A DNA stretch of 54,772 bases from an uncultured Thermotogae bacterium (GCA_964552295.1 CAZKFV010000021.1:1-54772); one strand, 5' to 3'; shown: positions 1 to 54,772, numbered from the stretch's first letter. Numbers and translations: made by a program. Notes: generated by a model not told the origin, from the sequence alone.

Positions 1-1400
1 TCTACACCATAGATGTTGTTGAGCAAAATCCGCTTCTTCTCGGAGGTGGTTAGACGCCAGTCTCCTCCAGGTCCATGGTAGATCTTTGGTTTGCTTCCCT
101 TAGCGTGCTTTTCAGGATCATGCTTCTGATACCACTGCAGGTGCCAATCGAGCAAAGTCTGATAAGCGCCAAGAAGGAACGATCCCGATCCGCAGGCAGG
201 ATCAAGTATCCTGAGTTTGGATACCTTCGTCGGGGTCTTTAGTTTCAAGAGCTTCCCAACAGTGTGCTCGACGATGTAATCAACAATATAGGTGGGTGTG
301 TAGTAAACACCCCCCGCCTTCTTCACCTCGGGCTTATCCTCCACCTTGGCAAAGTGAGCCGGAGTCAGGCGGATAACCTTGCCCAGGAATTGTTCGTAGA
401 TGTGACCCAGGATATCAGCGGGTAATACGGAGAACTCATACGGGCTCTCCGGATAGTAAAGATCGTTAAGGATGCCTTTAAGCACCTTGTCGTCTATCTT
501 CAGATTGAGGCTAAGCTCGTCGGGGGAATCACTGCGATTCTTCTCTTTTTGAAAATGGAACAGGCCGGAATTGTACCGCTCATCGGCCCGGCGGAAGATC
601 TGACATAATCGTTGGTAGACATTCGCCCCGTTTTCCAGGCTCCTCAATTGCTCGTACTTCCCAATGCCTCGATCCTCGCAGATGCGCAAAAAGATTAAGC
701 GGTCGATTGTTCTTTGTACGGCATAGTTTAGCTCTCTTGTAGAAAGATCGGTATTGCGCAGGGCTATGTTTCTGGCCAGGATATCACGCCAATTTTCAAT
801 CTCCTTTAAGAAAGCGTCGTCAACCTCGGCTGTACCACGCTTTTTCTTCTTGGACTGCGCATATTTGTCAAATGAGCCTTTCCTGATCGCCTCGGGGGAG
901 AAGATGGATGAGATCTCCTCCCATTTATCCGGATACTCGTTGTAGGTAATGTACATCACACGGGCAACGGATGCCTTGTCGTTCTTGTTTGGCTTGATGC
1001 GGCAGTCGTAGACTGCAAGCTCCTCAAAGTCGGTAAGTATGGAAAGGGAAAGCTTCGCCGACCACGCGTAGCGACGCAATTGATACGCCGCTTCGGTGTC
1101 CTCCTTGATGTTCACTCCTGGACGCTTTGCTTCCACGAAGAACTTGCGCGTTCCCCCAATGCGAAAGGCATAATCGGGTGCTCTTGTCGCCCCGCCAACC
1201 TTTATGGCATCCTCGTGTACTACGTCCTTGTAGCCTTCAGCGTAGTTGGCTTCGTTATCTATATCCCAGCCCAATGCCTTGAAGAATGGATCGATCAGCT
1301 CACGGCGGACTTGCGTCTCGTTGTAGGCAGTAGACATGTATGCATGGCAGTTCTCAGTGAACCTCTCAATTAAGTCAATGATCTTCTGCGGTGCTGGCAT
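1..1400 (-). CDS. Type IIG (Eco57I-like) fused restriction endonuclease/N6-adenine methyltransferase, 5' part (runs off window edge)
   Basis: Absent from the ORF track (no stop in window). Read by hand from ATG at 1400 after a GAGGAG SD: MPAPQKIIDLIERF...NETQVRRELIDPFFKALGWD...APDYAF...FFVEAKRP (PD-(D/E)xK nuclease), GGVYYTPTYIVDYIV, ILDPACGSGSFL (MTase motif I), ILLNNIYGV at the edge. Confidence 0.92.
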   Translation of the reverse strand, partial: MPAPQKIIDLIERFTENCHAYMSTAYNETQVRRELIDPFFKALGWDIDNEANYAEGYKDVVHEDAIKVGGATRAPDYAFRIGGTRKFFVEAKRPGVNIKEDTEAAYQLRRYAWSAKLSLSILTDFEELAVYDCRIKPNKNDKASVARVMYITYNEYPDKWEEISSIFSPEAIRKGSFDKYAQSKKKKRGTAEVDDAFLKEIENWRDILARNIALRNTDLSTRELNYAVQRTIDRLIFLRICEDRGIGKYEQLRSLENGANVYQRLCQIFRRADERYNSGLFHFQKEKNRSDSPDELSLNLKIDDKVLKGILNDLYYPESPYEFSVLPADILGHIYEQFLGKVIRLTPAHFAKVEDKPEVKKAGGVYYTPTYIVDYIVEHTVGKLLKLKTPTKVSKLRILDPACGSGSFLLGAYQTLLDWHLQWYQKHDPEKHAKGSKPKIYHGPGGDWRLTTSEKKRILLNNIYGV

Positions 1401-1427
1401 TCAACACTCCTCTTCAACTTCTACACC

Positions 1428-1456
1428 ATCATAGCTAATACCTTATAAGCTCACAA
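1428..1456 (-). promoter_or_regulatory. putative sigma70 promoter of RM gene
   Basis: TTGTGA-17 nt-TATGAT on minus strand upstream of the SD/ATG at 1400. Confidence 0.45.
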
Positions 1457-1583
1457 GATGTCGTTTTCCCCTGGTCTGATTGGTTAGTTCAAGACGCTTA
1501 TGCATGAGGTGAGCGGGTTTCCAAAGACGTTAAAGGGTGATCAGTGATGAGTGATGAAAGGCTTACTGCGGGTTCAGGTCGTG

Positions 1584-1610
1584 CAATTTTGCATTGGAAG
1601 CGCAAAATTG
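1584..1610. repeat. perfect 9-bp inverted repeat (operator or weak terminator)
   Basis: CAATTTTGC-N9-GCAAAATTG between the dusB 3' end and the RM gene. Confidence 0.5.
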
Positions 1611-1645
1611 TAACGTTCTGCTTGAGGACACGAATATTCTTCTTT

Positions 1646-2680
1646 TCACTTCTCCTTTAGAAGTGCTTTACGAGTCAGGTTAAGCAATGGCTCGATTTCC
1701 TCTTGTTGCAGAATCTCTCGTCGCAAGTGTGCTGGGCATCCAGCTTTCCGTAGATACTTGGCCAGATGGCCACGGAAGCGATGGCATGCCGCCTGTTCTG
1801 GATAGGGACGAGGGCGCTTTCGTTTGTTGTTAAATTCTGACATTAAACCATAAAGGCCGCGCAGGTGTTGTTCTATGACATCAAGGTATTCCTCTGTTAT
1901 TGGACCTTGATAGTCCTTGCCCGTGAGTCTTGAAGACAGTTCTTTAAAGATCCAAGGGTTGCCAATTGCTGCCTTTCCTATCATTACTCCATCAACCCCT
2001 GTCTTTCTAAGCATATCTATGGCCGCTTGGAGGCTATCGATGCCTCCGTTTCCAATAACGGGAATCGATAACTGATCCTTAGTTCTAAAAAGCGCTTCTA
2101 GATCTACTGGACCTCGATGGCCTTGAGTAGCCAGGCGTGCATGCAAGAACAACGCGCTTGCCCCCGCCTCTTCCACTGCCTGCGCCACTTCCATGATATT
2201 GGCAAGGTCTGCAGAAATCCCGATTCTTGTTTTCACCGTTACTGGTAAGGATACGGCTTCTACCACCGCGCGCACGATGTTGTACAGTAGTTCTGGATCA
2301 CGCATCAAAGCCACCCCAGCCCCCTTACGAACGATTTTGGGAACCGGACACCCGGCGTTGATATCTATCAAGTCAAAACGCTTGAGCCTTTCAACTGCCA
2401 TAGCGGCGCGCGCCATCACGTCGGGATGGGAACCATAGATGTGTGCCGCTATCGGTTGTTCATCTGGACCAGTGAAAAGCAGGTTGTAGGTTCGGGTATT
2501 TCTTCTAACTATTCCTTCAGCGGAGACAAGCTCTGTAAACACCAGGCGACAGTTGTGCTTCAGGCATAGGCCACGAAAGGTAGAGTCGGTGTATCCCGCC
2601 ATTGGGGCAAGTATGACCGGTGTTGGTAATTTGACAGGGCCAATCTCCAGGGGCGAGATCACACTAGTGGCTTCATACAA
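1646..2680 (-). CDS. dusB: tRNA-dihydrouridine synthase B
   Basis: LAPMAGYTD, DINAGCPVPK, VTVKTRIG, IGNGGI, DGVMIG motifs; start codon uncertain. Confidence 0.9.
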   Translation of the reverse strand: MYEATSVISPLEIGPVKLPTPVILAPMAGYTDSTFRGLCLKHNCRLVFTELVSAEGIVRRNTRTYNLLFTGPDEQPIAAHIYGSHPDVMARAAMAVERLKRFDLIDINAGCPVPKIVRKGAGVALMRDPELLYNIVRAVVEAVSLPVTVKTRIGISADLANIMEVAQAVEEAGASALFLHARLATQGHRGPVDLEALFRTKDQLSIPVIGNGGIDSLQAAIDMLRKTGVDGVMIGKAAIGNPWIFKELSSRLTGKDYQGPITEEYLDVIEQHLRGLYGLMSEFNNKRKRPRPYPEQAACHRFRGHLAKYLRKAGCPAHLRREILQQEEIEPLLNLTRKALLKEK

Positions 2681-2703
2681 TGGCTATACCCTATTGTTAA
2701 GCG

Positions 2704-3663
2704 TTATTTATCTGTAAGAGAACAGAAATAAGCGTCAAGATCTACATTGCCACCGCTTAGGATCACTCCAATACGCTCGCCATGTCCGCCCACCGTGCCG
2801 TTTAGCAGCGGGGCAACTGCTACCGCGCTTGATGGCTCGATAACAAGCTTCATCCTCTCCCATACGTAGCGCATGGCCTGCACGATCTCTTCCTCTGAAA
2901 CAAGCACAATAGAATCCACTAATTGTTTTATGATCTCGAAATTTGTCTTACCAAGGGGAGTCCGCAATCCATCGGCGATTGTTCTAGGAGTAAAATCGGT
3001 GATCCTCTCATCTGCTGCAAGCGACCTGTAGGCATCATCTGCTCCAGCCGGTTCGCAGCCAATCACTTGCGCCTTGTCAAGAAGATGCTTTGCGGCAATC
3101 GCCGTTCCAGCAATGAGACCTCCACCTCCAACCGGAGCAAGCAGAATATCAAAAGGACCGTTTTCTTCTATAAGCTCCACTGCTGCTGTAGCCTGCCCAG
3201 CAATGACGTTCAGGTCGTTGTGAGAATCCACAAATACAGCGGATGTCTCTTCTATCACTTCACGTGTCTTCTCCTGCCTGCCTAGTTGGGTGGGCACACA
3301 AGGGATTACCACGCCTCCATAGCCGATGACCGCCTTCTTTTTCACTTCCGGTGAATTGTCCGGCATAACGATCAGGGCCTTCAGGCCGACCATCTTGGCC
3401 GCCAGGGCTAAGGCCTGGCCATGATTGCCACTAGAGTTAGTCACAATATCGCTTGGGGTTTGGTTTTCGAGAAGGGCAGACAGGGCATTGTAAGCACCAC
3501 GGAACTTGAAAGATCCAGCAAGCTGGAAGTTTTCCGCCTTAAGGGCTACTTTGTTGTTAGTAGCTTCATCTAGGGAAGATGAGGTAAAAACGGGCGTTAC
3601 GTGAGAGATGCCCTTTAGGCGCTTCTTGGCATTTTCTACTTCTTTCCACAAGTAATCGATCAT
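2704..3663 (-). CDS. PLP-dependent serine/threonine dehydratase / serine racemase-like enzyme, no ACT domain
   Basis: KAENFQLAGSFKFRGA PLP-lysine motif, SSGNH, PVGGGGL, ILSGGN. Confidence 0.85.
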   Translation of the reverse strand: MIDYLWKEVENAKKRLKGISHVTPVFTSSSLDEATNNKVALKAENFQLAGSFKFRGAYNALSALLENQTPSDIVTNSSGNHGQALALAAKMVGLKALIVMPDNSPEVKKKAVIGYGGVVIPCVPTQLGRQEKTREVIEETSAVFVDSHNDLNVIAGQATAAVELIEENGPFDILLAPVGGGGLIAGTAIAAKHLLDKAQVIGCEPAGADDAYRSLAADERITDFTPRTIADGLRTPLGKTNFEIIKQLVDSIVLVSEEEIVQAMRYVWERMKLVIEPSSAVAVAPLLNGTVGGHGERIGVILSGGNVDLDAYFCSLTDK

Positions 3664-4217
3664 GAGTGTTCCCTAAAAACAGTCTTGCGGTAGTGCAAAA
3701 GCTCCGCTATTGATTCCTGAATATCACTCAATGCTCTATGTTTTGATGTCTTGCTGTTTCCAACTCCGGCTAGGGCGTGTGGACACCAGCGCCTTACAAG
3801 CTCTTTTATAGTGCTTACATCCACATTGCGATAGCTTAAGAATGCATCCAGGCGCGGCATGTAGCGGATGATGAATCTGCGATCAAAGCAGATGGAGTTA
3901 CCGCACAATGGACACTCTCGCTGCGGGCAGTACTGGGAGGCAAACGAGAGCAGCTCGCTTTCTGCCTGCTCAAGCGTCACCGATGATTTACGAACTTCAT
4001 CCAGCAGCCCAGATGAACGATGCTGCTTCTTGCACCAGTCGTCAAGCTTATCCAACACATCATCGGGCTGATAAATGACGAGCTCCGGTCCTTCGGCGAT
4101 AACGTTTAAGTCCTTATCTGTAATTATCATCGCCACTTCTAGAATTACTTTGGTGTCAACATCTACACCGCTGGTCTCCAAGTCTAGCCATACCAGGTTC
4201 TGTCGATCTTTGTTCAC
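3660..4217 (-). CDS. orn: oligoribonuclease (DEDDh)
   Basis: LVWLDLETSG, LCGNSICFDRRF, YRNVDVSTIKEL, HRALSDIQESIAEL. Confidence 0.93.
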   Translation of the reverse strand: MNKDRQNLVWLDLETSGVDVDTKVILEVAMIITDKDLNVIAEGPELVIYQPDDVLDKLDDWCKKQHRSSGLLDEVRKSSVTLEQAESELLSFASQYCPQRECPLCGNSICFDRRFIIRYMPRLDAFLSYRNVDVSTIKELVRRWCPHALAGVGNSKTSKHRALSDIQESIAELLHYRKTVFREHS

Positions 4218-4246
4218 TTTATATCGATCCCCTTTCTGTTCACACT

Positions 4247-4275
4247 AGGATACCACGTAAGCTGTGTACTTCCAA
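4247..4275 (-). promoter_or_regulatory. putative sigma70 promoter of orn operon
   Basis: TTGGAA-17-TATCCT on minus strand. Confidence 0.5.
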
Positions 4276-4299
4276 GGGAGTTACCGCCCTTGTCCTGCT

Positions 4300-4328
4300 T
4301 TGTCTTGTTGGTCGCCAACGTGTAGACT
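4300..4328 (+). promoter_or_regulatory. putative sigma70 promoter giving a leaderless GNAT mRNA
   Basis: TTGTCT-17-TAGACT, ATG 6 nt after the -10, no SD. Confidence 0.55.
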
Positions 4329-4334
4329 TCCACC

Positions 4335-5192
4335 ATGCCTGTTCAGATAACTATGCTATCCAAAACTGATGTGGATCAATATTTAGACCTTTTGCGCCTT
4401 GGTTTCGGTGATGAACTAGGGCTTCGTGGGACAAACATATTTAGCTTAGGCACTACTGCACGGGTAATGCTTTCCATGGGAGGGCTCCCCATGCGAGTGA
4501 TAAAGGCAATCAGCGGCTCTAGTCTGTTTGTCCTAGTGGCAAAGGACGGCGATCGCGTGGTGGGAATCCTTACAGTCCTTGAGGGTAGAATTCCTGCGTT
4601 GATCGGTGTGTATGTTATTAGGCAGTATCGCGCACAAAAAATAGCGTTTGACCTAGTGGAAGAAGCCCTCCGCCTTCTAAGAGAGCACGGTTACTCAAAG
4701 GCTTGTGTTTGCGTTATCCACGATGCTGGAAAGCTCCTTGCGCAGCGGGCTGGCTTTGCTGTATATGATCACACCGATCTGTACGAGCATAGCCGGCCCA
4801 CAGGAATTTCCACCCCTCAGGGCTTATCAGTAAGAACTGCGCGAAAGCTGGATCTGCCGAGACATCCGTTTGACCTTGGACCGTTGAACTTGTTCACTGG
4901 AGTGCGGGTTAACAGAATGGTTGTGGATTCTGAAGACCATGAGACCGTTGCCGCAACGCTAATCGCACTTCCTAAACAGAGTGTGGGAGAGATCCAGCCT
5001 AAGTTACTTGTACCAGGCAGTGAGGACACATTCTGCGCATTGCTAAGTGCTGCGGAGAAATGGTTTTCGCATCTTGGAAGAACTGTGATTAGCGTATCGC
5101 TGCGTGATAATGAGCGCAGTTTAGCTGGTATGTTAGAAGAAAACGGCTTTGTTAAGAGACAATCGTGGGTAAATCTAGAGCGTGATCTATAA
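4335..5192 (+). CDS. GNAT-family N-acetyltransferase, probably tandem GNAT folds
   Basis: VYVIRQYRAQKIA resembles acetyl-CoA motif A; LAQRAGF and LEENGF motif-B-like ends of two domains. Confidence 0.65.
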   Translation: MPVQITMLSKTDVDQYLDLLRLGFGDELGLRGTNIFSLGTTARVMLSMGGLPMRVIKAISGSSLFVLVAKDGDRVVGILTVLEGRIPALIGVYVIRQYRAQKIAFDLVEEALRLLREHGYSKACVCVIHDAGKLLAQRAGFAVYDHTDLYEHSRPTGISTPQGLSVRTARKLDLPRHPFDLGPLNLFTGVRVNRMVVDSEDHETVAATLIALPKQSVGEIQPKLLVPGSEDTFCALLSAAEKWFSHLGRTVISVSLRDNERSLAGMLEENGFVKRQSWVNLERDL

Positions 5193-5196
5193 AAGC

Positions 5197-5234
5197 GGAG
5201 CGGGCTGCAAGCCAATCAGCTTACAGCCAGCTCC
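5197..5234. terminator. hairpin between convergent GNAT and satP
   Basis: GGAGCgGGCTG...CAGCCaGCTCC stem; AAAA on its left gives a U-tract on the minus strand. Confidence 0.6.
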
Positions 5235-5249
5235 ACTGTATTATTCTTA

Positions 5250-5831
5250 TTACTTGCGTACACCCAATGGCAGCACGGTTTTGCCATGTACCGTATTGAT
5301 TAATGTGGCTGCGGAAGCATACCAGGCAATCAGGGCACACAAGACCCCTTCGTAACCGGCAATGGTGTGCACAACAGGAACGAATTCACCAATTGCTAGT
5401 AAGAAGAAAAGGATGGTCAAAGTAATGAACACCCAGGTTATGGCCTTGGGCAGTTTCAGGGAGGCAATGGTTGCGTAAAATGTGAATATACCCCACGCTA
5501 TCAGCACCACTGCGATTCCTGCTGGTGATACATCCACAAATGCCTGTATTCCAGCAAGCCTCAGGAAGAAGAAAAGCGCTAGCCCCATCCAGAAAGCTCC
5601 AAACGAGCTGAAGCAGGTAGCGCCAAAGATGTCCCCCCGGCGCACGTCCCACATTCCAGCCATGAATTGTGCCAGCCCTCCGTAGAGCATAGCTACAGGC
5701 ATGACAATGCCAATTGTTGCTGCATCAACCCACCCAGCATTGACGATGTTCAAAATGAAGGTTGATAGCGCAAATCCCCCCAAACCGAGAGCACCAACAT
5801 TTGCCAGTGCAGGCTTTTCCATTTCGCTCAT
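5250..5831 (-). CDS. satP: acetate uptake transporter, GPR1/FUN34/SatP family
   Basis: LANVGALGLGGFA (variant of NPAPLGL), YGGLAQ, SFGAFW, about 6 TM segments; directly downstream of acs. Confidence 0.9.
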   Translation of the reverse strand: MSEMEKPALANVGALGLGGFALSTFILNIVNAGWVDAATIGIVMPVAMLYGGLAQFMAGMWDVRRGDIFGATCFSSFGAFWMGLALFFFLRLAGIQAFVDVSPAGIAVVLIAWGIFTFYATIASLKLPKAITWVFITLTILFFLLAIGEFVPVVHTIAGYEGVLCALIAWYASAATLINTVHGKTVLPLGVRK

Positions 5832-5841
5832 TTGTTCCTCC

Positions 5842-7800
5842 CTAATCTTTGTAAGAAACCATCTCTTTAAGATGCTCCACGCTTTCGGGGTTCTGCAGCG
5901 TTGTCAAGTCGCCTACAGGATCATTACGCACTAACGCCTTTAACACGCGGCGCATGATCTTTCCAGAACGCGTCTTTGGTACATCACTGACAAAGATGAT
6001 CTCTTCAGGTCTTCCAGTTGGACCGATCACCTTGGTTACTGTGGCAAGCAATTCCTTGCGGATTTCATCAGAACGATCAACACCCGCTTTAAGCAGTACA
6101 AACGCCACTGGCACCTCACCCTTAAGGTCGCTTGGCCTTGATACAACTGCCACCTCGCTTACCTTATCGTTCTGGGCTAGAGCGCTCTCGACTTCGGCTG
6201 TAGCCAGGCGATGCCCGGCAACGTTCATTACGTCGTCCACGCGCCCGGTAATACGGATGTTTCCCATCTCGTCCTTGCGCGCTCCGTCGCTGGTGAAATA
6301 TCGCTCATCGCCATACTCAGTGTAATACTGCGCCTTGAACCGCTCCATATCACCGTAGATCCCTCTTGTCAGTGCCGGCGGGAACGGGTTGAAGATAGAA
6401 AGGTAGCCGCCCTGCCCAGGTTCGAGAACATCACCACCAGCATCTAGGATATCTCCAATAACGCCGGGGAATGGCCTACCAGCAACAGTGGGAATGAACG
6501 GCCCAATTCCAGGAAGGCTGTTAACCATATTTGCGCCGGTCTCGGTTTGCCACCAGGTATCTACAATTGGACATCGCCCGCCACCTATCTTGTCAAAGTA
6601 CCAGAGCCAAGCATCTACATTGATCGGCTCACCAACTGTACCCAGCAAGCGAAGCGATGATAGGTCGTACTTCGCCGGCCATTCGTCGCCCCATTTCAGG
6701 AACATGCGAATCGCGGTCGGCGCGGTGTAAAGCTGGGTAATCTTGTGCTTTTCTATAATCGCCCACATACGACCGTAATCAGGAGCATCCGGAGATCCTT
6801 CGTACATAACACTGGTAACACCGTTCATTAAAGGCGCATAGTTAATGTAAGTGTGGCCAGTAATCCATCCAACGTCGGCCGTGCACCAGTATATATCTCC
6901 TGGATGTAGATCGAAGTTCCACTTAGCGGTGATATAGGATTGGACAGCATAGCCACCCGTTGTGTGCATGATCCCTTTTGGTTGTCCTGTAGTACCGGAT
7001 GTGTAAAGAAGGAATGCCAAGTCCTCGGAGTCCATTTCTTCTGCTGGGCAATCCTCTGAGGCATTCTCCATTACCTCGTGGTACCATAGGTCTCGGCCTT
7101 CCTTCATGGAAGCACTTCCATCAAGCCGCTTGACAACAATCATCTTCTCTACGGGTGTCCCTTCAACTCCAGCATCAGCATTATTCTTGAGATTGATCGC
7201 CTTGCCTCTACGGTGGTAGCCATCGGCTGTAATGAGAACCTTGGCCCCAGCATCTACCATGCGATCCCGCAGCGAATCGGGTGAAAAAGCTGAGAACACC
7301 ACGCTATGCGGTGCACCTATGCGCGCGCACGCCTGCATGGCAATGACTGCTTCAGGAATCATCGGCAAGTAAATTCCCACGCGGTCGCCCTTCTTTACGC
7401 CCAAGCCCTTGAGAGCGTTCGCAAATTTACTCACCAAACGATGCAGCTCTTTATAGCTTAGCTTAACAGACGGTTCCTGTATCGGTTCCGGTTCCCAAAT
7501 CAGAGCAATCTTATCGCCGTTTCCCTTCTCGATCTGGTAATCCAATGAGTTGTAGGAAAGATTAGTCTTTCCGCCAACAAACCATTTATAAGCTTGGGGC
7601 GCAAACTCGTATGCCTTGTCCCACCGTTTGAACCAGTGCAGCTCTTCAGCATGCTTGCTCCAAAAAGCAATGGGATCGCTCGTTGCTTCAGCATAAACTG
7701 ACTCATCAGACACCCACGCCCGTTCCTTCATGGCCGCGTTTGGCCAGAAGACATTCTCCTGCTTTGGATCTTTCTCGACCCATCTTGTCGAATTCGACAC
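5842..7800 (-). CDS. acs: acetyl-CoA synthetase (AMP-forming)
   Basis: YTSGTTGQPKG, ADVGWITGH, DTWWQTETG, GRVDDV, PKTRSGKIMRR; GTG start after AGGAG. Confidence 0.96.
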   Translation of the reverse strand: MSNSTRWVEKDPKQENVFWPNAAMKERAWVSDESVYAEATSDPIAFWSKHAEELHWFKRWDKAYEFAPQAYKWFVGGKTNLSYNSLDYQIEKGNGDKIALIWEPEPIQEPSVKLSYKELHRLVSKFANALKGLGVKKGDRVGIYLPMIPEAVIAMQACARIGAPHSVVFSAFSPDSLRDRMVDAGAKVLITADGYHRRGKAINLKNNADAGVEGTPVEKMIVVKRLDGSASMKEGRDLWYHEVMENASEDCPAEEMDSEDLAFLLYTSGTTGQPKGIMHTTGGYAVQSYITAKWNFDLHPGDIYWCTADVGWITGHTYINYAPLMNGVTSVMYEGSPDAPDYGRMWAIIEKHKITQLYTAPTAIRMFLKWGDEWPAKYDLSSLRLLGTVGEPINVDAWLWYFDKIGGGRCPIVDTWWQTETGANMVNSLPGIGPFIPTVAGRPFPGVIGDILDAGGDVLEPGQGGYLSIFNPFPPALTRGIYGDMERFKAQYYTEYGDERYFTSDGARKDEMGNIRITGRVDDVMNVAGHRLATAEVESALAQNDKVSEVAVVSRPSDLKGEVPVAFVLLKAGVDRSDEIRKELLATVTKVIGPTGRPEEIIFVSDVPKTRSGKIMRRVLKALVRNDPVGDLTTLQNPESVEHLKEMVSYKD

Positions 7801-7987
7801 GATTTGACCACACTCCTATAAGTTGATAATCCTGCGCAATACTAGCCAACTGCGCCCCACGCGCAAAGCGCCCACCACAAAGCTTGTCAGGAATCAATTA
7901 TATCTACTGGATTTGTAAATAGATACTTCTTTCCCATATTTCCTAAGGAATATGAGAAATATAAACTTGAAACCTGACTCGACTCTC

Positions 7988-8016
7988 ACTTTAGTTTAAC
8001 CGACTTGTCCTGTCAA
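7988..8016 (-). promoter_or_regulatory. putative sigma70 promoter of acs-satP
   Basis: TTGACA-17-TAAAGT on minus strand; a second TATAAT lies at 7897-7902. Confidence 0.6.
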
Positions 8017-8335
8017 CTTCTACCTCTAACGAGCTAGGACGTATTTTCGACAGCCAAACAACAAAACATCTTGTCCTTAGAGTGATCTAGCTGTCCATAG
8101 ATATCTTCAGTTACCAGGCACATTTACCACCCGTCTAAAGAACCTGTCTGTCGAAGCAATTGAGCGTGTTGGTGTACGGCGCGCAATTATGAAAAAGCCA
8201 ATCTACATCCTAAGGGACAAAAAGGTACCCTTAACATTACAAGAAAGGTGTAAAACTGCTCGCCCGTTCAGAGTACACACGATGGCGGGCGAAATGAAAC
8301 AGATAGAGTGATAGTCATTGTTTTAGTTGGCGTTT

Positions 8336-8899
8336 TCAATTTGGGATAGCAAGTAAAAGGGGGCCAAGAACCGGGAATGTGTAGAGACCGCGATATACGC
8401 TTTCTGTTTGTTTTACCCTGCGAACATATTCAGCAGTTTCTGGAAAGATCTCCTCTTTGCTCTCCCTCCAGCGATCAACAGCCCCGGGGCCTGCGTTGTA
8501 GGCAGCCAGGGCTGTTTTGATATCAGCAAACCGTCCAATGAGATAATGCAAGTACCAACTACCAAGACGTATATTAGTCTCGGGATCGTAAAGATCATCT
8601 ACATCAAAATCCTCTATCCCGTTTTTTTCGGCAACCCACTGGCCCGTTGTAGGCATTATCTGCATTAGGCCAATCGCTCCTGCTGATGACACAGCTCGTG
8701 GCCGAAAGCGACTCTCTGTCCGTATAACAGACAGAAGTAGATGCAGATCCAGCTTATAGAGTTCTGCCGAAGCAAGTATCGTTGGGCGGTAAGCAAAAGG
8801 ATAGAGCATCTTCAATCCCGCTATTACAAGAACAAGCAAAAGAACTATCACTGCAAGCAACTTTGCAGCCCTCCTAGGAAGTGTTTGTCGGTTCATCAT
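8336..8899 (-). CDS. membrane-anchored lytic transglycosylase (SLT domain)
   Basis: N-terminal TM; IRTESRF, AGAIGLMQIMP, ALAAYNAG. Confidence 0.92.
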   Translation of the reverse strand: MMNRQTLPRRAAKLLAVIVLLLVLVIAGLKMLYPFAYRPTILASAELYKLDLHLLLSVIRTESRFRPRAVSSAGAIGLMQIMPTTGQWVAEKNGIEDFDVDDLYDPETNIRLGSWYLHYLIGRFADIKTALAAYNAGPGAVDRWRESKEEIFPETAEYVRRVKQTESVYRGLYTFPVLGPLLLAIPN

Positions 8900-8903
8900 C
8901 GCC

Positions 8904-8910
8904 TATAATA
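8904..8910. promoter_or_regulatory. overlapping back-to-back -10 elements
   Basis: TATAATA reads TATAAT on + and TATTAT on -, inside the 61-bp gap between divergent genes. Confidence 0.5.
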
Positions 8911-8960
8911 GCGTAACGGAGGGAGAGCAAACGAATGAATGCCAACCAGGGGGCGGTCCT

Positions 8961-9644
8961 ATGAAAAAAATGTTCCGCCATATGCGGGATGCTTTTGTAA
9001 GTGGTTTGTTAGCAATTCTACCTATCGGTGGGTTGTTCTACATCCTATGGTTCATCTATCGCTTGATTGACAGCGCGGTAGGACGCTATACCCCGTTTGG
9101 CCAGATGGTGCAAAACGCTCTCGGTCGTTGGATCCCAGGGATGGGAATCTACATGACCTTAATCCTAGTGTTGATCATTGGGCTAATAGCACGCAACATC
9201 TTTGGCCGTACCTTGCAGTACTACTTGGACCGTTTCTTCGGATCTGTACCCGGGGTACGCAAGATGTATTCCACCCTCAAGCAATTCTCAAACGCTCTTC
9301 TTAACCGTAATAGAACATCTTTTCATAGGGTCGTCATGTTCGAGTATCCAATAGAAGGAATCCACGTTATCGGCCTAGTTACAAATGAAGACTTAGGAAA
9401 ATTGAATACTAAGACCAAGGAAGACTCAATTCTGGTCTATGCGCCTACTGCACCCAATCCTCTATCTGGCATGATGCTTGTTGTGCCAAAGAGCAGGGTG
9501 ATAGAGGTAGATATCGCGGTTGACGACGCTCTTTCTATGGTCTTATCCAGCGGTTCGGTATTGCCAGCCAATTTGCGACAGGTAGAAGAAGTCGTTTCAA
9601 GACCGCGATTTACAATGTTCAGAAGACGAAAGGGAGAAAAGTAA
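8961..9644 (+). CDS. DUF502 family membrane protein
   Basis: two TM segments, VPGVRKMYSTLKQ, VMFEYP, YAPTAPNPLSG, LSMVLSSG. Confidence 0.85.
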   Translation: MKKMFRHMRDAFVSGLLAILPIGGLFYILWFIYRLIDSAVGRYTPFGQMVQNALGRWIPGMGIYMTLILVLIIGLIARNIFGRTLQYYLDRFFGSVPGVRKMYSTLKQFSNALLNRNRTSFHRVVMFEYPIEGIHVIGLVTNEDLGKLNTKTKEDSILVYAPTAPNPLSGMMLVVPKSRVIEVDIAVDDALSMVLSSGSVLPANLRQVEEVVSRPRFTMFRRRKGEK

Positions 9645-9646
9645 TA

Positions 9647-10492
9647 ATGCCAATCTTCAAGGACAAGCAGTACTTCCGGGTAAAACTGGATAAAGAAGTA
9701 GATGAGGGTTTGTGGCTGCGTTGCAAATCCTGTGGCGAACTGGTGTTTAAACGCCGAGTGCGGGAGAACAACAATATTTGTCCTAATTGCGGCACGTACT
9801 TCTTTCTTACAGCGAGGGAGCGCATCGAATCGCTCGTTGACGAAGGGTCCTTCGAGGACGTATCCAAACCGATCGCTGCTGATGACCCCCTCGGGTTCGA
9901 GGACCGAAAATCTTATCTCCAACGCCTTGATGAGGCAGAGAAAAAGACGGGCCTTCCCAGTGCCATTATTCTGGCAAGCGCGACCATCTCAAACATGCCT
10001 GTAGTGATTGGGGTGATGGAGTTCCAATTCATAGGTGGAAGCATGGGATCGGTTATGGGCGAGCAAATATGTCATGGTATGGAAGAGGCTATAAAGAGGC
10101 GCCGTCCATTTATTCTTGTTTCCGCATCCGGCGGAGCACGTATGCAAGAAGGGGTTCTTGCCCTGATGCAGATGGTTAAGACAACCGCGGTCCGTACAAG
10201 ACTGGCAAGAGAACGCCTGCCTTTCATCTCGGTAATGACCTATCCCACTACAGGAGGCGTTCAGGCCTCCATCGCCAGCTTAGGGGACGTAATAATCGCC
10301 GAGAAAGGAGCCATGATTGGTTTCGCTGGTCCGCGTGTGATTAAGGAGACAATATCCGAAGAGCTGCCTAGGAATTTCCAGACTGATGCCTTTGCTCTGG
10401 AACACGGGATGATTGACCGGGTGACCAAACGAGAGGATTTGCGTAGCGAACTGGAGACAGTCCTTCGGTTCTTTCAGGAGGAGACTAGATGA
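9647..10492 (+). CDS. accD: acetyl-CoA carboxylase carboxyltransferase beta subunit
   Basis: CKSC...CPNC zinc ribbon, GGSMGSVMGE, SGGARMQEG, GFAGPRVI. Confidence 0.96.
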   Translation: MPIFKDKQYFRVKLDKEVDEGLWLRCKSCGELVFKRRVRENNNICPNCGTYFFLTARERIESLVDEGSFEDVSKPIAADDPLGFEDRKSYLQRLDEAEKKTGLPSAIILASATISNMPVVIGVMEFQFIGGSMGSVMGEQICHGMEEAIKRRRPFILVSASGGARMQEGVLALMQMVKTTAVRTRLARERLPFISVMTYPTTGGVQASIASLGDVIIAEKGAMIGFAGPRVIKETISEELPRNFQTDAFALEHGMIDRVTKREDLRSELETVLRFFQEETR

Positions 10493-11439
10493 GCGACGAG
10501 AGAACCCTCGATATGCTGGAAGCCAAAATCCAAGAACTGCGCGAATTGGACAAGACCGATGGTCTCGATCTATCAGCTGAGATTGCCAAGCTCGAAACCA
10601 AGCTTTCTCAGATGCGTGTTGAGCTGTACGCGAATCTTGGAGACTGGGAACGTGTGCGAACAGCGCGTAACCCAAAGCGGCCCTATTCCCTGGACTACAT
10701 AGAAGCGGCTTTTTCAAACTTCTATGAGCTTCACGGTGACCGCATATCCGGAGATGATCGCGCCCTTCTTACAGGTCTGGCTGAATTAGATGGCCGAAAA
10801 GTAGCCATAATCGCCCAGCAGAAAGGGCGTGATCCTGAAGAGAACAAGAAGCGCTTCTTCGGGATGGTAAGGCCCCAGGGTTTTCACAAAGCAATAAAGA
10901 TGATGCGTCTTGCGGAACGTTTCAGGTTCCCCATCATCAGCTTGATAGACACGCCAGGCGCTTATCCCGGACTTGAATCCGAGGAGAAGAACATCGGTGG
11001 GGCAATTGCTCAAACCATACAGTCTATGCTGGAGGTGGAGGTTCCTGCAGTTTCGGTAATAATCGGCGAAGGCGGATCAGGCGGCGCGGTGGCAATCGCT
11101 GCCGCCGATCGGCTAATGATGTTGGAGAACGCGGTCTTCTCGGTAATCAGCCCCGAAGGAGCGGCGGCGATCCTTTGGAAGAGCAAGGAAAGGGTTAAGG
11201 AAGCGGCAGCCGCCCTGAAGCTTACCGCGCCTCATCTCCTGGAGCTTGGCGTAATTGATGAAATCATTCCTGAACCGCTAGGTGGAGCTCACAAAGATTT
11301 GGTAAAGACTACGCAAGCACTCAAGTCAGCCCTTATCCGTCAACTTGACGAGCTCACTAAGGTGAGTTTGGAAGAGCTGATACCCGCCCGTTTAGAGCGC
11401 TTCAGAAAGATGGGTCGGTATAACACGCTCTCTGACTGA
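10489..11439 (+). CDS. accA: acetyl-CoA carboxylase carboxyltransferase alpha subunit
   Basis: ELHGDR, IDTPGAYPG, IGEGGSGGA, SVISPEGAAAILW; ATGA overlap with accD. Confidence 0.96.
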   Translation: MSDERTLDMLEAKIQELRELDKTDGLDLSAEIAKLETKLSQMRVELYANLGDWERVRTARNPKRPYSLDYIEAAFSNFYELHGDRISGDDRALLTGLAELDGRKVAIIAQQKGRDPEENKKRFFGMVRPQGFHKAIKMMRLAERFRFPIISLIDTPGAYPGLESEEKNIGGAIAQTIQSMLEVEVPAVSVIIGEGGSGGAVAIAAADRLMMLENAVFSVISPEGAAAILWKSKERVKEAAAALKLTAPHLLELGVIDEIIPEPLGGAHKDLVKTTQALKSALIRQLDELTKVSLEELIPARLERFRKMGRYNTLSD

Positions 11440-11475
11440 GCGCGGATGCTAATTCAGCCACGGCCAAAACCAACG

Positions 11476-11504
11476 TTGAAAGCAGGCAATAAAACAGGTA
11501 TAAG
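11476..11504 (+). promoter_or_regulatory. putative promoter of fba-pfk
   Basis: TTGAAA-17-TATAAG followed by AGGAGG SD. Confidence 0.55.
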
Positions 11505-11525
11505 GTTACTAGGAGGATCCAAAAA

Positions 11526-12524
11526 ATGGCATTCTACAGCGGCAAGGAACTGAGGCGAGCCTACAAATTGGCGCAAGAAAACGGCTATGCCTTCATGGCG
11601 AATAACATCGCTGAACAGAATGTGCTTATCGGACTTCTTCAAGGCTACAGCGAACGCAAGTCCGACCTTGTTCTGCAGATTTCGCCAGGGGCTGCTAAGT
11701 ACGCCGGTGCAGGAGATAAGCTTTCTGGCTTGCGTAGTCTCTCTTACCAGGTGAGAACACTAGGCGACCTGTTCCCAATTGGGGTCTTTCTAAACCTCGA
11801 CCACTTCACAGCCAATGAAATGGACCTGATAGGCATCGCTATCTCCGAGAAGCTTGTATCCTCAATAATGATCGATGCTTCCAAGGAAGAATACGAAGAA
11901 AATATCAGAATAACTCGCCAAGTTGTAGATATGGCCAAGGCAAGCGGGATTCTCATAGAGGCTGAATTGGGCAAGATCAAGGGAGTAGAAGATGAGGTTT
12001 CCTCCGCTGATGCGTTCTATACTGACCCTGACGAAGCGGTCGAATTTATGAAAAGAAGTGGCGCCGACCTTCTAGCAATCTCGATTGGAACACAACATGG
12101 TGTCTCCAAGGGAAAGGATGTCGTTTTGAATACCGACATTGCGGGCAGGGTACACAAGGGGCTGGTGGAAAACGGGCTTAGTGTTCCCCTGGTACTTCAC
12201 GGAACATCCGGACTGCTTGCTGATCAGATACGGGAGATAATTGCTTACGGAATTTGCAAGCTCAACAAGGATACTAGGTATCAGTACGAATACGCTCGCG
12301 CTGCCCACGATTACTACGTTTCGCATACTGGTTCCATCGTTCCCCCAGAGGGAGTCTCAGATGACGCTACCGGCCTCTTCTCTAACAGCGATTGGACACC
12401 GGTAAAGAAAGATTTCGACCCTCGCGCTGTAGGAATAGCAATTCAGGAAAGAATCAAGGATGTCGCAATGAAATTGATCGGTCAGGCAGGAAGCGCAAAC
12501 CATACAATAATACAAGGAAAGTGA
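11526..12524 (+). CDS. fba: class II fructose-bisphosphate aldolase
   Basis: NLDH, SSIMIDAS, EAELG, AISIGTQHG, LVLHGTSG, KLNKDT, FDPR. Confidence 0.9.
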   Translation: MAFYSGKELRRAYKLAQENGYAFMANNIAEQNVLIGLLQGYSERKSDLVLQISPGAAKYAGAGDKLSGLRSLSYQVRTLGDLFPIGVFLNLDHFTANEMDLIGIAISEKLVSSIMIDASKEEYEENIRITRQVVDMAKASGILIEAELGKIKGVEDEVSSADAFYTDPDEAVEFMKRSGADLLAISIGTQHGVSKGKDVVLNTDIAGRVHKGLVENGLSVPLVLHGTSGLLADQIREIIAYGICKLNKDTRYQYEYARAAHDYYVSHTGSIVPPEGVSDDATGLFSNSDWTPVKKDFDPRAVGIAIQERIKDVAMKLIGQAGSANHTIIQGK

Positions 12525-12525
12525 C

Positions 12526-13554
12526 TTGAAAAGAACAGGTATACTGACAGGAGGGGGAGATTCCCCAGGAATCAATGCTGCAATCCGTTCCGTGGTGCGT
12601 TTTGGCTACAAGCACGGAGTGGAAACCATAGGCTTTCGAGAGGGGTGGCTAGGGCCAATAGAGGATCTGACGGAGCCCCTTGAGCTAAAAGACGTATCCG
12701 GTATCCTCCAAATCGGAGGAACTATACTGGGGAGTTCTCGTACCAACCCGTTCAATATTGACGGCGGAGTAGAAACAATAGTAGATACGTTGAATCGGAA
12801 CGCAATCGACTTTCTCATCGCCATTGGAGGGGACGATACGTTGGGTGTAGCACATAGGCTTTCTGAGTACGGTATCAAGGCAATAGGGATTCCCCAAACT
12901 ATAGACAACGATATAGCGATGACCGATTACTCCATCGGTTACGCATCGGCGCTTGGAGTAGTTACCGACGCCCTCGACCGCTTACATACAACGGCGTTTT
13001 CCCATCACCGGGTTCTCATTCTGGAAGTGATGGGACGCGATGCGGGCTGGCTAAGCCTTATGGGAGGAATCGCTGGAGGGGCTGACGTCATACTAATCCC
13101 AGAGCAAGAATTCGATATCGCGCAAGTGCATAGAAAAATCCTCCACCGTCAAGCCCGTAAGAAGCACTTCAGTATTATCATCGTAGCTGAAGGAGCAACT
13201 CCTAAAGGTTTGCATGGACAGGTACTCGCCGAAGCAGAGGTTGATTCCTTTGGCCACGTCCGTCTTGGTGGAGTGGGACAGTACATAGCTAACGAGCTCT
13301 CCGCTATGATGCAGATGCCCGTCAGGGTGACCAACCTTGCCTATCTCCAGCGTGGGGGAAGCCCTGCTCCATTTGACAGAATTCTGGCTACCAGGTTTGG
13401 TGCCGCGGCAATCGAGTTTGCTCTTGAAGAGCAGTTTGACATTATGACGGCTATTCACGGCACCAGGATCGTCGCAGTAAAATTTGAGGAAGCATTAGCA
13501 AAACCTCGCCCAGTAGATCAGGGATTGTTCTATTTGATTAATTTATTTGAATGA
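12526..13554 (+). CDS. pfkA: 6-phosphofructokinase, PfkA family (phosphoryl donor uncertain)
   Basis: GILTGGGDSPGINA, GGTILGSSR, IGGDDT, PQTIDND, EVMGR, LQRGG. Confidence 0.92.
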   Translation: MKRTGILTGGGDSPGINAAIRSVVRFGYKHGVETIGFREGWLGPIEDLTEPLELKDVSGILQIGGTILGSSRTNPFNIDGGVETIVDTLNRNAIDFLIAIGGDDTLGVAHRLSEYGIKAIGIPQTIDNDIAMTDYSIGYASALGVVTDALDRLHTTAFSHHRVLILEVMGRDAGWLSLMGGIAGGADVILIPEQEFDIAQVHRKILHRQARKKHFSIIIVAEGATPKGLHGQVLAEAEVDSFGHVRLGGVGQYIANELSAMMQMPVRVTNLAYLQRGGSPAPFDRILATRFGAAAIEFALEEQFDIMTAIHGTRIVAVKFEEALAKPRPVDQGLFYLINLFE

Positions 13555-13742
13555 CTCTAACCTAATATAGGGGCTGATTCTTCTTTAGCCTGTGCAGCTT
13601 TCCTGCCATGTTACCCGGTTTGCAAGATGCTTAACCCGCACACTTCTTTTCGCAATCTGGCAAGGCGTCGCTTCCTTTCAGGTTTTCTGACGTAATCAAA
13701 AAACGACATCCAGCACATTACCAAGCCATGCGGGGTTGCCGC

Positions 13743-13770
13743 TTGACATGACATTCTTTTGCGCTATACT
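13743..13770 (+). promoter_or_regulatory. sigma70 promoter of deoR-ugp operon
   Basis: TTGACA-16-TATACT. Confidence 0.65.
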
Positions 13771-13779
13771 GAGGATTAA

Positions 13780-14601
13780 ATGGAGTCGCAAGGAAATACA
13801 ACCAATCGACAACATATGCTGACCGATGAACGGCGGCAGGTGATCCTTGAGCAGCTGCAAGCGCGCAAAGCGGTCAAGACTTCTGATCTTTCAGAGAGCT
13901 TTTCCGTTTCATCTATGACCATCCGAAACGACTTTAATGCCCTAGCGCAGCAAGGTCAGATCATTCGTGTGCACGGCGGCGCAATTGCGCGCAAATGGCT
14001 TACAGCTGAACCCTCCTATAATGACAAGGCAAGCGTAAACCAGAAAGAAAAAGAAGCGATAGCAAGATATGCAGCCGGTCTAGTTGAGGAAGGAATGGCT
14101 GTTTTCATCGGTAATGGAACTACAACTATGGCAACAATTAAGCACCTTCCCCAAGATCGGGGTTTTCGGGTATTTACAAATGCCCTTAATCACGCTCTCG
14201 AAGTAAGCAAGTATCCAAGAGCAAAGGTGTTTGTTGTTGGCGGGTATCTGCGCGAGGTCTCGCTAGCAATGGTGGGAAGGCTGGCACATCAAGCCCTGAA
14301 AGGAATCTACTTCGATCTTGCATTTCTGGGAGTGAACGGCATATCTCTTAACCGTGGATTGACAATACCTTCCTTGGAAGAAGCTGAGACGGCCTCAGAG
14401 ATCATCGCGCATAGCCAGCGGATAGTTGTTGTGGCTGACCACACAAAGTTTGGCAGTGTGTCACACGGAAAGATCGCTGATATCTCTGACATCGACGCAA
14501 TCATTACTGATTCGAGGTTGGATCCAAAAGTGATGGACACGCTCTCGAACTTGGACGTGGAGATACGCACCGTTATGGTACCGCAGGAGGTGATTGCATA
14601 G
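13780..14601 (+). CDS. DeoR/GlpR family transcriptional regulator
   Basis: ERRQVIL, VSSMTIRND, RVHGGA HTH; DeoRC domain (GTTT, TNAL, ADHTKFG); start could instead be ATG 13816. Confidence 0.93.
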   Translation: MESQGNTTNRQHMLTDERRQVILEQLQARKAVKTSDLSESFSVSSMTIRNDFNALAQQGQIIRVHGGAIARKWLTAEPSYNDKASVNQKEKEAIARYAAGLVEEGMAVFIGNGTTTMATIKHLPQDRGFRVFTNALNHALEVSKYPRAKVFVVGGYLREVSLAMVGRLAHQALKGIYFDLAFLGVNGISLNRGLTIPSLEEAETASEIIAHSQRIVVVADHTKFGSVSHGKIADISDIDAIITDSRLDPKVMDTLSNLDVEIRTVMVPQEVIA

Positions 14602-14656
14602 AGAGACGATTTATTATAGGCAGGCTGTTCCACAACTATTAGTAAGGAGGCGACAG

Positions 14657-15970
14657 ATGAAACGTGTTATAGTGATTGCAATGCTAGGCCTTCTCGTTAT
14701 TTCGGGACTAGCGCTGGCGCAGGAAAAGACAGAGATTAGTTTCTGGCACGCCATGAGTGGTACGCGAGAATTATTGATTCAGCGCATGGTGGACGACTTC
14801 AACCTCATTAACCCAGGCATCAAGGTAGTCGTAGAATACAAGGGATCGTATAGAGACACCTTAAACGCTGCGCAGGCTGCAGCCGTAGCAGGAAATGCTC
14901 CTCACGTGCTGCACTCGTTTGAGGTTGGCACGCAACAGAACGTTGATATGGGCATCTTTGCTGTAGCCGAGGATTTGATCGATAAATACGGCATTGTTAT
15001 TCCGTGGGGGGACTATCTCGAGCCAGCGCTCAACTACTATAAGCTCAACGGTAAACAGGCTTCGTTCCCATGGAATTCGTCGAATTCAATTCTCTACTAC
15101 AACAAGACCATGCTTGATAAGATTGGCGAAACGATGCCGCGCGAGCCCACCTTCGAGGACATCTTGCGCATCGGACACGCGGTCATGGATGCAGATTTGG
15201 CAGAAGCTGGAATCACCTGGCCAATGCACGGCTGGTTCTACGAGCAGTGGATGGCCGAGCTGGGTGTAGACCTAGTGAACAACGATAACGGCCGTTCCGG
15301 GTATGCTACAGAGATCAACCTCCTTGATCCAGGTTCAATTAGGATTATGGAGTGGCTAAAGCAGCTCTACGATGAAGGCGTTTGGGTGAATCCTGGACGC
15401 GAGGATTGGGCGCAGGCAAGGCAGAATTTCACTACCCAGCGATGCGCGATGATGATCTCCTCCACCTCCGATGTTAACCTGACCGAGAATGCAGCCTACG
15501 ACGGCGGATGGGAGGTTGGAACAGCGTTTATGCCAGTCCCTGCAGACTATGACCGTCACGGTGTTGTCATTGGCGGCGGCTCGCTATGGGTAGTAACTGA
15601 TCATTCCGACGCTGAAATGAAGGCTGCTACTGAGTTTGTAGTGTACATGTCGCAGGTATCGCAAGATATCGAGTGGCATCAGGCAACGGGATATTTTGCA
15701 CTGCGAAAAACGTCGCTTCAGGCACTTGAACTCGAGGGTTGGTACGACCTACATCCGAACTACAAGACTGCATCGGACCAGCTTGCAGAAACGACAATCT
15801 GCACAGCTACTCAGGGCGCTTTGGCAGGTGTTTTCCCCGAGATACGAACCTACCTTGAGGACGCTATGGAGGCCGTGTATGGTGGAGAGAGCGCCATCAA
15901 CGCCTTGACCAAGGCCAAGAGGTTGATAGATCAGGCCCTCGTTGACTACAAGGAGCTGATGGAGGGTTAA
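14657..15970 (+). CDS. ugpB: UgpB-like ABC substrate-binding protein, copy 1
   Basis: start moved to ATG after AAGGAGG; SPase-I signal ALA|QE; FWHAMSG, FEVGT, PWNSSNSILYYNK, NNDNGR, IGGGSLW, WHQATGY. Confidence 0.85.
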   Translation: MKRVIVIAMLGLLVISGLALAQEKTEISFWHAMSGTRELLIQRMVDDFNLINPGIKVVVEYKGSYRDTLNAAQAAAVAGNAPHVLHSFEVGTQQNVDMGIFAVAEDLIDKYGIVIPWGDYLEPALNYYKLNGKQASFPWNSSNSILYYNKTMLDKIGETMPREPTFEDILRIGHAVMDADLAEAGITWPMHGWFYEQWMAELGVDLVNNDNGRSGYATEINLLDPGSIRIMEWLKQLYDEGVWVNPGREDWAQARQNFTTQRCAMMISSTSDVNLTENAAYDGGWEVGTAFMPVPADYDRHGVVIGGGSLWVVTDHSDAEMKAATEFVVYMSQVSQDIEWHQATGYFALRKTSLQALELEGWYDLHPNYKTASDQLAETTICTATQGALAGVFPEIRTYLEDAMEAVYGGESAINALTKAKRLIDQALVDYKELMEG

Positions 15971-15986
15971 TCAGTTTCGTTACGGT

Positions 15987-16024
15987 GCGGGAAGCTCGCT
16001 TCAAGGCGTGCTTCCCGTTCTTTT
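15987..16024 (+). terminator. intra-operon hairpin after SBP gene
   Basis: GCGGGAAGC...GCTTCCCGT followed by TCTTTT. Confidence 0.7.
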
Positions 16025-16049
16025 ATACGCATAGGAAGAGGGGGGCGGG

Positions 16050-16934
16050 ATGGAGAGCAAGTTTCCCAATCGATGGTTTCCTTTTGTTGTTCTGCTACCT
16101 ACGCTAATTGTCTGCGGCCTGTTCCTTTACTACCCAGTCGCACAGAGCTTTAGCTGGAGCCTTCTAAGGTCCGCGTTTATGGGGCTTCGTAGCATATATG
16201 TTGGTACACAGAACTATGTCCGGTTGTTCACCTCATCTGACTATTTGCGAAGCCTGTTAGCAAGCATTGTCTTTGCTGGCGGAATTGTGTTTCTCGGTCT
16301 ATCCTTGTCCCTCGGTATAGCGCTCTTGGCTAATAGAAAAATCCGTGGAGCTCGCATTTATAGAACAGCTCTGATCTGGCCTTATGCCCTGTCGCCGGCA
16401 GTCGCCGGAACTATATGGCTGTTCCTGTTTAATCCTACAGCAGGGGTAGTAAACTACGTTTTGGAGCGAACCATAGGGATTTCTCCCGATTGGGTTACCA
16501 GCAAGAGCCTAGCAATCTTCCTCGTGGTTACGGCTGCGGTGTGGAAGAATCTTGGCTACAACATAGTTTTCTTCCTCGCAGGACTTCAGAATGTTCCTGG
16601 CCAAGTTCTTGAGGCCGCACGGATCGATGGCGCCGGGTCATGGAGATGCTTCTGGCGTGTTACGTTTCCCTTACTGTCGCCCACCATTTTCTTTCTGATG
16701 ATCATGAACATGATCTACGCCTTCTTCAATACCTTCGGACTAATTGACGTACTTACTAAAGGTGGTCCTGATAACGCAACAAATATCCTGATTTACAACC
16801 TGTATAGGGACGCGTTTATGCATAACAAGTGGGGTATGGCTGCCACACAGTCAGTCATACTGTTCATAATGGTTGTTGGATTTACACTACTCCAATTCAG
16901 AACTACTGGAAGGAAGGTCCACTATGGCGGGTAA
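16050..16934 (+). CDS. ugpA: ABC permease, UgpA-like
   Basis: YRTALIWPYALSPAVAG, WKNLGYNIVFFLAGLQ, EAARIDGA, TKGGP. Confidence 0.88.
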   Translation: MESKFPNRWFPFVVLLPTLIVCGLFLYYPVAQSFSWSLLRSAFMGLRSIYVGTQNYVRLFTSSDYLRSLLASIVFAGGIVFLGLSLSLGIALLANRKIRGARIYRTALIWPYALSPAVAGTIWLFLFNPTAGVVNYVLERTIGISPDWVTSKSLAIFLVVTAAVWKNLGYNIVFFLAGLQNVPGQVLEAARIDGAGSWRCFWRVTFPLLSPTIFFLMIMNMIYAFFNTFGLIDVLTKGGPDNATNILIYNLYRDAFMHNKWGMAATQSVILFIMVVGFTLLQFRTTGRKVHYGG

Positions 16935-17784
16935 CAGAATGCGCAATTGGTACTACTGGAGGCCCAGGCTTTCTACACTCACAACACATCTTGTCCTTCT
17001 GCTAGCAGCCCTTTTCATCGCTTCGCCAATCATATTTGCTGTTATCAAGAGCACTCAGAGCACGGCTCAGATTCAGACTTATCCGCCGCAGTTTGGAGTC
17101 GGCAGTTCGACAATTGATAACTACTCCGTTGCCTGGCACCGCTACAACCTGGGCGGCCTGATGCTGAACACGCTCGGCGTGGCAGGCTCAGTGATGATTG
17201 GAAAGACCATTCTGTCCCTGTTTGCTGCTCTGGCGCTAGTATACTTCGACTTTCGCTTTAAAGGTCTGATATTCATCTTTATTCTGATCACCCTGATGAT
17301 GCCGGTCCCGGTGAGGGTTGTTCCCCTGTTCAAGCTGGTATCCAGCTTAGGGTGGGGAAACTCGTTCTGGGCTCTTACAGTACCCTTCCTCGCCTCAGCA
17401 ACGGGGGTTTTCCTATTCCGGCAGCACTTCATGTCAATCCCCACGTCGTTAGTTGATGCGGCGAGGGTAGATGGGGTGGGGCCATTTGGATTCCTGTGGA
17501 AGATTCTTGTCCCTATGTCGATGAATACTATTGGCGCACTTGCAGTGATCGAATTTGTCTATCTGTGGAACCAATACTTATGGCCACTGATCATTATCAG
17601 CTCAAATAAGAACCAAATGATCCAAATGGGAGTTAAACAGCTAACAGTATCAGGGCCTGAGGGGATGGTGCACTGGGGAATATCCATGGCAGGGGTTGTC
17701 ATCACCATGCTTCCGCCGCTTATCATGTTCATTGTTCTGCAGGAACAATTCATGCGTGGATTCGCACTTACGGAGGAGAAGTGA
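16924..17784 (+). CDS. ugpE: ABC permease, UgpE-like
   Basis: ASATGVFLFRQHF, DAARVDG, WNQYLWPL, C-terminal LTEEK; start moved to ATG 16924. Confidence 0.88.
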   Translation: MAGNRMRNWYYWRPRLSTLTTHLVLLLAALFIASPIIFAVIKSTQSTAQIQTYPPQFGVGSSTIDNYSVAWHRYNLGGLMLNTLGVAGSVMIGKTILSLFAALALVYFDFRFKGLIFIFILITLMMPVPVRVVPLFKLVSSLGWGNSFWALTVPFLASATGVFLFRQHFMSIPTSLVDAARVDGVGPFGFLWKILVPMSMNTIGALAVIEFVYLWNQYLWPLIIISSNKNQMIQMGVKQLTVSGPEGMVHWGISMAGVVITMLPPLIMFIVLQEQFMRGFALTEEK

Positions 17785-18551
17785 AGATCATAGGGCACAA
17801 GGGCGGTGGGAGTACTGTGCCAGAAAACTCGCGCACAGGTCTGCAGTACGCGCTATCTCTGGGATTGGAAGCTGTAGAGGTGGATATTTGGCCTACAGCC
17901 GATCACGGATTTGTACTATTCCACGATGCGGAATTAAATCGCTTGACAGGACAAGCCGGATGGACCATGCACCACACCAGCGCTCAGCTAAGAACACTGG
18001 AAATTGGCAAACAATCATCCGCGCATTTCCCAGATGAACGGATACTCCTGTTGGAGGAAGCTCTGGACATGCTTGCTGGAAAGGCCGAGCTGTTTTTGGA
18101 GGTAAAGCGAACGCGTCACGAACTGCACAAGTACACGTGGGTAGAGGACAGTCTTTCCAGGATTCTAGCAGACTGCAACGCTCAAAAATGGACAACTGTG
18201 ATCTCATTCGACCATCGCAGCCTGGCTAACCTACATGAAATTTCGCCCGACACGCGAATCGGGATGCTTTACGCTGGCGAGTGGATCAGTTTGGACCAGG
18301 AGATAGAAGCACTTCGTCCAATTGCCCTGCTCCCGCATTGGGCACAGACCACAGCTGCGCAGACAGAGAAGGCACATTCCAGGGGGATTGCCATCTATCC
18401 TTGGGTAGTAAACGATTATGAATGGATGGAGAAGTTCTCCCGCATGGGAGTTGATGGAATCATAACCGACACCCCTGAGGCATTTCTCCAGACTCAAGAG
18501 ACGGCTTTAAGAACAACCACCAGAAAGAGATCGGAGGAATCACATGGTTGA
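17781..18551 (+). CDS. ugpQ: cytoplasmic glycerophosphodiester phosphodiesterase (UgpQ-like)
   Basis: IGHKG...PENS, VEVDI, FHD, LEVK, ISFD, WVVN, GVDGIITD; no signal peptide. Confidence 0.88.
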   Translation: MKIIGHKGGGSTVPENSRTGLQYALSLGLEAVEVDIWPTADHGFVLFHDAELNRLTGQAGWTMHHTSAQLRTLEIGKQSSAHFPDERILLLEEALDMLAGKAELFLEVKRTRHELHKYTWVEDSLSRILADCNAQKWTTVISFDHRSLANLHEISPDTRIGMLYAGEWISLDQEIEALRPIALLPHWAQTTAAQTEKAHSRGIAIYPWVVNDYEWMEKFSRMGVDGIITDTPEAFLQTQETALRTTTRKRSEESHG

Positions 18552-19401
18552 GCGGTATCCGGATGCGAAGCAAGTGTTATTCTCGTCTGAGCATCCATTG
18601 TCCAAGTGCAAAGGATTTGTTTTCGATGTTGATGGCGTTCTTGTACGGGGCGAAGAGATAATACCTCGCTCCCCAGAGGCAATTGAGCGACTGAGACGCG
18701 GTGGCAAGAAAGTCATTTTCATTTCCAACAACTCCACTAAATCGCGCGATGAGTACATTGCCAAATTCAAGCGAATTGGGATTCCTGTAACCGCTGATGA
18801 TCTGGTTCTCTCAACTTATGCCACCGCAATGTACGTAGCAGATCAACTGCCGGAAGCAAAAGTGTACATGGTTGGGGCAGCGGGTCTTAGAACAGAGCTG
18901 CTACTTGCTGGCTTGCAGCTAGTAGAAGATCCCCTGGTTGCCGACTACGTAGTTGTCGGCTCGGCGTTTGATGGAAATGGAAAACTCACCGAGGAAAACA
19001 CTCACCGGATAACTGGCGCGCTTCGCGCCCTCTATCACGCCAATGCCAAATTCGTAGCTACTAATCCAGACCGCATATTTCCCGCCAGAGACGGCGTAAT
19101 ACCTGGCACTGGAGCAGTGATTGGCGCACTATCCTATATGGTGGACAGGCAACCGGATATGATCATTGGGAAGCCATCTCCGTACATTGTCAAGATTGCG
19201 CTCAACCGGCTAGGTCTTCCTGGTAAAGAGTGTGCTATTGTCGGTGACATGGATACTGACATGCTAGCAGGACAAGCAATGAATATGACTACTATATTCG
19301 TTCGCTCTGGAGCAATGACTGAGCACAAACTTAGCTCTCTAGGGATATCGCCGAGCTTCACCTTCGCTTCGGTAATCGATATATTGAAAGCAGAGGAGTA
19401 A
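18544..19401 (+). CDS. HAD-IIA (NagD-like) phosphatase, copy 1
   Basis: FDVDGVL, SNNS, ATNPD, IGKP, VGD-MDTD. Confidence 0.9.
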   Translation: MVERYPDAKQVLFSSEHPLSKCKGFVFDVDGVLVRGEEIIPRSPEAIERLRRGGKKVIFISNNSTKSRDEYIAKFKRIGIPVTADDLVLSTYATAMYVADQLPEAKVYMVGAAGLRTELLLAGLQLVEDPLVADYVVVGSAFDGNGKLTEENTHRITGALRALYHANAKFVATNPDRIFPARDGVIPGTGAVIGALSYMVDRQPDMIIGKPSPYIVKIALNRLGLPGKECAIVGDMDTDMLAGQAMNMTTIFVRSGAMTEHKLSSLGISPSFTFASVIDILKAEE

Positions 19402-19404
19402 TTA

Positions 19405-20625
19405 ATGAGCAAGGAGTCTTACATAGAAGCGATTCAGGATGGAATTGAGAAGTTGCACGCCGCTGGAAGAGATGTAACCCTAGTCCATCACAACGACGCT
19501 GATGGGCTCACCGCAGGAGCGATTCTGGAAACAGCCCTGAATCGTGATAAATACAAGGTTAAACGTATCGCGCTAGAGAGGATTCATCCCCCAATCGTTG
19601 AGAGAATCCATGATCTTGCAGCGGGAAATCCAGTTTTGTATACGGACCTTGCGGGAAGGGCAGCTCCTACTATCTGCGAGGTGAACCGTGATCGCTCATT
19701 CACCCTTATCCTTGATCACCATCCAGCAGAGGAATCAACCTCCGATAAGGTACTGAATCTGTCTAGCGAACGCTTTGGCCTGTCCGGGGAGGACGAAATA
19801 TCTGCAGCAACTGCAGCAACAATGTTCGCTACCGTGCTAAGTGACAAGAACCTTGATCTTCGGTATCTTGGTGTAATAGGTGCAATTGGAGATTCTCACG
19901 ATCGCGGGGGTAAGCTCATTTCCTACAACCGTGAGGCACTGGTTGACGCTGTAGAGCGAGGAGACATTGCGATAAAGTCCATATCGGACGAAAAAGAGGA
20001 ATATGCACTAACCCGCTTCGGAGGTGAGATTCCGCTGACGCCATTCTCCAAGTCCCTTACGGTCCTTGGCGCAGCTGGGTATGCAATGGGAGGGCCAGAA
20101 ATAGCAATCAGGGCTTGCTTTCAGGGCCAGAACGCCGAGTACGTAGATAAGCTTTCTGAGATGAATTCGCTCAAGGAACAAATGTTCACGAAAGTACTCA
20201 CCAAACTCAAAAGCGGCGGACTCAAGATTACTCCTCACCACCAATGGTTCGTTGTTGGCAATGGTTTTGCTCCCATGGGAGTGAAGATTATTGGTGAATT
20301 CTGCATGGACATTCGCGATGAGCAGTTCATGGATCCAAGCAAATATATCGCTGGATTCCAGGACATGCCCACCGAGGTCCCAGGACTGGGCACTTTCGAG
20401 TGGGATTTGGCAAAGGTTTCGATGCGGGTACCTACCCCACTTGGGCAAATGATCATAGAAGAGAACATGCCTGGCCTAGATTGGCTTCTGCCCGAGGCAG
20501 CTGAGAAGGTTGATGGTACAATAGATGCCTGCCACGGGTACGCAGCCGCGGCGCTCATTCCGCACGGTCGTGAGGAAGAGCTGATCGAGGTTATGGATGA
20601 GCTTCTGAGTCAAAGACGATTATGA
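19405..20625 (+). CDS. DHH-family phosphoesterase, archaeal RecJ/GAN-like
   Basis: HHNDADG, YTDL, LDHH, GAIGD motifs; degenerate DHHA1 end ACHGYAAAA. Confidence 0.82.
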   Translation: MSKESYIEAIQDGIEKLHAAGRDVTLVHHNDADGLTAGAILETALNRDKYKVKRIALERIHPPIVERIHDLAAGNPVLYTDLAGRAAPTICEVNRDRSFTLILDHHPAEESTSDKVLNLSSERFGLSGEDEISAATAATMFATVLSDKNLDLRYLGVIGAIGDSHDRGGKLISYNREALVDAVERGDIAIKSISDEKEEYALTRFGGEIPLTPFSKSLTVLGAAGYAMGGPEIAIRACFQGQNAEYVDKLSEMNSLKEQMFTKVLTKLKSGGLKITPHHQWFVVGNGFAPMGVKIIGEFCMDIRDEQFMDPSKYIAGFQDMPTEVPGLGTFEWDLAKVSMRVPTPLGQMIIEENMPGLDWLLPEAAEKVDGTIDACHGYAAAALIPHGREEELIEVMDELLSQRRL

Positions 20626-21593
20626 GAAGGCACTCATACAAAATAGCTCTCGTATTCTTTTTTGCTGTAATGGTTTTCGTACGCACCGCCATAGGTGCCG
20701 TTCCCCACAACCCTATCTCTATTTCCTTGGATGACAAGCCAGACACAAATGATGGCATCGTATCAGGATCTGGGGTGGTTGACGATCCTTTCGTAATAAG
20801 CGGCTGGTCGATCCAGGTAAAGTCGGGTACAGCAGTTGAAGTTAAGAACACATCAGCGTGCTTAGTTATCCGAGACTGCAAGATAGTAGGAGACGGTCGT
20901 AAGGGCATCGGCATTCTCCTAAGCAACGCTCCATGTGTTCAGGTAACAAATTGCCAGCTTAGTGGTCTTAGAACTGGGATATTTGTTTATCAATCACCCG
21001 GGGTAATCGCCAACAAAAATAACATCACTTCTTGCCTGCGTGGCATCGAAGCAATAGAATCAGACGATTCCGCCATTGGCGGGAACACAGTTGTTGATGT
21101 ACAGGAGCACGCGATTTTTCTTTGGCGTTCGCAATTAGCTTCAGTCTCGGAGAACACTGCTAAAAACTGCCGTAATGGAATATATCTTGATAGTTGCCAT
21201 CACAACAGTATCGAAAGAAACCACGTACAGGAACTGAGTCACGGGATTTTTATTTGGGATAGCTTTGATTGTGTTGTGGTTAGAAATATCATTGAAAATT
21301 GCGAGCTCGGCCTTGCTATAGTACACACCTCTGAACGAAATCTGATTTTTCATAATTCCTTCAAAAATAACGTGCGGCCTGCTACCTGTGATTCCATTAG
21401 AAATTCATGGGATGATGGTTATCCAACAGGAGGCAATTTTTGGCAAGGCCAACCAACAGTTGACCTGCTGTCTGGAGAAAATCAAAACCTGCCAGGACCA
21501 GATGGGATTTCTGACAACCCGATACAGGTACCATTTCAGAACTTGGACCGCTACCCACTGATTGAACAACCTGTTAATGGACACAGAGAGTAG
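20622..21593 (+). CDS. secreted right-handed parallel beta-helix (NosD/CASH-like) protein
   Basis: signal peptide; repeated GI-x-[LIV]...N-x-I-xx-N coils; C-terminal WDDGYPTGGNFW...DGISD...DRYPL; ATGA overlap with DHH gene. Confidence 0.8.
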   Translation: MRRHSYKIALVFFFAVMVFVRTAIGAVPHNPISISLDDKPDTNDGIVSGSGVVDDPFVISGWSIQVKSGTAVEVKNTSACLVIRDCKIVGDGRKGIGILLSNAPCVQVTNCQLSGLRTGIFVYQSPGVIANKNNITSCLRGIEAIESDDSAIGGNTVVDVQEHAIFLWRSQLASVSENTAKNCRNGIYLDSCHHNSIERNHVQELSHGIFIWDSFDCVVVRNIIENCELGLAIVHTSERNLIFHNSFKNNVRPATCDSIRNSWDDGYPTGGNFWQGQPTVDLLSGENQNLPGPDGISDNPIQVPFQNLDRYPLIEQPVNGHRE

Positions 21594-21623
21594 CTCCGAA
21601 CAATTCACTCAAGGAGGCTTCAT

Positions 21624-22580
21624 ATGAGACGCATATCTAGCGTGCTAGTACTTGTTGTAATAATCGGCTTGGCCGGATTTGGCCAGGGGAAAATAGTCAT
21701 TGGACACCGTGGAGCGGCAGGCTATCTACCAGAACACACCCTGGAAGGATATGCCTACGCGTACGCTCTTGGGGCCGATTACATCGAGCCGGATCTCATA
21801 ATGACCAAAGATGGCCAATTCATTTGCATGCACGACATCTATCTCGAGCCAACGACCGACGTTGAACGGCTCTTTCCTGATCGGAAACGTAATGATGGTC
21901 ACTGGTACGCCGCTGATTTTAGTCTGAACGAGATCAAGACTCTGAGCGTACATGAACGCTGCAAGTCCAACGGCAATCCCTATTTTCCTGATCGCTTTCC
22001 GGTTGACGCATCACGTTTTTGTGTTCCCACCTTTGCTGAGATGATCGAACTGATTCAGGGCCTTAACAACAGCACAGGGTGTAATGTGGGAATCTACCCG
22101 GAGCTAAAGCGTCCGGCCTGGCACTCATCGGAGGGATTACCGATGGAGGAAGCGATTCTCGACCTTCTCGACCGCTACGGCTACTGCGACGCCGATGCCA
22201 AGGTGTACATCCAGTCATTCGAAGCTGACTCCCTCAAGAGACTCCGTTTTGATCTGGGAACCAACCTCAATCTCCTTCAGGCAATCAGCGCAAGCTTCTC
22301 ATATTCGCACATGTGGACTAAGGGTGGTCTCGATGAGATTGCAGGTTACGCAAACGCCATCGGACCATCCAAGACAATCATCGAGAGCAATCCCGCATAT
22401 GTGGAATGGGCCCACACACGCGGACTTCTAGTACATCCCTATACATTTCGCAAAGACGACTTGCCTGCAAAATACGATAGCCTAGAAGCCGAGATCGATC
22501 AGTTCTTTTTTGCTTATGGTGTGGATGGCCTTTTCACCGATTTCGTTGACGTTGCTTTAGGCACTCTTAGAAAGGATTGA
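21624..22580 (+). CDS. glpQ: secreted glycerophosphodiester phosphodiesterase
   Basis: signal peptide; IGHRGAAGYLPEHTL, ADYIEPDL, GIYPELK, IQSFE, VHPYTFR, GVDGLFTDF. Confidence 0.94.
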   Translation: MRRISSVLVLVVIIGLAGFGQGKIVIGHRGAAGYLPEHTLEGYAYAYALGADYIEPDLIMTKDGQFICMHDIYLEPTTDVERLFPDRKRNDGHWYAADFSLNEIKTLSVHERCKSNGNPYFPDRFPVDASRFCVPTFAEMIELIQGLNNSTGCNVGIYPELKRPAWHSSEGLPMEEAILDLLDRYGYCDADAKVYIQSFEADSLKRLRFDLGTNLNLLQAISASFSYSHMWTKGGLDEIAGYANAIGPSKTIIESNPAYVEWAHTRGLLVHPYTFRKDDLPAKYDSLEAEIDQFFFAYGVDGLFTDFVDVALGTLRKD

Positions 22581-22632
22581 AGACTCACCGTCCAGATGAA
22601 TGCTGGGTCTCAACAACGATCACGTGAGAGAA

Positions 22633-22661
22633 TTGTCCAGCGCAATACTACCTGCTATAAT
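22633..22661 (+). promoter_or_regulatory. sigma70 promoter of second ugp module
   Basis: TTGTCC-17-TATAAT with extended -10 TGc. Confidence 0.65.
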
Positions 22662-22772
22662 CTTTTCGCAAGCAGATGAAACAAATAGCAATTACAGCAT
22701 CTGCGGGGGGTGAGCGTCTAACTGCTGCATAAGGCTTAGAGACAGGTCTAACAATCACAAAGGAGGCAACAG

Positions 22773-24074
22773 ATGAAACGTGTAGTAATAATTGCCATGC
22801 TAGCTCTTCTCGTTATTTCGGGACTGGCGCTGGCACAGGAAAAGACCCAGATTACATGGTGGCATGCGATGAGCGGGTCTAGGCTTGCTGTAGTAGACTC
22901 AATCGTTGATCAGTTCAACGCCGCCAACCCTGACATAGAGCTAACAGCGCTGTTCACCGGCACTTACGATGAAACACTGACGAAGTTCATCGCTTCATAT
23001 CAAACCGGGACGGGTCCGAATCTAGTACAGGTTTACGAGGTAGGAACCCAGGCTATGCTTGGTAGTGGAGCGATCATCCCCGTTTATCAGGTTCCAGACA
23101 TGCTGGAACAGACATGGGACTGGGGGCAGTATATAATCCCGATCACGAATTACTACTCCAAGGACGGAAACCTGTGGTCGATGCCGTTTAACTCATCAAC
23201 CGCGATGCTCTACTACAACAAGGACCTGTTTGTTCAGGCGGGTCTGGATCCGAACAAACCTCCTACAACCTGGAAGGAACTTGAGGAATACGGAGTTAAG
23301 TTACGCGAGAGTGGTGTACAGAATGTCCTGTCTACAGGTTGGCCAGGTTGGATACTTGAGCAGATGTTCACGACGCACAACCAGCTGTTTGCCAATAACG
23401 ACAACGGCAGAAGCGGCTTATCGACCGAGGTCCTGTTCAACGGTGAGTTCGGTACTATGGTGCTGGATACATGGGCAAACCTTGCTAAGAAGGGGATTTT
23501 CACATACGAGGGCCCTGAATACTCAGCTAACACGTCTTTTGTATCTGGACAGCTTGCGATTCTCTTACAGTCCACATCATCGCTAACCGGGATTTTGAAG
23601 GGAGCCCAATTTGATGTAGGTACAAGCTTCCTTCCTCGCTTTGAAGGATACCCGATGGGTAACTCGGTCATCGGCGGCGGTAGCCTGTGGGTGCGTAAGG
23701 GCCAAAGCGACGAAGAGCTTAAAGCAGTGTGGGAGTTCCTGAAGTTCCTCGGGAACACAGACATAGCCATCGAGTGGCACAAGGGAACAGGCTATTTCCC
23801 AACCTCAAATTCGGCAGTTAAGACGCTCCTCGATGAAGGCTGGTACAGCCAAGACCAGAACTATCTCACGGCTTTCTTAGAGATCCTCGTAGGACGACGT
23901 GACACGCCGGCAGTTATGGGCGTACGCCTTGGGACGTTCGTTGAGATCCGCGAGATCGAGCGTACGGCAATAGAGAAGGCGGTTTCTGGGGTGCTAACTC
24001 CCAAGGAAGCCTTGGACGAAGCTGCACAGAAAGCTAACCAGCTTTTGCAGGATTACGCAGAGCTAAATGGCTAA
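22773..24074 (+). CDS. ugpB: UgpB-like ABC substrate-binding protein, copy 2
   Basis: AAGGAGG SD; signal ALA|QE; WWHAMSG, QVYEVGT, SMPFNSSTAMLYYNKD, IGGGSLW, WHKGTGY. Confidence 0.88.
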   Translation: MKRVVIIAMLALLVISGLALAQEKTQITWWHAMSGSRLAVVDSIVDQFNAANPDIELTALFTGTYDETLTKFIASYQTGTGPNLVQVYEVGTQAMLGSGAIIPVYQVPDMLEQTWDWGQYIIPITNYYSKDGNLWSMPFNSSTAMLYYNKDLFVQAGLDPNKPPTTWKELEEYGVKLRESGVQNVLSTGWPGWILEQMFTTHNQLFANNDNGRSGLSTEVLFNGEFGTMVLDTWANLAKKGIFTYEGPEYSANTSFVSGQLAILLQSTSSLTGILKGAQFDVGTSFLPRFEGYPMGNSVIGGGSLWVRKGQSDEELKAVWEFLKFLGNTDIAIEWHKGTGYFPTSNSAVKTLLDEGWYSQDQNYLTAFLEILVGRRDTPAVMGVRLGTFVEIREIERTAIEKAVSGVLTPKEALDEAAQKANQLLQDYAELNG

Positions 24075-24086
24075 ATAAATAGGCTT

Positions 24087-24125
24087 GTGCGGAGGCATGC
24101 CTTGTGTTTGCCTCCGCACGTCTTT
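24087..24125 (+). terminator. intra-operon hairpin after second SBP gene
   Basis: 11-bp stem GTGCGGAGGCA / TGCCTCCGCAC followed by GTCTTT. Confidence 0.65.
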
Positions 24126-24149
24126 GACTTTCGATCTAGGAGAGCATTC

Positions 24150-25043
24150 ATGCAGGAAGACAGATTTCCCGGGCATCGTTTTCTTCCCTACATCCTGATT
24201 CTGCCTTCGGTGGCGATTATTGTCATCTTCCTGGTAGTTCCATTTGTCCAAAGCGTGCAGCAATCCTTTTACGTATCGACTGCATTTGGAACCAAGACAA
24301 TATTCGTTGGACTGCGAAACTACATGCGGTTGTTTGCTTCACCCGATTATCATAAGAGCATAATAACTACACTCATATTTGCTGGGTTTGTGATCATGAT
24401 TGGGCTCTCCGCATCACTAGCGATCGCTCACCTATTGAATGCCAAGATTCGCGGACGAGGATTCTATCAGATAGCGCTCATCTGGACGTATGCATTATCG
24501 CCGGCTGTGGCTGGAACAATATGGGCGCTGATGTTTTCCCCGTCGACAGGGATCGTGCCCTACATTGTCGGCAAGTTATTTGGCGGATATACCCTCAATT
24601 GGATGACAAACGGTTCTATAGCATTGCTTGTGGTATCTGCGGCGGCAACCTGGAAGATGCTAGGGTACAACATCGTCTTCTTCTTAGCTGGGTTGCAGAA
24701 CGTGCCAGAGGAACTTCATGAGGCGGCGCGTGTTGACGGTGCGAGTGGATGGCGCACTTTCTGGAGGATAACTTTCCCCATGCTGTCGCCAACAACAACG
24801 TTTCTTCTTTTCGTTAATATGCTTTATTCGTTCTTTCAGGTCTTTGGACTGATAGACATAATGACGCGAGGCGGCCCGGGAAATGCGACGAATATCCTCA
24901 TCTACAAACTGTATCGCGATGGATTCGTGTACTTGAATAGCGGGTCAGCATCCGCGCAATCATTCATCATCTTCATCGTCATCTCCGTTGCCGCAGTCAT
25001 CCAGCTGCGAGTAGTGACACGGAAAGCGGTCTACACTCGCTGA
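24150..25043 (+). CDS. ugpA: ABC permease, UgpA-like, copy 2
   Basis: start moved to ATG after AGGAG; IWTYALSPAVAG, GYNIVFFLAGLQ, EAARVDGA. Confidence 0.88.
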   Translation: MQEDRFPGHRFLPYILILPSVAIIVIFLVVPFVQSVQQSFYVSTAFGTKTIFVGLRNYMRLFASPDYHKSIITTLIFAGFVIMIGLSASLAIAHLLNAKIRGRGFYQIALIWTYALSPAVAGTIWALMFSPSTGIVPYIVGKLFGGYTLNWMTNGSIALLVVSAAATWKMLGYNIVFFLAGLQNVPEELHEAARVDGASGWRTFWRITFPMLSPTTTFLLFVNMLYSFFQVFGLIDIMTRGGPGNATNILIYKLYRDGFVYLNSGSASAQSFIIFIVISVAAVIQLRVVTRKAVYTR

Positions 25044-25052
25044 GGTGAGACA

Positions 25053-25880
25053 TTGATAAGCAGAACAAGAAGCAAGATAATGATTCACGCACTGCTCATC
25101 TTTCTGGTGGCCGTCATTGCCTTCCCGGTGTTCTATGCCCTGATCACAAGCACATTAAGCTTTCAGCAAGCATACTCGTATCCGCCGCGCCTTGTTCCTG
25201 GCAACCAACTGTGGGTAAACATAACGCAGGCATGGCAGCGAACCAATTTCGGACGTTTGTTTTTCAACAGCACTTTTATCTCTGTAGTTGTATCGCTCGT
25301 GAAGATTATACTTGCGTTGCTTGCAGCTTTTGCCTATACACACTTTCGTTTCCGTGGACGTGCTCTGCTCTTCCCAATGACAATGGTCACCCAGATGCTT
25401 CCTCTTCCTGTGAGAATTCTTCCGACGTACCACTTGATGGCCTCCTTTCACTGGATTAATTCTTACTATGCGCTCATGTTCCCGTTCTTTGCCAGCACCA
25501 CCGGCATACTCCTGTTTAGGCAGTTCTTCATGACCGTACCACGAGACCTGTCGGATGCAGCTCGCGTTGACGGCACAGGGCCCATGCGCTATTTCCTGCA
25601 AATTCTCGTTCCTATTTCAAAGACCAATATCGCCGCATTATTTGTCATCGAATTCATATTTATTTGGAGTCAGTATCTATGGCCATTGATAGTTACAACG
25701 ACGGGAGACATGCGCGTAGTTCAGATAGGGCTCAAAATGCTTCTGGCGAGTGAGCAAATAGCCCCGGAATGGAACGTTATCATGGCCGGTACAATCATTG
25801 CCATGCTGCCCCCACTTGTGGTACTAATAGTCTTCCGCAAGAGCTTCGCCGAGGGTATCGCCATGCAGTCTGAGAAATGA
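25053..25880 (+). CDS. ugpE: ABC permease, UgpE-like, copy 2
   Basis: LFRQFF, DAARVDG, WSQYLWPL, C-terminal QSEK. Confidence 0.88.
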   Translation: MISRTRSKIMIHALLIFLVAVIAFPVFYALITSTLSFQQAYSYPPRLVPGNQLWVNITQAWQRTNFGRLFFNSTFISVVVSLVKIILALLAAFAYTHFRFRGRALLFPMTMVTQMLPLPVRILPTYHLMASFHWINSYYALMFPFFASTTGILLFRQFFMTVPRDLSDAARVDGTGPMRYFLQILVPISKTNIAALFVIEFIFIWSQYLWPLIVTTTGDMRVVQIGLKMLLASEQIAPEWNVIMAGTIIAMLPPLVVLIVFRKSFAEGIAMQSEK

Positions 25881-26674
25881 GCATGATTTACGGATATTTA
25901 CTCGATCTAGATGGTACCGTATACCTAGGCGATCGCTTGATCGATGGTGCAGTAGACACCATCGCTAGCTTGCGTTCACGCGGCCGCAAGATCGTTTTTC
26001 TAACCAACAAACCGCTATATTCGCGCGCTGATTATGCGCGAAAACTAACTGATCTTGGAGTACCGACAGCAGAGGATGATGTCGTCAATTCCTCATACGT
26101 GCTAGCACGCTACATCGCAGAGCGCTCTCCTGGAGCAATGGTGTACGCAATTGGGGAAAAACCGTTGCTCGTTGAACTTGAGGACGCAGGTTTGTCGCTT
26201 TCTGACGACCCAGATCGAATTAAGTATGTCATCGCCGCATTTGATCGCACATTCAACTACGAGAAGCTGAACATTGGCTTTCAGGCAATAAGGCGAGGCG
26301 CACACTTCGTGGCCACCAACGCCGATCGCTCCTGTCCAGTCGACGGAGGCCAGATTCCCGATGCTGCTGGAGTGATTGCTGCGCTCGAAGCAACTACCGG
26401 GAAAAAGGTGGAAACCGTGGTTGGCAAGCCGTCACCAATGATCGTCTCTATCGCGATAGATCGGCTGGGAGTTGCTGGCAAGGAGTGTGCCATGGTCGGT
26501 GACCGCCTGGAAACAGACATGAAGATGGCAAAGGATGCCGGTCTGGTTGCAATACTAACGCTGACCGGAATCGCATCACCCGCTGATCTAGCAGCCTCCA
26601 AGATCAAGCCAGACTATGTAATTGAAAGCATTTCTAGGCTTAGCGGGCTCGATGTACAGCTCCAGAAAGCATAA
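25877..26674 (+). CDS. HAD-IIA (NagD/AraL-like) phosphatase, copy 2
   Basis: LDLDGTVY, LTNK, ATNAD, VGKP, VGDRLETD. Confidence 0.92.
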   Translation: MSMIYGYLLDLDGTVYLGDRLIDGAVDTIASLRSRGRKIVFLTNKPLYSRADYARKLTDLGVPTAEDDVVNSSYVLARYIAERSPGAMVYAIGEKPLLVELEDAGLSLSDDPDRIKYVIAAFDRTFNYEKLNIGFQAIRRGAHFVATNADRSCPVDGGQIPDAAGVIAALEATTGKKVETVVGKPSPMIVSIAIDRLGVAGKECAMVGDRLETDMKMAKDAGLVAILTLTGIASPADLAASKIKPDYVIESISRLSGLDVQLQKA

Positions 26675-26696
26675 CCTAGTTGTTAAGGAGACAATT

Positions 26697-27803
26697 ATGG
26701 AAGAAGAAACGACGCGAGTTCCTGTAGATATGATTCACAGCTTCATGATTGACGTTTTCACAGCCCTTGGGGTGCCAGATGACGACGCTAAGACGTGCGC
26801 AGAGGTCCTTATCGCTTCGGATCTGAGGGGAATTGAATCACACGGCGCAGGTCGGCTAAAGATGTACTATGATCGCATTAAACAGGGCATTCTATCGCCA
26901 ACCACGCAGTTTGAGGTTGTCAAGGAGACCGAAACAACGGCCTTGATTGATGGACACAACGGAATGGGACACGTCATATCTGTTCGTGCCATGCAGATGG
27001 CGATAGACAAAGCTAAGCAATACGGGATGGGATCTGCAGCAGTGCGCGAGTCAACACACTTTGGGATCGATGGTTACTACTCGCTGATGGCAGTCAAGCA
27101 GGGCATGATTGGAATGGCATTCACAAACGCCCGTCCCTCGATGGCGCCAACATTTGGGATCGATCCTTTGCTTGGAACTAACCCCATTGCCTTTGGTGCT
27201 CCTAGCGATGAGGAATTCCCTTTTCTATACGATGCAGCCACCTCAATCACGCAGCGCGGGAAGATAGAACTCCTCGATCGAGCCGAGAAGCCAACTCCAG
27301 CTGGATGGGTAATTGACCGCGATGGTGAGACAGCAACTAATACCAAGGCAATCCTTGCCGGGCTGACGAAGGAAGACAACGCATTTGTTCCCTTGGGCGG
27401 TATTGGGGAAACGCTTGGAGGACACAAGGGTTATGGCCTAGCAACTATGGTGGAGATACTCTCGGCATCGCTTCAGTCAGGGATGTTCCTGCGTGCCTTA
27501 AGCGGCTTCAATGACGATGGCAGCCCCAGGCCCCACCGTCTTGGACACTTCTTCATGGCGATTGACATTGAGCACTTCTTACCACTAGAGCAGTTTAAGA
27601 AGACAACCGGCGATATCTTGCGCAAGTTGCGCAACTCAACCCTCGCCCCTGGTGAAGAAAAGATATATACCGCGGGAGAGAAGGAGTGGCTGAAGGAGCA
27701 AGAAATTCGCCAATATGGAATACCAGTTAACCTCAACCTGCAGAAGAACCTACTGGCAATGAAGGAAGGCTTGGGATTAGATTCCTACAAATTCCCATTC
27801 TAG
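26697..27803 (+). CDS. Ldh_2 family (malate/L-lactate/sulfolactate-type) NAD(P) dehydrogenase
   Basis: start moved to ATG after AAGGAG; DLRGIESHG, HFGIDGYY, GTNPIAFG, GGHKGYGL. Confidence 0.9.
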   Translation: MEEETTRVPVDMIHSFMIDVFTALGVPDDDAKTCAEVLIASDLRGIESHGAGRLKMYYDRIKQGILSPTTQFEVVKETETTALIDGHNGMGHVISVRAMQMAIDKAKQYGMGSAAVRESTHFGIDGYYSLMAVKQGMIGMAFTNARPSMAPTFGIDPLLGTNPIAFGAPSDEEFPFLYDAATSITQRGKIELLDRAEKPTPAGWVIDRDGETATNTKAILAGLTKEDNAFVPLGGIGETLGGHKGYGLATMVEILSASLQSGMFLRALSGFNDDGSPRPHRLGHFFMAIDIEHFLPLEQFKKTTGDILRKLRNSTLAPGEEKIYTAGEKEWLKEQEIRQYGIPVNLNLQKNLLAMKEGLGLDSYKFPF

Positions 27804-27821
27804 CAGACAGCATGCTTGCCG

Positions 27822-27850
27822 TTGATTCACACTGACACCACGCGTATTAT
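27822..27850 (+). promoter_or_regulatory. putative promoter of glpK operon
   Basis: TTGATT-17-TATTAT; GAGGAG SD downstream. Confidence 0.55.
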
Positions 27851-27895
27851 TGTTTCACAATTAAAAGCAAGCAATCGCAAACACGAGGAGTTCTG

Positions 27896-29386
27896 GTGAC
27901 GGACAAGTATGTAGCAGCAGTTGATTTGGGAACTAGTGGGGTACGGTGCGTCATATTTGACCGCTTGGCCGTTTCGGTCTCCTCTTCCTATCGCGAGATA
28001 CACCTGTCGTACCCACAGCCAGGGTGGGTTGAGCAAGACCCTGATGAGATATTTGAAGCTACACTACAGGTCATAAAGGATGCCCTGTTAAAGGGCGGTA
28101 TCTCAACGAAGGATCTCGTCTCATTTGGAATTACAAACCAACGCGAGACAGCCATAGTATGGAATCGCAAAACTGGAAAGCCCATATATCCAGCAATAGT
28201 ATGGCAGGATCGCCGCACAAGCCCTACTTGCGCACGGCTACGTGAAAGTGGTCTAGAGGAAGCAGTTAGAAGGAAAACTGGCCTTATGCTAGATCCGTAC
28301 TTCTCAGCAACCAAAATCGCGTGGATTTTAGACACCGTGTCTGGCGCAAGAACACAAGCCCACGAAGGCAAACTTCTATGTGGAACCCCCGATAGCTGGC
28401 TTATATGGCGCTTAACTGGAAGGCACCTTATAGATGCAAGCAATGCATCACGCACCCTATTGTTTAATCTTCATGAACTGGCCTGGGACGAAGACCTTAT
28501 AAAGGCATTTTCTGTTCCAAGAAAATGCCTTCCCCAGATACTACCAAGCCTCTCAGAATTTGCTTCTACCAAGCCAGAGCTCCTTGGCGGCAAGTCCGTG
28601 CCGATTACTGCGGTTCTCGGTGATCAACAAGCAGCTCTGTTCGGACACTGCGGCTTTAGCAAAGGCTCTACAAAGATGACTTGGGGTACTGGCGGGTTCC
28701 TTCTCTGTAATACTGGAAGCAGCCCTTTTGATAGCAAACATCGTTTACTTAGCACTTTGTTTTTCAATGGCGACGCACAGGTAAAGTATGGACTAGAAGG
28801 ATCCATTTTTGTGGCTGGCGCAGCCGTGCAATGGCTGCGCGATGGTTTGGGAATAATTTCCGACGCACAGCAATCAAGCGAAATAGCTAGAAGTACAGAC
28901 TCAACTGAAGGCGTGTACTTCGTTCCGGCCCTCACCGGGCTTGGTGCTCCGCACTGGGATCCAAGCGCGCGCGGCACTATCGTTGGAATCACCCGTGGCA
29001 CGCGGCGACAGCACATTGTACGAGCAGCGCTGGAGGCAATCGCATATCAAACTTACGATATCGTAGAAGCAATAGAGAATGATTTGAGCTACCCTCTGGA
29101 TGAATTGCACGTCGATGGTGGAGCAGCAAGAAACAACTTTCTCTGCCAATTTCAGTCAGATATCCTTGGCATGCCTGTAATTCGAGCAGAAGGGCTCGAG
29201 ATGACCTCGCGTGGGGCTGCGCTTGCGTCCGGTTTGACCGCCCAGTTTTGGAACAGCTTCCAAGAGCTCTCCTCTCTATCAATTTCCAATTCTCAATTTC
29301 TGCCACAAATGAAGAAGCCTAAGCGAGAGGAGCTTCTCTATTCATGGAAACAAGCCCTACAGAGAGCTAAAGGATGGGAAGGTTGA
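27896..29386 (+). CDS. glpK: glycerol kinase
   Basis: DLGTS, PQPGWVEQDP, GITNQRET, WQDRRT, DPYFSATK, SNASRT, GDQQAALFG, GLGAPHWD. Confidence 0.95.
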   Translation: MTDKYVAAVDLGTSGVRCVIFDRLAVSVSSSYREIHLSYPQPGWVEQDPDEIFEATLQVIKDALLKGGISTKDLVSFGITNQRETAIVWNRKTGKPIYPAIVWQDRRTSPTCARLRESGLEEAVRRKTGLMLDPYFSATKIAWILDTVSGARTQAHEGKLLCGTPDSWLIWRLTGRHLIDASNASRTLLFNLHELAWDEDLIKAFSVPRKCLPQILPSLSEFASTKPELLGGKSVPITAVLGDQQAALFGHCGFSKGSTKMTWGTGGFLLCNTGSSPFDSKHRLLSTLFFNGDAQVKYGLEGSIFVAGAAVQWLRDGLGIISDAQQSSEIARSTDSTEGVYFVPALTGLGAPHWDPSARGTIVGITRGTRRQHIVRAALEAIAYQTYDIVEAIENDLSYPLDELHVDGGAARNNFLCQFQSDILGMPVIRAEGLEMTSRGAALASGLTAQFWNSFQELSSLSISNSQFLPQMKKPKREELLYSWKQALQRAKGWEG

Positions 29387-30813
29387 GGGTCGCAGTCGTT
29401 GGCGCAGGTGTCGTGGGATCATTGATTGCGCGCGAGTTAACTCGGTACAACGCTTACGTCATGCTATTTGAACGGGAGCCAGACGTCGGTTGGGGAGTAA
29501 CCAAGGCAAACTCGGCAATTATACATGGCTGTTTTCACGAGAAGCCAGGAAGCGAGCGAGCCAGGTTCTGTATAGACGGAAACAGGCTTTATGAGCAAAT
29601 CGCGCATGACCTGGACATTCCTTTAAGGAAAATCGGCGCCTACGTGATAGCCCTAGATGACCAGCAAGTTCATGCCTTAGAAAAGCTTTATAAGCAAGGT
29701 GTAGCAAACCAGACACCAGGGCTCGAGATCCACGATAAGAAAAATGTGCTTGCGCGGGAGCCGAATCTCAATCCCAGCTTGGTAGCCGGTCTCTGGTCAC
29801 CATCTGTGGCAATAACGGAGCCTTGGGCTATCGCTATAGCTGCAGTAGAAAACGCTACATCAAACGGGCTAGAGCTGCATGTCGAGGAGAAAGTAATAGC
29901 TATCGAAACCTCTAGCAATCATGTGCAACAAGTTATCACCAACAAGCGCCAATACAAGGTTGATGCAGTAGTAAACGCCGCTGGCTTGTTTTCTGACCGC
30001 ATTGCAGAAATGGTTGGGCTTTCTGGCCCAACCATATATCCCCGCCGGGGGCAGTATATACTGCTGGACAAGAAGGCAGGCTCGCTCATTTCATCGGTGA
30101 TCTTCCCAGCCCCCGATGTGGTTTCTAAGGGGATTCTAGTCGTCCCCACGATTGATGGAGGCGTCCTACTCGGCCCAACCGCCGAGGACCTAGAGCGTAA
30201 GCAGAAAGACGCCGTGGAGACTACACGTGATGGCCTGCTTCAGGTGATCGATGGAGTGCGCAAACTAGTTCCAAGAATAGATCTGTCGTTGGTGGTAAAG
30301 ACATTTTCCGGCCTGCGGCCAGAGACACAAGATAACAAGTTTGTCATTGGCAAAACAGATGTAGCCGGTTTTTTCCAGGCAGCTGGGATGCGCTCGCCTG
30401 GATTGACCGCAGCTCCATCGATTGCTTCGTTCCTGGTAAACGATATTATGGCCCAGGAGCTTGACCTCACAAAGAAAGAGTTGTTCAACCCAACGCGCCA
30501 AGCAATACCAAGAACTATGGATCTTACAGAAATAGAAGCAAATAAGTTGATAGCATCGAACCCTCATTATGGAAAGCTCATCTGCCAATGTAACCAGGTA
30601 ACGGAAGGAGAGATCGTCGATGCAATTCATCGCGGTGCCCATACACTGGATGGAGTTAAATTTCGAACTCGGGCTGGCTTCGGCCGCTGTCAGGGTGGGT
30701 TCTGTACAGACAAGATCCTGATGATCCTGGCTCGTGAGTTGAATGTCTCTCCAACGGATATCACCTTGCGTGGAGGAGAAAGCTCTGTCGTTGACAGATT
30801 ACTGAGACAATGA
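29374..30813 (+). CDS. FAD-dependent glycerol-3-phosphate dehydrogenase-like subunit with C-terminal BFD [2Fe-2S] domain
   Basis: GAGVVG Rossmann motif, TKANSAIIH, GLRP, SPGLTAAP, ICQC...GRCQGGFC. Confidence 0.85.
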   Translation: MGRLRVAVVGAGVVGSLIARELTRYNAYVMLFEREPDVGWGVTKANSAIIHGCFHEKPGSERARFCIDGNRLYEQIAHDLDIPLRKIGAYVIALDDQQVHALEKLYKQGVANQTPGLEIHDKKNVLAREPNLNPSLVAGLWSPSVAITEPWAIAIAAVENATSNGLELHVEEKVIAIETSSNHVQQVITNKRQYKVDAVVNAAGLFSDRIAEMVGLSGPTIYPRRGQYILLDKKAGSLISSVIFPAPDVVSKGILVVPTIDGGVLLGPTAEDLERKQKDAVETTRDGLLQVIDGVRKLVPRIDLSLVVKTFSGLRPETQDNKFVIGKTDVAGFFQAAGMRSPGLTAAPSIASFLVNDIMAQELDLTKKELFNPTRQAIPRTMDLTEIEANKLIASNPHYGKLICQCNQVTEGEIVDAIHRGAHTLDGVKFRTRAGFGRCQGGFCTDKILMILARELNVSPTDITLRGGESSVVDRLLRQ

Positions 30814-32048
30814 AGAGAATACGCACTGAGGTTCTAGTGGTAGGGGGAGGCGCCGCAGGTATGGCAGCTGCTGCCGCTGCTTCCAATACCGGCGCAAAGA
30901 CGCTTATGTTGGAGCGGGATGATGAAGTAGGAGGAGTGCTTAATCAGTGCATCCACACAGGTTTCGGTCTTCATCGCTACCGAGAAGAGCTTGCCGGCCC
31001 GGAATTCGGACATCGTTTAGCACAAGAGCTTTCCGATGCAAAGGCCGATGTGATAACAGGTTGTACACTCATTAACATTGACCCAAAAGGGCCAACCGCT
31101 GAGGCACTTTCCCCGACAAAAAGAATACTGATCAGTCCAAAAGCTATCGTATGGGCAACCGGCGCCCGTGAGCGGCCCTACGGCAGCCTGATGGCCCCGG
31201 GTCCCCGGCCAGCTGGTATCTACACCGCTGGGCTCGCTCAACGATTGGTCAACATCCATGGTTACCTGCCCGGCAAACGCGCACTGATACTGGGATCAGG
31301 CGATATTGGGCTGATCATGGCGCGCAGGTTGCACTTGGAAGGAATGGAAGTAGCCGCTGTGGTCGAGCTTCAGTCCTGTCCCGGTGGCTTAATGAGGAAC
31401 GTTGTGCAGTGCTTGGAGGACTATAGCATACCTTTACTATTAAGCCACACTATTATTAGAATTGAAGGGACAAAGCGACTTACGGGAGTCACAATTGCGC
31501 AGGTGGATGAATGCCGCAACCCAATTGCCCGTTCAGAAAAGCATTTTGTAGTAGATACCCTGATTCTATCCATCGGTCTAATCCCGGAAAACGAACTCAT
31601 TATGCCATTTACACCTCTTGATCCTGTGAACCGGGGGCCTTTTGTTAACTCTCTTATGCAGACCAATATTCCATGGATGTTTGCCGCTGGAAATAACGTA
31701 GCAATTTTCGACCTTGTCGATTCAGTCGCAGCGGTCGGTGAACTGGCTGGCAAGTCCGCAGCCCTATACTCCAACGGTAAGCTACCAAAGGAACGGCAGA
31801 CACACCTAAAGCGAGGCAAAAACGTAGCTGCCCTAGTGCCCACATCGATCACTTATGCAGAAAAGGCCAAGCTATACTTGCGCCCTTCCCGAGCTATGGA
31901 TCAGGCAACTATTCAAATAGGCGATGTTATATCACGCAAGCTACCAGTTGTGCGCCCAAGCGAGATGGTCGAGATAAGCCTGCCCGAAGGCAAACTCTGC
32001 CAATTGCTTAAGGGGGCCGAAGCGCAAGTAGAAGTGAAGGCTAGCTGA
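30810..32048 (+). CDS. NAD(P)/FAD-dependent oxidoreductase, partner subunit
   Basis: GGGAAG, GGVLNQCIHTGFG, ATGARER, GSGDIGLIMARR, RNVVQCL. Confidence 0.85.
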   Translation: MKRIRTEVLVVGGGAAGMAAAAAASNTGAKTLMLERDDEVGGVLNQCIHTGFGLHRYREELAGPEFGHRLAQELSDAKADVITGCTLINIDPKGPTAEALSPTKRILISPKAIVWATGARERPYGSLMAPGPRPAGIYTAGLAQRLVNIHGYLPGKRALILGSGDIGLIMARRLHLEGMEVAAVVELQSCPGGLMRNVVQCLEDYSIPLLLSHTIIRIEGTKRLTGVTIAQVDECRNPIARSEKHFVVDTLILSIGLIPENELIMPFTPLDPVNRGPFVNSLMQTNIPWMFAAGNNVAIFDLVDSVAAVGELAGKSAALYSNGKLPKERQTHLKRGKNVAALVPTSITYAEKAKLYLRPSRAMDQATIQIGDVISRKLPVVRPSEMVEISLPEGKLCQLLKGAEAQVEVKAS

Positions 32049-32416
32049 TGGAAAAGCAACTAATCTGTGTCTCTTGCCCCGTCGGTTGCCCTATCAGTGT
32101 TAAGATCGAAGGGGGTGAGGTAGTCGACGTAAAGGGAAATCGTTGTGCTCGTGGAGATGCTTACGCTCGGCAAGAGGCAATCGACCCCGTCAGGGTGCTT
32201 CCCACCAGCGTGAAAGTAGTTGACGGCACCCATCCCTTGGTTTCAGTTAAGACCGACAAACCTGTCCCGAAAAGGCTAATCCATCAGATCATGAACTACA
32301 TAAAGAGCCTTTCCGTTGACGCCCCAGTGGAGATTGGACAAGCGGTATCCGAAGACGTACTAGGTACAGGAGCAAACCTTATCGCCACACGCAAAGTCCC
32401 CAGGCTGAAAGGCTGA
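32048..32416 (+). CDS. DUF1667 small Cys-motif (metal-binding) protein
   Basis: CVSCPVGC...GNRCARG, PVRVLPTSV, VSVKT, IATR. Confidence 0.85.
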   Translation: MEKQLICVSCPVGCPISVKIEGGEVVDVKGNRCARGDAYARQEAIDPVRVLPTSVKVVDGTHPLVSVKTDKPVPKRLIHQIMNYIKSLSVDAPVEIGQAVSEDVLGTGANLIATRKVPRLKG

Positions 32417-32445
32417 CGCGCTATCCAGCCGTCGGTGAACGATCC

Positions 32446-33525
32446 CTACAGCAGGGTAACTTCCGTTTCTGCCTCAAACAGATGAAGAGTGGTGAGGTTT
32501 GGCGATAGCTTGATTATAGAATCTATCTCCACGTGCTGGTGCGGGTCAAGATTGGCAACTATCTGTTGCCCTCCACAGTCAGCGTAGACAAGCAACTCGT
32601 TACCCAAGGGCTCTGTTACCTTTACCGTCATCTCCAGAAGGTTTTCCGCTTCTTGCGCCGGAACAGTCAAATCCTCAGGACGTATCCCTACAACTACCTG
32701 CTCGGGAACTGTATCAATCCTTCCATCTGATGGAAGCTTGATCTTGAACCCTTCACCTTCTAGGGTAATCACGCCGTCCTCCATACTTGCTCGTCCACTA
32801 AGAAAGTTCATAGCCGGACTGCCTATAAACCCAGCCACAAACTGATTCTCCGGATGATCATACGTCTCCTGCGGAGATGCATACTGATGTATCACCCCAT
32901 CTCGCATCACTGCTATCTTACTTCCTAACGTCATCGCCTCTACCTGGTCGTGCGTTACATACACCGTCGTCGTCTTCAACTTGTGGTGTAACTGCTCAAG
33001 CTCAGTACGCATCTGTACACGTAGCTTTGCATCCAGGTTAGATAGGGGCTCGTCAAACAGGAATACCTTTGGATCACGCACGATGGCCCTGCCAACTGCC
33101 ACTCGCTGCCGCTGACCACCAGACAACTCGCGCGGTTTGCTCTTCAGCTTTCCTTCGATTCCCAAAAGGGATGCCGCCGCTTGCACCCGCTCATCTATCT
33201 CCTTCTTGGGAATCTTCCGGAGCTTCAGACCAAACGCCATATTGTTGTATACGTCCATGTGCGGATACAACGCGTAGTTTTGGAAGACCATGGCAATGTC
33301 CCGATCTTTCGGAGGCACTCGGTTAACGACTCTATCACCAATTTTCACTTCGCCACTGGTTACTTCCTCCAATCCGGCAATCATTCGCAGTGTAGTGGTT
33401 TTCCCGCACCCAGATGGCCCAACCAACACTGTGAATGCACCATCATCCACCTGAAGGTCGATGTCCCTCACCGCGACAAAATCACCGAACTTCTTCAATA
33501 CCTTTTCGAGCACTACCTCTGCCAT
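32446..33525 (-). CDS. ugpC: carbohydrate ABC ATPase (UgpC/MalK/MsmX-like)
   Basis: start moved to ATG after GGAGG; GPSGCGKT, LSGGQRQR, DEPLSNLDAKLR, VTHDQ, FIGSP. Confidence 0.92.
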   Translation of the reverse strand: MAEVVLEKVLKKFGDFVAVRDIDLQVDDGAFTVLVGPSGCGKTTTLRMIAGLEEVTSGEVKIGDRVVNRVPPKDRDIAMVFQNYALYPHMDVYNNMAFGLKLRKIPKKEIDERVQAAASLLGIEGKLKSKPRELSGGQRQRVAVGRAIVRDPKVFLFDEPLSNLDAKLRVQMRTELEQLHHKLKTTTVYVTHDQVEAMTLGSKIAVMRDGVIHQYASPQETYDHPENQFVAGFIGSPAMNFLSGRASMEDGVITLEGEGFKIKLPSDGRIDTVPEQVVVGIRPEDLTVPAQEAENLLEMTVKVTEPLGNELLVYADCGGQQIVANLDPHQHVEIDSIIKLSPNLTTLHLFEAETEVTLL

Positions 33526-33655
33526 AGGCTTTCCTCCAGTACTTAAGTCTTCTTGGGGTCGAGTATCCAACGTTAAAGTGTCAGTTCAATCATATCACAA
33601 AACACCATTCGAGCAAAAGATCACACACGTTAGACACTTGTGCTTTGCCGCCATC

Positions 33656-35455
33656 TCATCCCAACGCTTTAGAAAAGCATATTAGGCTACGCTTGTTCTC
33701 ACCGTCCACGTATACATCCAGGCCTTTCTCGAAATGAAAGCGTTTGACGTAACGATCCGCCGATATAACGCTTTGCCGATCAAGCAGCTTTCTGTTTAGG
33801 TAATCACCCTGGCTCTCATCAAAAGGCAGATAAAGCACGTCACTTGCGACCATATCAGCATAGAAGTGCGTTCCGTACGACACTTCAGGAGAAAACGATT
33901 CTGTTGCCATCTCCACAATCACCGCAGCGCCAGCTATCTCACCGTAGCGTACTGGTACGCCAAGCTGTGGATTTGAAGTGCCCCAGCGGCCGGGCCCAAT
34001 AAGTATGTAATCCATATCATTCAGGCGATCATTGATCCTACCCACTCGGCGAGCGATCGCGTGCCCCTCTTCCCAGCTATATGAGGAGGGATCAACAAAT
34101 ATCAAATCATGAATCCTCCTCCGAACACCGTTTCCCAACACCCTTTGGCCCGCCAGCAGGATGTTTTCAGCATCTATTCTAGGAAGGCGGATGATGCGAT
34201 GCTGTGATCTTCCGCCAAGAGGACGGGCCTGCAACAGGTAAAGAAGCGGCATTCCCTTTTCTCCTGGCGCTGGGAAGTTAACAGCAAATTCAATATCAAT
34301 CGGAAGCTCAAACAGCTCTTGCAAGCCCGCTAGTAGTTCTTTCAGCATTGGAGTGAAGGGCATAATGTTGTTAGTACCAATCAGACGCTCAAAGGAGGCA
34401 ATATACCTGCCCGTTAAAGAAAGGGCAGACACAGGCTCGCTTAGGAAACCATCAGCATCAACGATCGAACACACCTTCTGTAGCACCAAGTTATCAAGTA
34501 AAGACAGCCGCACCTGACTGAGCCGCCTGCATCTCATGTCAAGCACATCCACCATCTCCTGGGAGTACTTGATTACCGCCCTTTCTCCTGATCCCTCAGG
34601 CCTTAAGCCAGGAATCCTGGGAGAAAACACGCGCGCGTACTCTCTTCCTACAGCACGAGTTCCCACTCCCACAACTAGCCTTACAACACCATCTTCAGAA
34701 CGAAGGCGCTCACTCCAGGGATAGAAATTGAGAGAGAAGCCAACCCCACCAATTAAGGGATAGAAGAGATTCTCAGGGTAGTGTTGACCGATCATGTTCT
34801 GGATTAGGATAGCCATCTTCTCATCTCGCCAAGAAAGGCCGTACCGCTTGCGGTAAGCACGTGCATTTTCTCCAAAGGTCGAAGCGTATACCCGCTTGAT
34901 AGCCGCTATTAGCTCTTCCAGTCGCTGTGTGTTACTACCAGTGTTTGCCAGGAACTCCGAAAGATAAATACCGGCAAAAGAATGTTCTGCATTGTCTTCC
35001 ATCAAAGATGATGAACGAACCACAAGCGGACGATGTTCACTTAAAAGGAAGCCCTCTAACACGTTACGAATAGCGGTAGGAAAGCTGGAGGCAACAATAC
35101 GTTGGTAGAGGGTCTCTGGACCAAGCTTCTCGTCGCACCTGGCGAGCACCGCTTTGCTTATATTGCTTCCATCTATGAACTCATCGAATGCACCAGTGCG
35201 TACAACAAGAGAGTCTGGAAACCTAAGAAGGTGATCATATGACGTCAGTGCGTCATGTGTCGCTAAATAGTCCTCTACAAACAACAGGCCACGGGCTTTT
35301 CCCCCTATCTCTCCTTCAGCAACAAATCGGAAATTCTCGGGAAGTGAACTAGAAGGAAAATGGTATTTGCCGTCACTGTCTCTGCCAAACCTGTAGAATC
35401 CGGACTTTTTCCATGGCCGAGACACATGATTTACCCGCAAATTCTCTTTCATCAA
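33656..35455 (-). CDS. PPDK-N (ATP-grasp, 'PEP/pyruvate-binding') domain protein lacking the PEP-binding barrel
   Basis: IGGKARGL, VRSSSLMED...FAGIY, DIEFA, LLQARP, then GPGRWG and SYGTHF. Confidence 0.82.
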   Translation of the reverse strand: MMKENLRVNHVSRPWKKSGFYRFGRDSDGKYHFPSSSLPENFRFVAEGEIGGKARGLLFVEDYLATHDALTSYDHLLRFPDSLVVRTGAFDEFIDGSNISKAVLARCDEKLGPETLYQRIVASSFPTAIRNVLEGFLLSEHRPLVVRSSSLMEDNAEHSFAGIYLSEFLANTGSNTQRLEELIAAIKRVYASTFGENARAYRKRYGLSWRDEKMAILIQNMIGQHYPENLFYPLIGGVGFSLNFYPWSERLRSEDGVVRLVVGVGTRAVGREYARVFSPRIPGLRPEGSGERAVIKYSQEMVDVLDMRCRRLSQVRLSLLDNLVLQKVCSIVDADGFLSEPVSALSLTGRYIASFERLIGTNNIMPFTPMLKELLAGLQELFELPIDIEFAVNFPAPGEKGMPLLYLLQARPLGGRSQHRIIRLPRIDAENILLAGQRVLGNGVRRRIHDLIFVDPSSYSWEEGHAIARRVGRINDRLNDMDYILIGPGRWGTSNPQLGVPVRYGEIAGAAVIVEMATESFSPEVSYGTHFYADMVASDVLYLPFDESQGDYLNRKLLDRQSVISADRYVKRFHFEKGLDVYVDGENKRSLICFSKALG

Positions 35456-35524
35456 ACGCTCCTTGGCCTGCTAGCCTGCGCTTGAATGAGCTATAAGCAT
35501 TAAGTATGAAACAAGCCTACAGAG

Positions 35525-36067
35525 CTAACTAAATTGAGACTGCAAGAAGAAAATACCCAAGACCGTCTTAGCATCACGGATACTTCCGGTTTCGATCATT
35601 CTTACAAGCTCTGACATGCTGTATGAATCGTAGGCATCGATCTCTTGGGGATCGAAATGGCCTATTTTACTGAGCTGTTCTGCCATGTAAAGGGTAATTT
35701 CCTCGTTCGTAAATCCTGGGGACGTAAAGAAGGAGAAGAGGCGCCTCCATTTCTCAGCACTGTATCCGGTCTCTTCTCTCAATTCCCGCTTTGCAGATTC
35801 AAGGGCACATTCCCCAGGGTCTATCAACCCCGCTGGAATCTCCCACAATGAATCCCCTACTGCATGGCGATATTGCCTAACCAGAATTATTCTCCCGTTT
35901 GGCAGCACGGGGAGTATCGCCACAGCGCCCGGATGAAGGACAATCTCTCGGTCCTTTTCCTCACCAGATGGAAGTGTTACACGATCGACTGTAACGCGAA
36001 TCAGCCTTCCAGCAAAGACTTCTTCACTGCTTACGGTCCGATTATCATCTGGCGGCGTTGTAGCCAA
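35525..36067 (-). CDS. NUDIX hydrolase, ADP-ribose pyrophosphatase-like
   Basis: HPGAV, VRQYR, EIPAG...AKRELREETG, SPGF, DAKT. Confidence 0.9.
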   Translation of the reverse strand: MATTPPDDNRTVSSEEVFAGRLIRVTVDRVTLPSGEEKDREIVLHPGAVAILPVLPNGRIILVRQYRHAVGDSLWEIPAGLIDPGECALESAKRELREETGYSAEKWRRLFSFFTSPGFTNEEITLYMAEQLSKIGHFDPQEIDAYDSYSMSELVRMIETGSIRDAKTVLGIFFLQSQFS

Positions 36068-36584
36068 GATCCAATGCCTTTGCGTTTAACTCTACAAATT
36101 TTCCCTTCCCGCCTTTCTCAAGCATATGGGCCATTGTTTCCTTCGCTCTGTCAAGCGGTATTATCCCGGTCTCCTTCAGATATCCACCCAATGCCACCAT
36201 ATTGATTGAGCGAGAACTCCCCGCTTCTAGACTTAAATCATTCAAGGGTAACTTACTTACAGTAATACCGTCTCGCTTCACATCCCGATCGATAAGTGAA
36301 GAGTTTAGTATGATGGATCCGCCTCTGGCAACCATCGGCTCGAACTTATCAAGCGAAGGGAGATTCATAGCAATTAACGAAGAAGGCTGATCTACGATCG
36401 GCGATCCAATGGCCTCATCCCCCATTACTACTGTACAATTAGCCGTCCCGCCTCTCATCTCTGGCCCGTATGAAGGAAGCCAGGTTACCTCAAGGCCGTG
36501 ATCCATAGCCGCTTGAGCAAGTATCTTCCCGGCCAGAATCACTCCTTGTCCACCAAATCCGGCAATCACTACCGACTGTTCCAT
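36045..36584 (-). CDS. 2-oxoacid:ferredoxin oxidoreductase gamma subunit
   Basis: AGFGGQGVI, PSYGPEMRGGTANC, NMVALG. Confidence 0.93.
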   Translation of the reverse strand: MEQSVVIAGFGGQGVILAGKILAQAAMDHGLEVTWLPSYGPEMRGGTANCTVVMGDEAIGSPIVDQPSSLIAMNLPSLDKFEPMVARGGSIILNSSLIDRDVKRDGITVSKLPLNDLSLEAGSSRSINMVALGGYLKETGIIPLDRAKETMAHMLEKGGKGKFVELNAKALDLGYNAAR

Positions 36585-36586
36585 TT

Positions 36587-37345
36587 CTACCCCCTGTCTA
36601 CTAGATCCCCAAGGGGGAATACCTTGGTTACCACATTAGCGACGTGCTTAGCTGATTCGACGGGATCCATATGCCAATTGGTAGGGCACGTCGATAGAAC
36701 CTCAACAAGCGAGTAGCCTTTCCCTTCCACCTGATTTACAAACGCCTTCTTGATTGCCTTGGTTGCGTTGATGATCCGTTTTGTATCGTACAAAGCTTGT
36801 CTGGTCACATAAACTGGCGCGTCCAGCTGGGCAATCATCTCAGAGAAGCGTATTGGGTAGCCAAACATCCGTACATCGCGCCCTGTAGGCGTAGTGGTAG
36901 TCTTCTGGCCAACAAGCGTAGTGGGGGCCATCTCTCCCCCGGTCATTCCGTATACTTGATTGTTGACAAAGATAACCGTGATGTTCTCTCCCCGGTTAGC
37001 TGCATGAATCGATTCAGCTGTTCCTATGCTGGCAAAGTCTCCATCGCCTTGATAGGACATGACAACCAGATTGGGGTCTGCGCGCTTGATCCCGGTAGCC
37101 ACAGCACTGGCGCGGCCATGTGCAGCCTGCACACCGTCACAGCGGTACCAAAGGTAGGCGAATACAGCACAACCTACAGGAGCTATGATCACTGTCCGTT
37201 CAGCGATATCAAGTTCGTCAATTACCTGACCGATGATACGAGTCAAGACTCCATGTTGGCAGCCCGGGCAGTAGGTAGAGCGTGCCTCGGTCAGGCTCTT
37301 GGGCCGCGAGAACACCTTAACCATATCATTTGCATCAGCAGACAT
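36587..37345 (-). CDS. 2-oxoacid:ferredoxin oxidoreductase beta (TPP-binding) subunit
   Basis: YCPGC, PVGC, HGRA, YQGDGD, NNQVYGMTGG, STCPTNW. Confidence 0.93.
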   Translation of the reverse strand: MSADANDMVKVFSRPKSLTEARSTYCPGCQHGVLTRIIGQVIDELDIAERTVIIAPVGCAVFAYLWYRCDGVQAAHGRASAVATGIKRADPNLVVMSYQGDGDFASIGTAESIHAANRGENITVIFVNNQVYGMTGGEMAPTTLVGQKTTTTPTGRDVRMFGYPIRFSEMIAQLDAPVYVTRQALYDTKRIINATKAIKKAFVNQVEGKGYSLVEVLSTCPTNWHMDPVESAKHVANVVTKVFPLGDLVDRG

Positions 37346-38390
37346 ATTTCTTCACCTCGCTCAGGATTCCAAGCGGAGTTGGGACCACCCCTCCCATCTC
37401 TCCGTAGAACGGGGTATCCGCTCGCTCAGCAACGGCTAGTCGAACGTCCTCCCACATCTGACCGGCACTCATCTCGACTGTCAGCACAGTCTTCACCCGT
37501 TCAGAGAGACTTCTCAACGGCATGTAAGGATACGGCCAAAGGGTTATTGGCCGGAACAAGCCAAGTTTTATCCCTTCCCCTCTCGCTAGACGGACAACCG
37601 TCTTTGCGATACGGGCCGTTGTTCCATAAGCCACTATTATGATATCTGCATCCTCAGTCTCTAACTCTTCGAAGCGAACCTCGTTTTTCTCGATCTGATG
37701 GTAACGTTTTTGAAGCTCAAGGTTCATCTGCTTTAGAACCTCAGGATCCAGGTCAAAGCTTAGTATGATGTTAGGCTGTCTTCCCTTAGCCCCAGTCGTC
37801 GCCCATTCCTTCTTAGGAAGAGATGCTACATCGATCGGCTCAGGTAGCTCAACCGGCTCCATCATCTGCCCCAACATCCCATCAGCAAGGACCATAACCG
37901 GAGTGCGATACTTGTCGGCAAGATCGAAAGCCAGCATTGTCAGAGTCCCTGCCTCTGGAACAGTTGACGGGCCAAGAACTATCATATGATAATCGCCATG
38001 CCCTCCTCCTTTCGTCGCCTGGAAGTAGTCGCTCTGCGAAGGGGCAATATCCCCCAACCCCGGCCCGCCACGCACTATATTTACTATCACCGCAGGGAGA
38101 CTGGATCCAGCAAGGTAAGAGATCCCCTCCTGTTTCAGGCTGATCCCGGGAGATGAAGAAGAAGTCATCGTTCGTACCCCCACTGATGCAGCACCGTAGA
38201 CCATGTTGATAGCGGCCAATTCACTCTCCGCCTGAATAAAGGTTCGCCCTAGCTTGGGCATGTTAGCCGCCATATGCTCAAGAAGCTCGGCCTGTGGCGT
38301 AATAGGATAGGCAAAATAGCACTGGCAACCAGCGCGTATGGCTGCCTCCGCAATCACCTCATTTCCCCTCATCAGCAACCTTTCCGACAT
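37335..38390 (-). CDS. 2-oxoacid:ferredoxin oxidoreductase alpha subunit (2-ketoisovalerate/VorB-like)
   Basis: YPITPQ, QAESELAA, SSSSPGISLKQE, RGGPGLG, GGGHGDY, VEMSAGQ. Confidence 0.92.
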   Translation of the reverse strand: MSERLLMRGNEVIAEAAIRAGCQCYFAYPITPQAELLEHMAANMPKLGRTFIQAESELAAINMVYGAASVGVRTMTSSSSPGISLKQEGISYLAGSSLPAVIVNIVRGGPGLGDIAPSQSDYFQATKGGGHGDYHMIVLGPSTVPEAGTLTMLAFDLADKYRTPVMVLADGMLGQMMEPVELPEPIDVASLPKKEWATTGAKGRQPNIILSFDLDPEVLKQMNLELQKRYHQIEKNEVRFEELETEDADIIIVAYGTTARIAKTVVRLARGEGIKLGLFRPITLWPYPYMPLRSLSERVKTVLTVEMSAGQMWEDVRLAVAERADTPFYGEMGGVVPTPLGILSEVKKYVC

Positions 38391-38437
38391 TATTCCCTCC
38401 TAAAAACCGCTTTCAGTAAAGAATCGCAGCATCTAAA

Positions 38438-38671
38438 CTACTTAGCTGAAGCAGTCGCTTTCTCCTTATACACTTCAATCGCAATATCAGGACAGGCGTA
38501 AGCACAGAAGGCACATCCAATGCATCCCTCCGGTCGCTCTAGTTGAACAATGTTGTACCCGCTACGGTTGATTTCTGTCGAGAAGGAAAGTACGTGAGTT
38601 GGACATGCCTCAATGCATAACCCGCATCCCTTGCACCGCTCCTTGTCGATCACAACCATCCCTTTTGGCAT
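38438..38671 (-). CDS. 2x[4Fe-4S] ferredoxin-like delta subunit
   Basis: CKGCGLCIEACP and CIGCAFCAYACP; start moved to ATG after GGAGG. Confidence 0.92.
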   Translation of the reverse strand: MPKGMVVIDKERCKGCGLCIEACPTHVLSFSTEINRSGYNIVQLERPEGCIGCAFCAYACPDIAIEVYKEKATASAK

Positions 38672-38684
38672 GGCGACCTCCATG

Positions 38685-39131
38685 TTAGCGCTTATTGTTG
38701 TAGAACTCCTCGCTGAGGCGCTTCCCGCGGTTCTTGCGCAGCCGGCTGAGACGCTTTTCCGCCTTACTGATCCACGCCTCCATCCTCTCTTCGATGGATG
38801 GCATTTCCACCTTTACATCGTTGCCCTTGACGCGAGGAGTGTTATTGGTCAATACGTAGTTAAGCTTGTTGAATTCCTGATCGAACTTGCTCGCACTGCT
38901 GTCAGCTGGTCTGTCTTCTACCGCCAGGACGTAGCTTCCTTGCTCATCGAGCAGACCAACTGTTACTCGAATCTCGCCACCAAGCTGGAAGCGTCGCATC
39001 TCTTCAAGGGAAAAGGAAGCACAAACAGGAACAAGCCCCCTCTCCTCATCGGATAGTGAAACCACTAGTCCCTTATCTGTTACATCCAAGATCTTCCCAA
39101 TAACTCTCTTTCCCGCCTCTAACGGCATCAA
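38685..39131 (-). CDS. S1-domain RNA-binding protein (YabR/YugI-like)
   Basis: N-terminal S1-like GKILDVTDKGLVVSL...GLV; basic tail SIEERMEAWISKAEKRLSRLRKN. Confidence 0.6.
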   Translation of the reverse strand: MMPLEAGKRVIGKILDVTDKGLVVSLSDEERGLVPVCASFSLEEMRRFQLGGEIRVTVGLLDEQGSYVLAVEDRPADSSASKFDQEFNKLNYVLTNNTPRVKGNDVKVEMPSIEERMEAWISKAEKRLSRLRKNRGKRLSEEFYNNKR

Positions 39132-39184
39132 ATCACCTGGTTCTGTAGGGCTTCTAGCCGGTTGAATGCCCGTAGTTTGTCAAC

Positions 39185-39379
39185 CTATCGCGCAACCTTT
39201 TTCACCCTTCCTGATTTGATGCAACGAGTACAGGCATTAATCCATACCTTTTTCCCATCTATGTACGCGTGCACACGCTGGATGTTGGGCATTCGCGAAC
39301 GCTTCGTGTGACGCATGGAATGGCTTACCTGATTGCCGGCCGCAGGCCGCTTTCCACAAATATCACAAACTTGGGACAT
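39185..39379 (-). CDS. rpmB: 50S ribosomal protein L28
   Basis: CDICGK...GNQVSHS...TKR...PNIQ...CTRCIKSG. Confidence 0.96.
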   Translation of the reverse strand: MSQVCDICGKRPAAGNQVSHSMRHTKRSRMPNIQRVHAYIDGKKVWINACTRCIKSGRVKKVAR

Positions 39380-39399
39380 CAAACTCACCCCTTATAGAA

Positions 39400-40062
39400 C
39401 TAATAATTTATCTTAGCCAATACAGGCTCAACATATATTGGTTCAAGTTCATAGAGCTGGTCTTGAGAATAGACCTCAGCGCCAAGGCACGCCACCACAG
39501 ACGAAACCTGTCTATCCATCTGATAGACAGACACGTGTGGGCCCTCACGCTCTGCAAGACGCCCACGCAGTGCCGGAATACTATTGCCGAAAACACTCAC
39601 TGGCCTCTTCTCTGCAAAAACCATTTCCACAACCTGATCTCCTGTCAACACTTCCGCTTTCCGCAACGGTTTATCCCCGTGGAACCACTTCACATAATGC
39701 AGGTCACGACGATTCTCAATCACTACACATTCATATGCATTACCATCAAACGATAAACCATCGCGAAAAATCCTCCATCCGTCGATTCCTACCAACGGAA
39801 TCCCTGATGCATGGCATATCCCTTTCGCCGTCGCTAGCCCTATTCTTAAGCCAGTAAACGACCCGGGGCCAGTATTCACACTCACCAGGCCAACCTCAGA
39901 GATAGTCATCTTGCAATGATCAAGCGCTTCATCAATCAAGGGCAATAGCTCCTCTGCATGCTGCAGAGGAGTTTTCATACTTATTTCCATAAGTAGTTCA
40001 GCGTTCTTGCGCAAGGCAACTCCGCCTTCTGATCCCGATGTATCTATCCCCAAAGTTATCAT
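39400..40062 (-). CDS. tsaB: tRNA t6A biosynthesis protein TsaB
   Basis: LGIDTS, HAEELLP, GPGSFTGLRIG, LEPIY. Confidence 0.92.
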   Translation of the reverse strand: MITLGIDTSGSEGGVALRKNAELLMEISMKTPLQHAEELLPLIDEALDHCKMTISEVGLVSVNTGPGSFTGLRIGLATAKGICHASGIPLVGIDGWRIFRDGLSFDGNAYECVVIENRRDLHYVKWFHGDKPLRKAEVLTGDQVVEMVFAEKRPVSVFGNSIPALRGRLAEREGPHVSVYQMDRQVSSVVACLGAEVYSQDQLYELEPIYVEPVLAKINY

Positions 40063-40071
40063 TCTACAACA

Positions 40072-40100
40072 ATGGTAATTGCCAAACTATCTGTTTTCAA
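40072..40100 (-). promoter_or_regulatory. putative promoter of tsaB-rpmB
   Basis: TTGAAA-17-TACCAT, ATG 9 nt downstream, no SD. Confidence 0.5.
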
Positions 40101-41050
40101 GCAATGATCGTCTCTTCCGGCCATTTAGAACCTGAAAGCAACTGGCGAGCATGCAAAACATCAAGCCCCATCTGGCGACTTAGTTCGGAAAGCGTTGAAA
40201 AATACCTATCATCGCGGATCCTTTGTAGGACATGGACTTCCAGCGTTGCCCCGTACAAATCTTGGAAAGAAGCTTCATACCTCGCAGGATCACTTTCTGG
40301 CGTTAGCAAGTGCACCTCAAGACGCTGCGTTCTACCATCAACCGAAGGTCGCTTTCCTGCGTAGAGCAAGCCTGGTGATTTATCGCCGCTCCAGAAAACT
40401 CTTACTAAATAGATCCCATCACCTGGGGGAAGGATTCCATCACCGATCGTCAGATTTGCTGTTGGATAGCCTAGAACGCCTCCCAATCGATCTCCGTGGA
40501 CAACTTGGCCAAGAATGATCGGCGGGCGGCCAAGTAGCCTGGCTGCCTCTTCGACCTTCCCTTTGGAAACTAGCCAGCGAATGCGGGTACTGCTAACTGG
40601 TACCCCATCTATAACAACGGGAGGCACGACAATAACCGCTGTGCCTTTAGAATCGCATAACTCTCTTAAAAGGCTTGCATCGCCAGCACGGCCCTGTCCA
40701 AAACGAAAGTCCTTCCCGACCACAATTGCGCGGGCGCCAAGGTCTTCAAGCAACACATTTTGCACAAACTTCTTTGCGGGTACATAAGCAACATCTTGAA
40801 AGCTAACCCTTGCTACCCGCTGCACATACCGTTCTAGAAGGCTGACCTTTGCCCACTCTGGCAGAAGCAGGCCTTGCGCCCCTTTTCCCGCAGCGAGGCG
40901 CGGAGGAAACACGAACGAGTACGCTATGCGTTCAAGGTGCTCCCCCGCAGCTACCTCATCAAGCTGTTCAAGGATGCGCTGGTGTCCTAGATGTACACCG
41001 TCAAACGTTCCGATCGTCACGGCGCTATTGCCTTTACTGATTCTAGACAT
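40097..41050 (-). CDS. ribF: bifunctional riboflavin kinase/FAD synthetase
   Basis: IGTFDGVHLGH, VGKDFRFG, VSSTRIR, LGYPTAN, EVH, IRD. Confidence 0.94.
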   Translation of the reverse strand: MSRISKGNSAVTIGTFDGVHLGHQRILEQLDEVAAGEHLERIAYSFVFPPRLAAGKGAQGLLLPEWAKVSLLERYVQRVARVSFQDVAYVPAKKFVQNVLLEDLGARAIVVGKDFRFGQGRAGDASLLRELCDSKGTAVIVVPPVVIDGVPVSSTRIRWLVSKGKVEEAARLLGRPPIILGQVVHGDRLGGVLGYPTANLTIGDGILPPGDGIYLVRVFWSGDKSPGLLYAGKRPSVDGRTQRLEVHLLTPESDPARYEASFQDLYGATLEVHVLQRIRDDRYFSTLSELSRQMGLDVLHARQLLSGSKWPEETIIA

Positions 41051-41233
41051 GGTAGACTAATGTTAACACAAGCAAGCACTGCTCGCAGACATGTTTAACT
41101 GGGACGCATCTTACGCAGTTTCGCCGGGATCTACGCTTCATGACCGCATGCCAAGCAGCACGTTTTTCATCGTAACCTAGCCATGAGACGCGGAGCAGCA
41201 AGATGAGGACACCGCGACAACAAAAGGACAGAC

Positions 41234-41265
41234 TTGACATTTACTGTGTATTACTGTAGTATACA
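41234..41265 (+). promoter_or_regulatory. sigma70 promoter with overlapping palindrome
   Basis: TTGACA-17-TAGTAT; TGTAT-N9-ATACA at 41247-41265; TTACTGT twice at 10-bp spacing. Confidence 0.65.
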
Positions 41266-41281
41266 TAAGAGATGATACAGT

Positions 41282-41722
41282 ATGATGGCAATGGATCGTA
41301 TGGTGACACGTATTATCGCGCTAGTGCTGACTACACTTCTCATAGGCGTCGTTGGGTGGGCAAGGATAGATCAGATTGAGCAGAAACCAACCATCAGTCA
41401 GACGGAGATCTCGCCACTTCATGATGATTCTGGGTGTATAAAGCTTTTCTGTGGAGGGGTCTGCGTAGAAAATTTCGGCAACTGGGTTTGTCGAACGAAA
41501 GAACGGTCCGAACGCTACGATGAACAAATGCAGCCATTGCCGATACTGGTTCGTGTCAGGGGCGACTGTTGGGTCTCCACTCTTTATGGAAACTACTACT
41601 GGAGCTGCACAAGGAGCGTTAGAGGCTCAGGATGTGTAACGGCCTATACCCAGTGCACAAAATTCGCAGTTTTCGTTACTCTTGCTGGCAATGATGGGTG
41701 GTGCTCATGCCAAGAACGATAG
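41282..41722 (+). CDS. small secreted cysteine-rich hypothetical protein
   Basis: hydrophobic signal ending VGWA; 10 Cys in mature part; own promoter; exact start (first Met cluster or GTG) uncertain. Confidence 0.6.
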   Translation: MMAMDRMVTRIIALVLTTLLIGVVGWARIDQIEQKPTISQTEISPLHDDSGCIKLFCGGVCVENFGNWVCRTKERSERYDEQMQPLPILVRVRGDCWVSTLYGNYYWSCTRSVRGSGCVTAYTQCTKFAVFVTLAGNDGWCSCQER

Positions 41723-42999
41723 CTTTATTCTTATTCCTGGCGAGTCTGGCTCCATTGGCGGTACTGGGACAGGAAGTTGGCCTTTTGGGTGAAGTAGTAC
41801 CATGGCCGATACCGTGCGCGGACATCTCCATGCACCCTCTAATGCTCCACGACCATCCACTCGAGCCCCTCGAGTCGGCGCCTACTTTATCCGGCAGTCG
41901 AGGCTATTACTACGGAATACTGCCGCTTGGCTCAGGCTCTGACCCAGGGATAACTGTGGTTGTCTCACAGCACGGGGAGCCATGGATTATTGTCGATGTC
42001 AACAATGATGAGGACCTAGCAAACGACAACAGGGCTGGTGATAGAGAACGTATTGACGCGCGCACCTACCGCTGGCAGGTGACCGTGGATGTTGAGTACA
42101 ACGAAAAAGGGACAGTAAGTCGCCTCCCATACCATGTCCTCATACTAGCAAGCTTCTCCTATGCAACAGAGCAGTACGAGTACTGGTACAGTTGTTTTTG
42201 CCATCGGCGTGGGCTCGTCGATCTTGGTAATACCTTATATCCGGTTGCCATCACTGATCTCTCATCTACAGCTAGGTACGATGACCTCTCCAACATATTT
42301 CTCTCAATAGATACTGATGGAGACGGTGAATTAGATATGCGTCCTGAATCACATGAAGTCTATCGCCCTAAAGAGCCATTTCAGGTCCAGGTACAAGACG
42401 TTGTCTACGCCATTACCTCAGTATCCGAGGATGGATGCAGGATCAGCCTAGAGCGTGTCGGCAACGCCGAAATGCGCAGCATCATTTCCGTTGGTCACAC
42501 GGCACCTGATTTTTCCACAACAACGCTTGACGGCCACGATATTCGCCTTTCTGACTTCCGCGGGAAGGTTGTCGTTCTAGTCTTCTGTCCAGTGTTCAAA
42601 ACAACTGATTGCCCAATGTGCGACACAGCATCACCCTCAAGCATTCCTAGAATCTCATCTAGAATGTCCGACATCCGTGATGCGATTGGCTTGTTTCGTG
42701 ATGGTATTGTCATGCTGACTGTATATACAGGATCAAATCCTCTAGATACGGATCAGACAACCAGTTCCAAATTGTCAACTGAGATCGAGCTATACGACCC
42801 CCGGATCACAGAATCCTACCGACGTTCAAACGGGCTGCTAATTATCGACCAAATGGGAGTCATTGCTGGGATGGACGAAGCTTGGTACACCATCTGGTGC
42901 GGCGTGCCGCGAGGAGGCTATCACCACCTCACACTACCGGAGATCGATGACATTCTTACTAACCTGTTAGAAGCCACATTGATCCCCCAAGGGCAATAA
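41707..42999 (+). CDS. secreted protein with C-terminal TlpA/redoxin-like thioredoxin domain
   Basis: signal MPRTIALFLFLASLAPLAVLG; DVNNDEDLAND and DTDGDGELD acidic loops; APDFSTTTLDG...LSDFRGKVVVLVF, CPMC, LIIDQMGVI. Confidence 0.75.
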   Translation: MPRTIALFLFLASLAPLAVLGQEVGLLGEVVPWPIPCADISMHPLMLHDHPLEPLESAPTLSGSRGYYYGILPLGSGSDPGITVVVSQHGEPWIIVDVNNDEDLANDNRAGDRERIDARTYRWQVTVDVEYNEKGTVSRLPYHVLILASFSYATEQYEYWYSCFCHRRGLVDLGNTLYPVAITDLSSTARYDDLSNIFLSIDTDGDGELDMRPESHEVYRPKEPFQVQVQDVVYAITSVSEDGCRISLERVGNAEMRSIISVGHTAPDFSTTTLDGHDIRLSDFRGKVVVLVFCPVFKTTDCPMCDTASPSSIPRISSRMSDIRDAIGLFRDGIVMLTVYTGSNPLDTDQTTSSKLSTEIELYDPRITESYRRSNGLLIIDQMGVIAGMDEAWYTIWCGVPRGGYHHLTLPEIDDILTNLLEATLIPQGQ

Positions 43000-43210
43000 G
43001 AACAAGCATCCGCCGCCAGGATACGACACTGAATCATGTAAAGCCGCTCTACTAAATGAAGCCATGTTTCTTCTGCTCTGAGCGCTCATTCAAGCCTTGA
43101 TGTGGATTTCACTCGCATCAAGAGCCTGGAAGATGGGAGCCCATCGTAGACGCCATCTGTGCAGTTGTACAAAGCAATTTTAGTTCCCTCAAGTATTCTG
43201 GTTGTCACGG

Positions 43211-43240
43211 TTGACCAACGGGAGCGCCCTCTTGTAAGAT
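43211..43240 (+). promoter_or_regulatory. putative promoter of ruvB
   Basis: TTGACC-18-TAAGAT, ATG 9 nt downstream, no SD. Confidence 0.45.
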
Positions 43241-43249
43241 TTGTCTGTC

Positions 43250-44254
43250 ATGCCAACAGAGAGAACTGTAGGAATTCAAGCTTCAGAAGACGACTCCCTT
43301 GTAAACCTGCGCCCAGCTAGGCTTAGCGATTTTGTGGGGCAAGAAGACGTCAAGGAGAAGCTTGAAATATACATCGCTGCAGCACGTGGTAGAGAGGAGC
43401 CGCTTGATCATGTATTGCTGCATGGTCCCCCGGGGCTAGGGAAAACTACCTTGGCACAGATAATTGCTCACGAGATGGGCGTAAATATGCGCACTAGTTC
43501 AGGGCCAGCTCTGGAGAAAGCCGGAGACCTTGCTGCAATACTGACTAACCTCAAACCACATGATGTTTTTTTTATCGATGAGATCCATCGCCTGCGCAGA
43601 AATGTGGAGGAGATCCTGTATCCGGCAATGGAAGACTACAAGATAGACATAATCTTAGGGGAAGGACCAAGCGCTCAATCGTTACGTATTGATTTACCAC
43701 CCTTCACCCTCATTGGGGCAACCACTCGTGCTGGTTTGATATCCGCGCCAATGAGAGACAGGTTTGAGGTGGCGTTTCGGCTCGCGTTTTACCGAATCGA
43801 AGACCTGGAGAAGATTATTGTTCGAGCCGGCAGCCTTTTGGGGGTAGAAGTCACCCAAAATGGTGCACAGGAGCTAGCCAGGCGTTCACGTGGAACCCCA
43901 CGCATTGCTGTTCGGCTTCTCCGTCGGACGCGCGATGTGGCGCAGGTGAGCGGGAAACAGAAGATCGACCAACAAGCCGCAAACCGTTCGTTAGAGCTGC
44001 TTCGCATAGATGAAGTTGGTCTGGATTCGCTGGATCGGGCACTTCTGGAAGCAATACTGGTGAAGTTCGACGGAGGTCCAGTCGGTTTAGATACTCTAGC
44101 AGCCTCCCTTTCGGAAGAAAAGGACACCATAACCGATATGGTTGAGCCCTATCTTCTACAGGAAGGGTTTATCCAGCGCACGCCTCAAGGGCGTACCGCC
44201 ACCGAGCGTGCATACAAACACTTACAGAAACAAAGCCTCGATCGGCTTCTTTAA
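43250..44254 (+). CDS. ruvB: Holliday junction branch migration helicase RuvB
   Basis: LRP...[46 protein letters not shown]. Confidence 0.97.
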
Positions 44255-44772
44255 TCAGCGCTGAAGCGCTCATAGAGCCGCTTCATATTAGTGATGAATT
44301 CTCGCACCACACCAAAGAATCGCCGCCAATCATAGATAAGCGCAAGCACTATCCAGGCAACGTAAACATAGGCAGCATGAGGAGCACAGTAGTAAGCGAC
44401 AACCAGCGGAAGAACAACTAGCGGAAAAGCAAAGGACATCGTTACAGATTTCGATTGGCAGAAAACGATGAACACGGCTGCCACTGTCACATAGATGGCA
44501 GCCGGCAAGACAGGAACAAAACCCGCCATGATAAGGTAGAATAGTGCAGAGAAAACCATTACCATATCAAAGGCAAACTCGTGTTCCCCCACCCACGTCG
44601 GTTCCTTGTTCTCGCGTCGAGCAATGCGCCCATCCAGGATGTCGGTAGTCCACCCCACCATAGTGAGCAAGATAACCCAATCAAGGGCTTCCCGGCCAAC
44701 TAGACTCAGGCCTCCTATGACTAGGGCTATCACTCCGCGCGATGCAGTTAAAATATCAGGGGCCTTGCTCAT
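44251..44772 (-). CDS. CDP-alcohol phosphatidyltransferase family membrane protein
   Basis: PDILTASR; [11 protein letters not shown]...G...D signature; several TM segments. Confidence 0.75.
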
Positions 44773-44827
44773 CCGTATTCACCATAGATCATTATAGTAC
44801 TGCCGGCATAAGCAAGGCAAACATCCC

Positions 44828-45685
44828 TCAAATAGTACGCTTCCAGACTGAAGGGATAATCATACCTAAAAGAATCATTATGCTTCCTATCAACTGCCAT
44901 CTACCAAGTTTTTCGCCAAGCAGTAAAAAGCCAAATAACCCCGCAAAGACTGGCTCCATGGTAAGAATAATCGCGGTGTAAGAAGCCGTAGAGGATGACT
45001 GGAAACGGTTGAGCACGTAGTAAGCAACAGCCGTAGCAAAAACCCCTGTAATTAGAATACCCTCAATTACCGCACCAGAGAAGGTAAGAGAAAATCTCTC
45101 AATTGTCGCCGCCCCAATAAAGCTGAACAAGGTAACAACTGCCACCTGCACTAGCAGAAGCTGCCGGTAGTCAGTTGTACGGACAAAGCGATCTATGAGG
45201 ATTATATGAAACGCAAAACTAACTGCGCAGATAAGAGTCAACAGGTCTCCCCTGTTTAGGGTTGCAGATCCTTCATTTCCAGCAACCAGCAGAAACAACC
45301 CCCCGGCGGCAAGCAATGCCCCAAACCAGACCAGAGGCTTAACTCGTTTTCCAAATAGAAGCGATGCTGCCAAAGGCACAATTACCACCGACAAACCAGT
45401 AAGCAGGCCGCTCTTTGTTGCAGTTGTGTAAACCAGGCCCCATGTCTGAAACAGGTATCCCGAGAAGAGCGCAGTACCAACGATTAATCCAGCACGTAAA
45501 GAGCGTAAGCTTAAGGGTCTTAAATGTCTTCTCAGCAAAATAGCGAGAACCGCAAGAGCGATGAAGAAACGTATTGCTAAGAAAGTAAACGGCCCCACCT
45601 GCGACATTCCTTGCTTAATGAGCACAAACGTCCATCCCCAAATGACCGTTATCGACAGGAGAGCAAACACCGATGAACTCTTCAC
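44828..45685 (-). CDS. DMT/EamA family transporter
   Basis: IWGWTF, AIRF, QTWGL..TTA, GDLL, MEPVFA, LLGE; about 10 TM segments. Confidence 0.9.
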   Translation of the reverse strand: MKSSSVFALLSITVIWGWTFVLIKQGMSQVGPFTFLAIRFFIALAVLAILLRRHLRPLSLRSLRAGLIVGTALFSGYLFQTWGLVYTTATKSGLLTGLSVVIVPLAASLLFGKRVKPLVWFGALLAAGGLFLLVAGNEGSATLNRGDLLTLICAVSFAFHIILIDRFVRTTDYRQLLLVQVAVVTLFSFIGAATIERFSLTFSGAVIEGILITGVFATAVAYYVLNRFQSSSTASYTAIILTMEPVFAGLFGFLLLGEKLGRWQLIGSIMILLGMIIPSVWKRTI

Positions 45686-46272
45686 AGCAATCCCTTCGGA
45701 AGCTCTCCTCGCAATACGCGTGGGGGATCAGTTGTAAGGTCCAAAATGGCGGATGAAATACCAGTGCAAGCCTTAGAGCCTTCTATAACAAGGTCAACAC
45801 TGCGAAATCCTTCTATTATCTGCTCGATGTCGGTTAACGGCGGATGTCCTGATCGGTTGACGCTAGTTCCGAAAAGTGGCCGATCTATTCTGCGCATAAT
45901 GCTACCAAAGAATGGATGGGAAGGGACACGAATGCCAACCTTTCCATCAAGTACCGTTGCCGGAGGTGCCTGATCGCTTGCTGGCAGAATGAAGGTGATT
46001 GGCCCCGGAAGGAAACGCTCAAGCAACCCTTGCATTCGGGCATCCGGCAGAGCGAAACGCTCTATTTCCCCCACCGAGGGTAGGTGCAGGGTGAACGGAC
46101 GAGAGGGGTCGCGCTTCTTCATTCTGCGAACATGCTCAAGTGCACGCTCGTCCCACGCTCCTCCGCCAATTCCGTACACTGTGTCGGTTGGAAATATAAG
46201 GGTTCCTCCTGTCTCCAGCAGGTTCTCTAATATAACCTGAAGCCGTTTATCGCCCTCTTTTACAACCAGCAT
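45682..46272 (-). CDS. tsaC: L-threonylcarbamoyladenylate synthase
   Basis: FPTDTVYG, KKR, PGPIT, GIRVP, TSVNRSG. Confidence 0.9.
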   Translation of the reverse strand: MLVVKEGDKRLQVILENLLETGGTLIFPTDTVYGIGGGAWDERALEHVRRMKKRDPSRPFTLHLPSVGEIERFALPDARMQGLLERFLPGPITFILPASDQAPPATVLDGKVGIRVPSHPFFGSIMRRIDRPLFGTSVNRSGHPPLTDIEQIIEGFRSVDLVIEGSKACTGISSAILDLTTDPPRVLRGELPKGLL

Positions 46273-46422
46273 TCCATTCCCTCGATGACCTGTTGGGTAT
46301 CCGTGCGGCTCAATATACGCACAATAGCCTCCTGGAACAAGGTGAAACAGCTAAAGGTATCTGCTAGTATCCTTTCTAGCTGTGATGTCTGGAGAACAAA
46401 TACAAGCACTAGGAGGAAAGCG

Positions 46423-46674
46423 ATGACCGAAGGAGACAACAGCTACCTGTATCTGCCCGATTTGGGTGAAGTGGACGAAGTGACAATTGTAGAATGGCTA
46501 AAGACAGAGGGAGATGACTTTTCCATGGGAGAAGATCTGGTTGAAGTTGAAACCGAGAAGACAACCTTCATCGTAGATGCTCCTGCCGCTGGGCGGATCG
46601 AACAGATCCTTCTTAAGCCTGGTGAACGAGCGCATTTAGGCGATAGGCTTGCAAAGCTAGTTACCTCAAGATGA
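46423..46674 (+). CDS. stand-alone lipoyl-domain protein (83 aa)
   Basis: start moved to ATG after AGGAGG; LPDLGE...IVEWLK.EGD...LVEVETEK...APAAG is an E2-type lipoyl domain. Confidence 0.88.
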   Translation: MTEGDNSYLYLPDLGEVDEVTIVEWLKTEGDDFSMGEDLVEVETEKTTFIVDAPAAGRIEQILLKPGERAHLGDRLAKLVTSR

Positions 46675-47351
46675 GGCAAGTCGTTCATATCCAGCTTGTA
46701 AAGACCGAGTATTCGCGCTCGCATGCTCTGCAGGCAAAGCTACATGAAATGCGCTGCCGAGGGGACTTGGGTGACACCATCATCACGGTAGAACACGATC
46801 CTGTCTTCACCCTGGGCCGAACCGGATCCAGGAATAACATACTCGTTTCAGAGCAAGAGAGGCAGCAATTGGAAATCCCGGTCTACGAAATAGAGCGGGG
46901 AGGAGACATCACCTACCACGGACCAGGCCAGCTTGTCTGTTACCCGATAATCGATCTGAGAGCCTATGGGAAGGACATCAAACGCTACATATCATCCCTG
47001 GAACAGGCGATGATCGATCTGTGCGCCGACTACGCGATCGAAGCTGCACGACGTATAGGCTATCCTGGTGTTTGGATTGAAGAGCACAAGATAGGATCTA
47101 TAGGTGTTTCGGTTCGCCACTGGGTCACAATGCATGGTTTGGCATTCAACATCAATGTTAACAAGGATCATTTTGCCATGATTAACCCCTGCGGCCTCCC
47201 GATCCGAATGATCTCCTTGGCCGATCTTACCCCGGAATCTGTCACACTCAATGATGTAACCCAAAATCTGTTAAGGCATATGCAATCGATCTTTGGATGG
47301 GATATCGTACCGGTAGATGAAAGTATGTACTGGAGGCTACTAGATGACTGA
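46671..47351 (+). CDS. lipB: octanoyltransferase
   Basis: EHDPVFTLG, RGGDITYHGPGQ, KIGSIG, HGLAFN, INPCG. Confidence 0.95.
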   Translation: MRQVVHIQLVKTEYSRSHALQAKLHEMRCRGDLGDTIITVEHDPVFTLGRTGSRNNILVSEQERQQLEIPVYEIERGGDITYHGPGQLVCYPIIDLRAYGKDIKRYISSLEQAMIDLCADYAIEAARRIGYPGVWIEEHKIGSIGVSVRHWVTMHGLAFNINVNKDHFAMINPCGLPIRMISLADLTPESVTLNDVTQNLLRHMQSIFGWDIVPVDESMYWRLLDD

Positions 47352-48216
47352 CCGCCCAACATGGCTCAAGGTAAGGTCCAACAGTGCGACTGAGGCAGAA
47401 GGAATGCGCACAGTAAGACGAATTCTTGCTGATTACAACTTGACAACTGTGTGTCAAGGCGCCCGCTGCCCCAATGCAGCCGAGTGCTGGGGAGCAAAGA
47501 CAGCTACTTTTATGCTCCTGGGCAGCATATGTACTCGGGCCTGCCGCTTCTGTGCAATACCCACTGGTAATCCGCATGGATTAGTTGATCAAGATGAGCC
47601 AATTAGAGTGGCTGAGGCGTGCTCTGATCTAGGGCTCAAGTACGTTGTACTCACTTCTGTGGACAGGGACGACCTAACAGATGGAGGAGCCTGTTTGTTT
47701 GCAGAGGCAATCAAGCAGGTTAAGAAGGTATCACCAGGGATAAAAGTGGAGGCGTTGATCCCCGACTTTTCTGGAGATAATGAAGCATTTGTAACACTAG
47801 CTGATAGCTACCCAGACGTGATAGGCCACAACGTAGAGACCGTTCGCCGACTATCACCGGGGCTTCGTGATCCAAGGGCTAGCTACGACCTATCGCTACA
47901 TGTTCTTCAGAAAATCACCGAGATCTCTCCAAATATCATAACAAAGAGCTCACTTATGTTGGGATTGGGAGAGAAACCAGGCGAGGTTCAAGATACCCTC
48001 AGGGACCTCAGAGATGTGGGGGTTAGGGCTGTTACCCTCGGGCAGTATCTTCCTCCATCACGTTATGCCGCTCCACTGACCCGCTATGTTCATCCTGACG
48101 AGTTCGAATCTATTGCCCAACAGGCTAAGGATATGGGCTTCTGCTTTGTAATGTCGGGGCCCTTGGTACGAAGTTCATATCGAGCTGCCCAGACAATAAA
48201 CGCATGCTCCGGCTAA
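47344..48216 (+). CDS. lipA: lipoyl synthase
   Basis: CQGARCPNAAEC, CTRACRFC, TSVDRDDL, HNVETV, GQYL, RSSY. Confidence 0.96.
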   Translation: MTDRPTWLKVRSNSATEAEGMRTVRRILADYNLTTVCQGARCPNAAECWGAKTATFMLLGSICTRACRFCAIPTGNPHGLVDQDEPIRVAEACSDLGLKYVVLTSVDRDDLTDGGACLFAEAIKQVKKVSPGIKVEALIPDFSGDNEAFVTLADSYPDVIGHNVETVRRLSPGLRDPRASYDLSLHVLQKITEISPNIITKSSLMLGLGEKPGEVQDTLRDLRDVGVRAVTLGQYLPPSRYAAPLTRYVHPDEFESIAQQAKDMGFCFVMSGPLVRSSYRAAQTINACSG

Positions 48217-48947
48217 TAGTCGACCTGGCACCCAGAGACCCATCGCTTGGCCTCGCCCTAGAAGAAGCCCTCTTGGAAACCGCTAAACTCCAAAACACTT
48301 GTACCCTACGTCTTTGGGTAAACGATCGGTCAGTAATCATAGGCAGATCTCAATCAGTAGCGTCCGAGGTCAATCAACGTATCTTGCGTGCCAAGTCTAT
48401 TCCAGTGCTTCGCCGGCTCAGTGGCGGGGGAGCTGTATACCATTACCGTGGAAATCTTAACCTATCAGCTTTTCTAACCAGTACACATACCCTAAGCAAT
48501 ATGTCCCAAACCTACGCTGCGTTCGCTCATATTTTTGCCCGTATGCTATCCCAACTGGGCGTAAAGGCAGAATCAAGCAGAAACTCAATACTGATAGGAA
48601 AGAAGAAGATCGCTGGAGCAGCGCAGGTAAGGTCGAAAGGCTTAGTGTTGTATCACACAACCTTTATGGTAACCCCCCCGCTTATCCCGATAGACAGTCT
48701 TCTTCTAGCTATGCAGAAGGATTACCGTACTTCCTTTGTTGCTTCACATCCACTGCCTATTACAAGCCTTGCCCAGGTAGTACCTGGAATTACAATGAGG
48801 GCGTTGATAGACCCATTAAGTGACGGTGTGGCCAGGCTAGTGAGGCGCGCATTGCAGGAGGACACTTACTCCAAGCGGGAACTAGATCGTGCAAAGATCT
48901 TGCAACAGGAAAGATACGGTAACGATAGATGGAACCTGTCTCGTTAG
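48204..48947 (+). CDS. lipoate-protein ligase A family catalytic domain, no C-terminal domain
   Basis: IIGRSQ, RRLSGGGAVYH, GNLN, KKIAGAAQ; 247 aa. Confidence 0.85.
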   Translation: MLRLIVDLAPRDPSLGLALEEALLETAKLQNTCTLRLWVNDRSVIIGRSQSVASEVNQRILRAKSIPVLRRLSGGGAVYHYRGNLNLSAFLTSTHTLSNMSQTYAAFAHIFARMLSQLGVKAESSRNSILIGKKKIAGAAQVRSKGLVLYHTTFMVTPPLIPIDSLLLAMQKDYRTSFVASHPLPITSLAQVVPGITMRALIDPLSDGVARLVRRALQEDTYSKRELDRAKILQQERYGNDRWNLSR

Positions 48948-49480
48948 CAGATGAAATGATTATCGCTTGTCAGATCAAGCGTCAGCCACGTGGGTTGGTT
49001 TCTATAGCCAAGCGTTGTGTGCACGGTTACCCGCAGGTAGTGACCGTTTACCCACTATTTGACGGCAAACCATTTCCGACTCTGTTCTGGTTAACCTGTC
49101 CATTGCTCCAGTGTGAGCTGGCAGCATTGGAAGCAGCGGGAATGATAGCCCGCCTGGAGCAAAGCATTGCTACAGATGACAAACTTGCCCAACAGCTAGC
49201 TACGGCTCATCGCGCATACATGAAAGAACGTAACGGCTTGCTCTCAAAAGAGGATCTTGAGTATCTCGAGAAACACAAGATGCTATTTTCTCTGTTAGAA
49301 AGGGGTATAGGAGGCATAGCCGATTTCAGCAAGATAAAATGCCTGCACATGCACGCAGCCCACGCCCTCGCAAGGCGCAATCCAATAGGTAGGATCGTCC
49401 TAGATAAACTCGATCAGCTTGATTGCCCTCAAGAAACAATAATCTGCTCCGCCTATCAAAAGACGGAGCAGACTAGATAA
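48929..49480 (+). CDS. DUF501 family protein
   Basis: QIKRQPRG...RC..G.P, PFPTLFWLTCP, GIGG, KCLHMH, NPIG. Confidence 0.85.
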   Translation: MEPVSLADEMIIACQIKRQPRGLVSIAKRCVHGYPQVVTVYPLFDGKPFPTLFWLTCPLLQCELAALEAAGMIARLEQSIATDDKLAQQLATAHRAYMKERNGLLSKEDLEYLEKHKMLFSLLERGIGGIADFSKIKCLHMHAAHALARRNPIGRIVLDKLDQLDCPQETIICSAYQKTEQTR

Positions 49481-49502
49481 CTTCTTACTCTACCTTAGAC
49501 TC

Positions 49503-51536
49503 TTACGGATCCGCCTCTACAACAGGCGGTCTATTAATGTTTTCTATGTGAATAACGTACGAGTCACAGGCAATCGCCCCACACTCATCAGTTACGGTCA
49601 GGCTCACGGTGATGTTCTCTCCCTGGCAGGCGTCCACTTGGGGAGCAGTAAAGCAAGGAGTTGGTGAGAAGGCATCGTCAAAGCTTCCGCCAGACGTTGT
49701 CCAGTAATAGCTTAGCTTACCGCACTCTGGATCGGTAGCGTCTGCCTGAAGAACGCGCGAACTTCCTTCCTTCATCGATAATCCGGGCCCCAATTCTACC
49801 CGCGGAGGCTGATTCAGGTTACGCACGTTCACGGTAACCGTATCTTCCACAGTTGCCCCACAGGAGTCCGTAACCGCTAGCCTTAACACAACATACTCCC
49901 CCTCGCAAGGCTGAGTCATCGGTGCTCTGTAAACAGGGTTCAGTATCGTTGGGTCACTGAGCGCCCCCTTACCAACCGGCACGGTCCAACGATATCTTAG
50001 CGGCCCTCCGTCCGGGTCAGATGCACTTGCGCAAAGCTGTACAGACTTCCCTTCATCGACGATCACGTTGCTACCTGCATCGACGGTGGGATCAAGATTA
50101 ATGTTGTTGATGTGCAGAACGAACGAATCCCGACCCTCGGCTCCGCAGCTGTCTGTAGCAACCAGAGTAATACAGACATCTATTCCCTCACAGCAATCGG
50201 TCATCGGCGCGGTGTAGATAGGATCCAGGCTAGTTGGATCATCCAATGAGCCAAGCTCCGCGCTCCATTGTACACTAACTACATTGCAGTCTTCGTCGTT
50301 GGCGGTTCCATGTAGCTGGATTGAAGAACCCTCATCCACGGATTTTAGTACCTTACCACAGGGTTGGGGAACCGGAGGCGGCGCGGGCATCGCCGGCTTC
50401 GGGCATGCTGCAGTGGTAAGCGGGCAAGCCGGCAAACACGGAACGCATGAACCGTATACAATCTTTCCTTGCCAAAGCGTATCATCTACTCCATCGGTGT
50501 AGAGTATATTGAGTCCAGATCCACCAAGAAGCTTATCAACCCCAGGCCCGCCGCAGAGAACATCGTTACCAGCTTCGCCTTCAAGGGAATCATTACCGCA
50601 ATCTCCGCAGAGATGGTCATCGCCGTTACCGCCAAACAAGATATCGTCGCCTGGGCCGCCGCAGATGATGTCACATCCGTTTCCTCCCTCGATGATATCG
50701 TTACCTTCTCCACCTATAAGAATGTCGTTTCCATCAAGGCCCATTATAAAATCATCGCCAGCAAGACCCAGGATCAGGTCATTTTCTGGGGTGCCATACA
50801 ACCTGTCATTACCATCAGTGCCATAGATCACATTTGTTATCCCTAGGGCCGCGTACTCTGGCGGGATCTCGCTTTTTGCTGGCTCAGCCGTTGTAGCAGC
50901 GGTAAGTGCTTTGAGAAGATCCTGCGACTGGCTGACGTGGTAATAGCTACCCCCTGTTGACTCTGCCATTCCAGTTAGTTCTTCGCGCACCGCTGGGTCA
51001 ACGTCGAGGCCAATTACGTGAAGAACTATGGGCGGGCTCATCGAGGCAAGCATTCTTGCCACTACTATCGGATCACCCTCACAGGTTTCTTCTCCATCAC
51101 TTACCAGGATCACTGTACGATCACCAGAAGCCGAAGAAAGGGCTTCAGAAGCCTCTACAAGTACATCTGCCAGCGGTGTCAAACCCTTTGCCTCTAAGGC
51201 ATAGATGGAGCTTATCATGGTACTGATCATTTGATCGTCAAGAGACTGTATCGGAAAGAGAAGCTCGATATCCCCGCAACTAGCTTTCCTATCCGTTTTC
51301 ACAAGCCGATGTCCAAAGACGAATAACCCCACATTGGTACCGTCAGGTAGTTTTTCCCATACTTGAACAAGGGCATCTTTAGCGGCATCGATCCGCGACC
51401 CGCCTCCAAGCGGATTGTTCATGCTATTGGACGCATCAAGAACAAAGACGATGCTGTCAGTAGCCCCAAGAGCTATGCCCGAAAACACAAAAGATCCGAG
51501 CACTAGAGCCATTAGAAGCCACGTTTTGGTTCCCAT
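49503..51536 (-). CDS. secreted VWA + RTX-like repeat + three PKD/Ig-like domain protein, Cys-rich
   Basis: signal peptide; VLDASNS/TPL/SDG MIDAS; 12 Gxx[GE]xD-type nonapeptides; Pro/Cys linker; three ~90-aa repeats; AAGGAGG SD. Confidence 0.85.
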   Translation of the reverse strand: MGTKTWLLMALVLGSFVFSGIALGATDSIVFVLDASNSMNNPLGGGSRIDAAKDALVQVWEKLPDGTNVGLFVFGHRLVKTDRKASCGDIELLFPIQSLDDQMISTMISSIYALEAKGLTPLADVLVEASEALSSASGDRTVILVSDGEETCEGDPIVVARMLASMSPPIVLHVIGLDVDPAVREELTGMAESTGGSYYHVSQSQDLLKALTAATTAEPAKSEIPPEYAALGITNVIYGTDGNDRLYGTPENDLILGLAGDDFIMGLDGNDILIGGEGNDIIEGGNGCDIICGGPGDDILFGGNGDDHLCGDCGNDSLEGEAGNDVLCGGPGVDKLLGGSGLNILYTDGVDDTLWQGKIVYGSCVPCLPACPLTTAACPKPAMPAPPPVPQPCGKVLKSVDEGSSIQLHGTANDEDCNVVSVQWSAELGSLDDPTSLDPIYTAPMTDCCEGIDVCITLVATDSCGAEGRDSFVLHINNINLDPTVDAGSNVIVDEGKSVQLCASASDPDGGPLRYRWTVPVGKGALSDPTILNPVYRAPMTQPCEGEYVVLRLAVTDSCGATVEDTVTVNVRNLNQPPRVELGPGLSMKEGSSRVLQADATDPECGKLSYYWTTSGGSFDDAFSPTPCFTAPQVDACQGENITVSLTVTDECGAIACDSYVIHIENINRPPVVEADP

Positions 51537-51575
51537 AATTATTTCCTCCTTAGTCTTTCCTCACACACGCCTACT

Positions 51576-51619
51576 ATCATAGCAGAATCACACCACTAAT
51601 TTCCGTGATTAAGATCACA
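51576..51619 (-). promoter_or_regulatory. extended -10 promoter with CRP/FNR/Rex-like palindrome
   Basis: minus strand TGTGA-N6-TCACG at 51604-51619, then TGcTATGAT; weak -35. Confidence 0.55.
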
Positions 51620-51670
51620 ATCGCTGGTTATTCCAAAATGCCGCACTTGAAGCTTGAGAGAGTACTTCTT

Positions 51671-52120
51671 CTATTCGAGACACTCCAGGAGTTGGCGTCT
51701 CTTCTGCACAGCGATTAGCGCGCGTACTCTTCCATCTTTGCAGACGCCGCAACCAAGTACATCCCCGCGGTAGCAAATGGCTACGTACCCATCATCAACA
51801 ACGACGGAAACGGATTGCCCGAGAAGAAGTTTCCTGAGCGTGTTCAAGTCGTCAATTTCCACACGAGACGCCCTTACGCGATCCGCCAGCAGGCGAAGGA
51901 ATACAGAGGTTGGCTTAAGTCCCTGCGGCATTCGGCGCAGTGCCCGCACCCCCGCAGGACGGCTTGACTCCACTGCTGATGTAGTTGGCGCACTCGTCGC
52001 CCAAATCTCACCTGTCTTTTGTTCTATGAATGTCAACTGGTTTAAGAATTCTAGCGAAACACCAAACCGAGAGGAAAACAAATAAACAATCTCCTCACGC
52101 AGGCTTTCGGATAAAAGCAA
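51671..52120 (-). CDS. probable RNA-binding partner of the m5C methyltransferase (NIP7/PUA-like)
   Basis: RFG...GEIWA...G.R.LR....KPT...GYV...LG.G pattern as in archaeal partner proteins; TTG 52120 after GGAGGAGG (ATG 52147 alternative). Confidence 0.6.
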   Translation of the reverse strand: MLLSESLREEIVYLFSSRFGVSLEFLNQLTFIEQKTGEIWATSAPTTSAVESSRPAGVRALRRMPQGLKPTSVFLRLLADRVRASRVEIDDLNTLRKLLLGQSVSVVVDDGYVAICYRGDVLGCGVCKDGRVRALIAVQKRRQLLECLE

Positions 52121-53000
52121 TGAACCCTCCTCCACTGTCAATGTCATGGGGATATATTCTTACACAACGCTCTACCTCAAGCGCGTATTCCTGCCCTTGC
52201 CAGCGGGTGACTGCCGCATGCGTATGAAATGGAACGCTCACTTCATCAATTGACGCTTCCCTCTCAGACAGTAGGTATGAGACCACTGCCTCGTTCTCCT
52301 CCGGGGCGAATGTACAGGTAGAATAAACAAGAACGCCACCTGGTTTCAGGAGATCGTACGAGCGCAGGATCAGCCGTCGCTGCAAGCGGGACAGACGGTC
52401 AACGGTAGATTTAGTAGCTCCATCTCTAAGTGATGGTTCCTTACGGATTGTGCCTTCAGCAGAACAGGGAGCATCAAGAAGAATCCTATCGAAGCTTACG
52501 CCCATGGGAAATGACTCACCCCTATAGGAGGTTACGGTAGCATTAAGAACCCCCAGCCGGTTTATATTGGCCATCAGCGACGGCTGCCGTTTGCCAACCG
52601 GTTCATTTGCTATTAGTGATCCCCGATTATGCATGTAAGAAGCGATCTGTGTACATTTGCCGCCTGGAGCAGCGGCTATATCAAGTATTTGATCTCCTGG
52701 CCGCGGGTCAAGTACTCGTACAGGGACGGTCTGTACAGCCTCTTGGATGTAGAACATACCCAGCCAATGTTCAATTGTCTTGCTCGGTTTACCTTGGTTG
52801 ACTAAGAAAAGGTCGTCCGCCCAATCTATTTTAGAGACTACGAAGCCACAGTTTGTTAGACGAAGATATACTTCCTCGGGGGATGCTCGAAGCGTATTTA
52901 CCCTGATCGTTACTGGCAGAGGGCGAGCACACGCCGACCTGAATGCTTCCCAATCGTTTATGATCTCCTGGTATCTGGAGAGCTTCTCTTCTTTCTTCAT
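52095..53000 (-). CDS. RsmB/NOP2/NSUN family RNA m5C methyltransferase
   Basis: IRVNTL, FYIQE, LDIAAAPGGK, ILLDAPCS, LVYSTCTFAPEENE, GGGFIA. Confidence 0.93.
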   Translation of the reverse strand: MKKEEKLSRYQEIINDWEAFRSACARPLPVTIRVNTLRASPEEVYLRLTNCGFVVSKIDWADDLFLVNQGKPSKTIEHWLGMFYIQEAVQTVPVRVLDPRPGDQILDIAAAPGGKCTQIASYMHNRGSLIANEPVGKRQPSLMANINRLGVLNATVTSYRGESFPMGVSFDRILLDAPCSAEGTIRKEPSLRDGATKSTVDRLSRLQRRLILRSYDLLKPGGVLVYSTCTFAPEENEAVVSYLLSEREASIDEVSVPFHTHAAVTRWQGQEYALEVERCVRIYPHDIDSGGGFIAFIRKPA

Positions 53001-53767
53001 GGACTGACAATGCTTAGCGTCTCAGCATGGATTGCCCCATTAGTTGCCACTATTCCATCCTGTGAATTGACGATCTTGCCCCCAAGGAGATTGGAACTCG
53101 CTCCACCTGCCTCTGCAATCAGCAGCTTTCCGGCAGCAATATCCCAGGGCCAAAGAGAAAGATACCAGGCCACATCTATCCTGCCCGATGCAACATATGC
53201 CAAATCAAGACAGGCAGAACCATACGTCCTAATAGCTCTGACATGAGGAATCACTTGGGCAAGCCTGGACTGAGTAAACATTGCCAGTTCCGGCCGCGAA
53301 GAGAAACCTACCCCAACCACACAACCTTCAAGCGAGGCTTGGGCACTTACCCTTATCGATCGGCCGTTCAGGGTCGCCCCTTCTCCTCTGATTGCGGTGA
53401 ATAGCTCGTTTCTTACCGGATCGTAAGTGCAACCCACAAAGCTTTCGCCATCGCGTGTCAAGGCAAGGGAGACCGAAAAGTGGGGTATACCACGCAGGAA
53501 GTTATTGGTTCCATCCAACGGGTCTATTAACCAAGTATAAGGGGACTTTCCTTCTATCCTCGTCCCCTCCTCCGACACGATTCCATGATCGGGAAAGCTA
53601 TTGCGGATTATGTCCGTCAGAACCTTCTCCGAGCGGCGATCAAATATGGTCACCGGGTCATATTTATGCGATTTAGCCTGTGTATACTTCTCCTCGTTTA
53701 TGCCCTTTATGAGTATTTTTCCTGCTCTCTTGACCGCATCGCTAGCAACCCCGAGCGCTTCTTGCAT
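52997..53767 (-). CDS. suhB: inositol monophosphatase family protein
   Basis: SEE, IDPLDGTNNF, GSACLDL, WDIAAG; start moved to ATG 53767 just after the upstream stop. Confidence 0.9.
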   Translation of the reverse strand: MQEALGVASDAVKRAGKILIKGINEEKYTQAKSHKYDPVTIFDRRSEKVLTDIIRNSFPDHGIVSEEGTRIEGKSPYTWLIDPLDGTNNFLRGIPHFSVSLALTRDGESFVGCTYDPVRNELFTAIRGEGATLNGRSIRVSAQASLEGCVVGVGFSSRPELAMFTQSRLAQVIPHVRAIRTYGSACLDLAYVASGRIDVAWYLSLWPWDIAAGKLLIAEAGGASSNLLGGKIVNSQDGIVATNGAIHAETLSIVSP

Positions 53768-53768
53768 A

Positions 53769-54503
53769 CTATCTTCCAATTGCCAGTCTCTCTGCCAGGG
53801 AGTGCGGAAACCCCGCCTGGTCAATGGCTTGCATCACCAACCCTGTGTCGTAGGAAACGCGCTTAAAGGTGATCCTCCCACGCCCGTGGTCCAGGCTCAT
53901 AATCGCATACGCAGCACGCGGGTCGCCATCACGCGGTTGCCCAACGCTCCCTGGATTGATCATGTATTTCCCTGCAGGATCTATATCAAGTATCTCTCGG
54001 GGATCAATTCGCTCCACCCTGCCAGAAAAGCTAGTGTATCCTCCTTGGATGTGAGAGTGTCCAAACAGACCAATGGGGCGACTCAAAAGTCGGAAATTTT
54101 CTTTGGCCACAAACAGGTCACGTATGTATTCCCACAGTGGTCCACGCAGACTTCCATGAAAAATAACGAATTGATCCTCAGTGTAAATCTTTTCAAGCCC
54201 AGCCAGAAAATCTATGTCGCCCGAGGAGAGAACCGTTCTGGTCCATGTTGAAGTAGCCAACGCCTCCGTTGTGAAGGCATCTGCAGGGAACAGGCCAGCA
54301 ATCGCTGCATCATGGTTTCCCTGAACACTGACAATCTCCATCTCTCGAACGCGCTTGATTACCTCTGCTGGCCATGGCGCATAATCCACCAAGTCGCCGC
54401 AGCAAACTATTCTCTCGATCCCAAGCCTGCATAGCTCTCCCAGTACCGCTTCCAATGCTGGGATATTGGCATGAATATCGGAGATTATCCCAATACGCGT
54501 CAT
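53769..54503 (-). CDS. calcineurin-like metallophosphoesterase
   Basis: SDIHAN, GDLVDY, GNHD, FHGS, GHSH, INPGSVGQPRDGD. Confidence 0.92.
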   Translation of the reverse strand: MTRIGIISDIHANIPALEAVLGELCRLGIERIVCCGDLVDYAPWPAEVIKRVREMEIVSVQGNHDAAIAGLFPADAFTTEALATSTWTRTVLSSGDIDFLAGLEKIYTEDQFVIFHGSLRGPLWEYIRDLFVAKENFRLLSRPIGLFGHSHIQGGYTSFSGRVERIDPREILDIDPAGKYMINPGSVGQPRDGDPRAAYAIMSLDHGRGRITFKRVSYDTGLVMQAIDQAGFPHSLAERLAIGR

Positions 54504-54619
54504 CCGGTTAACCGATCCATGAGGGAGAAGATAGCTCGACTGGAGATCTCCGTAAAAGCGCCTTCAATCTTTGCCAGCTTCCTTCCAACAGCCTTACATC
54601 TAATGCATCCTGCATACAA
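54500..54619 (-). CDS. putative 39-aa small protein with CxxC
   Basis: GGGGGTGA SD, 7 nt, TTG; MYAGCIRCKAVGRKLAKIEGAFTEISSRAIFSLMDRLTG*; stop overlaps next ATG (ATGA). Confidence 0.4.
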   Translation of the reverse strand: MYAGCIRCKAVGRKLAKIEGAFTEISSRAIFSLMDRLTG

Positions 54620-54772
54620 GAAGGATTCACCCCCGCAATGTAAACACTAAAGCTCATCGTTTGTGATCTCATCAGTTGTCAAAACCAGCAAAACGGTTCA
54701 TGAGCCAACAAATACACACCATTGCTACTATATTATGCGATACGTCCGGATCCTTATGAAGGGGAAAGAAAA

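What the first reader, a model, noticed from the sequence alone, without database searches (positions are those of the whole stretch)
13743..33525. Extended glycerophosphodiester salvage cluster, possibly a route for sn-glycerol-1-phosphate via dephosphorylation and rephosphorylation
Seen: one ~20 kb locus with DeoR, two full UgpBAE modules, cytoplasmic and secreted GDPDs, a HAD-IIA phosphatase after each module, a DHH hydrolase, a secreted beta-helix protein, an Ldh_2 dehydrogenase, glpK and a G3P dehydrogenase module. No GlpF glycerol channel lies in the window. Established: Ugp plus GDPD delivers sn-G3P, which G3P dehydrogenase uses directly, so a phosphatase plus glycerol kinase would be a futile cycle for that substrate. 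Archaeal lipids, lipoteichoic acid and the phosphatidylglycerol head group carry sn-G1P, which G3P dehydrogenase does not oxidise. Inference: HAD (G1P or G2P to glycerol) followed by GlpK (glycerol to sn-G3P) would convert the other isomers, letting the cell use archaeal or Gram-positive necromass, with the two binding proteins splitting substrate classes. I do not recognise this gene set as a described pathway.
Basis: partly seen in the sequence, partly recalled or inferred. Interest (0 to 1): 0.8.

Follow-up and report, generated by a model that had tools for sequence, protein, structure and literature searches.

The report
Glycerol-phosphate salvage island with odd extras
A bacterial gene island for importing and burning the glycerol-phosphate head pieces of membrane lipids also carries two phosphatases and a nuclease-like enzyme, whose untested role may be to let the cell use the mirror-image glycerol phosphate made by archaea.

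Summary
It lies in a Bipolaricaulota-type genome and is conserved, with swappable modules, in relatives.

Most of it is an ordinary ugp/glpQ/glpK/G3P-dehydrogenase system. Three points are new.
- The two binding proteins seem to split the work. SBP2 keeps 9 of 9 residues that bind G3P and G1P in a solved UgpB and follows a secreted GlpQ. SBP1 has lost the first clamp tryptophan, as in the diester-only M. tuberculosis UgpB, and precedes a cytoplasmic GDPD.
- The "DHH hydrolase" has a complete archaeal RecJ/Cdc45 fold. A HAD-IIA gene lies within 300 bp of it in 38 of 78 loci across phyla, including archaeal GlpA-GlpB-HAD-DHH operons.
- A 2025 paper shows that UgpB imports G1P but gives no route after uptake.

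Three archaeal genomes with the HAD-DHH pair have no detectable GlpK.

Verdict: a new variant of a known system, of moderate to high interest.

The parts
13780..14601 (+). DeoR/GlpR-family repressor, the likely regulator of the island
   Evidence: Pfam HTH_DeoR and DeoRC. The best NCBIfam hits are AgaR and haloarchaeal GlpR, both below cut-off. Conserved at the head of the cluster in relatives.
14657..15970 (+). SBP1, a divergent UgpB-type binding protein. Predicted to bind intact glycerophosphodiesters.
   Evidence: PDB 9LFF UgpB 1e-49 and 4AQ4 1e-46. Keeps 8 of 9 ligand residues of Phaeobacter UgpB. The first clamp Trp aligns with Met. The diester-only M. tuberculosis UgpB has Leu at this position.
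16050..17784 (+). UgpA1 and UgpE1 permeases (16050-16934 and 16873-17784)
   Evidence: BPD_transp_1. Best NCBIfam hits are UgpA at 262 bits and UgpE at 207 bits, both below cut-off.
17781..18551 (+). Cytoplasmic GDPD (UgpQ-like)
   Evidence: Pfam GDPD 6.7e-37. No N-terminal signal segment. Its start overlaps the end of UgpE1.
18544..19401 (+). HAD-IIA phosphatase 1 (HAD1 type, with a 7-residue cap insertion)
   Evidence: TIGR01460 over cut-off. The DxD, Lys and DD motifs are invariant in alignment A2. Lies 3 bp upstream of DHH. The same type sits beside DHH in Thermococcus and Desulfurococcales loci.
19405..20625 (+). RecJ/Cdc45-fold DHH phosphoesterase of 406 aa. Substrate unknown; predicted to be a small-molecule or oligomer phosphodiesterase.
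   Evidence: All DHH motifs are invariant in 15 diverse homologues. AF2 model pLDDT 92.5. Whole-length Foldseek match to P. furiosus RecJ, TMq 0.80. The genome holds a separate RecJ and an NrnA-like gene.
20622..21593 (+). Secreted right-handed beta-helix protein (NosD-type)
   Evidence: Pfam NosD 1.4e-36 and Beta_helix. Signal-like N-terminus. Found between DHH and the secreted GDPD in 13 of 23 Bipolaricaulota-type loci.
21624..22580 (+). Secreted GlpQ-type glycerophosphodiesterase
   Evidence: NF008354 scores 315 against a cut-off of 254. Signal-like N-terminus.
22773..24074 (+). SBP2, a canonical UgpB. Predicted to bind glycerol phosphate, both G3P and G1P.
   Evidence: 4AQ4 2e-86 and 9LFF 5e-72. 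Keeps 9 of 9 ligand residues, including both clamp Trp.
24087..25880 (+). UgpA2 and UgpE2 permeases (24087-25043 and 25053-25880)
   Evidence: Best NCBIfam hits are UgpA at 243 bits and UgpE at 258 bits.
25877..26674 (+). HAD-IIA phosphatase 2 (HAD2 type). Candidate glycerol-phosphate phosphatase.
   Evidence: TIGR01460 over cut-off. Its start overlaps the UgpE2 stop. PDB matches: TM1742 4e-57, Rv1692 'glycerol 3-phosphate phosphatase' 5e-31, mouse G3PP 1.6e-28. The same type follows DHH in Chloroflexota.
26697..27803 (+). Ldh_2-family 2-hydroxyacid-type dehydrogenase, substrate unknown. An optional member of the island.
   Evidence: Pfam Ldh_2 4e-122. The sulfolactate dehydrogenase model scores 264 against a cut-off of 500. 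Best PDB matches are 3I0P and 1V9N, both named 'malate dehydrogenase'. Present in 10 of 23 loci.
27896..29386 (+). Glycerol kinase GlpK
   Evidence: TIGR01311 scores 646 against a cut-off of 590.
29374..32416 (+). Thermococcus-type (GlpTk) G3P dehydrogenase module: FAD dehydrogenase with BFD domain (29374-30813), NOX (30810-32048) and DUF1667/'MOX' (32048-32416)
   Evidence: Pfam DAO+Fer2_BFD, Pyr_redox_2 and DUF1667. This three-gene arrangement is described for Thermococcales, T. maritima and C. perfringens in PMC11962113 (passages read).
32446..33570 (-). UgpC ATPase, probably shared by both permease pairs. The likely true start is at 33525.
   Evidence: NF008653 scores 485 against a cut-off of 432. 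Conserved in the same convergent position in same-genus genomes.

Best explanation
This is a DeoR-controlled, modular catabolic island for glycerophosphodiesters and glycerol phosphate.

**Route 1.** SBP1-UgpA1E1 imports intact diesters. The cytoplasmic GDPD splits them into sn-G3P and an alcohol.

**Route 2.** The secreted GlpQ, perhaps helped by the secreted beta-helix protein, splits diesters or polymers outside the cell. SBP2-UgpA2E2 then imports glycerol phosphate. By analogy with a solved UgpB, this import does not distinguish G3P from G1P.

One UgpC ATPase powers both importers.

**Core.** GlpK phosphorylates free glycerol, including glycerol released from glycerophosphoglycerol. The GlpTk-type G3P dehydrogenase/NOX/DUF1667 complex then makes DHAP for glycolysis. 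Aldolase and PFK genes lie directly upstream.

**Inferred, not shown.** The two HAD-IIA phosphatases hydrolyse phosphomonoesters that the dehydrogenase cannot use. Candidates are sn-G1P, G2P, or phospho-alcohols released by the RecJ-fold DHH enzyme acting as a second phosphodiesterase. The glycerol produced re-enters through GlpK.

My odds for the layers are as follows.
- Overall function: about 0.9.
- Diester/monoester split between the two SBPs: about 0.6.
- HADs feeding GlpK with glycerol from non-G3P isomers: about 0.25-0.3.
For: - **Gene families.** GlpK, GlpQ and UgpC score over the NCBIfam equivalog cut-offs.
- **Operon structure.** The genes overlap or lie very close on one strand.
- **Conservation.** The order is kept, with modules swapped in and out, in contigs of 6 same-genus genomes and in 23 of 23 Bipolaricaulota-type loci. 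One relative carries an extra GDPD + glutamine-synthetase-like + aldehyde:ferredoxin oxidoreductase + SDR block at the same spot, which looks like a head-group module.
- **SBP2.** It keeps 9 of 9 G1P/G3P-binding residues of Phaeobacter UgpB and follows the secreted GlpQ.
- **SBP1.** It has lost the first clamp Trp and precedes the cytoplasmic GDPD. This mirrors the published contrast between E. coli (secreted GlpQ, UgpB binds G3P) and M. tuberculosis (intracellular GlpQ, UgpB binds diesters only).
- **G1P import.** UgpB binds G1P (Kd 2.4 uM) and G3P (Kd 0.8 uM), and a bacterium grows on G1P.
- **No other G1P route found.** No G1P dehydrogenase was found in the genome.
- **HAD-IIA G3P phosphatases exist.** They match HAD2 at 5e-31 and 1.6e-28.
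- **DHH-HAD pairing.** The two genes are adjacent in 38 of 78 loci. In archaea they occur in GlpA-GlpB-HAD-DHH operons (L077, L081, L082, L087) and in a Thermococcus locus with GDPD, then GlpK-ABC importer-HAD-DHH-GpsA.
- **DHH is an extra copy.** The genome has a housekeeping RecJ, an NrnA-like gene and a third HAD-IIA elsewhere.
Against: - No enzyme activity is known for either HAD, the DHH protein, the Ldh_2 protein or the beta-helix protein.
- The closest solved relatives of HAD2 are generic 'p-nitrophenyl phosphatases' (TM1742, 4e-57), not G3P phosphatases.
- Both HADs score well below the TK1734 2-phosphoglycolate phosphatase model.
- Three archaeal genomes with the GlpA-GlpB-HAD-DHH operon show no glycerol kinase (0 of 3, completeness unknown). 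In those genomes the pair cannot work through GlpK.
- One of 5 further Bipolaricaulota genomes with the DHH gene lacks a GlpK over the cut-off.
- In Chloroflexota, DHH sits beside a mevalonate-kinase-like GHMP kinase in 20 of 23 loci. Only 8 of 23 loci hold any GDPD, GlpK or GlpA. The DHH family is therefore not tied to glycerol phosphate everywhere.
- The SBP residue mapping was done by hand from HMMER alignments.
- The fold of DHH is that of a nuclease.
Confidence: 0.5

Rival explanations
1. The HADs form a G3P overflow valve, or 'glycerol shunt'. They hydrolyse sn-G3P itself, as Rv1692 does in M. tuberculosis and PGP/G3PP does in animals. This would release phosphate and prevent a toxic build-up of G3P when import outruns the anaerobic dehydrogenase. 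GlpK recovers the glycerol later, and no isomer is involved.
For: - HAD2 matches chains named 'glycerol 3-phosphate phosphatase' (4I9F at 5e-31, 7PO7 at 1.6e-28).
- The mycobacterial scheme of Ugp uptake, glycerophosphodiesterase and then Rv1692 giving glycerol plus phosphate is described in PMC12722247 (passage read).
- A glycerol shunt run by G3PP is described in the abstract of PMC10457390 (search listing).
Against: - Two different HAD-IIA types are kept in one operon.
- One of them is tightly paired with a RecJ-fold enzyme, which a simple valve does not explain.
- In archaea the pair is translationally coupled to GlpA-GlpB, the G3P consumer. That pairing would be self-defeating for a G3P phosphatase.
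Confidence: 0.15
2. DHH and HAD1 scavenge nucleic acid. The RecJ-fold enzyme trims short oligonucleotides to mononucleotides, and the NagD-like HAD-IIA removes the phosphate. The pair would be a passenger in the glycerol-phosphate operon.
For: - DHH matches archaeal RecJ/GAN/Cdc45 over its whole length, and more weakly the NrnA and pApA phosphodiesterases.
- The N-terminal domain matches RecJ by sequence, 1.6e-29 with the profile.
- HAD2 matches chains named NagD.
- From my own knowledge, not from a call: E. coli NagD is a nucleotide monophosphatase.
Against: - The genome already has a RecJ (576-aa frame) and an NrnA-like protein (331-aa frame).
- Among the genes annotated in the window and in the related loci examined, none matched a nucleoside or pentose catabolic family.
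- The partners of DHH across phyla are small-molecule enzymes: HAD-IIA, SerB, a GHMP kinase, GlpA-GlpB and GpsA.
- Both importers are UgpB-type.
- No DHHA1 or DHHA2 domain is detected by Pfam in 15 of 15 members.
Confidence: 0.1
3. The HADs do metabolite repair. Like the PGP/Pho13/TK1734 family, they destroy toxic side products of heavy triose-phosphate flux: 2-phosphoglycolate, 2-phospho-L-lactate and 4-phosphoerythronate. The Ldh_2 enzyme then oxidises the hydroxyacid that is released.
For: - The top NCBIfam hits of both HADs include PGP_euk (160 and 171 bits) and TK1734_fam 2-phosphoglycolate phosphatase (150 and 175 bits).
- Ldh_2, a family of 2-hydroxyacid dehydrogenases, lies directly after HAD2.
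- The side-product substrates of PGP are recalled from the literature, not from a call.
Against: - All these scores are below the family cut-offs (201.95 and 475).
- Ldh_2 is seen in only 10 of 23 loci, and one search shows contigs that continue past HAD2 without it.
- This reading does not explain the DHH partner or the placement inside importer operons.
- A third HAD-IIA elsewhere in the genome could do housekeeping repair.
Confidence: 0.1
4. The island targets phosphodiester compatible solutes of thermophiles: diglycerol phosphate, glycero-phospho-inositol and di-myo-inositol phosphate. DHH would be the diesterase for those that GDPD cannot cut, and the HADs would remove phosphate from the inositol or glycerol phosphate that results.
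For: - The DHH family is found in Archaeoglobi, Thermococcus, Desulfurococcales and Hydrothermarchaeota, and many Bipolaricaulota relatives come from vent or subsurface metagenome-assembled genomes, by their record titles.
- A Thermococcus locus has nearly the same gene set.
- That these organisms accumulate such solutes is recalled, not from a call.
Against:
- Chloroflexota carriers are not obviously thermophiles.
- No inositol catabolic gene lies in the island.
Confidence: 0.1

Closest known systems
E. coli ugpBAECQ, glpQ and the glpK/glpABC regulon under the DeoR-family GlpR
   Same: A CUT1 importer with a UgpB binding protein, a secreted GlpQ and a cytoplasmic GDPD, glycerol kinase, an anaerobic G3P dehydrogenase and a DeoR-type regulator.
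   Different: - All parts lie in one island, with two complete SBP-permease sets and a single ATPase.
- The dehydrogenase is the Thermococcus-type GlpTk/NOX/DUF1667 module, not GlpABC.
- No GlpF was found.
- The island carries two HAD-IIA genes, a RecJ-fold DHH gene, a beta-helix gene and an Ldh_2 gene.
M. tuberculosis polar-head recycling: UgpABCE, intracellular GlpQ, Rv1692 (HAD-IIA glycerol-3-phosphate phosphatase)
   Same: A diester-specific UgpB lacking the first clamp Trp works with an intracellular GDPD. A HAD-IIA phosphatase ends the route in glycerol plus phosphate (PDB 4I9F).
   Different: - I recall that Rv1692 is not encoded beside ugp and that it hydrolyses both D- and L-glycerol 3-phosphate. 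The original paper is not held.
- There is no DHH partner.
- HAD2 is only distantly similar to Rv1692 (5e-31, against 4e-57 for TM1742).
Phaeobacter UgpB and GpxB, importers of sn-glycerol-1-phosphate (PMC12718374, 2025)
   Same: SBP2 keeps all nine UgpB residues that contact G1P/G3P. 9LFF is the best solved match of SBP1.
   Different: Binding of G1P by the window's SBPs is inferred, not measured. In the main-text sections and passages that I read, the paper stops at uptake and names no catabolic enzyme. Its supplementary protein list could not be opened.
Archaeal RecJ / GAN / Cdc45 DHH nucleases
   Same: The whole-length fold matches (TMq up to 0.80). The DHH metal-binding motifs are invariant. 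The N-terminal domain is similar by sequence.
   Different: - It is about 60-70 residues shorter than the matched chains (457-471 residues).
- The C-terminal half has no detectable sequence family.
- It is encoded in catabolic operons beside phosphatases and kinases, not replication genes.
- It occurs in bacteria that have their own RecJ.
Thermococcus kodakarensis G3P dehydrogenase-NOX-MOX complex (GlpTk)
   Same: The same three genes occur in the same order directly after glpK (PMC11962113, passages read).
   Different: Here the module sits in a bacterial phylum and is joined to Ugp importers. Complex formation was not tested.

Membership tests
Ugp-type (CUT1) glycerol-phosphate / glycerophosphodiester ABC importer | Binding protein with the phosphate-binding Tyr/Ser pairs, the Glu/Gly/Arg that hold the glycerol hydroxyls, and the two-Trp clamp | tested here: met
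   SBP2 keeps 9 of 9 residues (Y64, E88, S143, W188, W191, S266, G303, Y342, R393 of Phaeobacter UgpB). SBP1 keeps 8 of 9, with W188 aligned to Met. The mapping was done by hand from HMMER alignments. Both SBPs score below the NCBIfam UgpB equivalog cut-off (337 and 193 against 411).
Ugp-type (CUT1) glycerol-phosphate / glycerophosphodiester ABC importer | Two MalFG-type permeases and a MalK-type ATPase with a TOBE/OB regulatory domain | tested here: met
   There are four BPD_transp_1 proteins whose best hits are UgpA and UgpE. UgpC is over its cut-off and has OB_MalK and TOBE_2 domains.
GDPD / GlpQ glycerophosphodiesterase | GDPD domain over its whole length; a periplasmic GlpQ form and a cytoplasmic UgpQ form | tested here: met
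   Pfam GDPD scores 2e-48 and 6.7e-37. The secreted copy passes the GlpQ equivalog model (315 against 254). The cytoplasmic copy does not pass any equivalog model. Catalytic residues and stereospecificity were not examined.
HAD superfamily, subfamily IIA phosphatase | DxD nucleophile motif, Ser/Thr motif II, Lys motif III, acidic motif IV, and a C2a cap (Hydrolase_6 plus Hydrolase_like) | tested here: met
   TIGR01460 scores 129.9 and 142 against a cut-off of 100.15. D28, D30, K210, D235 and D239 are invariant in 19 sequences, and S61 is conserved in at least 90% of them.
Glycerol-phosphate phosphatase (Rv1692 / G3PP type), including activity on sn-G1P | Measured hydrolysis of glycerol phosphate with preference over other phosphoesters | not testable with these tools
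   There is only distant similarity (5e-31 and 1.6e-28) and operon context.
DHH / RecJ-like phosphoesterase | DHH motifs I-IV that bind two metal ions, plus a DHHA1-type second domain | tested here: met
   The motif residues (D31, D33, D81, D104-H105-H106, D163) are invariant. The two-domain fold matches RecJ. Pfam detects no DHHA1 domain. An invariant D-A-C-H stands where I recall a GGGH motif in DHHA1 domains; that recollection comes from no call.
DHH / RecJ-like phosphoesterase | Exonuclease activity on single-stranded nucleic acid | not testable with these tools
   No assay was possible. The gene context argues against a DNA role.
Glycerol kinase GlpK | FGGY kinase passing the glycerol-kinase equivalog model | tested here: met
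   TIGR01311 scores 646.2 against 590.35, and NF000756 scores 666 against 498.
GlpTk-type G3P dehydrogenase complex | FAD DAO-family dehydrogenase followed by the NOX (Pyr_redox_2) and 'MOX' (DUF1667) genes | tested here: met
   The three overlapping genes have these domains. The arrangement is described in PMC11962113. Complex formation and stereospecificity are not testable here.
L-sulfolactate / malate dehydrogenase (Ldh_2) | Passes a substrate-specific equivalog model | tested here: not met
   Pfam Ldh_2 is met at 408 bits. The sulfolactate dehydrogenase model scores 264 against 500, and the ureidoglycolate dehydrogenase model 205 against 356. The substrate is unknown.

The most novel reading that the evidence does not exclude
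The island is a route for 'wrong-handed' glycerol phosphate.
- SBP2 imports sn-G1P, which comes from archaeal and Gram-positive remains.
- HAD2 strips the phosphate and GlpK puts it back on the other end. Together these two steps act as a racemase.
- The RecJ-fold DHH enzyme, always paired with a HAD, is a new kind of phosphodiesterase. It would cut glycerol-phosphate diesters or oligomers that GDPD refuses.

This would be the missing step after the G1P uptake described in 2025. It would also be a non-nuclease job for the RecJ/Cdc45 fold.
Probability: 0.2. Interest if true: 0.85.

Novelty: new variant of a known kind. Interest (0 to 1): 0.62.

Why it matters
- **An open question becomes testable.** Bacteria were shown in 2025 to import archaeal-type G1P through UgpB. 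The main-text sections and passages of that paper that I read name no enzyme for what happens next. A 2026 paper, by its title and the start of its abstract in a search listing, reports that bacterial PlsY and PlsC accept both stereo-forms. Imported G1P may therefore need to be cleared. This island places a phosphatase directly behind a G1P-competent importer and in front of glycerol kinase, which gives a concrete hypothesis to test.
- **A new role for an old fold.** A RecJ/Cdc45-fold enzyme is conserved as a partner of small-molecule phosphatases and kinases in Bipolaricaulota, Chloroflexota and several archaeal orders. This points to an undescribed enzymatic step.
- **It can be tested in culture.** A cultured Bipolaricaulota strain carries a homologue.

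Tried and rejected
- **ESM Atlas look-up of DHH and of a homologue.** Neither sequence is held.
- **Fused forms of DHH.** The search among longer proteins found one hit, an intein-bearing archaeal RecJ, and no fusion with a phosphatase or kinase. This is weak evidence.
- **Expression.** No RNA holder was listed for 17781-26674.
- **G1P dehydrogenase.** The only Fe-ADH_2 hit in the genome is AroK/AroB. The idea that the cell oxidises G1P directly by a known enzyme was dropped, for an assembly that is 88.7% complete.
- **Shared operator.** The 11-mer TCTTTTCGCAA occurs upstream of both DeoR and SBP2. Allowing one mismatch, 41 of 100 shuffles give at least two matches in the window, so this is not used as evidence.
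- **GHMP kinase and GlpK as alternatives in Chloroflexota.** Rejected, because 5 loci have both.
- **Literature.** Searches found no paper that describes this gene set, the DHH-HAD pair, or a HAD-plus-GlpK route for G1P. Only open-access papers and preprints are covered.
- **Sources I could not open.** The Rv1692 paper is not held. The supplements of PMC12718374 could not be opened; they list the proteins induced by G1P and could bear directly on the route.
- **Earlier scan notes.** A look-up by place found none for this region, and a look-up by words found none.

Full report
**1. Observation**

- DeoR regulator.
- SBP1-UgpA1-UgpE1.
- A GDPD without a signal peptide.
- HAD-IIA no. 1.
- A DHH protein.
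- A NosD-type beta-helix protein with a signal-like N-terminus.
- A GlpQ-type GDPD with a signal-like N-terminus.
- SBP2-UgpA2-UgpE2.
- HAD-IIA no. 2.
- Ldh_2.
- GlpK.
- A FAD dehydrogenase with a BFD domain, then a Pyr_redox_2 protein, then DUF1667.
- A UgpC ATPase on the opposite strand, closing the block.

GlpK, the secreted GlpQ and UgpC score above the NCBIfam equivalog cut-offs. The UgpB/A/E, GlpR and cytoplasmic GDPD matches are top hits below their cut-offs. Most neighbouring genes overlap or lie a few bases apart. Larger gaps occur only at 15970-16050, 22580-22773 and 27803-27896. Signal peptides were judged by eye.

No MIP/GlpF gene was found in the window or in the whole 1.70-Mb assembly, which is 88.7% complete. 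Class II aldolase and PFK genes lie directly upstream.

**2. Organism and conservation**

Close homologues of the DHH protein (79-85% identity) come from records named Candidatus Bipolaricaulota or Acetothermia. Some are labelled 'uncultured Thermotogae'.

Among 40 relatives, the DHH gene was found in 9 of 10 same-genus genomes and in none of 30 others. Across the phylum it was found in 23 of 184 genomes and 10 of 54 genera, counting the window's own genome. The island is therefore accessory.

In contigs of six same-genus genomes the order is kept, but modules come and go.
- SBP2-UgpA2-UgpE2 is missing in two genomes.
- Ldh_2 is missing in one.
- Two carry about 6 kb extra between the first permeases and HAD1. 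This block encodes another GDPD, a glutamine-synthetase-like protein, an aldehyde:ferredoxin oxidoreductase and an SDR. I read it as a head-group module, possibly for ethanolamine. That reading is an inference.

**3. The ordinary core**

The dehydrogenase, NOX and DUF1667 trio after glpK is the 'GlpTk' arrangement. It is described for Thermococcales, T. maritima and C. perfringens, with complex formation shown in vitro (PMC11962113, passages read).

Together with Ugp, GlpQ, a cytoplasmic GDPD and GlpK, this is a known kind of system for glycerophosphodiester and glycerol catabolism.

It follows from established GDPD chemistry that hydrolysis of glycerophosphoglycerol releases free glycerol inside the cell.

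**4. The two binding proteins**

Both are true UgpB relatives. E. coli UgpB 4AQ4 scores 2e-86 for SBP2 and 1e-46 for SBP1, while sugar binders score 1e-12 to 1e-23.

PMC12718374 (sections 5, 7, 9 and 10 read) lists the residues of Phaeobacter UgpB that hold G1P and G3P: Y64, E88, S143, W188, W191, S266, G303, Y342 and R393. In PDB chain 9LFF the numbering is shifted by +20. I checked this on the two Trp residues and on S143.
- In the HMMER alignments SBP2 keeps 9 of 9 residues.
- SBP1 keeps 8 of 9. The first clamp Trp aligns with Met, and a Trp stands two positions earlier.

The M. tuberculosis UgpB paper (bioRxiv 10.1101/529602, passages read) reports two linked contrasts.
- The mycobacterial protein has Leu in place of that Trp. 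It binds diesters but not G3P, and works with intracellular GlpQ enzymes.
- E. coli UgpB has the Trp. It binds G3P, and works with a secreted GlpQ.

The window shows both patterns side by side. SBP1 is followed by a cytoplasmic GDPD. SBP2 is preceded by a secreted GlpQ. It remains an inference from sequence.

**5. The DHH protein**

It belongs to a tightly conserved family of about 406 residues. Identity is 51-66% across phyla, and all DHH motif residues are invariant. Pfam sees only the N-terminal DHH domain, in 15 of 15 members, and no DHHA1 or DHHA2 domain.

An AlphaFold2 model built on 15 sequences has pLDDT 92.5 and pTM 0.90. Foldseek matches it over its whole length to archaeal RecJ/GAN/Cdc45. 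The best matches are P. furiosus RecJ at TMq 0.78-0.80, then M. thermautotrophicus RecJ-Cdc45 at 0.71-0.73. NrnA-type enzymes match more weakly.

The genome has a separate RecJ (576-aa frame) and an NrnA-like gene (331-aa frame). This protein is therefore an extra, specialised copy.

**6. Gene neighbours of DHH elsewhere**

A profile scan of one genome per species returned 80 loci. I counted 78 of them. L070 and L098 were dropped because they lack a DHH match over at least half the query. Taxon groups were assigned by me from the record titles.

| Group | HAD-IIA within 300 bp of DHH | Any GDPD, GlpK or GlpA in the locus |
|---|---|---|
| Bipolaricaulota-type | 21 of 23 | 23 of 23 |
| Chloroflexota | 9 of 23 | 8 of 23 |
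| Archaea | 8 of 30 | 4 of 30 |
| Atribacterota | 0 of 2 | 0 of 2 |

Further details of these neighbourhoods:
- Four archaeal loci (Pyrohabitans, Hydrothermarchaeota and an unnamed archaeon) hold GlpA, GlpB and a HAD-IIA within 3 kb of DHH. In the two annotated in detail, L077 and L087, the four genes overlap as one GlpA-GlpB-HAD-DHH operon.
- A Thermococcus locus holds a GDPD, then GlpK-SBP-permease-permease-ATPase-HAD-DHH-GpsA.
- Four Archaeoglobi loci have a SerB-type phosphatase near DHH. In the two annotated in detail (L075, L084) it lies directly upstream.
- In Chloroflexota a mevalonate-kinase-like GHMP kinase lies within 3 kb of DHH in 20 of 23 loci, and the other three are cut at the contig edge. 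An alkaline-phosphatase-superfamily protein (10 of 23) and a HAD-IIA (10 of 23) often accompany it.

The HADs beside DHH fall into two types. One has a 7-residue cap insertion (HAD1, and the Thermococcus and Desulfurococcales copies). The other lacks it (HAD2, the Chloroflexota copies, and the Pyrohabitans and Hydrothermarchaeota copies).

The partners of DHH are thus always small-molecule phosphotransfer enzymes. It links to glycerol-phosphate genes in several lineages, but not in all.

My counts here are independent of it.

**7. The G1P idea**

*For*
- UgpB binds G1P (Kd 2.4 uM) and G3P (Kd 0.8 uM), and Phaeobacter grows on G1P. The words phosphatase, glycerol kinase and GlpK do not occur in the paper's main text, so the route after uptake is open in what I read.
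- SBP2 has the full binding site, and HAD2 starts on the stop codon of UgpE2.
- No G1P dehydrogenase was found.
- HAD-IIA glycerol-phosphate phosphatases exist.
- GlpK is present over the cut-off in 4 of 5 further Bipolaricaulota genomes that carry the DHH gene.

*Against*
- The closest solved relatives of the HADs are generic phosphatases.
- The pair occurs with GlpA-GlpB in three archaeal genomes with no detectable GlpK (0 of 3, completeness unknown).
- The mycobacterial precedent shows that a G3P phosphatase can coexist with this pathway without any isomer logic.
- Archaeal membrane G1P is ether-bound, so free G1P must come from other steps.
- GlpQ is stereospecific for sn-G3P, going by the title and the start of the abstract of PMC7086022 in a search listing. 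It therefore will not produce G1P.

I put the HAD-then-GlpK stereo-bypass at about 0.25.

**8. What stays unknown**

The substrates of both HADs, of DHH, of Ldh_2 and of the beta-helix protein are unknown. The best solved matches of Ldh_2 are structural-genomics 'malate dehydrogenases' from E. histolytica and P. horikoshii. The following could not be run or opened.
- The co-folding test.
- The Atlas look-ups.
- The supplements of PMC12718374.
- The Rv1692 paper.

Searches of the open literature found no description of this gene set, of the DHH-HAD pair, or of a phosphatase-plus-kinase route for G1P.

**9. Verdict**

Its refutation criteria were tested where sequence allows and were not met, but its central enzymatic claim is untested and has real counter-evidence.

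The island is a new variant of the ugp/glp system. Its most solid novelty is the conserved pair of a RecJ-fold DHH enzyme and a HAD-IIA phosphatase. Interest is 0.62.

Noticed in passing
L077:6548-11152 and L087:6613-11248 (archaeal MAGs); also L081, L082: A four-gene operon, GlpA-GlpB-HAD-IIA-DHH. In L077 and L087, the two loci annotated in detail, the genes overlap. It occurs in Pyrohabitans, Hydrothermarchaeota and an unnamed archaeon. No glycerol kinase was detected in the three genomes checked (L077, L087 and L082), so the source of G3P there is unexplained.
   Followed up: partly
L039:8142-13326, L042:9050-12040, L061:8180-12022 and 17 more Chloroflexota loci: A Chloroflexota unit made of an alkaline-phosphatase-superfamily protein, a mevalonate-kinase-like GHMP kinase (TIGR00549 scores 163.8 against a cut-off of 163.05), the DHH protein and a HAD-IIA. 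The GHMP kinase lies within 3 kb of DHH in 20 of 23 loci. Some loci add URO-D/MtaA-like, MttB-family, class II aldolase and HisC-like genes.
   Followed up: partly
L012:9115-14988 (same-genus genome G010; also G001): An extra block inserted between the first permeases and HAD1: a GDPD, a glutamine-synthetase-like protein, an aldehyde:ferredoxin oxidoreductase and an SDR. It may be a module for an amino-alcohol head group.
   Followed up: partly
window 33656-35455 (-) and 35525-36067 (-): A 599-aa protein with only the PPDK_N (ATP-grasp) domain of PEP-utilising enzymes, and a NUDIX hydrolase. Both are conserved next to UgpC in two same-genus genomes. I do not know whether they belong to the island.
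   Followed up: no
window 13645-13655 and 22661-22671: The identical 11-mer TCTTTTCGCAA lies upstream of the DeoR gene and upstream of SBP2. It may be an operator half-site, but it is not statistically distinguishable from chance in the window.
   Followed up: partly
G000:C98:5353-5634: A third HAD-IIA gene (276-aa frame) lies elsewhere in the genome. It may be the housekeeping copy. Its neighbours were not examined.
   Followed up: no
L075:8603-11215, L084:8705-11233 (Archaeoglobus MAGs): In Archaeoglobi the DHH homologue follows an ACT-domain SerB phosphoserine phosphatase and faces a class V fructose-1,6-bisphosphate aldolase/phosphatase. No HAD-IIA is adjacent.
   Followed up: no
window 49503-51536 (-): A 677-aa protein that combines a VWA domain, RTX calcium-binding repeats and a PKD domain. 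It is unrelated to the island.
   Followed up: no
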